Assembly: GCA_964035545.1 (NCBI GenBank)
Contig: OZ037768.1
Span: 18,335,700 to 18,399,699 of the forward strand
Direction: 5' to 3'
Origin: Bugula neritina
Taxonomy: Eukaryota > Animalia > Bryozoa
DNA: 64,000 bases
Shown: piece after piece, positions 1 to 64,000 of the stretch
Layout of the letters: each line of letters opens with the position of its first letter
How positions within the stretch are numbered: position 1 is the first letter of the stretch
Notes under the pieces: model-generated
Databases searched by the model: none
What the model saw: the letters and a program-made list of their open reading frames with translations, nothing else
What the model was told of the DNA's origin: nothing
Program-made: the position numbers and the translations under genes

Positions 1-1197
1 AAAAAAATTAATTTGGGCAAAATTTTAATATGGTAATTAAAACTAACTGCTATTACAACTTTCAATGAAATAATAAACTAGCAGTCACATGACTTAAAAC
101 TACAGCAGTAAGGTAACAGAAAGCTCTTGATATCGACAGCTGGCCTATCAGAAATAAGTTTGTAAGAAATGCTGGACATGTGCAAGCATCTATTTTCTGA
201 GTGCATTAGGTGAAATCACTGCACATTTTAATTGTCTTCTGCCTGAATGAAATTAACTAGAAATGATTGGGTTAAACTTTGTTAAACAATAGCTCAAATA
301 TTTCATACTACAATCACACTTTTCTCTGCATATATCTGAAAAGAATTACAGCATTATTTTGATTTTTAGTCACAAAAGTGAGCATTGTCATTTTAAAGGT
401 GAGTGCGCAATAACTTCAACAAACTAGTGATACAACTACAGAAAAACAACAACAATCGTTTTATTAAATGTTTGCTTGACTAGATTTTAGTTTAAGTTTA
501 TATAAGGTGCGATGTATCGCATTACAAAGGATGGTGATTGAAAATAAAACACCGAGCAGCTTAGTAAGCTGTGTAGTCACGCCATTTGCATTGATCTGTT
601 TTCTTCGGGTCTCTTTCATTACATGCCAGCTATTATTCTGACTTTTAGTCACCATGCTTCAACAATTACTTCTTAATAATTGCTTTTGTAATTGTTGAAT
701 TGAATTTCTTACTGACTTTTTATCCAACATGCTATAATGCACCTCCACTATGCATTATTAATAAGCCAAAGAAGACAGTATAACTTAAGCTGCTGGATAT
801 AGTATAGTCAAATACACTGGAGGAATTTGAGATCTTAGATTTATAACAATATTATGACACACAGGAAATGCAGTAAAGTACATAACAATACAATTTTTAT
901 GAGCCATTAAAGCTCATAGTCCATAATACAGGTTATCATGATCAGTCAACCAATGAGATAAGCGTGGGATTTTAGACAGCCCACCTTGAGATTAGCCCTT
1001 AATTACAAATGCAACGATACACTTTAGGAGGTGCACACTTTTAGTGTAAAAATACTAAAGAGCCTAGCCTAAGTTGAGGCCATGTTTATTCGATAAAACC
1101 TATTGTTGAAAAGTTGAGAAAAATTGAAAAAGCTTGAAATACTCGAAAACCCCTACCAGATAACCTGACCCAACTTGAAATACTCTAGAACGCTTAC

Positions 1198-1840
1198 CAG
1201 TAGTGCTAAAAGTTGGTGTGATTGTTGCCGTCACCAAAACCTGCCTTTTCAATCTTCTTTTGGTCGGAACCTTTGGCTGGTTACTTTGCACTTGCCAGCC
1301 ACTAATTGCAAAGCCAAGAGTTTTGCCCAAAGTACCGTCTTTAGCAGAAGTCTCCAGTTTCTCCAAGATGTCCATGTGTTGGGTTTTGACGGCTCCACAC
1401 CCAACAATCCAGCTGAGGACACTCAGTTTCCCCTCAACTGGCTGGCTGTCACCTCCTCCAGAGACCAGAGCTTCACTGGAGTCCAGCTCTTCGCCATCTG
1501 CTGTCAGAAAAATGTGCTCAGGGTTCAAGGACAAATGTGCTGCCGCCTTGTATACTAAACCCATTTTCTGAGAGTTGGACAAGTCTTTGATGTCTTCATT
1601 GATTTTTGTGTACACGACTGTGATTGAATCGTGAGGCTTGCATACTATCTGCTCATTGGATTTAGCGGGCTGGGCAACTTGGTTTTTGGTTGATTGCACA
1701 ACGCCGATGGCAAACATCTCTTCACCAACAGTTAGTATGTAGACACCCCTGTCTTTGGCTGTCGGAATACCGGTCAGCTTGTTGGTGTCTTTGTCAAACT
1801 CCAACCAAGATGGGAGTCCTTGACCACCAGTTTCTTTCAC
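1198..1840 (-). CDS. DAG1: Dystroglycan, coding exon 2 (alpha-DG N-terminal Ig/cadherin-like + S6-like domains, furin site, start of mucin region); gene continues beyond window start
   Basis: ttacag|GTGAAAGAA acceptor and ACTG|gtaagc donor (phase 1). Translation VKETGGQGLPSWLEFDKDTNKLTGIP...LSWIVGCG...GWQV...KRRLKRQVLVTATITPT matches the dystroglycan pattern LPSWL, LSWxxGC, GWHI, RxRR/Q..TPT. Confidence 0.92.
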
Positions 1841-2474
1841 CTGTAAGAGTAATAAGCACAACTTATGACTAAAGTACTACATAGTATTGTCAAATTTTCT
1901 CACACAACAATAAAATGACTATTGAGAACTAGTGGCCATCAATGAAGATAAAATTGAACTTTCTATTGAACAAATGGAGAGACACGAGTAACTATGGCAT
2001 TAGGTTACAGTCTCAATCATTTTGTGTTAAGAACAATAATGTTACATGCACTGTGGTGCCTCGGGACTGAGTGGCCTTTGTTGTAAAATTCAGTCGCTCT
2101 GCAAGTGTCAATATAGCTGACTTGACAAGCCGGAGCTTTGAAGGATATCCATCATCAGACAATTATCAATACTAATAACATAATTTTTACTAGATTACCC
2201 ACTTTCAATAGCTTAACAAACAGCTGGTAAGCTTTCGATAACAAACAATGCATGTAGTATGTATTTATAACACAAATGATACATGCAGATGGTAAATAAT
2301 GCGTCCATGTTGACCTGACCAATGAGCAATCAGTGTATGACTAATACAAGTGAGTCAGCTTCGAATCTCTTAGCTTTTCACCAACCTTAAGAAAGATAAT
2401 GATTTACCACGCTTACAGGAAACTGATATGAACCAGTGAACTTTATTAATAAGTTAATGAAATTATTAGGTTAC

Positions 2475-2627
2475 CTGAACATCCTGGCCAGGAAAATCTT
2501 CTGGGTTTATGTGGTAGGTGAATATCTTATCTACAGTAGCAGTGGCATCTTTTAGTGGTAACTTGGCACTAGCTGGTAAAAGCAAAGCCAGAGAAATGGC
2601 TAGCAGCATTTGATAGAAACCAGCCAT
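2475..2627 (-). CDS. DAG1: Dystroglycan, coding exon 1 (signal peptide + start of N-terminal domain)
   Basis: ATG at 2627. MAGFYQMLLAISLALLLPASA-KLPLKDATATVDKIFTYHINPEDFPGQDVQ, then CAG|gtaacc donor, phase 0, in frame with the 1840 exon. An acceptor (ttgtag) at 2640-2641 implies an upstream non-coding exon. Confidence 0.88.
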
Positions 2628-5600
2628 AGCTTTCACTCTCTACAATTAGAATATGTACCCTATGAGGACTAGTAAATAGAGCATATAGAAACACAATGAC
2701 AGCAACAAACAAACCAATAGGATAAAGTAGCTAAGACAACCATTCTCAGTGTTCATACAAGTTAAACTTAATTGCTGTGCATTTAGAAATCTGATAACCT
2801 GAAAAGATGGACAATTAACTAACGAAACACCAGTTAATGATCTGCCTATTTGCGCTTTCTAATACTTACATCTATTGATAATGTTTTATTTATGCAATAA
2901 GTCATTCTCCAAAATTATAACCTTTCAAGAATAAGGTAATGCTTTCAACACATTCCAAAATCAATATTTTCTTCATTAGTTGTTTGTTTACGTAAAATTC
3001 TTCAATTCCAAATGCCAATTCTTCTCTAACAAACATTTCTCTTTAAGAGCATATGTACCAAAATATTTGATGCTAAGATCCATATTAAGCTGTTGTACCC
3101 TGGAATACCAACCAGTATTACATGATCCCAGGCTAGTATTTAGTCAAATCTGAATAACAATATTATATTCCATGTGTGTGTACTGTATATCATGTGTATT
3201 ATATTTACTATACCAGTCGGTATGCTGTAGAATGCCAAATTATAGAGTGGTAACCAAGGTAAACTGGCATTATCAGGAAATCATACTTTTACATTAGTAA
3301 ATTTATTCCAACGTATTAATACACGACTTAATGTGTCATTAGGCTTGATACAGCTACACATTAATACGTGGTTCATGAGAGATGGAATTATTAACAGAAA
3401 AATTAATTGAGTCATCACGGCATGGAGAAATAGATGCAAAGATTCTAGTCAGAGATTTCTACATATGAAGGATATTAAAAGCCTCCTAACTCTTCGCTTT
3501 ATACCAGACATTGATAACTAACAAAGTGTAGATTTAAGAACATGCTATAATAAAACATAGTATAAGATCTTTATCTTTAATTATTTCAACTACATGGCTA
3601 TCAAAATGGATTACGATTTTTGGTCATTACTTAAGTGGAGCTAACGATAAAAAGGAATATTTAAACTAGTCTTTCCTGCGAGCAAATAATAAACTCTCTG
3701 TACTATGTAGAAATTATAGATAATTGTATTATTTAGGCTGCAATTCATGTGAACTCAAAAGTCCTCCAGGCAACCGATTAGCTGTTGTGGCCACAGCTCT
3801 CAAAGGTACGAGGACTCACGAGGTTAGATTTGAACTCAAATAGTACAATTTACTGTCTATATCAATTTGTTGAATTACACCAGCGACGTTTCAATATGCA
3901 ATGTAATATGCACAGGGCTGTGAAAATATTGTATCGCCTTTGTGCGAGTGCAGTGATAGCTGTTTATATAATATACACCGCCATTATGAATTTCAGTGCA
4001 AATGCAGAGTTCTCACCATTCGATGAAATAATCGTCTCCCTTGTGCATTATTTATCACCTAGTATTGACAAATGAAAGTGTAATATTGGTCCCTGTGTTC
4101 ACATTCGTTTTTATAAAATTGAATTCAACTATTGGGAATAATTAGTAAGTGATTAAGCGGGATTGGTTACATGATAGTCTGAAACAGGACTGTTATAGGT
4201 GCTAGATTACAAGCTAAAGGTGACTGTAGAAACTAACTGACAGATTCAGTCAAACTAACCGGTAACTACATAATTGCTATCAGGTGGAACTAAACTTTGT
4301 AGAAAATTACTCCAATTACTGCTTATAATCAATGCAGTGAGCTAATTATTAAAAAAGAACCAAGGAGAAATTTAGATATGTGTGAAATTTTGTGCTGCTA
4401 GTTCTTTACACACATTTCCAACTTTTAGACAATTGTAACATGATTTTAAAACTAAACGTGATTTCTAAATTCAAAATGCTGGCTAGGGTTTTGAGATTTT
4501 ATTGAGAATTTTGAGGCTGTCACGAAATGCTGCTGCAGGATTTCAAGACAATAGCTGTTTGGTATGCTAATGTGTGCTGCAATATCATATGGTAACAGCA
4601 TAAGAGTGTCACTTCCTTCCTCCATATTTTAGATGCATTCAAATAATTCACTAATTCAGCCAAGTATTGCATCACAGAACAACGTAACTGTGTTTTACCA
4701 TATAGGATTTAGTAATACAGTTTTGGCACAAGTTAGCAGCATACCATAGAGCTGCCAAACGTTTTGTATCATCTACTAAACAATGTGTGCACTTTCCTAC
4801 AGTAGGCTGCATAGTTTTGTAGATACACAAATAAAAAGGTTACCAGTAATCAGGCTATTTATCCAACTCAAAATAATTTTGATAGAAAACCGTGATGACA
4901 ATTAGTACAGGTATATCATCATTTATAAAGAGCCCAAAGGGGATGAAAGATTTGAAAAGCAAAATGGCTACTCAATAGTTTCTGTCAACCTCAATATTAT
5001 TATTTGAAACAAAATAAAAATAATGGTTATAATAAAGTGGGAAACTACGTGAGGTTCTCAGCTACTTTTGTGTTAGTTGACTGGTAGAAGTGAAAACCTG
5101 TTTTGAACTAAACTAGACAAGAATAACTTTAGACTGAACATAATAGCTGGTTAGTGATTCAAATTCAGGACAAAAGGCGCAGGTAATATTCAGTAGACAC
5201 CCGCACAAAGGCACTATTCCGTTATGATGGGGATGTATCAAGACTGCTTGACACATCCTTAGCTGTTTAAGGATAATCATTATGCTGTACAAACTACAAA
5301 CCGAGCCAAGGAATGACTGGCTACTATTCTGCTATCTATCTCCACTTAGAATTTGACGCCTTTGCTTTTGTTTTCATATAAGTGAAACAAAAACCTAATA
5401 TATCCAGATTGTAGATAATAAAAAGCCAACATATTTCATTTATGTATCAAGTTATATTAATTTAGATACAGAATATCAAAATGATTGCTAGAATGGTATA
5501 TAAAGAAACCCTAGACTAGGGCATCAGGTTCTTCATTTAGGATCAAGTTGCTAGAAGGACGGTTGGAATGTTTAGCTCAAGTTCTAAGCATGGCTTGAAT

Positions 5601-8600
5601 TAGAGCATGAAGGAATTACTGCTAGCCACCCTCAAGCATGAAAGCTAACCTAAATTCTTGTTAACCTGTAGGTGCTAATTTGACTTGAGTTGCTGAAACA
5701 AATTAACGGAATCTGAATCAGACTGGTGAAAATTATCATGTTCAGTGGCTACGTGAAAAACTTAATTTATTTTTATGTAGTCAAGCTTAATTCTACGTCT
5801 ATATGTGATAAGATTAGAATAAAGGTTTTGAAATCAAATGTTAATAATCAACATTAGCTTCCAACAAAAGCTAAAAGTTATGCCTTCAAAAATTTTACAA
5901 TCGCTGAGCACTAACCATCAACAACAAGTTATTGCAAAGCCAAAGAAAACTAGACTTTTAACTGTCTGCATAACTCGGGAGCTGTTTCTATTTTTATAAG
6001 CGTAAAATACTCATTCAAACTTTTCTTGCGTTTGAGCAATGACTTGTAGTAACTTTTTCAAGTGTGATTATTGATTGTTATCGGCTTATTGTGATCGAAT
6101 AAAGCAAAGTGTCTAGTTTTTTCGTAATCTTGTCGCAGTTTTTTATGTCTAACAATGCAGTTGCACAATTGCACTGTTCATGACACAACTTTAGAACCAG
6201 TTTGACCTAAATTGGTAGTTATTAAACTTTAAACTTAAAGGACTACTGCTCAATAAATAGTCATTTCTTTACACTGAGCTCTCCATAAATGACTGGAAAG
6301 TTAGTAGAAGCAGAGATTATCGTGGTAAACGCAAGCTCATGATATCATTCAGATTAGCTTTAATTCAAGAGTTGAAGCATCTAACAAATGAAAATTGTAT
6401 AAATATTTGATTTTCTCAGAAGCAGTAGTTTCAATGCTGTTGGGTAGCTTGCGGCTGGACAAAGCCTGGATTAGCAACAGTCTTGTGGTATTTTCTATTC
6501 ACTCGTATACTACTCTTCTTTAAAGTAGCCTACTCAATCCACACGCCTTATATTAATCAACTATCAAATTCATTATTCCAATTACTTGGCGAAAGTTTAA
6601 AAAAGTCACGTATATTACATACAAACGTGGTATGTAAGTGAATCCCGGTTACTCATTTCAAATACACCAGTCAAATCGGCCAATAAAACATTTGTTGTTT
6701 AGCATCTTGGACATTTGATCAGTTGCTAATTTTAGTACTAACAGTTGAAGATTATGATTAACACAGAATTAGCATTTGAGTTAATTCTTACAACTGTTTC
6801 AGCTGTACAATTATTCTCTCCTCCTGAAGCTGTCTAATTCGTTAATGAATTAATAAGTGTACACAGTTCCACTTGTGCGCAAAGATTAGCTGAGTAAATG
6901 AGTAAAATATGCATAAATCAACAACCAAACAAGAACTGTAATGAGTAAATGAATATGAGCAGAATGCGTAGCACCTTTATCACCGAGTGCCCTAACTTTG
7001 GCTCTGACTCGCTAATAAACGCTAATTTATAGATATTTCTATTATCAGACAGATGTTAAAATAGTCAAACTGGGAGTACAGACGAGCAAATATTAACACT
7101 GTTTTTGTGTACAGCCTCGCTTAGTACTTCTATTAGCAGCTAAGCCCAAAGCTCAGTGGGTGAGCATTAAAAAACCTAACTTATATTCTTAATATCAAAC
7201 ATCACAGCTGGACTTTACTTTTATCTATTCTTACTTCAATATTATTCTTTAGGTGTAAATCAATACCATATCTGAGAATGTAGATGGCTGTAAGTTAGTA
7301 AGATTACCATGTAATGAGAGATGTTAAAACATTATCCCTTAAGTTAGGAGAATTTGAAGGGCACAGACAGCTGGCCAGCTGAGCAGACGGCATGATAGTT
7401 ACAGTTACGTATTGTCTAACGAGATACACCGCAGTTTCCTATTTCTAACAATAATAACTAAATGTTCAATACATGCTATCATATCTTCACCAAAATTAGA
7501 GGAATATATAGTTGCATGTCTTAGTTTCTCTAAGCTGTATACTTATGACTATATATTGAAAAATCTATACCAGTGTATAGGCCTACCCAAATTACTGTAA
7601 GAATGTAGTCGGATGGATACAATGAGTATGGTAAGGTATTGGGTGCAACACATTATAGCCTAATAACAGTAACTGATCATTAATATAAAATTATAATAAT
7701 ATCCGCTAGTCTATGACTCGTGTGGCTATTCCTATTGTAGTTTTAAACAAAGAGCACTACAGCTCTTATTGTTGGTAAACAAAAATGTATGAATTTAAGG
7801 ATTATTAGCGTGTAGCAGTTTAAACTAAGTATAAAACCCACAACTAGCAGGTGTAGGAGACCCCCTTAAAGCGCAGCACACATACTCAGCTCTCTGTAGT
7901 GAGCTCACAGCAAGATTTAATTAAACAATTATTGGACATGAAGCAGAGCTAATGAGTTTTAGTTTTATAGTGTGCTAAGATTCTATCAGACCGACCTTTT
8001 CTAAACAGGTAGTACTTTTAAAAACTTGCCTCAATTTCAGACAAATTTTAATTTCGTACTCAATTAGTATCTATTTTTTGAAGAAGACTTTTATACATTT
8101 AACATGGCAGTTATCAAAATATAGAATTAAAAAAGGGAGGACTTGAATATTGGACTGAAAAGTTTGAAACAGCTATAACTCATTAATCTGTTTTGCTTCA
8201 ATATAATCTAATTTTCGGTATTCAAAGAGCCTTCAAATGTTTTCAATTACCACCATCTTGCATATAACTATAGGCATATTAAAAAGTAAGGGGTTAAAGA
8301 GGTTTCAAACTAAAACACAGTCACATGTCCTATTAGTAACAATTCAATAATTTACAGTGAGTGAGCTACTGCAATATCTAACTATCAGTTATACTAATTG
8401 GCTGTGAAGCAGACTTTTTATTTATTAAAAACTTAGTCTGGCCTATTTTAAAAGACATAAAATACAATGAAAATAAAAGAGCAATCTAAAAGGATATAAG
8501 TATAAGAAAAAAGGAAAATAAAATCTAGCTAAATTGTTTATAAGTTTTACCTGATTTCTCTGTCAAAATGTATAATGCCTCCTGGTGTCTGTGATATCGG

Positions 8601-9043
8601 TCACAATGGAAATGAACTCGAAACAATGTACTGCAGAGTATAGCGTGAATGAATGGCATAAGATGAAACTGTTGTTCATATGCCTTAATTATAATAATGT
8701 GCGAGACACAATTTTGAAATAGTTGCAGCACCGGTGTGCTTATCCAATGAGCATTTAGGTGCTCATAGTTGGTTACACCCACTAAAAAAACAAGAGAAAA
8801 TAACTCCTAATGTATGCCTAGTTGTCCACAGCTAACTGCCCAATCCTTTGAGTGGTTATTCAAAAATGCCGATTAAAAGAGGATCAATGTATCAATGTAT
8901 GTAACTATTTTCTAAAGGTAAGACTTAAAAATGTCCAGGAAGTATATGAATATATAACATAGCAACCTTCTGACTTTTCATTATATACATAACTTTTTAT
9001 TATGTTGTTTGAATATGAATTGCATTGTTAAGAAAGTTATATA

Positions 9044-9891
9044 GGGGTAACGGGGGGGGGGGGGGGGGGGGGGGAGACAACTTTTTTAGTCCGAGTGGAC
9101 TTTTTTCTATGAACTGTAACTAAGGTGCATGGCTGCGGTTTGTGGCTAGAGTACGGAAGGGAGAGGGGGAGGAAATGAGCAAATCGCAATTTATTTTAGT
9201 CAAATACATGTATATTCCCTCAATGATATAATGTATAATGAATATCATGACTATCCATTCGTGGCAACAACAGAGTGTTTTGTATATGTTGTATAAAATG
9301 GCAAAGCTATAATCTCACCAAATGTATATATTAGGAGAGCTTCACCTTGTAGTTTGGTAGTCTTACCATGATGTCTTTGATATTTTGCTAAAAGATCAGA
9401 AATGACTATATTTATAGATTTTAGTAACATTTCAACCAACTTTTTGGGCAAACAAACTAATAACAGTGATCAGGGTGCAATAATCAGGTAACCCTTTGTG
9501 CCCAGGTCAGCGTGGCCCATTGTGCCCCGTGTGGCCAAATTGAAAATAAATGTGGCTCAAGGAAAATTTTCTTTTAGATTTTGCTTTTATACTACCTAGT
9601 TAGGCAATGTAGAGACAAGCAATGGCAACAATATCAGTAAAATCTAGGCTTGTTACCTTTAAGTGTAAAAAGTTATAAAGCTTTAACGACACCTTAAAAA
9701 ATTTACAAAAAGTAGGTAAAAACAGTTTTTTACTCACCTCTTCAACACGTAGGTTCCGCAAGTATTGAAACTACAATGGCTGAATAATTATTAAAAAAAG
9801 TCACAACTCTAAGTCAATAAGTTCTCTCACAATTTGTCTGGCTTTTTGTACTCCTATGACTGTTGTGCCCCCCCCCCCCCCCCGTTACCTC
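9044..9891. mobile_element. Non-autonomous TIR DNA transposon (Tc1/mariner-pogo-like MITE), ~850 bp
   Basis: TA|GGGGTAACG(G)n-agacaac at left and gttgtg-(C)nGTTACCTC|TA at right are inverted repeats flanked by TA. Internal ttgtgccc sub-repeats at ~9496-9530. Confidence 0.6.
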
Positions 9892-12400
9892 TACTTATAA
9901 TTGCATTACAAACTGATTATATTTTTCCATGTATACAGAGCATTATGGAAATATAATACTGTATTATAAAAGTTATAATGAAACAATGATGAGTCATACT
10001 GCATTACTATGGGGTTGTTTTTTCATAAACTGAGAAAACAACTTCTACATTGTAAACCTTCGAGAGGAGTTGTCTCTACCTGAGAGTCATAATCCTTGCA
10101 AGAAGTCAAAAATCTAATAGTCAATAATACAACGATTATTGAATAAAACTCAAATTTAATTTGATATCAAAATTTACATGTTTATATATGCTTCCCTGGT
10201 CTAGGGGAAGAGCATCCAGTCATAATTTCTCCCATGCCTCATCTGAACAAGTCCTTAGCCCGACTTAACAAAAACTCTTTCCATTAGGGGTTTCTCACAG
10301 GGATAGTGACTATAAACTTGTGTGAGTTTTTTTATATATGCTATCTGCACCATTTCTAGACTTATGGCTCAATTCATATACATAAATAAACCTTTCTGCT
10401 GGAGATATTGTAACAAATGTCTGATTTGCTTAAACTGGACTTTCTGTTTAGTTATTATCAGTTTGTTCTATATATGTATAATATTTTTTATGTCAATGAC
10501 TGTATTAGTTTGTGAAAAAGTGAAAACTTTTATTCTTGCTATAATAATTGTATTAAATATCTACAGATATTGAGAAGTTCCCATTTTGCAGTCTTTGAGT
10601 ACAGCAACTTTTTCTGGCAACAGGTAAAATAAATCTGATCTGCGTACGCCTGCAAAATATTTATAAGTGTTTAATTTGTTCTAAATTTTCTTTTTTTTTA
10701 CTTTGTCTTGCAGTTATAAAAAGTTTACATTTACAGTCTGTCATTTTTGCCCAAACTTGGAGTTGTGCCCACTCCTCCATGACTTGCTAATAATACTGCA
10801 CATTGTTCTCTAACCAATAGAATACTAGCAGCACTTACAGTGCTTTAATCTGTGTTTGTTTGGATATTCACTGAATACAAATGAAATTTGAGCTTGCTGT
10901 GGTCTTCTTTGCCTAGGACTATAAGGCTTATCATGAATGTATATTGAATGGCACAGTAGCTAGTGGTCTAGTTAATATTTATTTAGAATACGAAGGGGTA
11001 CTATACATATTTCTGAAGCCTTCACTATTATACTCCATTCAACATAGCCTCAACTACGTTAAGGTAAGCTACATGTATAATTGTACACTATATTTAGTTA
11101 TAATAATATTTGCTTATACATGTATATGATATATGTACTACTGTCTTCTATACTTACAGCTAGTAGTGGCTGTAGTATCATATTCAAGTATTTTCTTATC
11201 ACAAGTTTAAAATTGAACATCTGCTAGTTCGTATAATTATAGCTATAGCAGCATAGTATATCAATTAATGCTTATTTGATGTACACAACAATCTGAATTG
11301 TGCTGAACTGAAATCAAGTGGCTTAGTACAACAATTTGAGGTGAGTTTGCTTTGGCAAGTATAATACAGGTTAATAATTTAGCTACGATAGAAAAGAGGA
11401 TTCACAGAAGGAGTTTCAACAATTCTATCGAGTATCTATATTAAGTCTTCATGTAGGTTTAAAGGTTGGCATTTATAATGTTTGTTTAGCAGACAACAGC
11501 TGTTTTTATTTTAATTTTACGAAAACTTGTGGCAATGATTCTCTACAAATTATGCTTAATGTATTCTATATCAATTATGAGTCTATAAATACTGATTAAT
11601 CTTAGTTACTAGTTATTGAACTAGTGTTTTTGACAAGAGATTGTTTGATCTTGCAGCAACTGCACTAGAGCTTTGAAAGCATAAGCTTAACGAGCTTCTA
11701 CTCCAATGCAAGAAAAAATGTAAAGGACCAACTTTTTCTTAGAATAAAATAGTAATAGTGATCTACTACAATTACTTTCCCCATTGATATTATAATTGTG
11801 TAAATGCTAAACACTGTAAAATAGCTTGGCATTAATAACTAAAAATCAGTTTAACTGAATACTTAGATAGTTAAACTAGTCAATAAGTTGAAAGTTTGGA
11901 ATGTACCCCATGCTTTTGTCATCAAAAGATTTCCTTTAATAACTGCAATAACTTGACAATGCTGCTTGGAACATTTTGCTCTGAACATTTTGGAAAAATT
12001 TAATACGAATTCTTATAAAAAAAACTGCGGCAGCACCTGTCAGCAGTGTTTTTATATTGTGGCTTCTACAAAGCTTTTCTAGAACAAAATCTATTTCAAA
12101 AACTGCTATTTTGCTCTGTTTCTGAAATTTCAGCGTTTTCAAATAGCGTTATTTCTTGCAAAGCTTTGTAGCATGAAAAGTTGTTTATGAAAAGAAGCAA
12201 TCATGCACATTCCAACATCAAAAGCCAAACAAAAACAAATACAGAAATCCAAGCTCAACAGAATAATGAGCATTGCCACTGCTGCCTAGTATTTCAACCA
12301 ACTTTAAAATGTGTTTTGACTTTCAAATCAAAATAATTTCTGCTTGACTTGTTCACTACTTACAGATTCAATAGTAACACAAATACTTTTAGCCACATCA

Positions 12401-12600
12401 TCACAGTAGTCATAGTAGTCACAGTAGTCATAGTAGTCATAGTAGTCATAGTAGTCATAGTAGTCACAGTAGTCATAAGAGTTATAGTAGTCATGGTAGT
12501 TATAGTAGTCATAGTAGTCATAAGAGTTATAGTAGTAATAAGAGTAATAATAGTCTTATCAGTCATATATAGTAGCTATTGTAGCTATAGTAGTCATAGC
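12401..12600. repeat. 9-bp tandem repeat (CATAGTAGT)n, degenerating to the right
   Basis: Direct reading; it explains the VIVVIV/TTMTTM pseudo-ORFs at 12349-12696 and 12360-12566. Confidence 0.95.
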
Positions 12601-13279
12601 ATTAATAGTATTGGAAAAGTTGTACCAAAACAGCAAGAAATAAACTATAAAATTCACAAAAGTGGCTGTAACAGAGTCTATGTGTTTTGCCTGTAGTCAA
12701 AGTATTGGCATTTAAAGTATAATTTGAAGACTTCCAGATTACCATGTAGGCCTATATAGTTAAAATTAGGTTTCGTGGTGACAACTAGATGCGACACACA
12801 CCAACATTTGGTCTCTTGCCAAAACTCTCCAAACCTGTTACAATAGCATTGATATTTATTTATTTATATCCCTCCCACAGTGTGGTGATTAAAACAATCA
12901 AATACACAGTAAGTAATCTATGTACCAGCAAATTAACGTCACATTTCAACAACTCAATGAAAACAAGTCAAGTCTAATTTTGCAAATTATTTACAGTAAA
13001 TAGTTTTTCTACAACTATATAAATGGACAGAGTTACTGTTTAAAAACAAGTCAACGGAAGTTGAGCAGCTGACATAATAATATAGTTTGAATTACTAAAG
13101 AGCACCTTGATACATTTTCTTTATAGAAATTTATGCAGGTTTCACAAGGAAAGGGAAAAGACAAGGAACAACTTCTGCATAAAATTTAATCCCTCTATTC
13201 ACAGACCATTTATCTATTGAAATATAATATAGGCACCTGAAGATAACACCCTCTGTTGTTGTACAGGTTGCAGGTATTA

Positions 13280-13460
13280 GAGTATTCACCCAGTAGTAAT
13301 CTCTCCTGATAAGGGTTTTTAAGTGAGCAAAGTATAGTGTATGCTGGGGCACAAAAGTAATTCTGACCAAATACCCTTCCTAAAATCACTAATAACCTTG
13401 CTGAGATTCAAACCTATGACCCCGTGCTTCCTATAAGCCTAAAACTACATTACACAGGCA
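13280..13460 (-). mobile_element. Degenerate tRNA-derived SINE fragment
   Basis: B-box-like GGTTTGAATCTC on - strand (13403-13414) in a tRNA-like context; boundaries approximate. Confidence 0.3.
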
Positions 13461-14506
13461 TGTTATACTGAATTCATTAGAACACTAGTATTGAAATTTA
13501 ACAACTTTAACTATAAATGATTTGCATAACATATTTTTTGTGTTTACGGGTACCATAGATATAAGTGAACAAAATTATGAGTTGTAAAATAGATAACAGC
13601 ATAAAATAAATGTGAGATACTTTTATTGAAAAACAGCAAAACACTAAATGATCACGGAGCTAAAATTTTGCATATAAAACTAATGAATAGATTTAGGTAA
13701 ACGTTTCACTGATCATATTAGTCATTATAACTGATTAAAATGGGCATTATAATAGAAACAAAGGGCTTTTTAAAATGAATTACATCTCTAGTCTCTACTT
13801 GATACTCTCTAAAATATTGTAGGAAATGAAATCAATCTTTGGCTAAACTTTATCTGATCAGTTAGTATATAAATATACATTTTATAGTAGCTGAAACTAT
13901 TTTGTATACAAAGTTATTACAGTATTATATATTATATAATTATAGCCTACTAGTAGATTGCTAAACCATTCTTTAAAAGCAAAGTGATATTTGATAGGAA
14001 AAAACTTGAAGTACTTGAACAGCTTTATGTAAATATAAGTAAAGTCATACTGCTAGTAAGCACGTACCAATGGACTACTAGTCTCAAAGCTAGAGATACA
14101 TAATAATAATATAATGCTCCTGTAGATTATTTGATATTCATAATTTTCAAATTCGTATTTGAATTTAGTTGTAGTTTTTTTTACTGGCGTAACACACTTG
14201 ACCAGCTTGATATACTGCTGACCCTTACTTATATTTGGCCAATGACAATAACCCTTACATGTACCTGACCAATGACATTAAATCTTGTATACTGTTCAAG
14301 TTGAATCTTTCTTTATTACAATATTTACATAGAGGTGATTTCTCCTCCTTTTCATGCATCATCTCATAAAAATTAGTACATACTCTGTTGATTTGCTATA
14401 ACTTAAATCGGCAGGGGAAAGTTTAGGTGTGAGTCAAATTATGTTTACTTAATAACGCACCACATCTGTACGGACTGCTAATATCTTTTTACATTAGTTT
14501 TTGTTA

Positions 14507-14953
14507 AGTTGCGTTTATACCTTCACGATTTTCGGTCAAAATTTCAATTTGGCCGGGTTGAAATTTCTCCGAGTTGCATTGCATTGTAAAAGCCACTCGT
14601 TGAAATTTTTGTACTGTGATAACTTAATCGGCCAATTTTAGAATAGGAGTAATAACTCCTTGTAAACATCGTTATTTAGTTATTACTTTGGCGATTAGAC
14701 AACGTACTTATACGGTTATAATTATATAGCCTACGCCTTCTCAATTATCGCTTTTATGCTTTCCGCTTCACTAATTCACGACGTTTACAAAGGGCATCAA
14801 ATAGCTATTATGCGAGTCAAAGTTCAATTTCAGAAAGTGAGCAACCGCATCAATATGATTTCAACGAGTTTAAGTTTGACTATAAAGGGGTACCCGGAAA
14901 AGCATTATTAACTTAAACTCGGTACTTTTTTCAGCAGAGGTATAAACGCAACT
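14507..14953. mobile_element. 447-bp MITE, copy 1 (TIR AGTTGCGTTTATACCT)
   Basis: Perfect 16-bp terminal inverted repeats; near-identical second copy at 60365-60811; flanks TTA / TAA. Confidence 0.92.
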
Positions 14954-15747
14954 TAAAACTTTATTATTCAGGTGTTTTAAGCAAATGGAAGTAAATTGCT
15001 TATTGTGTAATTCTAGTGTTGCATTTAACTAGTGTATCTTGAACATGTTAAGTAGTGTATCTTGAACATGCACCCTACAGAGTTTGATTACACTTGTTTG
15101 CACACTTTGTTACAAGTGTGTTATATTTTATACAATTGTCTAAAAGGAAATCAATGACCATCCTTTGCTTCTATTATTTACATGTAAAGTCATGTTGAAC
15201 ATTGTGAAAGCCTACACAGCATGGAATTTATCGGAACTATTATGTCTACCCAGATGGTAAATCATAATAGTTGGGAACAAAGCAAGGAATGAATTATTCC
15301 TAATGGTATTTACTATTTCATTTCAATTTTAGTTTGGATTAAGGCAACAGCTGTAGCTCTGGTGCTGAAAGTTTCACAAAGAAGAAGCTCTTTTGTCAGT
15401 AAGTACAGAAAATATGTTCATATATCTTTTAGCTATACTTTTATTTGGCCATTCAGCTCAGCAATAAGAAAATCTATCAATAGTTTTCAACAATGATAGC
15501 GATCTATTTCCTTTGTACAATTCGAATTAAAGCCTAGGTATATTTATTGCAGTAGAAACTAGAAACAATGTCATCTTCTACTTATTTAAATCAGTTTCTC
15601 TTTTAGTCAGTCATTTACATAATGTTGAAATAAATTGATATCTGACAACAAGGCATGTATCAAAGTGAGATTGTTGTAAGCCTTCAGTTACTGATTTGTA
15701 GTGGGCGTATAGATGTAACTGCTACAAGTTCACTTTCTCTCTCAACT

Positions 15748-15819
15748 ATGAGTTTAAATCTGCTATTAAGACTCTCAGACGATGAGTTTGAGAAACTTCT
15801 ATCTGCAGCGGATGTTCAG
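15748..15819 (+). CDS. PH-actin fusion gene, coding exon 1 (MSLNLLLRLSDDEFEKLLSAADVQ)
   Basis: Acceptor ttgtag at 15701, ATG at 15748, CAG|gtatgt donor, phase 0 in frame with next exon. Confidence 0.65.
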
Positions 15820-18800
15820 GTATGTATAGTTAGACTGTGCTCTACTACCTTTGTGCTTATAACCTGTATATAATACATGTACATAAAGTTTAGAGCCAAT
15901 GACTACAGGCTATAGGTTATAGCTTTGACAAAAAATGTTAAAATTTGGTTGATAGATTTTCCTGAATTTTGAGTCTCTTTTGCTATAAAAATAACATGAT
16001 TTATCTTGAACTGAAAGCTTTACTAGCCTTCAAAATATTGAATGCTATATCTCATACCTAGTACTATTAGTTTTCAGTATGTATAATTTTTATTAAAACC
16101 ACACACTTAACCTTTGGCTGTACATTTCTTAACCTCTATTGTTTATTAACCAAGTTTTAACATGTTGACAAAATGCATAGAAGTTATGGTAGGCTACAGC
16201 TTACTAAAAATAAAAATATATATAGAAGTTGAAGGCTGCATGTTACATTACTACAGTTTGCAACCTTTTGAGAAGATAAAAAATGGTCACCATGGTAACT
16301 AAACGCAACCATCAAACTATTCTCAAGTACCTTTCAAATGTTTTCCACAAATGTATGCAAACGCATATCTGGAGCATTTTTTACTTTGGGTCTATAAACG
16401 GTAGTGCAGACCCCTGACTACTGGTTGATACATTCACACTGAGTATACAGTCAACACTTTAGTTCTCAGCTAATTCTCACTTCTAAGTTCTATTACTAAC
16501 TTACAGAATGATAAGATTGCATGTCCACAGTCTAAAGAAAGATGGGTGTTATAGGCTGGTTTATGCTGCATATATAATTCACTTCGCAACAGTGTTATCT
16601 CATATGCTAAGCTTTAAGGAAGTGGAGTTATTTCCTTCGTCCACTTCAGTGTTTCTCTAATTTAGTACAATATTATTTATAAGCTGACCTTTCTAACTGT
16701 TTACATTCAAACATGAGATACCCAACTGGGTTTATTCTTAGAGTTAGGATGAAATCTACACTTTAAAAAGCAATTGTCGCCTACACTTAAATAGTTTATA
16801 AGATGTGGTATAACTTCATAATCAGTGTTTAAAACAAGCAAACTTGCATAACTCATTCTGTATTGGAGTAATTCTGTAGATATGGTTGTTAAGCTGTGTA
16901 TTTAATTACAAATACCTACATGCTAAACATTCAATGTGTTATGATAATATATTCACACAAAGCTTTTGTAGATAGACTTGTTTGACAACTGAGATTCCAA
17001 CACAAAATAGTTGAGATCAAAACATTTGATATTGCACTACTTGTGTTACTTTCTTGTGTGGCTCACGTATCTGAAGTGTTGCAATCTTTCTTAGAGCAAC
17101 TGCAGCTGATAATACAGACTAGGTACCTCCCAGCTATCCATTAGGCAAAACAGTTATACTGTACTTCAGCAGTGTAGCTCAATAAAATATAAATTTTAAT
17201 TTACTGGTATAGACTGTAATGGTTGCAAACTACAAAGACATGCACTGTTAACAAAGGGTCTAATTAAACTGGGGTTTCTAACAAGGTACCACTAAACCAA
17301 AAATAAATTAAAAACTTAACTTAATTTGCTTCCCTGAAACAAAAGGTAGTAATTAGAAATATTGTTAAGGTGCTGCGAGGTTCACCACAATTGAGCTGTT
17401 CCTTTGGTTGCAGTAAAATGCTTTTTAGTACAAGTAATAATAGCTGTGTAAGAAATAAGAAATAAACTTGTTTTAGCAAATAAATTTAAACATGAGTCGG
17501 CTAGTAGACCAGCTACTAATCTATATATAATATCCTAAATAGCTAAGTCCTATAACCTACTGAGCTCCTTGCAGCTATTGATGCTAATGTTGACACTTTT
17601 CAATGTGAATCAGTTCGACAATGATAAAAATGATGTGCTTCCATTATAACTGGGTATTAAAATATTTTACAATGATTATTTTTCATTTAATTTTGCAGAA
17701 ATAAGTTATCTAAGTAGCATTTAAATTTCCAATACATTCTTGACTTTTTTAAACAAGTATCTTTTCAGGAACATCTTGATGGGTTTTCTAATTTTAAATC
17801 AAGTATTACAAGCTCTATAATGTATAGATCTACTTTCGAAAAGTCTTAAATTCTGTCATCCTGGCCATTCTTATCTCCATGAGGCAGCTACGACTAGTTT
17901 ACTTAAAATATTCACATCATGCCCTCCCCCCCCCCCCATCTGCTCAATAGTACGTATGTTTTCTACTAAATTTGCATTTGGCTGCAATATTATAGTCTGG
18001 GGGTTACATGTATTGATTAATGTAAGACTATGTATTAATTATGGTATTGTTTTCCTATCATAATTATCTCTTAGTTATATAACCAATGCCCAATTCTTAG
18101 TGTTATCAATGAATAATGGTTGACTGAACTCACACAATGCTATTGATTTTTGGGTGTAATTAGTTTAGTTTAGTGATTGACAATTCACTATTATATAATA
18201 TGAAACCATTTATTAATCATGTTTTCTTCTAATAAATCCTAATAAAAGAGCAATATATGATTAAGATTTAATATTAATACAGAAGTACATACCGAGGTCT
18301 TGTTGGCCACTTCTAAATTATATTAAAACAGACTTATAGATAAAAATCTTGCCTAACATTTATGACCTTAAAGTCCTTATTGTTGCTTAAAAATCTGGGG
18401 TTTTCTAATGAGGAGCAACTATAAATGTACAAGAGTGCTACGTAAATATCACAAAACTCAAGTAGAGCAAGTTCAGCCTAAATACTTTAACCTGCATCTC
18501 TAATGGTTTGAATTTCCCTAAAACCTTCCGATATAGTGTGATCTAAGCTAGTTCTGCTTAGCTTTGCTATTATAGCAAAAAGTTAGATTAAAGTTTTGTA
18601 TGATTTGAGCAGAGCTCATGCAAAAATTTTTTGCCTTGTTGTAATGCAAAGATTAAGTAAAAATTTCTTAGACTTCTATGATAAAGCAGCAATTTTCTGC
18701 ATGAATGTAATAAACTCACGATACTTCTTTTGCAAAAGACAAGACAACTCCTAAAATTATAAGCTATGTCCTGAAAATATCTAATATAGTTTTTATAGGT

Positions 18801-19377
18801 GACAATAATTTTATAATACAAATTTTATTCAAAAATAAACTAAATAGCACATAGTTATTAAGGAAATCCTTTTCATAACTTATATATTAAATAATGGCCA
18901 TAGATCAATGATAGTGCAGTTTGATTTTTAAAGCAATTTTGTGGACATGCATTAAACATTTTCAACAAGAATTCAATTATGATTGTTTGTATTTCATCAG
19001 CTGTGGTAGCATCACACAGTTGTACACTGCAGACAGCATTAATATACTGATTAGAAATCAATTATACTGATGCATGCTGTCTTTAGTCATGCATAATGAT
19101 TTATTATTATCAGATCTGTGAGACTGTGAGAAACAGACTCAATGAACAAAGTGATAGCCATATGGCTTTAACTCAACTCTGGTGTTACTCTAATAATCTT
19201 GTGTAGTAAAATATTGGATTGATTGCTTGATTCTAGAGAAAAAGCTCATGTGGGTTTATAGCTGCTATCTTTGTGAGAACCACCTCCTCGGAAAATTTGT
19301 TTAAAAGTGTGCTAAGGACGTGTTTTATATTGTGGAAAAGGAGCAATTATGACTATAACATTACAAATGACCTTTTT

Positions 19378-19443
19378 CTGGGATCCAAACCACTAACCTT
19401 GCGCTTACTAGGCCAGCAATCTAACCACTAAACTACAGCTGCC
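19378..19443 (-). mobile_element. tRNA-derived SINE head (or tRNA pseudogene), intronic
   Basis: Reverse complement GGCAGCTGTAGTTTAGTGGTTAG...GGTTTGGATCCCAG has A-box-like and degenerate B-box-like motifs at tRNA spacing. Confidence 0.5.
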
Positions 19444-19506
19444 ATTATCTAATTCTATATATTAATATAAATGAAACTTTGATAACAAATTATATTTCTA
19501 TTCTAG

Positions 19507-19701
19507 AGTGCTATAGACATTATATTTGAACTACAAGATGCCATGGTGAAAGAGCAAGAGAGATTTGATACCATCTCTACAGCTCTCTCTAACATACATG
19601 ATAGATCTTCACTGCAATTCGCAAGACTTTCAGAAGAGCTGGTAGATTCGCAGAATAAATTAGCTTTGTTGGTGTTGAGAAACAAGCATTGCTTCCAATT
19701 G
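19507..19701 (+). CDS. PH-actin fusion gene, exon 2 (helical/coiled-coil)
   Basis: ttctag|AGT...TTG|gtaagt; 65 codons SAIDIIFELQDAMVKEQERFD...HCFQL. Confidence 0.8.
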
Positions 19702-21357
19702 GTAAGTTTGCCTAAATCAGCTTCAAAATAGAAGCAGGTGCAGTAAGAAAGAAACCATGAGAAAAGCCTGCATTATAGATGAAAAATGTAGCATAACTTA
19801 ACCCATGCCCCAAACCAAAACTTGTTAAGGATATTAAAGAACTTAGGCTATTAAGATTTCTCTGCCATTGTACATAAATGTCAAGACCGCAGTTTTATAA
19901 TAGCAGATAGCAGATTTATTATGCCTATATAGTTCGTACTTTGGAGTTTACTGCGCAATGTATAGTGCTTAAAAATAGTAGTAATGTAATTTGTTGCTAA
20001 GGAGCTATAAGGAATGCTAGAATATGTTGTATGGACAGCCTACAATGTGACTGGTGAGTCATTGATAACTTATCTAAGCTGAACGGTTTAACGTTACATA
20101 GCCAGTGTGTCTGTCTGTGCATGTACGTGCTGCAGTATTTATATTATATATTATATCATGTAACATAGAACATGTTCTAATCACCCTTTGCAAGTAAAAG
20201 TTTACTCCCAAACAGCTAAAATAATGGCAAGCATATGCATGAGTATACTTTTTAGAGAATTCTAAGCGCAAAGAATGAAATGTTTGTAAAAAATGTGCAC
20301 TAAAGTGTTGATTTTTAACTAAAAATTTAAACTAATTTCTAAGTACCTAACTAAATAAATGTCTTTGATGCCTGTTGTAACTTGCAACTTATTTTTCACT
20401 GTAAAATTTGGCTTAGCATACAAACAAGCTTAATATATATACATATATATAAAACTTGATATATATACATATATATATAAAACAATGATATATATATTTA
20501 AAATATTTCAATAATTATTTATAACATATTTTTTGAGAAAGTGACTGATACTTGACACTTATTGATCTCGACCTTTATCAACCAATGACTATATTATGCA
20601 ATTAGCACAACTTCCCAGGTTTTACATGAATGAATCGTCTGATTATTATGTTATAATTTGAGAACAGATGTTCCATGTTTGGCTTGCATATTGCTTCAAA
20701 CATAAGCTGATGAAAATTGTTTATCAGCGAATGCAAACATTGGATCAATATTATTATAGCATGCTATTGTTTCAATATATCAAAAAATTTAAAATACTAA
20801 AATTTTTGTTACCATCTTTGGTGAAAACCAGGCATTTATTACAACAATTTAGTTTTAAAGAATGACTGAATACAATGCAATGGCAAGGCATCTGAAATTA
20901 TAATAATAAATGTTACACAAAAATAGCAGCTTAGCATACATATTATGACATTAATTTTTATATAATTAAAATCATAATAAAATAATTAATACTTTTTTAA
21001 TTTGCACAAAACAATAGCAGCTCTCTTTTGTCAATGGAAAGTAAATCAATCTAAATTCTAGAATGACACCATAAAAAGTGTATTTCAGTTGACAATGTTG
21101 CAGGTAAAGTCTTAAGTACATACTGCAATGATGAGTAACAACAATTATAGTGATTAGATTCTTTGCCTTTAAACATTTTACTTTTAAAGGCAAATAATTA
21201 AACTTATTTTCAGTATAGTATGGATTAGCAGTAGAAACGCTAAAGAATTTACAACATTCATTAGCTACCCACAGCATGTTATTATACATGTAGGTTTTAC
21301 TGAGTTGCAATTCTTATTTGTCATAACACTGACTTATATTTTATGAAATTTTTGTAG

Positions 21358-22309
21358 ACTAAAGAGCCCGAAGATGAGCATGATGTTGACGCTTCTTTGA
21401 ATTATAATTGCTGCCTGTCCAACAGGGACTCTAATAAACTGAAAGGTGCTGACAACTCCAATTCTACTGAGAGTAGTACTGAGAACTCCAGACATACCGA
21501 TCAATCAAAAGGTGCTGACAAAAACTTCAAAGAACAGCCGCCACACATTAACACCTTAGATTCTGTAAATATTCAATCAGACTCAGGCTGTAACTACAAC
21601 TCTGGTGGATGCCAGCAAATAAGTTCCCAATTCGATTCCCCAAGGCTGGAATCCACAGCTCTACTATCTGTATCCACACCAACACAGTCCACTTTTGATA
21701 AGAAGTCTAAGCGAGTTCTTACAGTTAAAACCACCAACTTGTCAGGGTGTAATGCAGACAGCCCTCATTTACTCACAAATTCACAGCCGAGAACAAATAG
21801 CAAATCAGAAGCATCAGATTTATCAAAAACTGTATCATCTGTAAAATCAAATATGTCACATGACAATGACAAATCAACAACGAACAAGTTTCAACCCCTA
21901 CCTACTTGTAATCCCTCTTCTACATCATACGTTTTAGGCACCGCAAACATTGTTTCTTCCATAAATACAAGTTTGGTCTACAATGCCAGCAGCACATTGT
22001 TCGGCAGCATTTCACCAGGTCTGCGTTCACCCAGAAGTGACATCAGTAATTTGTGCACACCAAGGTCTTTCCGGAGTTCGTCATCTCCTAGAAGTGACAT
22101 TAGCACTGCTACACCAAAATCACGTCAAAAGTTGTCTCCTCTCCCCGTGTCTTCTATTCTTGACCTTGACATGCCCGAGACTAATATAGATGAAGATGAG
22201 AGAGTGACTTTATGTGAGGAGCTCGTGTCTGATAAGATCTCATGTACCACAGACGAAAGCGGTTTCACGTCTGCTTCTTCTGAATCCGATATCACCCTCA
22301 CCAGTCCCG
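21358..22309 (+). CDS. PH-actin fusion gene, exon 3 (Ser/Thr-rich disordered region)
   Basis: tttgtag|ACT...CCCG|gtaagc; 952-nt open frame, phase 1. Confidence 0.85.
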
Positions 22310-23163
22310 GTAAGCTATTTTTATAACTTATTAAAATCAGTTAAATTTAGTTTATTATAAAGTTTCTAATGTTATTCTCTCTTTGCATGTGCTCTTTTTT
22401 ACTAATGTAGTATCGTGTTTTCATGAAATTGTAAAAAGAAAAAATGTATTGCAATGTTTAATAGCATTTATACTATATATTCTTGGGTAATGTTATAACT
22501 TATATATACTTGTTACTAAACTTATAAGTAAAAAAAATTAGGATTATATTTGTTTTAAAAATCTTAGCTCATAGTGCTAGATAAAAAGCTTCTGTTGGTG
22601 ATTTTCTTTATTATGTTAGACAACTCTCATTTCTTTATCATGCAAAGGTTCTTTATATTACTAGCAATTTCTATATACCTGAAGCCAAAGCAGTAAGCAA
22701 CATTTCTAAATAAAAGATTATGGTTATAAAAGTTACTTATTCAGCAGAAGTTGCTGGTAATACAGTTTTAAAGACATAGGAGTACTGAATTACAATGTTG
22801 TACAATACCATAGACTATAGAGTAAAGGTTTATAACACAATTTTTTTCCTTCTTCTGCCCGTTACTCCACCCGTTATTTTTTCAACAGGAGCTACAATTT
22901 ACAATTATTGTTATAAAGAATGTATCAAAACTAAATAACCACTTAAATATCAGGATAACAATGCCCTGAATTATCTCCCTCTCCCAACCAAATTTTATAG
23001 TAAGCCAAGGCTCCTGATAAACACATATACATAAACTATTTATTACTGTGGGCATGTAGTTTATTTATTGCGCACTATTGGTACATAGGCTGTTATAACA
23101 GTGTGGCTAAAATGATTATCATGGTACTAGATTGTAAATTATTTCAACACTATTGTTTTTTAG

Positions 23164-23237
23164 ACATTGTATACGATTACCATCTTGAAGATGAAGAGAA
23201 AGTAGAGGAAAGGATATCCTTAAGGGGCTGGGATCCA
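23164..23237 (+). CDS. PH-actin fusion gene, exon 4
   Basis: ttttag|AC ATT GTA...CCA|gtaggt; DIVYDYHLEDEEKVEERISLRGWDP. Confidence 0.8.
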
Positions 23238-23503
23238 GTAGGTTATCATAATAGATTCTATTTAAACATAATTTCAGGCTTTTTATAGGCCCATCTTCAA
23301 ATATACGTCTGTATAATGTTTCAATAATTAGATGGTAATATATTCTATTAATGTCGATTTTAAAAATGTGTTTCAATTGCAAATAATAGCTTCAATACTT
23401 ATTTCATTAGCTAGCTACAATTGAAAAAGGGTATTTTTAGCTGCATAAAAATATTTAGAAACTAAAATAAAAATATGTTAATACTACGTAATTTTGGTTT
23501 TAG

Positions 23504-23548
23504 TCAAAGCTGGTAGATGAACTGTACAAGGTGGAGCTGGCTACAGAG
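23504..23548 (+). CDS. PH-actin fusion gene, exon 5 (45 nt)
   Basis: ttttag|TCA...GAG|gtatgt; SKLVDELYKVELATE. Confidence 0.75.
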
Positions 23549-24606
23549 GTATGTGAACAGTTTTTGAATGGCCTTCAGTCTTATTGACTGATGAAACATA
23601 CGTATATGTTCATCAACACATTTATGGCTGCGGGATAACTTAATATGTCAGCAGTTGAGGTTTTTCAAGTTAAATTAATTTTTATTTAGCATTACTGCAT
23701 CCAAGGCTTAGAAAATTTTTTAAATAATAATAACAATCACAATATAGAGTATTTAGAGAAACATATAAGATAGTGAAACTATAATAGTTAACTATTTAAG
23801 CAACATTTACTTATTTTATTCAACTACAATGAGGTGTTTGGCAGTTATGTGTAGAAGATACAGTAGCTTCTGTTTTGAGTCAGTTCTTGTATTTAGCAAA
23901 ATGAACTAAGAGTGCTTCTGGGTCTGCAGGCTTATTCATGCTTATAGGTTAACTAGGCTTTTTCAAAGCATCAAAAATAGTAAAATTATGGTTTGAATGG
24001 TCCCAGGCAACAAAGAGAGAATAACTCTAAATTAATGACTAATTACAATTTCAGGAGGTATTAAATGAAAATTGGATATTCATAAATCCTTTAGGTATTT
24101 TTAAATAAGTATAATAACAACATATGCATGTGTTTTCTAATCATAATTATATTATTTGTTGAACTAGACTGTAGTGATATTCGTGCCATATGGGGGAGGG
24201 GGAGGAGAGGGGGAGAGGGGAGGCTTTTAGCACTTTCGGTTGTTGTCAACTCTCTTCATCATGAGCTCTAGATTGCTTCAAAAAGCTATGAATTAACACC
24301 TCAAGTAAAAGCAGTAGAAGTCAAATGCATTGCAGTTTTATTAACCAGTATAAGACTAGTTCAGTGTACACACTATTGCGATTATATAAGAATTACACAC
24401 CACGAAGGAATCTCCACAACATTTTTCTAACTCATAAAAGTATTTGATTTCAACAGGCTATTGTATAGCCTAGCTTCCTCATGCCATTAACATGATGCCT
24501 CCACCTGATCTCTAAAAATGTTCACAATATGATAATATAACTAAACAGTAAATAATCTGTTATACAGACTGTTGCTAAAAATTCAAATTGATAAACTTTT
24601 ATTTAG

Positions 24607-24744
24607 CCCTCAAATGATAGAGAAGTGATAAACATGGAGGGATATTTGGAGAGACTACCCATTGGAAAAAATAAGAATACGTTGCTGAGGACGTGGAAAC
24701 AAGCATACTGCAAGGCTATAGATGGCATACTCTACTTTTACAAT
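24607..24744 (+). CDS. PH-actin fusion gene, exon 6 (PH domain strands 1-3)
   Basis: atttag|CCC...AAT|gtaggt; MEGYLERLPIGKNKNTLLRTWKQAYCKAIDGILYFY fits the PH pattern EGYL..W+..Y....G.L.(F/Y)Y. Confidence 0.85.
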
Positions 24745-25517
24745 GTAGGTGGTACTGAGCTATAACACTATGCTTTTAAATTTAATATTTAATTCTAAAC
24801 CGTAGATATACTATGAAAAGTAAATGAGGCTTATGTTACATTTTAAATCTAAACAAAATTTTAATGTAATGTGGGCTATTTGAGTTGCCTTTAGAGTTAC
24901 TTTCTTTCTAAAACTGCAATACATGATTGTGAAACTGTGTAAATCATTGCTTTTTGCAAATTCATATTGAAAACCATGAGTTAAATATTTACTGCTGCTA
25001 AGCTTGACTCGTAGTGCTTAAGTGTTTTGTCACATAGCTTTTTACATATAATCAGAAAAAGTAATAAAATTGCACCAGTTTCATCAAAAGATATATTAAT
25101 AGATTAAAATCTTTTGTTTTTTGCTGTAATTAACTGTATATCTTGCAACTTTTTAATTTTTCAAGAGCAGTAAAACGAAGGCATCTAAACAATGAGTCAG
25201 TTTTCAAAATGAGAATGTAATTTAAACTTTATCAACTGCCAAAAAATAATAATTAAAGTTTTTTGCAGTTATCTTAACCAAGTTGTTCAAACTCATGAAT
25301 CTAATAAAAAACTATTTACTCTAAATTAGGTCAAAAACATTTTCATTGAATCTTTCAAGTGATTTCAAACAACTCCCAGTAGCAAAAAATCCTGCAAAGT
25401 TATCATCTTTCTAACATCAACTGGTAGTCCTATAATATTGTCAATGCTTTAAAATAGTTGACCAAATTTGATGAATTATATTAATTTTGACATGCATTGT
25501 ATTTTTATATTTCATAG

Positions 25518-25610
25518 ACAAAAGAATCTACAGAGCATTATTCATTCATGTCTCTTATGGGCGGAGAATTAGAAGAACTGTCTAATAGGATGATAGGTAT
25601 TGATGACATG
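25518..25610 (+). CDS. PH-actin fusion gene, exon 7 (PH domain middle)
   Basis: tcatag|ACA...ATG|gtaaga; TKESTEHYSFMSLMGGELEELSNRMIGIDDM. Confidence 0.8.
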
Positions 25611-26499
25611 GTAAGAGTTAGTGTGTTTTAAAATATTATTTCTTTAGGGTAAAACATATATAATGAAATTATTAAATTGAAGAATTTTAGAAAGAAAAAT
25701 TTTATTGAATTCTTCTGAAGCTTTTTTATCAGCTCAACAAACTAATAAGAAGTGAAATAGAAGTCGTTCTCTCATCATTGCTTGCAGAAAAACATTTCAA
25801 CAATATTTTGCTTTTACAAAATACTTCCAGTACAGAAATTTTATGTTAGTGTTGCAATTTCTAATTCTTTTTTGTTCTTTTAGAGTTTTATTTTACAATA
25901 TTAGGCCATTCTGTGTTGCTATGACTTATTGTTATATACTATATAGCTATAGGTTATAGATTTATACGATATTATTATATTTTTATGAACAGTACTTTTG
26001 TGATGTTTAAATTAAATCTACGTAGAAGCCATAATCAAATACAGATTACTTATCAAATTTCTCAGCATGTTACCCATTTAAGAATCTTTTTTATTCTTGC
26101 TAATAATGAAACTGAAAGTTGAATTAAATTTTTGAGTATCTAGTTATAATTAGATTTAAAAAAAATCTTATTCATATAAAAAATCAACTAATTTAATTTA
26201 AACTAAAGCCACCCTATGCCATTCATAAAATCTGTACCTGTAATTGCTTACAGTTCATAAAAGTATTTAGAAGTTATCCCCAGTTAGTACTATTGATAGT
26301 AGGAAGCTACATGCAGGTCTTCTAGTTATTTCAAGTTGTCTCGCCTTGTTCTTGTTATAATTGCTATAATCGCTGAACACAGCAGTAAGCATACACTAAG
26401 TGTGTGCACTTACTGCTGTGTTATATACAACTGTACAGAATTTACACTGTGTATATATGATTTCTAGTTTAGAAAACATAATATATTGCATCTATTATA

Positions 26500-27060
26500 A
26501 TACAGCAATATAGTAATGCAATGCAGTCATATTATATAGTAATACAGTAATATGATTGTCTAATGAAGTAATATAGTAATACAGTAATATAGTATTGTAA
26601 TACAGTAATATTATATAGTAAATAAGTAATATAATAATGTAATGCAGTAATATAGTAATGTAATACAGTAATATATTAATGTAATACAGTTAATATAGTA
26701 ATATAGTAATACAGTAATATAGTATTGTAATACAGTAATATTATATAGTAAATAAGTAATATAATAATGTAATGCAGTAATATAGTAATGTAATACAGTA
26801 TTATATTAATGTAATACAGTAATATAGTAATACAGTAATATAGTAATACAGTAATATTATATAGTAAATAAGTAATATAATAATGTAATGCAGTAATATA
26901 GTAATGTAATACAGTAATATAGTAATACAGTAATATAGTAATACAGTAATAAAGTAATACAGTAATATAGTAATACAGTAATATAGTAATACAGTAATAT
27001 AGTAATACAGTAATATAGTAATACAGTAATATAGTAATACAGTAATATAGTAATGTAATG
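26500..27060. repeat. AT-rich tandem repeat (TAATACAG/TAATATAG)n with ~130-bp higher-order duplication
   Basis: Direct reading; the block starting at 26571 recurs at 26701, and a pure 16-mer run lies at ~26960-27050. Confidence 0.92.
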
Positions 27061-28536
27061 ATAGTAGTAAAACTATTTGTTTTGGCAGCGTTGTTGATAA
27101 GTTATTATCAAATTTCCATGAGGTAAATATTTACGTCACTCCTCTAAACATGTATAGGGGTACAACGCTGTTCCAATTTGCCCAGTAAAAGCAGAGCATT
27201 GCGCAACATGTATTAATATGTTGGTCACATGTGAACCTTGAATCACTCCCCCTTATTTTTGCAAAGCGTTTGTTTTGAAACTAGATTAAACTTTTATAGA
27301 AGAACATTTTTTTAATCATCTTATAAAGTTTAGTGTTGACAGTTGCTGATTAATTGATTAGAACTGCCAGCAATACTTCTGATTCTATCAATTAGTATAG
27401 AACTTACTAGAATGTTTACATTTCTAATTATGTACAACTGAAAGTTCTCTCAAATCTAATTTAAGTTACACAGAAAATGTCTCATGTTATGTTTACACCC
27501 TGGAATTTGCACTCACTGTAGTTTGTCAACACGATTGTTTATAGCTTTGATTTACAACAATAATAACTAGGTTATAGTTTCCATATGAGGGGTCAGCTAT
27601 ACAATATATGTTACAAATTAATTCAATCAATCTTTACCTCATTAACCCAGCTGGCTTTAAAGTGTTACATTGAATTTTGTGCCCTTGCTATTTACTAACT
27701 ACTGCAGCTGTTTTCATTCTACAAAGAAAAAAATCAAACTGTGCAAGTTGTTGATGTAATATATATGTATTTAGAAAGAAGAGATTTTATTTTACAAGAT
27801 TAAATGATATTTTAAAGTTGTATACTTTCTGCCAATATGGTGGAGCAGATTACTCCAACTTCTGATGCATAAATGAGAGAAAATGATGTTTTCTGTTGCT
27901 GTGCAATGAATTTGGCTTGTTACCTTTCCATCTAGAACTGTATCAGATTAGGTGTTGTCTAAAGTTTAGAGTCTAGGGCCTAGGCTATAGTACTTCTTTT
28001 AGTTTGACATATTATTCTTTAATATAGTATTATATTGTTTCACAGTTTACTCATTTGAGACTAGCATTATTTAATAAACTTAGCCAGTAACCTCATCAGC
28101 CACAAAACAGAATAATTTTTGACCTTATTAACCTTACAAATTTTTAACCAAGTCCCCAAATTTGAAATAATTTCCACTTTTATAAAACAATATTTTACCT
28201 ATAAATAAGGACTTGACGTATAACCAAAGTTGCTCAACACTATCTGATGGCTCAGCTGCTACTCTCACAAGTTTTAACTAAATTAGACTAGGCATTATTG
28301 TTTCCGGCATGTTCTAAAGAGAGGTTGCAACTCTAGAATCTATCCACTAAAGTTCACTGACTCTTATAGTTGTAATGGTGGCCAGATGTTTGCAAGCTGT
28401 GTTTTGAGTTCAATCAGTTCAGCTGTATTCAAATATCTCTCCAAATGTTTTTTATTTTCTTTCTTGTTGAATATATCCTAAATGTGTTTTGGATACTCCG
28501 CCATTTTGAAAAACTATATAAACTTGTTTCCTGCAG

Positions 28537-28738
28537 AGAGGCCACTACTTGATGGTCCGGTGTGCTGAGGCTGACCACTCAAATTGGAAGAAGTCATTCC
28601 ACACTCAGATCAAATGTTCACCCCATACCAACTATGTTCACCCTTGTTTAGTGTGTGCTGACAACTCCCTGGTACCCAAAGTGGTCATTGTTGATATTGG
28701 AAGTACATCCATAAGAGCAGGAATTCTGGGAAATAAAC
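28537..28738 (+). CDS. PH-actin fusion gene, exon 8 (PH C-terminal helix + actin phosphate-1 motif)
   Basis: ctgcag|AGA...AAAC|gtaagt; HYLMVRCAEADHSNWKKSF (PH Trp) and VVIVDIGSTSIRAG (cf. actin DNGSGMCKAG) lie in the same exon. Confidence 0.9.
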
Positions 28739-28950
28739 GTAAGTGTGCCACACTCTTATAAAACTAAAAACATAGAAATGAACTCGGATATTTAAGATCT
28801 AAAAAAGTGTTATTTGTCACTAACAGCTGCATAGAACATTGGAAAAATTAAACAAGTATACTTATATTCAGGATGAATAACTCCTATATTATACATAATT
28901 ATGGTTTATATGTAAAACTCAGACAATTAACATTTTCATTGTGATTTTAG

Positions 28951-29096
28951 CCAGCTACCCTCAACTGTTCTTCCCGTCTGTTACATCCACCAGCAATGAG
29001 GGACAGCTAATAGTTGGCAGAGAAGCGTATTTGCCAGAGAACAGAGTAAATGGTATTCATAAACCAATAGGAACGTGCAAAGATAAGACTGAAACT
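28951..29096 (+). CDS. PH-actin fusion gene, exon 9 (actin subdomain 2)
   Basis: ttttag|CC...ACT|gtgagt; PQLFFPSV...IVGREA (cf. actin PRAVFPSI...YVGDEA). Confidence 0.88.
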
Positions 29097-29680
29097 GTGA
29101 GTGAACCATTTTCAACTGCGTACAATTTTTACCAAATAGAAGTTTAAAACAACTTCTTAACTTTAAGAAATTTTTGTCAAGTATTTTTTATAGATTTAAA
29201 CTTTCACAAATAATTTTTGTACGTGTTTGGTTCAGCATTTATTCTCGGTCTCAAAATAATGAATTATTAAAATATAAAGCTACAGCAAGCAATAAAAGTA
29301 TTGGAAGGCAGTTTTTTCCTACATCAGTGATTAATGTTCGACTATATTAACAAAATTGTGATTTTTTAACAGCTTGGAAATTATAAAGTGTAGAAAGTTT
29401 AGTTTCAAGACTGAAATTTGGCTCTGCTCATCTTGTTTAAGTGTTGAGCTGCATATGTTTCACCCTCTTTGCCCCTCTAGTATCTTGATATCATTTGTAT
29501 ATATAAGAAGTTATAGTTTAGCTTTACTAAATACTCATTACTTTATATTATACTCTTATACAACATCTTAGTCAGTAACAGCTATAGGAATTACAATTGC
29601 TTTATCCTAGAGTATAATTATGTTATTTTGTTCAATATAAGTTATGCTCTTCAATAATTAAAACCATGACTGTTTTTTAG

Positions 29681-29761
29681 TATTGCGTCAATGTGCAGGT
29701 CCTGCCCAAGTTGTTCCAGGAAATTTTCTCTCAACTGAAAATCAACGTCAAAGATTACGCG
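29681..29761 (+). CDS. PH-actin fusion gene, exon 10
   Basis: ttttag|TAT...GCG|gtatag; YCVNVQVLPKLFQEIFSQLKINVKDYA (cf. actin NWDDMEKIWHHTFYNELRV). Confidence 0.85.
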
Positions 29762-30735
29762 GTATAGTTTATTTTGAAACCTTATCTAATCTTTACACTC
29801 ATGTATGGTTGCTAGCAGTTATATGATGAAATATTATGCTATTTATAGCGCAGCTTTGATACCATTACAATCAGCAATAGGAAATATATATGTTTTTCCC
29901 ACAACAGAGTGTTGCTTAGTAGCAAGCTAGTTTTTGATAAACTCATTGATCACCTTGTGTAGTTTAGCAGTAGTTTCGAGGCAATAGGCACGTTTGGTGA
30001 TTCCTAGAATACAGAGGTAAATATGTATCCTCAGATGTGAAATTTACTATTCAAAGCTAATTCCCATTAGTTGTTCTATTGACATTTATGACTAGAAATT
30101 ATACAAGCAAACCAAATTAAAAAATAAATAATTCGGTCAGGAAAACATAATTAATTCCAACCATTAAACAAAGTTTCAAGAATTTACTTTACATATAGTT
30201 TTGTTTAATTCAAACAACACATGCATAATTTAAGCCACTTGTGACCAAAAAGCCTAAGAGTCTTGTGAGGTGATGCTGTGTGCATTGTTACTAAATGTAG
30301 GTTAGCAGGCTAGACCTAACATTATAAATTAGTTTAACTTTTTTTCAATTGACCTAAAATTCTAATTAAATTATGCCTTACTCTGTACCTTTAGCCACTC
30401 TACTTATTCAATGAGCCACCAGCTTCCTAGCAACTAACGAAGTATTAAGTATAATAGTTTAATTCCTTGTATTTATATTGTATGATGCTAAAACTGCAAG
30501 AAATATTTCCTATTTTAAAACAGCGGACTAGAAAAAAGTCTCACATATTTTAAACCATGGATAATTAAAACTGAAGTACTCAGTCTCCTTCAGCTTAAAT
30601 TATACAAGTTTCATTGCTTTAGTTTTTGTCAAAATATATTTATGACATAATAAATCATATTTTTTATATTTGATAGTTTTATATAGTACAGATAAGTACA
30701 TTAAATTACTGATATCGCAATATTTCAAACTGTAG

Positions 30736-30928
30736 ATACTTTTGTCAACGCCGCATCAATTCAGCTCTCGTCTGAAAGAGGAAATACTTAACATACTTAT
30801 AACTAAGAATGGTGCTGCTGGAGTCAGCATGATAAACCAGTCTCTACTGACTCCGTATATATACAATGCAGCATCTGGCATAGTTGTGGACATTGGGGAA
30901 CGCATTGAAGTTGCTGCTCTGACAGATG
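30736..30928 (+). CDS. PH-actin fusion gene, exon 11 (actin connect-1/phosphate-2 motifs)
   Basis: ctgtag|ATA...GATG|gtaaca; INQSLLTPY...SGIVVDIGERIEVAALTDG (cf. actin AIQAVLSLY...[20 protein letters not shown]). Confidence 0.9.
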
Positions 30929-31007
30929 GTAACATATATAGATATAACTATGATTTACCATATTAGAATTTTTTATAACTTTTCAAGAATCATAGTAATG
31001 ATGAGGT

Positions 31008-31225
31008 GGTGTCTAGTCAAAAGGACACAGATAATAATGGAACAGGTGGAAAAGTAGATAAAATGGCACATTTTCATATTATGGTTTGGGTTTGGGGTTT
31101 AAGGGTTTGGGTTTTGGTGTGCCATTTTTGCCTAAGTTTCTAGTTGTACTATTATTACCTGTGCCGTTATTTTCTGTGCCATTTTTATCGTGCCATTTTT
31201 ACCTGCGCGGTTTTTACCTAAAATC
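31008..31225. mobile_element. ~218-bp foldback/MULE-like MITE with G-rich core
   Basis: Inverted arms made of AAAATGGCAC(AGGT) / GTGCCATTTT sub-repeats; flanked by ATGATGAGGT (30998-31007) and ATGATGTGGT (31226-31235), a 9/10 target-site duplication. Confidence 0.6.
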
Positions 31226-31285
31226 ATGATGTGGTAATTCTTATAATACTCTGGAAGATGACAGTGACTGTGTTGCTACTCTTAG

Positions 31286-31422
31286 GCTACTTGGTTGAAG
31301 GCACTCTCAACAGACAGGGGTTTGGCGGAGCTCACATCACGGATACTCTGACCACTTATCTAGCCGAACACAAACTGCTGGCACCAGTGGAACAGCTCAT
31401 TGCCCGTTTAGTAAAAGAGAAG
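31286..31422 (+). CDS. PH-actin fusion gene, exon 12
   Basis: tcttag|GC...AAG|gtatga; FGGAHITDTL...IARLVKEK (cf. actin LAGRDLTDYL...IVRDIKEK). Confidence 0.9.
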
Positions 31423-32023
31423 GTATGATTGGTGAAGCTGTAACCCTATTGATTGTAATATTATAGGTGCTCATATTATTCCTGATTAGTTCTACAGGTG
31501 ATTATAATTGTTATGTCTTTTGATGTTACGCTAAGACCGTGTCTGAAATAAGGCACCTCAGAGGTACAAACTGACACTTGCGTTTTGGAAAGGGAAAAAT
31601 CTCCACTCCCATTGCTCACAGTTTTGAAAAAATAATTTAATAAATAGTTACTAAATAAATGGTGTCTGTGCCAGGCATTTGCTTTTATGATCACAACGTT
31701 TCCAAGCTTGCATTATGTGACCGGTTTTCTATTTGATGTCTGGAAACAGCAACCACAAATTCATCCAAGCATCCATTCACATAAAGCGAAGTAATGCAGT
31801 GCATATATTGTAATTTTAAGGACACTCAAGCAGTTAACATTTTTACTAGAAACTTCAAACTATCTAAATCTAACTATGCTTCTATTGCCAGATACTCATA
31901 TAAAGATAACATTGTCAACTTTAAAATTATTTTTATTTTTATATCAAGAAAATATAAATTTTGTTTTATTTGCCAACAGCAGGTTCATAATGCAATATAA
32001 AAACGTGGCTATTATATTTGTAG

Positions 32024-32142
32024 GCGTGCTTTATGTCTCAGGACTATGGTGATGACCTACTCAAATATATGTGTAATGAGAAGCAGTGTGAATTTAAAAT
32101 AGACTTACAGAACTTTGATCTTCCCCAAGAATTTCCTGCCAG
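32024..32142 (+). CDS. PH-actin fusion gene, exon 13
   Basis: ttgtag|GCG...GCCAG|gtttgt; ACFMSQDY (cf. actin LCYVALDF); phase 2. Confidence 0.85.
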
Positions 32143-32195
32143 GTTTGTTCTTTGTTGTTGACATCCACATTATGACACAACTTTAGAGATGCTAA

Positions 32196-32579
32196 AGGCC
32201 TGGCCACACACTCGAGAGAATCACATGAATATTAATCGTCTATTTGACACGAAAAAGCAATCGTAAAAGAAAATTTGAGAGAATTCAAACAAAATCATCT
32301 TCGTTGGGTGTACACAACGATGACGATGGACGAAAAACCACAATCGACAATGAGCACCATTTGATTGGTCAATAGAATTTTAGCAAAAGTAATTGTTTCA
32401 TTTCTACCACGTTTCTCTATTTGGCAATTTTTTACTGTTTGTATCTTGTGCAAGACTCATTCACAGACTATTTATTATGCGTTTCGTCCGACGAGTGTGT
32501 GGCTGGTCATAACGAGAGGATAACTCATGAAAATCGTCACACGATTTCGTATGATCCTCACGGGTGTGAGGCCAGGCCT
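32196..32579. mobile_element. 384-bp PIF/Harbinger (Tourist-like) MITE
   Basis: TAA|AGGCCTGGCCACACA...TGTGAGGCCAGGCCT|TAA: ~30-bp imperfect TIRs and a 3-bp TAA duplication. Confidence 0.8.
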
Positions 32580-33531
32580 TAACAGCTCTGTAGTCCAGTA
32601 GCCCTGCAATATAATCTGGTAACCTCATTCCCCCCCCCCTGCATATTGTGATAGGCTAACAAATTAAATTCCGTATCTGGTGTCCTCCAAGAGGACAGAA
32701 TTTGATCATAACTGCTTGTGCACTACACTGAAAAGTTTCAATTCGTGTTGCCGACTTGGTTTGAGACAAAGAGTTCAAGAAAGCTTATCTAGAAACATTC
32801 ATTTGTACTGTGATTACAATTTGATTATAAACAAAAATGATATGTTTATAACTAGTGTTACACTTATACTTAGCCTGTTTCTTTATATGAAAAAAGTTTT
32901 TATTAAGAAAATTTGAAGCCTCGAGCGAAAGAAGGAAAACAAATAATGTCTCCAGAACCAAATTCTAGATCATCAAATTGTTGTTATTAAATGTTCTGGG
33001 TGGTGATGACAGCATTTGAATAAATTGCAGACTGGAACTTCTTTATACTCATCACTCAATGTTATGAGTCACCAAATTTGATAATTTGATGACAGGAAAA
33101 GTTTAAGCTTGGCATGATTTAATAACAAGAAACAGATGTGTTGAAGTGTGGGTTTTCGACTCACATTATTTAAAAGTTTATAACATTCCACTTTATCAAA
33201 ATAATAATTCTTGTTATATTAGTTGATATACTGTAGTTCCGGTTAGCAAAATGATTGCTCCAGGCAGTTTTTTGTTAAGTCATCAGGGATTCGGAGATTG
33301 AGTTTCAGGAGGGAATTTAATTTACCGAAAACAATTTACTACTCATGTTCCAGTCTGTTATGTCTTGATCCCTTAATTGTCTTTATCTACATTAGCCAAT
33401 TATTTGCAATTACGGAAGGTTCGAGACTCCATTCGTTCTGTTATATATGATATCCTATATGTCCCCTTTCTCAGATTTCGTCCCAACTTTTTTAAACTCA
33501 AACAAACCTAATATTAACCTATTTTTCTTAG

Positions 33532-33778
33532 AAGAATTTCGATTGACACAGCAAGATTCAAAGCATCTGAGGGGTTGATTAAAACCGAACTGCATGGCAT
33601 GGACAGTCCAACACTGCCTAGGCTCATACATAACGTGGTCAATAACTGCCCAATCAACATTCGCCGAGAAATGTGGCAGAGTATATATCTAAGTGGAGGG
33701 ACAACTCTAACTCCCGGGTTTCCTGAACGTCTGCAGAAAGAGCTGGGAAAGATTGTGCCTTCTTCAATCAATGTTCAG
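33532..33778 (+). CDS. PH-actin fusion gene, exon 14 (actin adenosine motif)
   Basis: tcttag|A AGA...CAG|gtgaga; ARFKASEGL...CPINIRREMWQSIYLSGGTTLTPGFPERLQKEL (cf. actin LSGGTTMYPGIADRMQKEI). Confidence 0.92.
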
Positions 33779-36055
33779 GTGAGATTTGGTTGACCTCCAC
33801 ATTTAATGCAAACTACTTTAAGTGACCTAAACAAATATTTGCTCACTACTTTAGATGTTGCAATAATAAACCAACAGATCTGCAACTTTCATAAACCAAT
33901 TACTATGTTTGCTGTTGTTCAGAATGCTTTTGCTGTGTTTTATAACAGGTTGTTATTGCAAATTGGGCTGAACACAATGAATGTAACTGCAGTATAGTGT
34001 ATGGTTCATATTATAATATCCATATGTATTCTTTACAATTATACCAATGTTTTTGTTGACCGTGTATCCACACAAATCATATGTTTATCGACAATAATTA
34101 ACACCAATCAATAACCAGGTAATAACTAGGCCACCTTTGCATGATGCTGTTTACTATTTACAGCTTTTGTTTTCTAGCTTTCTAGTTTCTATGCTTTTCT
34201 AGGGCATATAAAATTTACAGGTTGACAAAATGAATAGAGTCATACTCATAGGTTACAGTGTATGTCAAGGTTTGGTCACGGAGTAGTAAGGTTTCTATAT
34301 GCATAGAATATGATTTCTAATTGATTAAAAACATTTTGGAGCTGCGTAAATCAAAACAATCAATTTGTAAGAATTTTTGAGGTATTGTACTGATTAACAT
34401 CGAATGTATTTTTATGTATGCATCATATAAAAACGTAGGAGTAATGCCTGAAACCTTCCCGTTTATATGTATGTAGTCAGCTGGCCTCATTGCCAACTTT
34501 AGAAATACCAACATACATTTTAATAGTCAGAGGAAAGCCAATAAAATGTCTAATTCCTTGTAATTAAAATTTAAACCCTACCCTATAGCATTGTCTAAAC
34601 TCTTAATAAATGTATTAAGATTTATATTGTGAAACAATGTTATGAAATATTTTGAAAACACTATGTTTGGCTTTTATTTACTAAATTTTTAGTTTTGGAA
34701 ATTAATTTAAAAGTATAAATTAAAAGCACCAGTGCAAAACCGTATTGCTAAACTGAATGATGCCATTGCATCATCCACTTATTATTAATTGTTTTCTAAG
34801 TTTATGAGAAATTACTTCCACTTGTTTACTAAGCTGTAGCTCATGAGCTTCAGTTCACAAGCCTTCTCCTTTATTGGCTATTGATAGAACTAACTGACTC
34901 CAGGTCGTAATCATTAGCTTTTGTGTTCACATTAGCATAAGGATGGAAATCACTTGCAATGAGTCATGAATTCACCTCACTCACCTTGAGCCTTAGTTAC
35001 TTTTAACATATTGGGTGCAGCAATGAACTAGCCTTACACAAATATTTTTAAAAGAAAGTTCACAGGCTATTTTAGCACTTGTTGCTACCAAATTGTTTAC
35101 ATTTTTACTATAGCTGCAACAATTTCTTTTACCGCTACTTTCCACCTACACATTTTTCATGAAGATTTAATTATTTGTAATTAAATCAATGCAATGTTAG
35201 AGGGGTTAGAATTTGTATGAGAATTATTGCAAAAAATTTTATTGGTTGTAACCTGCATAGCGTGAAGCAAAAAGTCGCAATCTCAGCTTACAGCTTCCAT
35301 TAAGGATAAACCATGGGTGGTAAATGGTTTTGTTTACTTTTATTGAACCATTTCACTGCTCAGAACTAATTTAGCTCAAATGAGTTCTTATATTACATTC
35401 AGAGCAAATCAAGTAAAACTTCCATGTAATCCTGGAGTTGTTTGATGCTTTACATTAATTGGATATAATATATTTGGAATCATCAGCCCATGACTATATT
35501 CGAGCTCTGCAGTGTGCAATGTAAGCAGAGAATATAATTAGCCAAATCATTATAATATAGTCTAGAAGGTTATTCGTTTACATCGTAATTTATTGCAATT
35601 ATCTGTAAGTTATGAGCCATTCAATCACTTTCACATTATGTAAAACGAACATTTATTGTACTTAATGCGATGATCATGATTTTATTGAAAACCATGGAAC
35701 TTAGTAGGTTTCCAGTTACAATAGTTGTGTGGAATAATTGGAAGTTATCACCTTATAATGCATGTAAACTTACATATAATGATATTTTAATGGTGAAAAC
35801 AGTATATCTTTATGAAAATAACTTGTTCACACATTTAATAACTCATGCAATTATTCAGAAATCATACATAGATGCACAATATTCTTAATAGCATGTGGTC
35901 TTTTAAACACCCCAAACCCAAAGTGCTTTAAAGTTAAGAGTGCAAGTGTAACAAATCTTGTTTGTGATAGAATAATACGCTGTGCTTGATACACAGTATA
36001 TAGATAGGTAAAATAGATTAGTCAATTACTGAATGATAGTTTTTCGTGATTTACT

Positions 36056-36395
36056 ATATACAGTGTGTACGTATAGTGTATATGTGCAGTGTATACTTGC
36101 AGTGTGCATGTATACTGTGTGCATATGCACATTGTGTATATGTACATTGTGTAGGTACAGTGTATATGTGCAGTGTATATGTGCAGTGTGTACTTGTAGT
36201 GTGCATGTATACTGTGTGCATATGCACATTGTGTACATGTACAGTGTGTACGTAAAATGTGTACGTACAGTGTATATCTACAGTGTGTACTAGCAGTGTG
36301 CATGTAAACTGTGTGCATATGCACATTGTGTACATGTACAGTGTAAGACGTGTACGTACAATGTATACGTACAGTGTGTATGTACAGTGTGTACT
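36056..36395. repeat. Purine-pyrimidine-alternating minisatellite, ~97-bp period, three copies of GTGTGCATGTAWACTGTGTGCATATGCACATTGTGTA
   Basis: Direct reading; it is the source of the seven overlapping C/Y/V/T/H-rich pseudo-ORFs at 36022-36544. Confidence 0.9.
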
Positions 36396-37421
36396 ATGCA
36401 CTCACACCCGTTCAAATACTCAACTTAAATGGCTTTTCATCTCAAACGCCACACAATGATTTTAGGAAAATGACTCAACAGACTTTGACTTATCTTTTGT
36501 GTTGTTGTTTAATCAGTATATTTGTAAAAAAATGGGTACCCTGATAAGAATTGGCCTTTGTAGTTGAGTTTGTAAGTCATATAATGTGTTTCACTAATTA
36601 GGCCTATGGTCGGTATGTCAGGTATTTCATATTATAATCACGTACAACATTTGTATGAATGCATCTTAGATACGAGTAGCTTGTGTATATTTTGTTCTCA
36701 ATGAAAAGGCAGCGTCGGAAGAGCTGTTCCGCTGATAGGATTGTGTTTGCAGGGTATAGAGTGTCGACTTGCAGTGTCACAGTACACCTTGTAGTAGCAG
36801 ACACCTAGCTTTCGTCTAGCTACTCGTAGACTATGTTTTACATATCTGTGCATGTTTTGTCTTCTTAGTGCTGATAGTGGTCTATTTTCAATGCATTATC
36901 TCAGTAATGGCTTTCTATCTATACTTTTTTATACTTTGATGTCCAAACCAACATCCTATAGTTCCATTTTGAAGGAAACAATAGGAAATGATAAGAATTA
37001 GTTTTGGTGTAATTATTGTAGAGATAAAATAAACACATTCTGTCAGAAAGTCAAATCTGTCCACTTACTGATATCAGCTGACTCACTACGACATGTTTCT
37101 CTCACGAAAAAGCAAAATACCAATGAAGCAACTCATTTGCATCTTTGTTTATGATTTCAGTGTCTTTTCCCCACAATAATTTAAAACTATTCTACTTGCT
37201 GACGTGTTCGCATTGCCAGCAGCATAAACTTGTAGATCAGTCATTATAAGGGTATTTATTATTTCTATGTATGCCAAATAGTTTGTATATACTTTCACGG
37301 GTTAAAATATAGCGTCATTCTGTGCGAAAAGACATTCAACATATAAACTCTTGTGTCTTAACTTATAGAGTGAGATAGAATTTTGGTAAAAGAAACATAT
37401 AGTTTGTGAACTTGATTGTAG

Positions 37422-37565
37422 GTTCATGCAAGCCCACATCGCTACCACGCCGCTTATATTGGAGCATGTATACTTGCCAAATTACCACACTTCCACCAGT
37501 CCTGCATTTCCAGAGAAGAGTGGTTAACCAATGGCACAGCTTCTCTCAGTAAATGGAAAACATGA
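37422..37565 (+). CDS. PH-actin fusion gene, last exon (actin C-terminus)
   Basis: ttgtag|GTT...ACA TGA; VHASPHRYHAAYIGACILAKLPHFHQSCISREEW (cf. actin [31 protein letters not shown]). Confidence 0.9.
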   Translation, partial: VHASPHRYHAAYIGACILAKLPHFHQSCISREEWLTNGTASLSKWKT

Positions 37566-38234
37566 ATCTGAAGTAGTGTTTTTGTATAGAACCTGTTAAA
37601 TAATATTTCATTATTCTTGACTTTTATGAGCATGTGCGGTTTAAGATTTGTGCATTTAGTGTATATTATTGTATACCAAGAAAAATGTATTTTTTGTTAT
37701 AAGTTGATATAGTTTTCATATTTTTTATTTTACTATTTACATTTAATTTATTGTACTTGTATTTGTATATGGATTCCCAGTTAATGCTTTGTAGTATGCT
37801 TTTCTATTTTTGATATATCAGGCAATTGGTAGACTTACACTCGGTTTTATATATTTACATACTCTGTTAAAATACAAGGTATCATAAAAATACTGATTAT
37901 AATACAGTTATTGCTATAAAATGGCTCCTTACATACATTTTAAAATTCATAATGTACTGACTAGTGTGCTATTCCATAATACTGCAATACATATTACTTA
38001 TGGAGACAGAAATATTTAATAATACAAAATATAAAAGTTGATAATTTAAAAATAGTTACAGATTTATAACAGCAGTTAAACACTCTGTAATAGACATTGC
38101 GCCATCACAAAGGTGTCAGATAAATAATAATATTGCACCATTTACCATAATTATATTACTAGAAAATGTAGCTTTTTAGATCCTTGAAGCACAAAATGAC
38201 CACAAAATGAGCGAATACATGAAGATTGAATAAT

Positions 38235-39239
38235 TTACACAGTCGTGACTGAAATTAGGTTTGAAGCTGATAATGGGAATCGGCCCTGGTGCGCCAATAG
38301 CTCCTGAACCGTGGTAAAGTCTAAATCTTTCATTGTATGCTTTTGTAGCTTTTTGTGACTAAGTTCTAGAAGGTTGGTTTGATCTTCTTTAACTGATTTT
38401 TTGTGAGTTTCGATACGCTTTTGCATCATCGCTTTTCGCTGTTGATACTCTCTTGCTTTTAGGAATTGTCTTCTGCGGTCTTCTTTAGACCAGTGTCGGC
38501 CAGTTTTTAGTTCAGACATTGCATCATCATCAGTTGTCATGCCACATCTCTCAGTTTCAAGTCTCTTTTTACGTTCACTGAGAATTTTTGCTCGGATTGG
38601 GCGCCTAGTAACATACCTTGTTCCATCGGGTTTACGCTTGACAACCCATTCCATATTTGAAGTGTTAGAGGAAGCATTAATAGTGTTTTGAGAGGCGCTA
38701 TTTTCTCTAGTAAGTGTAGAGTTTTTAGACTGTTCCAAAAGAAGCTGCTGCTGATAGGCGATTGTCTCGGCCAGCTTGTCTTCTGTCGTGTACGTTATGT
38801 CGGAGTGACTGGAGGACAATGATTTACTGGAGGCTGCAATTCGGTGTAACTTTTTGTTTTCATGTGCTTTCTGCTTCTTTTGTTTTCTGTTATCTATTAA
38901 ACTCAAAGTTGACCCCGAGTTATGTTTGGTGAGCTCGAGTGTGGTGAGAGAACTATCAGCAGTGTTGTAAGCTGTGTCAGCTCCAGTGTCTAAACAAGTG
39001 CCTTTCACTGGGCTCGTTTCATTGCTGCTGTAATGGATGATTTTAGTTCCCATCCTAGGGAAGATTTTGTTGTTATCGCACTGCTGCTCTTTACTGAATT
39101 GTTCAAAGGAGCTTTTCTCAATATCTACGCATCTTGATTCAAGCTGCTGTCGGAACTGTGAGTGGTCTTCGACAATTTCAGACTTTAGCTCCGTGTCGTC
39201 TGCCAGATTTATGGTATCATAATGACTCGAATCACATTC
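38235..39239 (-). CDS. PDZRN3/4-like, last exon (LNX3-homology region)
   Basis: ttctag|GAATGT..., 1005 nt open; EWVVKRKPDGTRYVTRRP, ERCGMTTDDDAMSELKTGRHWSKEDRR, FTTVQELLAH and SVTTV* are family-diagnostic. Confidence 0.95.
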   Translation of the reverse strand, partial: ECDSSHYDTINLADDTELKSEIVEDHSQFRQQLESRCVDIEKSSFEQFSKEQQCDNNKIFPRMGTKIIHYSSNETSPVKGTCLDTGADTAYNTADSSLTTLELTKHNSGSTLSLIDNRKQKKQKAHENKKLHRIAASSKSLSSSHSDITYTTEDKLAETIAYQQQLLLEQSKNSTLTRENSASQNTINASSNTSNMEWVVKRKPDGTRYVTRRPIRAKILSERKKRLETERCGMTTDDDAMSELKTGRHWSKEDRRRQFLKAREYQQRKAMMQKRIETHKKSVKEDQTNLLELSHKKLQKHTMKDLDFTTVQELLAHQGRFPLSASNLISVTTV

Positions 39240-39541
39240 CTAGAAAATGATATAAGGCGTAAAATAAAATGTGTTTAATGTTACTGCTGTCAGCTTGCAA
39301 TAGTGTATGTGATGATATAGCTTAATGGTAGAGAGTTGTTAGTCATAGAATGGGGAATTCAATACTACTTGAATTTTAGCAATCGGCATGCAATTTGAAG
39401 ACCTTATCACTCATCAGTTAAACAAAAAAGAGTAAAACTTGGTCTTGACACCGTATAGAGGCTGGTGCACAAATTAGCAACATCGTGACTATTTTTGCTA
39501 AAAAATTGTAAATTTTGTGAAAATGGAAATGACAAACCTAC

Positions 39542-39640
39542 CAGCTCTGAACTTCCTGCACTTTCATGACCAACTCCAGAATCTTTGGCTTCCTTTTCTT
39601 TCTGACTGGGAAGTGTAGCAGTGTCTTCAAACTCAGACGC
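39542..39640 (-). CDS. PDZRN3/4-like exon (KDSGVG motif)
   Basis: ttacag|GCG...CTG|gtaggt; 33 codons. Confidence 0.85.
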
Positions 39641-39849
39641 CTGTAAAGTAGATAACAAATAACCATAAAATTATTAAAACTTTTATAAAAAAAAGAAAGA
39701 GTTGCATGTTATAAGTTAACCCATAACTATGGGAACTTGAATTTGGTGGATTGAGTTATCCAGTTACCTATAGGCTGTTTGCAATAAAATAATGATCTTG
39801 AGATTATGAGATAAGAGAACAAATACTTATGGTATATTTCTATACACAC

Positions 39850-39960
39850 CTCTTCAACCTCAATAAGAGGCATCATCTTCATATCTCGTGTGCTAAATAA
39901 GCGCTCATAATAATGCTCTTCTGGTGCATTCACACAATCTTCAAGAAATCCATCGTCCAT
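39850..39960 (-). CDS. PDZRN3/4-like exon
   Basis: atttag|ATGGACGAT...GAG|gtgtgt; MDDGFLED follows PDZ2 (cf. LDEGWMDD). Confidence 0.8.
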
Positions 39961-40652
39961 CTAAATACAATCCAGCATAAAACTATAACATATAGATACT
40001 AATATGTTTTACTTAAACCATGTTAACCTTATAAAGCAGTGGCTACTTCACACTTGAAGGAAACATCTCTTTATTACTACTATGTTGCACCTTAGAATTC
40101 CCGCTCAAAATCTTAAACTAGTGCTCAGTGCGTAGATAAATTGATACCAAACCATTCTCTCTAGGAACTACACCACAAGTTTAATCAAAGCCAGTTGATT
40201 CTTATAGGTTACAGGCAACCAGCTAAGTTTTAAAATACAACTAAAATCTTGTAACTTTGATCTATTTTTGAGAGTTGTAACACAATCAAAGCAGTAAACA
40301 GCATGTGGCACTAATTTGCATCACAAGTTGCACCTAAATGAGCTAAGGTTGTATATTAGGGACAAAATAAACAAAAGACAATATCAGGCTTGCCCGGGCT
40401 GGCTCATTTATCAAACCCAGAAACAAGGTATCTACACTCAAATTATAATGGCAAGTGGTTTGCTTGTCAACCTAGCCTAACTGCCACGGGCTGAATCCAA
40501 ATTATATTTCAAAATTTTTTTATCACTCTGTAATCTGAAGACTCGTGAAAAGTGATGCCAAACTATGCAACTGTATAGGGATGCCAAAATGCCACAAACA
40601 TGGCAGCTTCAGTTAGGATCTTGAAGAGGAAAATGAGAGGAGGGTGGCCTAC

Positions 40653-40760
40653 CTGATCTAATAGGGTGGTGGGTCTGCAAATCAGCAGGTTTATATCTGC
40701 TCTATTCTCACTAAACAGTCTAATAGCTTCTTCACGGCTTCTAACATCTTTATTGTTAAT
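40653..40760 (-). CDS. PDZRN3/4-like exon (PDZ2 second half)
   Basis: ctacag|ATT...CAG|gtaggc; INNKDVRSREEAIRLFSENRADINLLICRP. Confidence 0.9.
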
Positions 40761-41271
40761 CTGTAGATATAAATATATTATAGCATCTCAAAACAATCAA
40801 ACAATTAAGAAGGTCATAAAGCAATTGATGAAACTTTAAGATCAGCAGACCCCCATTAGGAGTAGAAACATTGCTAAGTGAGTGGAAGGAAACTGCAGCT
40901 CCTTACAGATGATTAAGTACAGCACAGAGTAATGTAAACGCAGCAGTGGCGTATCAAACTGGAGTATTATTCTATTTGTTAAGCCAAGTGAACCATAAAT
41001 AGTTTTTGGTGCAACTGGCAATTGAGCGCGTTTTCAAGAGTCACTTGCTTGCTGTTTAAATTAAGCTAAAATTGAACAATAGAAAAGGCCATTCGAGTGC
41101 CTTCTCTTGTCTAGTGACATTGTTACCAATAATAGTGATTTCAGCGCCTAAAGGCGTTGTTTTTAACTGGCCTGGAGTAGTATTTTGCATCTGTGCTTTT
41201 TTATCTCGCTTTCTTTTCAAAGTAAAGCATCTGTAAGTTAATGGAAACGTTAACCAGTTATATACACATAC

Positions 41272-41436
41272 TTTGATTATTTGGTCTCCAGCTTGTATTC
41301 TTCCATTTTTTCCAGCAATAGACTCTACCTCTACGTCTCCAACAAACACGTCCGATACACCGGATTGGTCAACTTCACCGTAACACAGCGTCAGGCCTAT
41401 CCTGTCGTCTGCCGAACTTTTTCTCAACGCTACTAA
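41272..41436 (-). CDS. PDZRN3/4-like exon (PDZ2 first half)
   Basis: ttgtag|TTA...AAA|gtatgt; DRIGLTLCYG...VFVGDVEVESIAGKNGRIQAGDQIIK (cf. KLGLTVCY...SIAAKDGRIREGDRIIQ). Confidence 0.92.
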
Positions 41437-42156
41437 CTACAAAAAATAAATGATCGCTTAATTAGCAATTATAAGAAGTAACAGCTAATTACAGTGCATA
41501 GATTTTAGAAAATGAGAATGTCTTTGCTGTAATGGATGGAAATGAAGGAGCTATTATTCACACTTGAGCCAATTTCTCCATAGCTAGTATGGACTATAAG
41601 TCATTAGACCCATATGTCTAATACTCTTGATAGCATGTGATCTTTTGTGTGCTGATACATTTAATAACACTTGAGCACTTAGCCTCTAGAATCAGATGCC
41701 TCTATGGCTGCCCTGCTGCAGATACACCTTAATTCAAACCATGATTAGTTGGCCTATTTGAGTTTAATTAATCATATTATAGAGTCATGTTTATTGTGAG
41801 TGTAAAAATAACTACAAACTAGTGCTCGCAAATGGAAACCAAACAAATGGGATTGTTCAGCGGAGTTAGTTTATTTGTGGATATGAAATCCAATAAACAT
41901 GAAATTAGGCTGAACAGTGCTGTACAGATTTGTTGAAAGCGTATTCTTGTTGTTTTAAGAATCCTATTTAATAAAGAAGAGATGCTTTTACCCCCAGGGC
42001 CTAAGCTATATAATATCTATTATAAATAAACAATATAATCTTCATAAGGAAAAACTCTACTCAAAGATTTAATCAAGTAATGGGTTTAAACTTTTTCTGT
42101 AACCCAAAACTGAGTATCAGATGTAGTGAACTCAACATAATGGTTTAAATACGTAC

Positions 42157-42256
42157 ATCATATTCTACATCGTAGGAAAGTTCATCTGTCTCCAATTCAC
42201 CAGATATCTCCAAATTATCTGTAGAATTGGCCAGTGCAGCTACCTCCTCTAGGCTA
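42157..42256 (-). CDS. PDZRN3/4-like exon (acidic linker); NAGNAG acceptor (42256 or 42253)
   Basis: ttgtag|TAG|CCTAGAG...GAT|gtacgt; completes the phase-2 codon; ends ...DELSYDVEYD. Confidence 0.8.
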
Positions 42257-43012
42257 CTACAACATAGCGAGTGGCAACATAGGAGTGCATTCTATGACAG
42301 ATAATGAATAACAGCATAGAGAGTGCAGCAATGGCTACATACGTAACTAGATGTAATGGTCATTTTATTTATAATTGACTCTATCCCTGGAAAGGGGAAA
42401 AGCACCGAATCACTCCTTAAACTTATTAAAACATTGCAAATGGTCAGGTCACTGCTTTAATGCCAAGTTATGCTTAACTTAAAATATACAGTAACAATGT
42501 TTACACGTTACACCTATTTAACAGAGTAAATTGAATTGTGTATTGTGAAAATAACAAAACCGAAAGTTGCTGCTGATTACCTAACAATTACTCGAGCCAG
42601 CTTTTTTCAGCTAATCAAACATAAAGAACTATGAATGTTATTTTTGGATATTTACAAGCAAGCCATTATCAAATAATTGAAACGATTAATTATTTTATCA
42701 AGAACAAAGCTCTTTACAAAACCAATATTGACAGCGGATTTCGTTACAGCAATAAACAAGAACAGCATATTATTGATAACCTAATTATTTTCTTGATAAT
42801 AAGCATTGGTATGAGAGATTTAAATATGATGCTGGATTCATCTTTCTCAAACTCATTTGGACAGTAATGGTACACCCATGCTTTGATTACTCAACAATCA
42901 AGGAATTAATTAAACATAGTATGTTATTATTGTCATTTGACTAGCCTATTTTAATTAATTTTCTCCTTACACTAACAATAACGCAATGCTAATAATTGTA
43001 TATTCTGCTTAC

Positions 43013-43266
43013 CTGTACAGAGGAGGCGGGGCTGGAACTACAAACATTCTGCTGCAACAATTTGAATCCAGTGATGAACAATCTGTTTGAGTGGCAACAG
43101 AAGTCATGGTAACTGGAGACGAGTTTGCCAATGGTGCTGGATATTGGATTTGATCTTTAACTGGTGTAGATCTCCTCAACACCTCCACTGTGATAGGCTC
43201 TTCAGCCGTGTTCAAAGAATTTACCGTTTCTTCGTGTGTGGCATTAGATAAATCCTTCCCATTTAC
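43013..43266 (-). CDS. PDZRN3/4-like exon (PDZ1 second half)
   Basis: taatag|GTA AAT GGG...TAC AG|gtaagc; VNGKDLSNATHEETVNSLNTAEEPITVEVLRR. Confidence 0.92.
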
Positions 43267-46200
43267 CTATTACAGCAAAGAAATTTACAATAAACAACAC
43301 AGAAATTTCAGTCATTTGAATAGTAAACAGTTAAAAGCAAACCTTGTAATAAAAACACTTCTACCTACTCTAAGAATAACTATATCCAAATCTTTAAATA
43401 GTTTCCTTCCAGATCTTTGCTGTCTGTTTAGCAATTTCATACTTGAAGAATAATTATTCGACTAAAAACTGCAAGTACTAGCTTGGCTGTCTTAACTTCA
43501 AATGAACCTCAAGGGTTATTAACAACTACTTTATAGAAAAAACCTTAACCCAGCTTTGAACTCTTACTGAAAAACAAATATCATTGTTGTGAGCCAATTG
43601 AATTGATTAATGTGGTGAAATTGAGCACACACACAAAACACATGTGTGAAGGTATAGAAAGTGAGGGCACATGTTGGTTGTCACTAGGTCAACTGGTAAA
43701 TTGATATTACAATATGACGTAAACCACTTTGTGGTATGCCTTGCACACAGAAAGGGAGCACTTCCACAAAAATTGCACAAATTCTTGACATAATGTTTTC
43801 CTTGCCCACTGTTCTTATTTGCAACTCTTATTTTATATAGTAAATCAGGTGTGTTCAGCGTTCAATGAAATTAATTTAAGCTAGAAATAGTGTTGACATT
43901 GGCATAGAGGCTAATTTCTAACACTTGAAGGAACATTTGAACTCTTTCACTTGTTAAAGTCAAAACCAATCATCTAGGTGGAAGTGCTGCCAAATACTTG
44001 AAATTTATTTCTAAAAATTCAAGAAGTGCACTTTGGATGACACTTCTGGTGCGCCAGACTTGAATGAATTTCTAACCACAATTACTTTGATCTTCCCTAA
44101 TTACAGAGAGACTCAAATTGCATTTCATACAATGGCAATTGTTTACGATGCAAGTTTGCCATGAGCGTAATGACAACTCTCCTGTGTAGAAGGTGAGAAA
44201 AGGTTATTTCTCTCCAGGATACTGTTTAAATTATCCTAAAAGGTTGCAAACTATTGATATTGGATATGACAGTCTCTACCTGTTCACAACATGGGATCAT
44301 TAGATTACATAGACTTGTATGTAAAACAATAATTTTCCGTTAGTGAGTTGACAACAACTTTTTTTCTATAAGATTTAATGCTATTTAGCCAAGAATCTTG
44401 TTGATGGGGACTTTTTCTCTCTCCCATGGTATGTCAAGTCATTTAAAACCCTGCGAAACTGAGAAATGAGCCAACATCTAGGACTGTATTTGTTATGATA
44501 ATCAGACCTTGTGGTCTGCATTTCACTAAGTCACACTGTTTGGAATCTGGAAAATGCATTCCCTGAAACCATTTACTACATTTTCAGAGCCACCAGAGAC
44601 CACAAGTCTCACATTTGACACAAAAAGTTGCCAGAATAACAAATACAAAAACAGATATTTTTGGAATACCCCAGAGAGCTGCAATGTATCTGTAAAAAGA
44701 AATATAATCTTCTATTGTAGTCCTATTGGCTGGTGATCGATTTATTTTACCTTCACTTACATCAACAGAAATGCTATACTGGCACTTTTAAGATAAATAG
44801 ATGTAAATATTTTATGAGCCTCTTTACTTTGCAAGAATTACATCCTGGGCTAATTACTCAGTCTAAAGAATTTGTAAAATTAGATAAGATCATGTAGATA
44901 GTTAGTAGAGCATTGATAGTCCATTTACAGTACATTTTGTGGATAAAGTACTTATTTATTATTGGAGGGTTGAGATATAAACATGTATTAACCAAATATT
45001 TAGACTAAGAGCTGGAAAAAAGCTTATTTGATGGCAAGGGTGTTATTGGAAAGTTCCATAATTGAAAGGTTTTTAGGAATATCATCAGGAGAAGTTGCTG
45101 TTTGTAACAGCCATATGTCCAAGATGTTTGAATACAAAAGCTGGACTCAAGAAGGTTGAATGTTAAACATACTTAACCCTACTTGTACAACAAAAACATA
45201 GCAGTAAACAGATTGATTATTATTTTATATCAAAGGAGAACTCTAATGTACAGTCTATTATCTTATTTAATCGCCATCAGTCCCAACTAATTGTTCAATT
45301 ACTCAGCTATAAAACAATCAGTATTACTAGAATTTTCATAACATGCCATTATTCATAACTGAATTCTATTTCATATAGCAGAAAGTCTTGAGTGAATACT
45401 ATTGCATAATCAGTGAAATCTAGCATAAACCTACAAGAAAATCCATTTTATTTAATGAAATTGGCATAATGTTCTTTTTCGGTTGCTTTTTGATGTTTAT
45501 GCTGACGTTCATAATCTTTATGGCTAGCCAACTGGGCTATTCAAAGTCCCAAAAGTTTAAAATTTTCTTAGAAAGTTATCAAAGTAGTCAATAGCTAGTT
45601 GGAGATCATGGCTGACCAGCTGTCTCCGGATACTGAAGGGAAGAAAGCAGTACTCAGGGAGACAGAGTGGTGAATGAGAGCAGCTTGTGGTCAGTTAGAG
45701 TAGGTTTTGGTAATACGATGAACCACAAAGCCCACTTATGAAGCCTCAATTACTAAGATAAGTCAAACCAGTGCAGCAAACTCAGCCATGTTCATACCCA
45801 AAGGCTAGGAATTACCCAAAACCTGATAGTGCCGAAGAATGTCAAGTCATCCAGCAATCTGTACAGTCAACTGGTCCTTGCTTATTATTAGAACATTATA
45901 CAGTTCTAAATTTATACTAAAATATACTACGATAAAATCATAACTCTATCATACAACAATTACATAATTAGTTATAATTAATTAAAATTGCTTTAAAATT
46001 ATGATTGTATATACCTAGCTGCTATTCATTGTTTTTATTCTCTTCATTACTGAAATGAGTGAGAAACAATTTAGTTCCTTTATATAAAAGAAATATTTGG
46101 AGTAGTCTGCTCTTAACCTTGGCCGTGTTGACAGAGGAGCAGACAGTAGAATTTGATGAGGATTAGGCTAATAAAGCTAATGGATTTATGAAAGTGATGA

Positions 46201-46450
46201 ATATTATTGTATCTGGCAATGAAGACAGCCCTATGTTTACAACAATTATTCCACTGCACTATCTAAATGAAGGATCATTGGAATCATTATTGCCTTTCTT
46301 GTTATACGCTGCATCTTTTAGTAACTCAGCTGGTGAAATTAAGAATATATATGGAACAATAAATATTATAAACACAATATTGATGGGGAAAGATGGCATG
46401 TTTCTACACAAAAGCCAAGCAGCTAATTACTGCCAGTCTTAATAACTTAC

Positions 46451-46468
46451 GCAGATGATGTACTCCAT
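46451..46468 (-). CDS. Candidate alternative first coding micro-exon of the PDZRN gene (MEYIIC)
   Basis: ATG GAG TAC ATC ATC TGC|gtaagt, phase 0, in frame with the VNGK exon. Confidence 0.4.
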
Positions 46469-48957
46469 AGCTAGAGATTTAAATCACCAGTAAAGTGTTT
46501 GTGATTAGATGGAGTAATATTTTGACACTTATCAAAGGCTTAACAAGGAGAATAACTAATAACTATATGTTAAGCTGTAAAAATAGGTTATTGCGTCAGA
46601 ATAGTTTATACACCAGAGCTTTAGCTATAGAATGGGATAATGTTACACCACAGTTTGAATACCAAATATTTTTACACGAAAATATTTCATCAATGATTAG
46701 ATTTAACAGGCACCTGGACTGATACTACAGCAGTCACTTTCTAAAGAAAAATATTCAACAGTTAAAAGAATGAATGGCAGAAACTTGAAGACTAACTAAA
46801 CAGAAGTGTCCGATAAAATATCCATTATACTGTGATTTGCTAGTCTTATTGGTCTATCCAGGGCTTGCATTCTCTACTGAATAGCAGCTGAAAGGTTATG
46901 AAAGATTAACATTATTTAAATACTTTAATACTCAATTCTGCCACAATGAAGTTTCTTAATTTCTTTTTTCTTTCTATAATATTGATCTATAAATAACAGA
47001 GTGTAACCTGTCTCTTTCAAAGTACTTGGCAACTGAAATTTAGGCAACTAGCAACTACTGCAGCTGTATACATGTAACATTATCACATGTAAAACAATGT
47101 AAACCCCACTAAACTATACATTTAGAGTTGAAAACATGCTGTGATCAGTAAATACTAGCTTGAATGCTGCATAATGCCATCATATCTAAAGTGTCAATCA
47201 CAATGATTTGGTCACCGTAATTGTTTACAGCGACACTCCCGACTTTGAGTAGCACCTAACCCTGAGCTATACCAGTATAATCATCTATTAGCTGCTATAC
47301 GTTGTCTTTATACCATCCTACAAGCTGCCACACAGCCATACTGGACATATTAATTAGATATCTATGGATTATTATAAGCAGAACATGGAGCAACTTTCAA
47401 CATCAACTTTTACATAAATTGTTTTTATAAAAGCTAGCAAACTTTACAAAGTAAACTTTGAAATGGGGGCCTTTTATTTCATGTATATTTACACAAAGAG
47501 CAAGTCATGTTTTGTGTTTGCAAAGGATGAAATGATTGTTGAGTGCTAGTACAAGTACTGCCTATCTATTTTGGTTCATTGTAGATGAGGGCACTAGACA
47601 TCGGGCACAGCCACTTTGAACATTACCCTTCTTATCCATCAACAGTTACTACCCTCCAAACTTGTTCTCAAATAGATAATGTAAGAATAGATATGTTACA
47701 GGGTATATTAGCAGTTCATTGTCTTTCCTATTCTAGTCAACACCCAGAAAGCTGATAAAAGTAACATGACATCACCTCTTATGCCCTATTGGACCACAAA
47801 AAATGTCAGAAACCTCCTTTAATCATTATTATTTGTTTACAAAATTTGATAATGATAAAAAAAATGTTATCAGCAGCATGTGAGAACTGGTAAATACAAG
47901 AGCAGACTGGGAGACAGAGCTAGCATGGGCTGTTGAAACAGGGCGAATAAAACCAACAATTTTATGGTTAAAGTTTTGAATATTTGTATGATTCTAATAA
48001 TTATATGCAAAAAGTGAAACTTGAATATGATATGAAAGGGTGGGGTTAGATTGGGGACTTTGTGACAGTCACAATAATTATTATTTTAATAAATAATGAA
48101 GAATTAATTGATGGAACTGACAAACCTTACTTTAACACCAAGTATATGTTATTTACAACAATGTAGAAAAATTGAGGGCTATTCGTGACTTGATAAACAT
48201 TATAGTAAGAACCTATGAGAACAGTTTATTAAAGCTTAGCTATAAAATCCTACGGGTTTATGGATCTAAATATCTGCCATCAACATTGCGAGGGCACACT
48301 GATTAGATTCAGTATTGAAAATATTATTAATTAGTGTCTTTTTCTGAGTGCCAAGGCATTGATTTATCTTAATTTTCCCTCAACGCTAAATATAAATTAA
48401 TTACATTATTCTTCAGCAGTTTGCACAGAAAAAATTCTAAGAAATCAGATTTACTTACATAAATAATGATAATGTAACTGTGTGCTGATAACGGTCAACT
48501 ACATGTGTATTGATATCGCTTTAGGGCTTAGGCTGTAACTTAACAATACTTGTCTGGTTTTATTAGTATTTCATCTCCACATTTAAATCTTACTGCAACC
48601 ATAAGAATCAAAAAATAACATAGATTGGGAACTTATGTGTAATGGTGATTTTATAGTGGTAATATCTCATTTTCAATTTGTGAATTTAAAAATCCTCTAT
48701 TGTTGTTTACTTTATCTACAATTTCTACTTTCAACAGACTTTTACTGCGTAAAGTGCACAGTGGTAAAACATTTGCTACATGATGTTGAATAAGTATAGG
48801 CTGGCTATACACATTTAACTATATGATATAACATCATCAAGTTCGTATTGTAATTCAGTGATACTGATTGTCATTGTGATAGCCAGAGTCCAGGAAAACA
48901 GCTTTCAAAATCACAGCAAAAGAAGTGGAAGTTACCGTAAGGTTAAAAGTGACTCAC

Positions 48958-48978
48958 CTTAACAATAATGAAGTCCAT
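48958..48978 (-). CDS. Candidate alternative first coding micro-exon of the PDZRN gene (MDFIIVK)
   Basis: aaaaccATGG Kozak context; ATG GAC TTC ATT ATT GTT AAG|gtgagt consensus donor, phase 0. Confidence 0.5.
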
Positions 48979-51900
48979 GGTTTTATAGAGATGATTTATC
49001 CGTTTTAGCTATTACAGTATGCAGTACACTATTGGCATATGTATAGGATAATTACAGTAATAATAGACATATATTTAGTAATATAAACATAGAGAAAGGT
49101 GTCTGGTGGTCCCGTATATTATCTTAATGTATGTTAATAGGATTCTATCCTTGCAAAGGTACCTCTTCCCAATTATGCTAAAACGTTTTGGATCTGCCTA
49201 AAATTATGTGCTGCAAGTTTCAGTGCAGTAATAGATATAACTCAGTTTATTACAAGCATGTTGATGCTATGCGTCATTAGCCATGCTTGCTGTGTTATGA
49301 ACAATGCATTCTGGGAAACAGAAATTCTGAAAGGTGATTGGTGCGAGAATGCGTGGACAGCCAATAAAACACCTTACACTGTAAATACATATCTTATTAC
49401 AAGTATTTCAATATTGTGCATTAGATTAGATCAGCTATTGCAGGAAATAATGTTTACCGTGGAAAAGAATTTACAAATAAGATTTGTTTCTTGGCATTTA
49501 TCATAACTGTCTAGTGGCCATCTCATATTACCTCATGGTTTATGTAATACTAATATAAGTCTGACGCTTTAGAAACACCTGAACAGTTACTACTCGCGTT
49601 ACAATTGGGAGATATTAATGCATAAAAAAGCTAGAATTTCGTCACAAATAAAAGTAGCATTAGAACAAAAACTGCAGTATAGAAAAATGTGCTGACGTAT
49701 TATATACAATAATGCCTGCTACTCCATGATCAAATTTTGTCAAAGAAATAGTGACGTAATAACCATGTGATTTTGATAGCCAAAAAAACAGGGGCATAGG
49801 GAACAAAATATCGATCTTCTAATAGAAGAGGTAGAAACTTGAGCAGTCTGCCTTCAAACAAGCTTCAAACAGTTTATTAATACTAAATCTAATGAGTAGT
49901 GTGCACTGCCCATATCAACTTTACAAAGGATAACAAATGCAAACTTTCAAACACCACCATTATCATAACCCTCATAGTAAGCTAAAGCTCAAAGATAAAA
50001 GCGTTTTATGATTACAGCTTATTTTTGTTAGTTTGACCAGCAGCTTGCCGGTATCTTTGAAAGTCTTCAACTAATGTACATTTTAAACTAATAGGTGCTT
50101 GTAAGCATCAAAGGAATAGTCCAGTTATAACACACTTTTATAATTATTATATAAAAGCCATTGATAGCTTATCAAGGACATAAATCAATCTTCAATAGAG
50201 CACTAGTCATCTCCAAGTCAGTGAAGACAAACAAGAGCATCCGGTAATGAAGATATGATCCTAGCAGTAACTAACTGAGTGAGTGTGGTGGTCACTGGTG
50301 TGATACTTGCATAGCTACCAGATGTTTGGTTAAAGAGAAATGGTAACCAACTTAGAGGTGGTGAGAGATATTAATGGGTTTACTCTATTAATATCAGTGA
50401 ATAGAATTAATATACATTCGACCAAACAACAGGAAGTGTACATAACTTAAGTTTTAAAACTAAGAAAGATGATTGATGTCAAAGAAATTAACTGTTTCTA
50501 ATATTTAGTCACTCTAAAGTCTAAAGTAACTCTTAGTCAACTATATAAGCGATGACCAGAGAGCTAGCCCTGCATATTGAAGTCAAGAAGATATTTTTGA
50601 TGCATCAATATGAAAACTCATTCATAGTTTTTCCTAAATGTTTCACTATAAGCGGTTTAGAGGCTATGAATTCGTAAATAGTATTGAATTAGGCATCAAC
50701 TATAGATTAATTAGCAATTTATAAATTTGAATCCAGCTTTGAAATTATCAGCCATGGCCAGGCCTGTTGCTGCTCAAAGGACTTGTCTCGACTTGCTGTA
50801 CAGGGTCAACACGCAGCCTGCTAATTACTTGTACTACTCTTTTAATTTGCGTCACCTTTTTGACACTTATCAACACTTGAATTCAGCTAATTATAGTAGA
50901 TCTACTCTGATTAGCCTATATTAAAATATTATAACTATCAGCAGTTTGCTGTTATAATAGACATATTAGATGTTGAAAATTAACTAGTCATAATTAAGTG
51001 GCTTCCTGCAACTCAAATTTCATGAGAAACTGATTTTATTCATGAGAACCACGGAGTTGGTGCATGCACTCTGCTCATAACTATTATACTTTCATTTTGT
51101 CTACGGGCATCATGTGATGGGAGCAATGGTTTTGGCTGTATATTCATTTCATTTATTAGCCTTATTGAGAATGAAGATGCCACCTTTATTTAGCCTAAGT
51201 TTTTAATTATTGGCTTGGAGTTTGTGATGTAACTACTACGCCTCCTACCTACAAATGTCTTTGAAATGTGGACTTTCATGTTACAGTAACTTTTGTTCAC
51301 CTTTTTCAGCATCGCAGAAAACTCCAAAAATTTAGAAATGATTGGAAAAACTTAGCAATAAGTTGAGCAAACACTGGTTAAACAAGCTATTTGCGTGTAA
51401 ATAAGGGCTTCTTAAGATTAGTCTAAGTGTGTGTTCAAAGGTATGCAGGTACAGAAAATCTACTAGTGAGGCAGTAAAGTGTTGGCTGTAGGTACTGGGC
51501 AAAGAGTAACATGCTGCTCTCTCATACCCAGACAGGATATATCTCCTCATGTGGTCACACTTACCATTATTCACTTATACTCCAGCAAGCGATCAGCTGC
51601 CCGTGAATACATAAATTAATATAAATTATCTTCATAAATAGAAAAGTTTTGTTTACTCTAAGCTAAAGTTGGAAGTGTATAATAGAGATGTGTACCATGT
51701 GCTTGACGTGTGTCTAAGGAGACGAGTGTTTGACCAAACTAGCCCTGGGTACAAAAATATCGGCCAACTTCTTCACCAGTTAAAGTAGAGTCTACTTAAG
51801 CCCTTCTTGATGCGGAGTTTCAAAAGAGAGCAAAGATTATGAATGTATAATTCCTCTAAGATCTTAGTACACACATATGCACTGTAAGAGTGTGCAATAA

Positions 51901-54900
51901 TTTAAGCCCTTTTTGATGTTTTGGTATATTTTTAGAAGTTCAATGGGTTGTAGCATGAATCACCAAATATACACTTAGCCTACACCGCTGCCAATTTGCA
52001 GCTCTTTGTTTACAAATATAAATATACTTTAGATAATAAAGAGAAATCTTACTTTTCAGTGGTTGTCGAAGAAGTATACCAACTTGTTCCCCTCTATAAT
52101 GCTAACTTCTAGATTATCCCCACTAGAATTGTACTAGAACTCTTAATGTGTCATCCAACTCTACCTTCCCCCAGGTGTAACTTGTAAATGTGAAGTACTA
52201 GCATGGATAGTGTTTGTTCTATTATGTGTACAAGCTAGACAAGTATTTTATTAAATGTTATGACTCAGCATATAAATACAATTATTTACTTATTGATATA
52301 CTTATAAGACCTCTTAGATCTAGTCAGCTGGATGCCATATGAGTGCTTACAGAGTCTGTAAAATAATTAATTTGTAGAGTAGATTGCTTTTAGTATATGA
52401 TCCTGACCAGCACCAGCTGCTATTATACTATAAACATGTTATGATCCCCTAACTTAGTCTAAAATTCTGTCGAATCTTTACATGTGCGGCTACAAGGTCT
52501 TTTAAAGGTTAAAAAAAGTTTTTGAAACTATTAGAATATTTATGCCAAGTCCGATTGCAAAACAAAAAGTAATAAATGATAATGCTATAAACGTTTTAGG
52601 CCTATGTAATAACTCCAAATTTGTATCTATATTGTAAGATAAAGATGCAATTGGTAAAAATTGAAGTATTTATTATGTTATTAAATTTGAGCATAAAAAT
52701 AGCTTTAGAGAAGGGAATGAAAGATTATGCACAATGGAAGTAGAAATCATTATTCTAACAATGCAGGCCTCATCTCAGTCAACAAAGTACAGCTGTAAAA
52801 GAATATAGCGGTCGGTTTCTGAGCCTTTAATAACTTTAAACAAATATGTGAACAAGACCTTTTTCAAAAGCTTCCTATTTGAACAAATTTGAAACTTTGT
52901 ATTACTTTGTTATTTTCCTTAATTTTTGTATAAAGCTACAAAGATTGGGTGGCATGACTAAGCACCCTATAAAATCAAATATATTGGTTGAGAAACTTGG
53001 CTACAGCTGGATCAGGCTCGTGGGAGAAGTGCGAAGTAGTGATGATTTGTTGACTTAAGTTTGAAAATGAAAGCAACTTGGTTTTGTTGAGTAATTATGT
53101 TGTTTTTATGCATATATAATATTACACCGGTGAAGCTAGGGGTTGCAATTGACGTGTTGTGGCCAAGTGTTTGTATAGATAGCTGTGAAGAGTGTTGCCA
53201 TCGGTTTATTATTTTTATTTGACTGTTGAGTGAATTAGTTGAGTTGTAGACAATAGAACATTCATGTAGATGATAGATTAGCAAAACAAATCGAACATGA
53301 GAATTTTTATTAGCTAGATGAATAGTTAGTCAACATAAATAAGGTTAAAATATCAACTACAAAGATTTACATACAATGATAGCCAATACTAAATGGTTTA
53401 TAGTTGGGAAACAAGCAACATTTGGCGGGTAACAATGCATAATATGGATGAGATGTGGCCACAATAAAGCATACTAATGTCCAGAGGGTTTGATTGTTAT
53501 TTCATGAGGTTGAGTTGAGATTTATTACGATGACTAGGGCTTCGTGACAAATGTGATCAAAGCTAACCTATTGCTCACATAACCTCTAAATATTTGTAAT
53601 AATTATGATAGGTTGAATGTAGTAATGAAAATATTATTATAAATAATTATTATATTATACACTGTATTGTCATGTATTACTGTATAATAAGACAATATTC
53701 ATTTATATTTCCATTAGTTTTCTTATTGTGTTGGAGGCAGGTGACGAGAAGTAGCTATCAGAAATTAATTGTTACTCAATTACTTGGACTACGTGATAAT
53801 TCTCCATCAGCACTCACCATCAGGTACAGCTTAGCAGATCTATACGTAGATTGTATAGTGTTTACAACAAAAGCACTAAGCAGAAGTCAGTTATTGACCA
53901 CTTAGGTTTAATTTATACAACTGAGTCTATCTGAAATTGAATCAATAGGGGAAACCAGAGAGACCGCCCTAAAAGCACTACTTTTTATCAGTATGACCTA
54001 GCACTATATTAAATAGAGAGCAGGTGAAAGTTGCTCAAGTACTGCTAATGAAAATTAGTAGATCCTATCTATAATGTATATACAAGGGAGTAAATGAGTG
54101 CAAATTATATTAGTTGCCATTTCTTTTACCAAAATGTAAACATTTTAAAGGCTGAGTTGGGTGTTGAAGGATTAATTCAACATTTCTGTAGTCTTTGAGT
54201 GGGTACTGGCTTGTGTTTCAATTATTTAGCAAATCATTTCAAATTGGGTTCAAGTATGGGCAGATGAGCTTTTAGATGTTCACCTGTCTATAATGAAAGT
54301 CCTTAATGACTATGATTATTATTGAGGGAGTTAATTATGGTGCTTGATTAGTGTATATATGCTTACAGTTTCACTTCCTAATTCTTTTTTAAAAAACTGT
54401 TGAACAAAATAATACCTGTAAATCTTGGCCCATTATCAATTATCTCACTCCCAGTTAATCAAGATTTTATTATTTTACTAGAAGAACATTCTTATTGTCA
54501 AAAGAAACTTTCATTTACTTTGGTTATAGCCTCTCCATCTTAAAAAGTTTAGTGTAACAACCCTGTTCAAGATTTGTTCATTTCAAGTCATGGATAATGA
54601 GAATGCAAGTTTGGGTCATGATGAAAGTGGGAGTCCAGTAAGTCATGCACGGTAGATATAGTTCTAATAAAGTTACTCAATACTGTAATATCAAAGTCTG
54701 CCATGTTAGCTGATTTTATAAATCTATTTTTGTATCGTTTCATGGGTTCCCAGAAACTTAGAACGTGCAAACACACGACAGAACTTGGAATGCCTGCAGT
54801 GAAACAAACTGGTTTTTGCTACTGATGGCATAAGCAAAACTTACAGCACTTTAGGAAGATCTAGAAGAAGCGAAATACACACCACCCCATTTTTACCCAC

Positions 54901-56612
54901 TTGACTCAAAAGATACAAGCCTTATAGAATTTAGTTTTGAATATATAGCCACATAATATGATAAACATGGCTATTGTTATAGATTCTAATATATTGCATT
55001 ATGTAAATATCACGAAGCTGTACTTCCTAGCTTTTATTTACTTTTTAGATGCTTTACCATTAAAGAGGTTATTGCTAGAGTTAGAGCAAAGTGCTCGCAA
55101 TCAAGTAGACAAAACTAGGGCATGCGTATGAGTAAAATGTTACATATAAACTAGTACTACTTTCTGATAGCTTGATAATACAATTTTTCTAGTAGCAACG
55201 GCTGAAAAATCTAAGCTATTACCTCAACACAACTTAGCTGATTCAAAATAAATCTAAATTGAGTTACAGGTATTTCCCACCTAGCAGTAGCCTCAATACA
55301 CTCTCACTATCATACCAGATGCAAACTTTCTGATTTCTTTTCAAGTCTTGAAGAACAAAGGATAATAAAAGCTGGATTCTTAAAAATAGAATACTTCTTT
55401 CCTCTGGCATAATTATTAGACATTTCTTTGTATATGTAGTATAATATATGTATTTTTAATTTCAGCAAGTAATGACCATCTTCAGGTAAACTAGAATTTT
55501 ATTAGTGGTGCGCAACTGTCTTTAGAAAAACTTGTGTGCTTGGAGAGAGTGGAGGCGATGAGTGAGAGTAACAATTTAAAACAATATTTGAAGGAGAATT
55601 TTTAAAAGGAGGACTAATCTACCTATGTCTTTATCACATTACTGTCAAAACTTTCAACGCATTTAATTTCTGTCAAAAATCAAGCAATGTGAAATGGCAG
55701 TTCATTTATATGACGAAATTTTGTACTTGTAAAACTTGTGACTGCTGAGATAAGGCATAGCTTCTATATGAACTCATACCATTAGATGTCATTGTCTGTG
55801 TAATTAGTGAGTGATTTTATAAAATCAAAGTACTAAAGGGATGAGGACACATGGCAAATTAAAATTGTTCTAAACCATAATACCTGATGATAGTATCAAC
55901 CATCCTCCGAAGGTTACAATATAAGCAGTATCCCTGGATAAAACTAATTGTTCGAACCCATCAACTAAATTATCTTTAACAAGTCAAAACAAAACATTGA
56001 ATAAGATAGGTGCGGAGTGGACTTAAAGCAGAAGTGTGGACGGAGAAGGTTCCCACCATTATTTCAAACCTCAACAATAAGTAAATCACAAAGCCAATTT
56101 GAAACACAATGCATAGAGCACATGATAAAAAATAAGACTTTTACACTGAACTTAATGAGCGTAAACACTCCTTGGAATATTCTACTATTAAACAATGATA
56201 ACAAAGTGTGATCGTTTGCCATCTTTATCGGATCAAAGACTCCCGCAAGTTTAAACAAATATCAATGGAAATTATTTATTTCATTTTTGCTTATCGACCA
56301 TCTTTAACTGTAGTTGAAGACAAACCCCGGAGGTCTCACACAGTTAGAGTCGCGTAAAATAAACAACAGAAACTTGAGCGATAAAATTTGGTTTGGCTTC
56401 AGATTTTCATCAAATACAACTCATTGCCTTATCAGACGTTTATTTGCCCAAAACACTTCTATTGTAGAATTAAGATCTGTTTTATCTTATCGGAGAAGAA
56501 ATAAAAGAAACATTTGGCAAAGTTCCTATCAAACCATGTTACTTCATTAGCTAGATGTATATGCACACACCCACATACCCACATTACCATGGTATAATTG
56601 TTATGTATGTAA

Positions 56613-56824
56613 ACACACACACACACACACAACACACAACACACAACACACAACACACAACACACAACATGCACGGACGCACGCACACACGCACTCACAC
56701 ACGCACTCACACACGCACTCACACACGCACTCACACACGCACTCACACACGCACTCACACACGCACTCACACACGCACTCACACACGCACTCACACACGC
56801 ACTCACACACACACACACACACAC
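56613..56824. repeat. Compound microsatellite (CA)n / (CACACAA)n / (CACACACGCACT)n
   Basis: Direct reading; it explains the SACV, RTHT and CVCE pseudo-ORFs. Confidence 0.95.
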
Positions 56825-57137
56825 TTTCAGTGAGTTTGTTATTTTATATACTTTTGTATAAATAAAGTATTTCCTACAGCATGTTTCTCCCTTAAAGTTA
56901 ACATTATTTGAATGAGGTCATGAAGAAATAATATAACATTAATTAATCTTTCCATACAGTTTGTTTAAAAATCGTAAGCTCAAACCTCTAATGTTGTCAA
57001 TCATAGCGGAACAGTGGTTTTCTTATAATATTTAGACATATATATATGCATGATAATGGTTGTTTTAAGAGTTATCTGCTCCTAACTAAATTTCTATCTC
57101 GTATAAGTAACATAAAATTGATTACAGAATTCCTTAC

Positions 57138-57260
57138 AGAAAGAATGAAGTCTCCAAGGCACAGTCCAGCAAGATCTCCTGCACCACCAGGTGTCACATT
57201 CACAACTCTTAGGCTGTTGCTGCCAAAGCTGTTATACTTTCTCTTATGCTTATAGCTTGT
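57138..57260 (-). CDS. PDZRN3/4-like exon (PDZ1 middle)
   Basis: ttttag|ACA...TCT|gtaagg; LRVVNVTPGGAGDLAGLCLGDFILS joins VNG to give the PDZ GD.I..VNG motif. Confidence 0.85.
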
Positions 57261-58069
57261 CTAAAAAAACCAAAACATATACAACAGTTCATAGCAGCAG
57301 TGATGAGTGTTGTCTTCAGATATATAATTAATATAATAATTCTGGACATTATTAATCTTTAATTTGTAATTTTGAGATAACTTTTCATTGATTTTGCAAT
57401 ACTTTACACCATGTGTTAAATTATTTAGAGAGGTTAATTTCATAGTTAAAATAATGAACTGCTTTGTGCATAATGTCAACGCATGTTGCTGTTTCAATTG
57501 CCCTTTGCTTGAAACTACACAGTTACTAGTTCTGAAACTAAAATTTAACTTTAATATTTAGCGAATTAAAGGTAAAACATTTTCGTAAAGACACTGCAGT
57601 TAGGAAATATAATAGAAAAGAGGTGCACATACTACACATTCTATTTAATGCCAATCTTTTAACCATTAAGGCATGTATAGTGTTATGAATCAGAGATAAA
57701 TAAAAGCTACTGTAAATGTAGCATATGTGGTGTGTCTGCTTAGAAAATAGCTCAGTTGATGCTTTAATAAAATTTCAACCGATAACAGAAAGTTAAGTAC
57801 TCGTGTTAAAATGTGGGTTTCTGTATTTTGGCTAACCAAGTTTTAAGCAGACTATAATTTTCATTTAATTTCAGTTTTTTAATTTAGTCTCATCAAATAC
57901 ATTGTTATTCATATTCTATGCATACAAATTTCATACTAATTAAGTCTTAGAACATCTAATCATAATTTCAAGAGTCAAGTTTCTCATTGCTATGTGGAAA
58001 AAATATTTATGCTCAACAGCATTTTGAGTTTTAAAAAACCGTTATACTAATTATTATCATTTTACTTAC

Positions 58070-58159
58070 CTTCGGGAATCTCATGTTAGGAAAAGCTGAT
58101 AACTCTAAACCTATACTATTGTCTCTTTTGCTTATCACTAGACGTATCACTTCGGCTAT
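58070..58159 (-). CDS. PDZRN3/4-like exon (PDZ1 strands A-B)
   Basis: ttttag|ATA...AAG|gtaagt; IAEVIRLVISKRDNSIGLELSAFPNMRFPK. Confidence 0.75.
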
Positions 58160-58536
58160 CTAAAACATAATACTTATCTTATAGATCTATATATTTTATA
58201 AAAATAGTCTTTTAATTATTTTTTGTAGCATTGTTGTTTTATATCTTACTCCACATAATTCAAAGCCACTATACGCACATTCATTTCAGTCAACATATTG
58301 TTTAGTCTTTAAAACAATTTATATATATAGGTTAAAATAGGCCAAGTTTTATAGTTTTATTGTATTTATTGCATAAACAACATCAAGTCATATGAATTAC
58401 ATGTAATATACTATAACAAAATTTTACTCGTCACACCCAATTCCTAAATAATATCTAGTTATATCAATAGTTATGTCAAGTAGACACTGCTACGCTGACC
58501 CCAACTACTTCTACAACTTTAGCTGCCTTTACTTAC

Positions 58537-58701
58537 CAGATGTTTAGGATTCCCTGACTTCGAATTTTTCCTAGTCAATTTTTCAATATTTTTCCTAAGT
58601 TCTATTATCACTTGAGTCTGTTTGTCAAGAACTTCTTTGAGTTTAGCATTTAGCAGTAAAAGCTGAGACTTTGTGTGTCTGAAATGCATGCTGTCGGCCA
58701 T
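58537..58701 (-). CDS. PDZRN3/4-like, first substantial coding exon (coiled coil)
   Basis: MADSMHFRHTKSQLLLLNAKLKEVLDKQTQVIIELRKNIEKL...KHL|gtaagt, phase 0; acceptor tcatag 9 nt upstream of the ATG (exon starts 58710). Confidence 0.7.
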
Positions 58702-60156
58702 CTGCTTCGACTATGAACTCAAGTTACTTTGATATCCTTTTTATAAATATACTCTATGTATGCTTTTATTATAATTATGTACATTACGTTATGAATAATG
58801 GTGAAATATTGATTTCGTTTTCATGCACTATATTTAAAACTACTTGCCTTTTACTTTGTTGGCTTGAGTGCAGTCTGGAAAGTCGTGCTTTTTAAAGTTT
58901 TCAATTCAACAGTTTATTAAAATAACTACTCATTTCATGTTTCATTAATTATTAAAACAAATGAAAGTTAAGCCATTAAGAAGCTCTAAAATGATACATT
59001 TTTATTGACCCATAAGTACACCGAGTCATGATTAAACATTTCCAGTGAATAGAATTTGTTACTGATGCTTTGTTTTGGAAACTGATATTTCAGTATCATG
59101 CATCCCTAATAACTAAATATTGAATTTTTTAATAAAAGGCTACTAAAATATTTATAAGAGCCCACAAATTTGTAATACTACTGTTTGCACTGAACAAACT
59201 TGTAAAAGCAATATTTGAAATTTAATAACAAAGCTTTTTGTGTTGTTTAATCAGTTTGATAAATTTTGTATAGGTTGTTTTTTTCAGTAAATAAGCAATA
59301 AGAAACATCAAACAATGAAAGTGTGACTATTTAGTGCTCAGTTTTCAATAGAAAGAAAACAGTTCTGCAATCTATTAAAGCTATTCCTAAACAACTATTG
59401 AAAACTTTGACAGTTTGGCTTTTGCTTTTTTATGCTGAACGTTTGTTTCTTGGTTTGGTGAGGATAGTTTGACTATGCTGATTTAGAAATTGGGAAATAA
59501 ATTAGGAACTTCCTGAAAATGCAACAATTCCACATAAATAACTGTTTAAAAACCAAAAAGAACTATTAGGCAGATTATCTGCTGTCAGACATGCAAGTTA
59601 ATGATTGATCACATGTGACTTCAAACTTGCTGTGAAATAGTTGTTGCAAAAGAGATAATGTAACTTATAAATCAGAATTTACTAAAAAAGGTGCAACACT
59701 ACTAATAGCTACAGAAAACTAACATGTAAGTAAGATCAGTAGAATTATTTACAATACAATTACCAGCATTCTAGTATTACTTTTTAGGTCTTTCAAACAA
59801 TTCAGAATTTTTGAAATAAAATATCTTTATAACTAGAGGTAATACATTTTTTCGGAAATGTATCATTTTGGAGAGTTGATCTGAAATATTTAAATATTAC
59901 ATAATATGTGAAATGCCATGTTTAGAGCAGGTCATGTGAATGCTTGCCTACCATTTCATCAGTTACTCAATTGCGTTTTTCACTATTTCGAATTATGCAA
60001 ATGGATGCTCGTGCATATGAATTTTCGATTATGGTTTACATGAACTTATGGCTGTGGTTTCATTCCATGCAACTCTTTCTAAAGATCAAATGAAAAATCT
60101 AATGCAAAGCTTTGAAGCAAGAGACTGTGTGAGCATTTAGCTGTATAACCTCACTT

Positions 60157-61020
60157 ATCAGTAAAACTGGTTACATTAGTATAACTGGTTACATCAGTAT
60201 AACTGGTTACATCTGTATAACTGGTTATATCAGTGTAACTGGTTACATCAGTGTAACTGGTTACATCAGTGTAACTGGTTACATCAGTGTAACTGGTTAC
60301 ATCAGTGTAACTGGTTCCATCAGTGTAACTGGTTACATCAGTGTAACTGGTTACATCAGTGTAAAGTTGCGTTTATACCTTCACGATTTTCGGTCAAAAT
60401 TTCAATTTGGCCGGGTTGAAATTTCTCCGAGTTGCATTGCATTGTAAAAGCCACTCGTTGAAAATTTTGTACTGTGATAACTTAATCGGCCAATTTTAGA
60501 ATAGGAGTAATAACTCCTTGTAAACATCGTTATTTAGTTATTACTTTGGCGATTAGACAACGTACTTATACGGTTATAATTATATAGCCTACGCCTTCTC
60601 AATTATCGCTTTTATGCTTTCCGCTTCACTAATTCACGACATTTACAAAGGGCATCAAATAGCTATTATGCGAGTCAAATTTCAATTTCAGAAAGTGAGC
60701 AACCGCATCAATATGATTTCAACGAGTTTAAGTTTGACTATAAAGGGGTACCCTGGCAAGCGTTATTAACTTAAACTCGGTACTTTTTTCAGCAGAGGTA
60801 TAAACGCAACTTTACTGGTTACATCAGTGTAACTGGTTACATCAGTGTAACTGGTTACATCAGTGTAACTGGTTACATCAGTGTAACTGGTTACATCAGT
60901 GTAACTGGTTACATCAGTGTAACTGGTTACATCAGTATAACTGGTTACATCAGTATAACTGGTTACATCAGTATAACTGGTTACATCAGTATAACTGGTT
61001 ACATCAGTATAACTGGTAAC
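60157..61020. repeat. 18-bp minisatellite (AACTGGTTACATCAGTRT)n interrupted by a MITE
   Basis: About 11 units on each side of the 60365-60811 insertion. Confidence 0.95.
60365..60811. mobile_element. 447-bp MITE, copy 2
   Basis: Same length and TIRs as 14507-14953, about 7 substitutions by eye; flanks TAA / TTA. Confidence 0.92.
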
Positions 61021-61856
61021 AAAAAGCCCGTCTTGTTACTATTAGTAATAAGTCAGAGTTATATCACAGCTTCATTTTCAAATGCAATTAACCAAAATCA
61101 GAAATCAATGCAACTTAGATTTTAGACAGTATTAAATGTTGCTGGTAAAGCTCCCAAACATACAAAGTTGGCTGTTAAAGCACATAAAAAATGGAAATGA
61201 AGCTATTATTGGAGAAAAGGTGCAAGTAAACACCCTACCCTGTTATCTAACCGCTTTCACACCGGGCCTTAATCACTCCTTTGTGAGTAAATAATAGAAA
61301 GATAAATATTATATTAATCTATATAACCATCTGTTGGAGTCACAATAGAATATTTTACTGTGCGGCAAAGTTCAGTCAAAGTAAATGCCCTACTTCAGTA
61401 AAGGCGGGATTTTAAACACCAGTGCAGTTCGTTTGAAAATCCAGTTTAGCATAATGATGTTTATGCTTCTATTTTAAAATCATCAATAAGCAAGAGGTTA
61501 AGGTGGGAATAAATTATTACACATATATCTATACATGAATAAAAAGAAACAATAATCTATTCTACATCTCACAATATGGAAAAGTGGAATTTGAAAAATG
61601 CTCCTCTCTACATATGGATTTAGAAATCTTCAAAGTCGGAAAGCTTTAGAAGAATGAAACACGTGTTACAGTGCTAATAAGATATTATACATTTATATAA
61701 GATTGCCAAGCTAATAGACAAAATTTGTCATAGGTCTAGGGTTAACTATATACAGAACAGAATGAATAAAAATACAAGCAGCATTGATTGAATTATGCTA
61801 GTGAAATTTACACAATTTGTCATAAATGGAGCAGGTGCCGTAGTATTATGCTAATT

Positions 61857-61993
61857 TTAAAGATTAAGTATAAACTGGTAGAAGATCACAAAAACTGAAA
61901 CAGATGTATAGGAGAAAGAGAGGTGGCGGGATCTTGAACAGATGTATCGCCATACAGTCTCTGAGTCATCATTTGTTTTCTTCTGGTTGCATC
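61857..61993 (-). CDS. Contactin, last exon (GPI-anchor-type hydrophobic tail)
   Basis: tttcag|GA TGC...CTT TAA; GCNQKKTNDDSETVWRYICSRSRHLSFSYTSVSVFVIFYQFILNL*; phase matches the preceding exon. Confidence 0.75.
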
Positions 61994-62367
61994 CTGAAAC
62001 ATCAGTAAATATAATATAATATAATGTATAAAAATTATATAATATAATACAATATAATATAATAAAATATAATATAGTATATTATAATAATTCTAATATT
62101 TTACAATTCACTGCACTTGGTCCTCTAGTAGTTTTTAGCTTTTACAAACCTTGTTTCAAAAATGTATACTGCATTTAGGCAGCATTTGAGTAAAAGTGTA
62201 CTAGGTTATCGTGTTTATCATTGCAAGTTATACAACCATGTTTGGGCAAAATACCAGGCAATGTCATTTCATTATATATACGGGCTGAAACAAAGTAAAA
62301 AAATATAAACAAAAATAAAAAATATACAAGAACAAAGCCATAACTTCACTAACATCCTAATCTTGTT

Positions 62368-62857
62368 GGTGTCATCCCAGATAGACGCTTCCCAGTTAGA
62401 CGCTAGGCTAAATTTCCCACTTGGACTCTATTTATTTATTTTGGTACAATATATATATTCTATGTGCAATTTATTTGAATATTATTGAAATATATAAATA
62501 TATTTAAATAAACTTGGATCAATTGTTTGTTATCTAGCACATAAATAAGTTCCTGTGATCTGCATTAACTTATTAATTTTGCATATTCTATACTTCTTGT
62601 CGTTGAAAAAAATATTTCGTTAATTATAAGTATTCATTAAAAATAATGTCTATTATTAATGTATTACTGTTTTTTTGCCCCAGACAAATCCGTGAAAAGT
62701 AAGCTATTATTCCAGATACTTTACATTAGCTATTATAGCTATTAGCTATTTAGCAATCAATACAACATTTATATTATACATTATTATGGTACCAAAATAA
62801 AAAATAGCCTCTAACTGGGAAGCGTCCAGGTGGGAAACGTCTATTTGGGATGAAACC
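62368..62857. mobile_element. ~490-bp MITE-like element with sub-repeated inverted ends, in the last contactin intron
   Basis: GGTGTCATCCCAGATAGACGCTTCCCAGTTAGA at left is the inverse of TCTAACTGGGAAGCGTC...CGTCTATTTGGGATGAAACC at right; AT-rich interior; target duplication degenerate. Confidence 0.7.
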
Positions 62858-62960
62858 ACTTTGTTTGGTTAGCCCACCAAAGCTTTATTCAGCACAGCAT
62901 ACACCAGTATATAGACAAAAAGTAATTTCACGGATAATTTGTTGTAAGAAGAGTTCTTAC

Positions 62961-63141
62961 CAATAGAGAATTTGATAAGTGGGGAGCTCATCTTTCCAAC
63001 CCCTCCCCTGCTGTAACCAAATACTCTTAAATTATAAAAACTGTTTTTCTCAAAGTTGTAGTCTATGAATATCCAAGTTCTACGGCCACAATCAAAATCC
63101 ATTGCATTCCTCACATCTTCTCCTTGTCTCCAGATACGAAC
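62961..63141 (-). CDS. Contactin, penultimate exon (fourth fibronectin type III domain); gene continues beyond window end
   Basis: ttttag|GTT...ATT G|gtaaga; VRIWRQGED...FYNLRVFGYSRGGVGKMSSPLIKF resembles the recalled insect contactin end (VRIW...YNMRVLAYSNGGDGRMSSP..F). Confidence 0.82.
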
Positions 63142-64000
63142 CTAAAATAAGAAAAATGGAAGTCACTGACATATAATGGCTTATTAATACTCTGCCCTTT
63201 ATGCTTTTGATTGAGTATTTTTGAAAAAATAATAACAATCACTTACTTTCTAGATAGGAAGGGTTTAAAATTCATTAAAGAAAGTCTTAAAATAACTACA
63301 TTATTAAATTATGAATAGCATTGTTGGCACAAGCAAGCTGAGGTACAAAGACTCAAAACAAAAAGTTCTTTATGATTAAAATTGGTAACTAGCAGCTCAA
63401 ACTCGAATTAAAATATCATTTAATACAATTTGATGGGTGTCCAAATCATAAGTTGAGATCACACCAAGCCTTATTTTGCTAAATAACTTTTTAGCTACAC
63501 AATGTTTCAATAGGATATATTGAATAATGAACAGGCTAGCTATAATTATGTAATATCGGTAAATATCTGGTGGTAAACAAGTTGTTGATAGTGTGGGAAA
63601 TGTTCTAAAACACAAGAGAGATGCTTCTAATGATGTACTAATACTCTAGAGGATACAACACAATAATACTATACGCATATTTCTGTGCTTTTAAATCTCA
63701 GCATCAAATCGCCTCATTGTTATCGTCTTTATATAAAATAGACACTTGAAACTAAACTGTTAAATGCCATTATCTAAACAAAGAGTTAAATCAGATAATA
63801 AAATCTTATTAATAAAGTGAAGTAACTAGTAAAGTCTGAAGGACAGTAAATTATGCTGGACTGACACTAGTCATGGAAGTCAGATAAAATTCAAGTATAT
63901 CACTGAGTGAAATCTTTAATCAAGTTATTTCTTGCTGTCATTAGGCAAGCAGAAGTGGCTTCTATGTCTACCAGACTTAGCTGCTCTTAATCGACAACAA

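Follow-up and report, generated by a model that had tools for sequence, protein, structure and literature searches.

Actin-related proteins (Arps) form a small, intensively studied set, whose defined classes anchor major machines such as Arp2/3, dynactin and the chromatin remodellers. A 64,000-nucleotide stretch of the genome of the bryozoan Bugula neritina, here called the window, raises the question of whether a further actin-like protein of unusual construction belongs beside them. A first-pass annotation had read 15 exons in it as a protein of about 945 residues, in which a helical N-terminus, a Ser-rich linker and a PH domain precede a divergent actin domain. Is this one gene, is the architecture genuine, and what could such a protein do?

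An independent rebuild of the gene model arrived at the same 15 exons and the same ends (15748-37565, + strand), spliced in frame into a coding sequence of 2838 nt that comprises 945 codons, free of internal stops, and a terminal stop codon (37563-37565) (Table 1). GT donors and AG acceptors are present at all exons of the gene, exon 1 requiring no acceptor. Another in-frame ATG lies upstream at 15655; the start was taken at 15748, which the N-termini of orthologues favour. Spliced RNA contigs from four runs, belonging to four studies, support all joints from the Ser-rich exon 3 up to exon 10. The first leads from the end of exon 3 to 23163/4 (seen in X1 and X4, whose contigs carry the last 30 nt of that exon), the others from 23237 to 23504, 23548 to 24607, 24744 to 25518, 25610 to 28537 (in all four runs) and 28738 to 28951; beyond 29096, loose contig ends in the four runs match the opening 30 nt of the exon that starts at 29681. 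The junctions of exons 1-2 and 2-3 and those from exon 10 to exon 15 are based on splice signals, phase, contig sizes and colinearity with orthologues.

Table 1. Exons of the PH-actin gene: position in the window, content and supporting evidence.
Exon and content	Coordinates	Strand	Evidence and remarks
1: start codon, conserved N-terminal helix motif LSDDEFEKLL	15748..15819	+	Donor GTATGT, ends in phase 0; motif aligns by eye with N-termini of Lineus, Lingula, Tubulanus and Acanthaster orthologues; family-profile match weak (E 0.55)
2: helical / coiled-coil segment	19507..19701	+	tblastn with Lineus P0008 residues 45-114, E 4e-10; family profile 30.6 bits, positions 33-93; helical in orthologue model (pLDDT >90), within predicted homodimer interface
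3: Ser-rich linker, 317 codons, expected disordered	21358..22309	+	Open frame, ends in phase 1; equivalent orthologue region pLDDT <50
4: conserved motif with WDP at its end	23164..23237	+	RNA joint to exon 5; tblastn to four orthologues; near-invariant W238 and P240 retained
5: micro-exon, 15 codons, continuation of WDP helix (LVDELY)	23504..23548	+	RNA joints only; near-invariant Y248 retained
6: PH strands beta1-beta3 with beta1-beta2 basic loop	24607..24744	+	RNA joints both sides; family profile 53.1 bits; tblastn E down to 9e-12
7: PH middle strands	25518..25610	+	RNA joints both sides; family profile 19.6 bits
8: last PH strand, Trp helix, linker of ~20 residues, phosphate-1 loop	28537..28738	+	Family profile 64.1 bits; spliced contigs of 4/4 runs; identity 63% in paralogue, 97% in sister lineage
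9: actin subdomain 2 region	28951..29096	+	RNA joint from exon 8; family profile 27.2 bits
10: short actin-fold exon	29681..29761	+	RNA loose ends; local alignment with five orthologues; family profile 14.6 bits
11: Q137 equivalent, phosphate-2 loop VVDIGERIEV	30736..30928	+	Pfam Actin 18.1 bits; family profile 73.1 bits; family columns G526, G532 and R534 retained
12: actin subdomain 4 region	31286..31422	+	Family profile 31.0 bits; phases fit
13: actin subdomain 4 region	32024..32142	+	Family profile 21.5 bits; phases fit
14: adenosine-binding motif YLSGGTTLTPGF, subdomain 3	33532..33778	+	Pfam Actin 56.5 bits, E 2e-15 (33533-33778); PDB actins ~52 bits; family profile 122 bits
15: C-terminal actin segment, stop	37422..37565	+	Pfam Actin 32.6 bits (37422-37562); family profile 76.2 bits

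One RNA contig reaches from Ser-rich exon 3 across the PH exons into exon 8 (28537-28738), and spliced contigs bridge the PH and actin parts, which are thus parts of one gene and one transcript. The first-pass annotation would have been refuted by transcripts that separate exons 1-7 from the actin exons; the contigs instead join Ser-rich, PH and actin exons. It had also placed the Trp helix that closes the PH domain and the actin phosphate-1 motif in one exon, and both are located there in the rebuilt gene: the Trp codon occupies 28585-28587 and the loop VDIGSTSIRAG begins at 28693. Trp occupies this column in 46 of 46 family members. What the locus holds is an expressed gene whose 945-residue product belongs to a conserved protein family of bilaterians.

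The extent of that family emerged from searches with the best-conserved actin exon (91 residues), which retrieved long proteins at 58-126 bits, the match lying about 45 residues from the C-terminus. In the family so retrieved, PH (PF00169) is followed by Actin (PF00022). More than 80 predicted orthologues were found in public protein sets from at least nine phyla, as judged from source names, and their range takes in brachiopods, annelids, molluscs, nemerteans, arthropods, nematodes, one priapulid, echinoderms and one hemichordate. Pfam Actin matched all ten orthologues scanned (152-211 bits, model positions 3-407) with a PH domain upstream, which exceeded the Pfam gathering score in eight of them (best 44.1 bits). 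Because this architecture is conserved, in the same order in orthologues from nine phyla, the joining of the two domains is not an artefact, as the annotation had argued from the shared exon. A profile of 894 positions was derived from 46 orthologues (alignment A1), and the 15 exons all match it in order, from position 10 to 892. The window copy keeps 17 of the 18 columns that are invariant in the family and 48 of the 56 that are near-invariant; the invariant D671 is Asn in exon 14. The hallmarks of the family likewise appear in order, namely the N-terminal helix motif, helical hairpin, WDP helix, PH domain, short linker and an actin fold carrying DIGER and VHASPxRYHAAYIG. A second full-length paralogue with the same architecture lies on another contig.

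The earlier view of the gene as an undescribed system holds in part: neither a functional name nor a paper was found, but the family is by no means peculiar to this genome. Literature searches returned no paper describing it, and its proteins are labelled "uncharacterized" or bear automatic names. One such automatic label is the RefSeq name of the Mya arenaria orthologue, 'POTE ankyrin domain family member J-like', which does not speak for a relationship to POTE. The match lists of the family searches held no vertebrate, Drosophila or Caenorhabditis members, and the family seems to have been overlooked because none of the usual model animals is represented in them.

How the parts are folded can be read most readily from the Lineus orthologue, whose model (mean pLDDT 84) comprises helices at residues 5-119, disorder at 120-223, a conserved WDP helix, the PH domain and the actin fold. 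The domain order of the protein is an N-terminal helix motif and helical hairpin, a Ser-rich disordered linker, a WDP...LLxxLY helix, the PH domain, some 20 residues and the actin fold. In the AF2 model the PH domain has seven strands and a C-terminal helix (pLDDT 86), so the PH fold whose absence would have counted against the first-pass annotation is predicted in the orthologue. Its Foldseek matches are PH domains (E 5e-7), and TM to these targets is 0.64-0.83. The nearest PH folds are phosphoinositide-binding (ARNO, PLEKHA7, TAPP1 and GRP1, with profile matches to E 3e-9), and seven strands with a Trp helix are common to this domain and to the phosphoinositide-binding PH domains of cytohesin/ARNO/GRP1, TAPP1, PLEKHA7, ARHGAP25 and myosin X. 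All three PH exons of the window match the family profile (Table 1) and keep G269, P275, W287, G297, D333, G336 and W352; Pfam PH found no match on individual window exons, which were searched singly.

Canonical phosphoinositide-binding PH domains, of the Akt and GRP1 type, carry a basic K-Xn-(K/R)-X-R signature in beta1-beta2. The family consensus is strongly basic there (KKK...WKRRYF). In the window copy the motif is WKQAYC (A or T, depending on the strain), and in the paralogue it is WKRIYC, so that the canonical signature is absent from both; unlike in phosphoinositide-binding PH domains, no basic residue occupies the key beta2 position, which we take to be that of the Arg essential to Akt and GRP1. 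The proposal that the protein is membrane-targeted therefore fits the basic motif of the family consensus but not the Ala, Thr or Ile at this position in the window copy and its paralogue. Since the window PH domain lacks the key basic residue, lipid targeting is doubtful, and targeting in this lineage is, to judge from sequence, more likely to be protein-mediated or non-canonical.

In the actin-fold domain, landmarks were recovered in order, as the annotation had stated: phosphate-1 (DIGSTSIRAG in the window copy), the Q137 equivalent, an altered phosphate-2 DIGER, the adenosine motif LSGGTT and the C-terminal VHASPHRYHAAYIG. Against a Pfam Actin gathering score of 27 bits, single window exons reach 56.5, 32.6 and 18.1 bits. 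The Lineus actin fold gives a Foldseek TM of 0.93 to actin, and VIA-align superposes 344 residues on actin at Z 44.2 and rmsd 1.5 A, with 28% identity. Arps rank below actin in the same comparison (Arp3 38.0, Arp4 about 35, Arp11 33.5, Arp8 30.8, and also Arp5 and Arp6), the solved Arps reaching Z 30-38 at 17-24% identity. A sequence search of the PDB likewise returned conventional actins as the best 60 matches (150 bits), with no Arp among them. By score ranking, these comparisons put conventional actin ahead of all solved Arps as the nearest match to the predicted fold.

This does not make the protein a conventional actin, which is ruled out by an identity of only about 24-28% and a length of 945 residues. 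It shares with conventional actin (PF00022) the four-subdomain fold, phosphate-1, the Q137 equivalent, LSGG(T/V)T and the segment at the C-terminus. Its phosphate-2 loop, however, is DIGER family-wide where actin has DSGDG and then His161: the D and a G are kept, with Arg at G158 and Val or Ile at H161. The subdomain-2 loop is also unrelated in sequence to that of actin. Conventional actins are about 375 residues long, have no further domains and are very highly identical among eukaryotes; here the gene has multiple introns and encodes about 560 residues ahead of the actin fold, including the PH domain. We know of no Arp with a PH domain. Arps, whose classes Arp1-Arp11 and 'orphan' members are summarised in PMC2441452, are likewise divergent actin folds; they keep nucleotide-binding motifs, and several have insertions or extensions (PMC2441452). 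In Dictyostelium filactin and primate POTE-actin, as here, a C-terminal actin fold ends a long multidomain protein; the N-terminal domains differ, being of filamin type in filactin and ankyrin repeats in POTE. Their actin parts, unlike the PH-actin head, hardly differ from conventional actin, that of filactin being described as highly homologous to it, and their taxonomic range is narrow.

The N-terminal helices and the WDP helix are conserved and modelled at pLDDT 88-97. An ESMFold2 homodimer of Lineus residues 1-122 scored 0.58, compared to 0.01 for the best of three controls, and passed a mark that 21 of 30 homodimers and 0 of 23 single chains of solved structure reach. At least 83% of contacts are shared between the runs, with partner pLDDT of at least 85. 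The query was a Lineus isoform whose isoform-specific insert contributes to the interface, and the calibration is weak on eukaryotes (7 of 16 animal cases reached the mark, and 1 of 7 proteins without an older solved relative). Such a pass is support, not proof, for the predicted N-terminal homodimer.

Taking these features together, the reading we favour, at a probability of about 0.5, is a nucleotide-binding, dimeric actin-mimic adaptor positioned by its PH domain and WDP helix. Because the phosphate-1 loop, Q137 equivalent and adenosine motif are conserved, the actin-fold head may still bind adenine nucleotide. The phosphate-2 loop is remodelled across the family (DIGER, with Arg for G158 and Val or Ile for H161), and the head would therefore probably be a slow or non-hydrolysing, non-polymerising mimic of actin; non-polymerisation we infer from divergence, and with Arg at G158 and H161 lost, binding of nucleotide could be abolished as well as hydrolysis. 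Dimerisation of the N-terminal helical module would place two heads on long flexible tethers, and the PH domain and WDP helix would bring these to a membrane or to a partner. There the heads might play the part of an adaptor for actin filaments or for proteins that bind actin, by analogy with Arps within their complexes, which as a rule are non-filament subunits or filament-end mimics. The scaffold role first suggested for the protein is likewise an inference.

Several other explanations deserve consideration. The protein could instead be a partner-binding subunit of a stable complex, in the manner of Arp4, Arp8 or Arp11, that does not itself act on filaments or membranes, its PH domain being a protein-interaction module and its N-terminal helices a docking site. 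Most solved divergent actin folds in the structure ranking are indeed complex subunits (Arp4, Arp5, Arp6, Arp8, Arp7/9 and Arp11), the basic PH motif is dispensable in this lineage, and the N-terminal and WDP helices are conserved and confidently modelled; but the consensus beta1-beta2 is basic, the nearest PH relatives bind phosphoinositides, no partner is known and no complex-bound Arp resembles the head as much as actin does, which leaves this a credible but unlikely account. The same closeness to actin (Z 44.2, 150 bits), together with a subdomain-2 loop only about two residues off actin's length, would suit a tethered subunit that copolymerises with actin filaments or adds to their ends, and anchors the filaments by way of its PH domain and dimeric N-terminus. 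We consider this unlikely, in view of an identity of about 25-28% where filactin's actin domain is highly homologous, the non-actin-like D-loop and phosphate-2 sequences, and a PH domain attached about 20 residues ahead of the first actin strand.

Extensions such as those of several Arps could also suggest an orthologue of a defined class (Arp1-Arp11) with a lineage-specific N-terminal addition, an idea that is very improbable given that actins fill the 60 best PDB matches, all solved Arps rank below actin and the architecture is conserved across nine phyla. Finally, that no PH exon reaches Pfam PH singly might be taken to mean that neighbouring genes were misjoined or that a PH gene captured a decaying actin retrocopy. 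This artefact is refuted by the spliced RNA contigs, which span Ser-rich, PH and actin exons, by the open frame and by the architecture conserved in the paralogue and orthologues; in addition, one exon carries both domains, the actin part consists of eight exons without stops, and the window differs from transcripts at 14 synonymous and 3 non-synonymous sites. The PH-actin family is under purifying selection.

If real, the family would be a further conserved class with an architecture of its own (a predicted dimerising N-terminus, PH domain and actin fold) and would offer a new means by which membranes or partners are coupled to an actin-like module. A bolder version, which we hold to be unlikely, would see in it an undescribed bilaterian Arp class whose preformed dimer, recruited by the PH domain, seeds or caps actin filaments at the membrane without recourse to Arp2/3, formins or tandem-WH2 nucleators. 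The verified gene model, the 46-member alignment and the structural models provide a resource for such work, and orthologues occur in tractable species, namely sea stars, molluscs, annelids and Strongyloides.

The PH-actin gene belongs to a family found in at least nine phyla. Among single window exons, Pfam Actin matches three at 56.5, 32.6 and 18.1 bits, and solved actins align to exon 14 at about 52 bits. When the 91-residue open stretch that surrounds this exon was searched exhaustively by HMMER, 155 representatives reached E 1e-10 or better. The top-scoring ones are mostly long proteins of about 500-3000 residues, in which the match lies about 45 residues from the C-terminus. The first-pass annotation suggested looking for the PH plus actin architecture in metazoan proteomes, and it was found in Brachiopoda (Lingula), Annelida (Owenia, Dimorphilus, Capitella), Mollusca (>25 species), Nemertea (Lineus, Tubulanus), Arthropoda (Limulus, tick, spiders, decapods, mayfly, dragonfly), Nematoda (Strongyloides and relatives, Aphelenchoides), Priapulida, Echinodermata and Hemichordata. 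Among the matches listed there was no member from vertebrates, Diptera or Caenorhabditis. The ESM Atlas is consistent with this distribution, having clusters that combine actin and PH domains in arthropods and, in nematodes, a cluster with the actin domain. In Pfam, all ten orthologues examined carry Actin (152-211 bits) directly after PH, and eight score above the PH threshold. The window's own PH exons (31-67 residues each) gave no Pfam PH match singly because such pieces are too short; the PH assignment is therefore made through the family profile and the orthologues.

The family profile (A1, an alignment of 46 members) extends the likeness to the whole protein. All 15 window exons match it in order, from position 10 to 892 of 894, and the protein keeps 17 of the 18 invariant and 48 of the 56 near-invariant columns. 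An N-terminal motif, S-x-x-E-F-x-x-L-L, and the helical exon that follows are common to nemertean, brachiopod and echinoderm proteins. Judged from these matches, the entire 945-residue architecture, and not just the PH-actin junction, is ancestral. The closest homologues of the window gene are lophotrochozoan.

The gene lies in an AT-rich region (about 32% G+C), where the + strand shows a succession of short open stretches that look coding. Four lines of evidence went into its model: splice signals, RNA contigs, reading phase and the tblastn matches of orthologues to the window. The first-pass annotation had proposed 15 exons and ~945 residues, and the rebuilt model agrees: its 2838 nt encode 945 residues followed by a stop codon, the frame is uninterrupted, and every intron is GT-AG and of compatible phase. 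Within the open stretch that holds the chosen start there is a second in-frame ATG, 31 codons further 5' (15655-15747), and its usage depends on the transcription start. Alternative acceptors, at 29699 for exon 10 and in phase 1 within exon 6, were ruled out by the RNA contigs.

Exons of the PH-actin gene in the window
Exon	Positions	Strand	Remark
1	15748-15819	+	
2	19507-19701	+	
3	21358-22309	+	Ser-rich
4	23164-23237	+	
5	23504-23548	+	45 nt; detected solely via RNA joints
6	24607-24744	+	
7	25518-25610	+	
8	28537-28738	+	junction exon
9	28951-29096	+	
10	29681-29761	+	
11	30736-30928	+	
12	31286-31422	+	
13	32024-32142	+	
14	33532-33778	+	
15	37422-37565	+	

Could the fusion have been produced by joining two genes? 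It had been argued that the C-terminal Trp helix of the PH domain and the phosphate-1 motif of actin share one exon, and both are indeed found in exon 8. This exon encodes the final strand of the PH domain and its C-terminal helix (Trp at 28585-28587), then about 20 residues of linker and, from 28693, the phosphate-1 loop. Furthermore, both flanking genes run on the opposite strand, so no same-strand gene is available to merge into the model. The upstream neighbour is a separate minus-strand gene with a 253-residue open frame of coding character (1100-1861). The downstream one (minus strand, 38235-41427) is convergent, ends 670 bp past the PH-actin stop, and comprises a 272-residue terminal ORF (38235-39053) and a PDZ-like exon (41056-41427).

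Contigs from four runs of four studies, all assigned to one organism, were aligned to 23100-29099. These runs are not recorded as RNA and the matching shares are small (0.09-0.13), yet the aligned contigs of all four are intron-free and confined to exons. They join 23237 to 23504, 23548 to 24607, 24744 to 25518 and 28738 to 28951, and the joint from 25610 to 28537 is seen in every run. Loose contig ends before 23163 correspond to the final 30 nt of the Ser-rich exon, and those after 29096 to the start of exon 10. A 1707-nt contig of run X1 begins 5' of exon 4 and reaches the end of exon 8, and a 981-nt contig of run X2 covers exons 7 through 9 and continues for 531 nt, exons 10-13 summing to 530 nt. 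Read support for junctions thus covers 23100-29761, and the remaining junctions come from the gene model.

For structure, Lineus orthologue P0008 was folded in place of the window protein, using alignment A1 (mean pLDDT 84). The model contains helices at 5-119, disorder at 120-223, a PH domain at 266-358 and an actin fold at 383-759. The PH fold anticipated by the first-pass annotation was recovered, as the orthologue's segment spanning the PH domain and the conserved WDP helix that precedes it folds as a PH domain, with the phosphoinositide-binding domains of ARNO, PLEKHA7, TAPP1, ArhGAP9 and GRP1 as its nearest relatives. The WDP helix (241-247) reaches pLDDT 88-97 in the full-length model versus 75-86 in the PH-only model, which is only a hint that it may touch the actin fold. 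Foldseek matches the model to actins at TM 0.93. A structural search against representatives puts actin at the top (Z 44.2, rmsd 1.5 A, 28% identity); next come a flagellar actin-like protein, Arp3 (38.0) and Arp4 (about 35), with Arp5, Arp6 and Arp11 (about 33.5) and Arp8 (30.8) lower. In the sequence comparison with PDB, conventional actins fill all of the top 60 places. Residues 1-122 of the Lineus protein passed a homodimer test (0.58 versus 0.01 for the best of three controls). Among solved structures, 21 of 30 homodimers and none of 23 single chains reach the mark of this test; its calibration on animal proteins is weak, and an isoform-specific insert lies within the Lineus interface. 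Contacts agree between runs at 83% or more, with partner pLDDT of at least 85.

Across the family the actin head conserves three nucleotide-binding elements, namely the phosphate-1 loop D-x-G-S-x-S-I-R-A-G, the adenosine motif L-S-G-G-V/T-T-x-x-P-G-F and the equivalent of actin Q137 (45 of 46 members). The phosphate-2 loop differs, reading D-I-G-E-R-x-D/E-I family-wide, which by alignment to actin places Arg (42 of 46) at G158 and Ile or Val at H161. Since Q137 and H161 position the hydrolytic water in actin, the head would be expected to bind nucleotide with impaired hydrolysis. Its subdomain-2 loop is unrelated to that of actin, and it presumably does not polymerise conventionally. The idea that the D-loop is absent from subdomain 2 was dropped, as the alignment to actin differs by only about two residues in length.

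The most likely model, every step of which we infer, is a dimeric adaptor. Predicted N-terminal dimerisation and a disordered tether would allow the protein to display a pair of actin-like heads, their location set by the PH domain and the WDP helix. The membrane targeting proposed in the first-pass annotation fits the family consensus. The PH consensus, K-K-K...W-K-R-R-Y-F, resembles that of 3-phosphoinositide binders, but the beta2 motif is W-K-Q-A-Y-C in the window copy (24670-24710) and W-K-R-I-Y-C in its paralogue, making canonical lipid binding doubtful in this lineage. The Ala of the window motif is Thr in transcribed strains, and the family-invariant Asp671 (A1 column) is Asn in the window copy (33640-33660). 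Both the W-K-Q-A-Y-C motif and Asn671 sit at functionally suggestive positions.

The paralogue is a second complete PH-actin gene on another contig of the same 216-Mb genome (G000:C5:7905258-7916371, minus strand; loci L004, L005 and L006). It is more compact than the window gene and colinear with it all the way from the exon of the N-terminal helices to the C-terminus of actin. Its junction exon is 63% identical to exon 8, compared to about 40% for other phyla, which suggests a lineage-specific duplication.

As for novelty, no publication describing a PH-actin protein was found in the open-access literature, and family members are labelled "uncharacterized", "PH domain-containing protein" or, automatically, "actin" or "POTE...-like". 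The sequences are already public, but solely as unnamed predictions. The claim of an undescribed family holds to this extent, although with at least nine phyla it is not peculiar to the window. A paper on the Dictyostelium actinome lists Arp1-Arp11, orphan Arps and filactin, with nothing carrying a PH domain (PMC2441452). We rate the protein as an actin-related protein whose architecture is distinct and conserved.

The RNA contigs diverge from the window exons by 3-5%, with 14 of 17 listed differences synonymous. Genomic Logan contigs L001 and L002 (SRR4020080 and SRR4020081) are 89% identical to window 27780-28892 over 1.1 kb, and their exon-8 protein is 97% identical. The synonymous excess and the closer protein identity indicate purifying selection, and the two levels of DNA divergence point to a sister lineage or species complex. 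A search with the exon-8 protein, over a length range that leaves out full-length relatives, returned a single 80-residue ORF, from genomic contigs of a sister lineage.

Two tandem repeats lie in introns. An AT-rich one (26498-27070; units of 8, 21 and 42 nt), in the 2.9-kb intron before exon 8, draws numerous RNA contigs that are otherwise unrelated (run X13 reaches a depth of 242) and is therefore probably a dispersed repeat transcribed elsewhere. The other, TG/CA-rich (36055-36400; units of 13, 15 and 97 nt), is in the last intron and yields long spurious ORFs on both strands.
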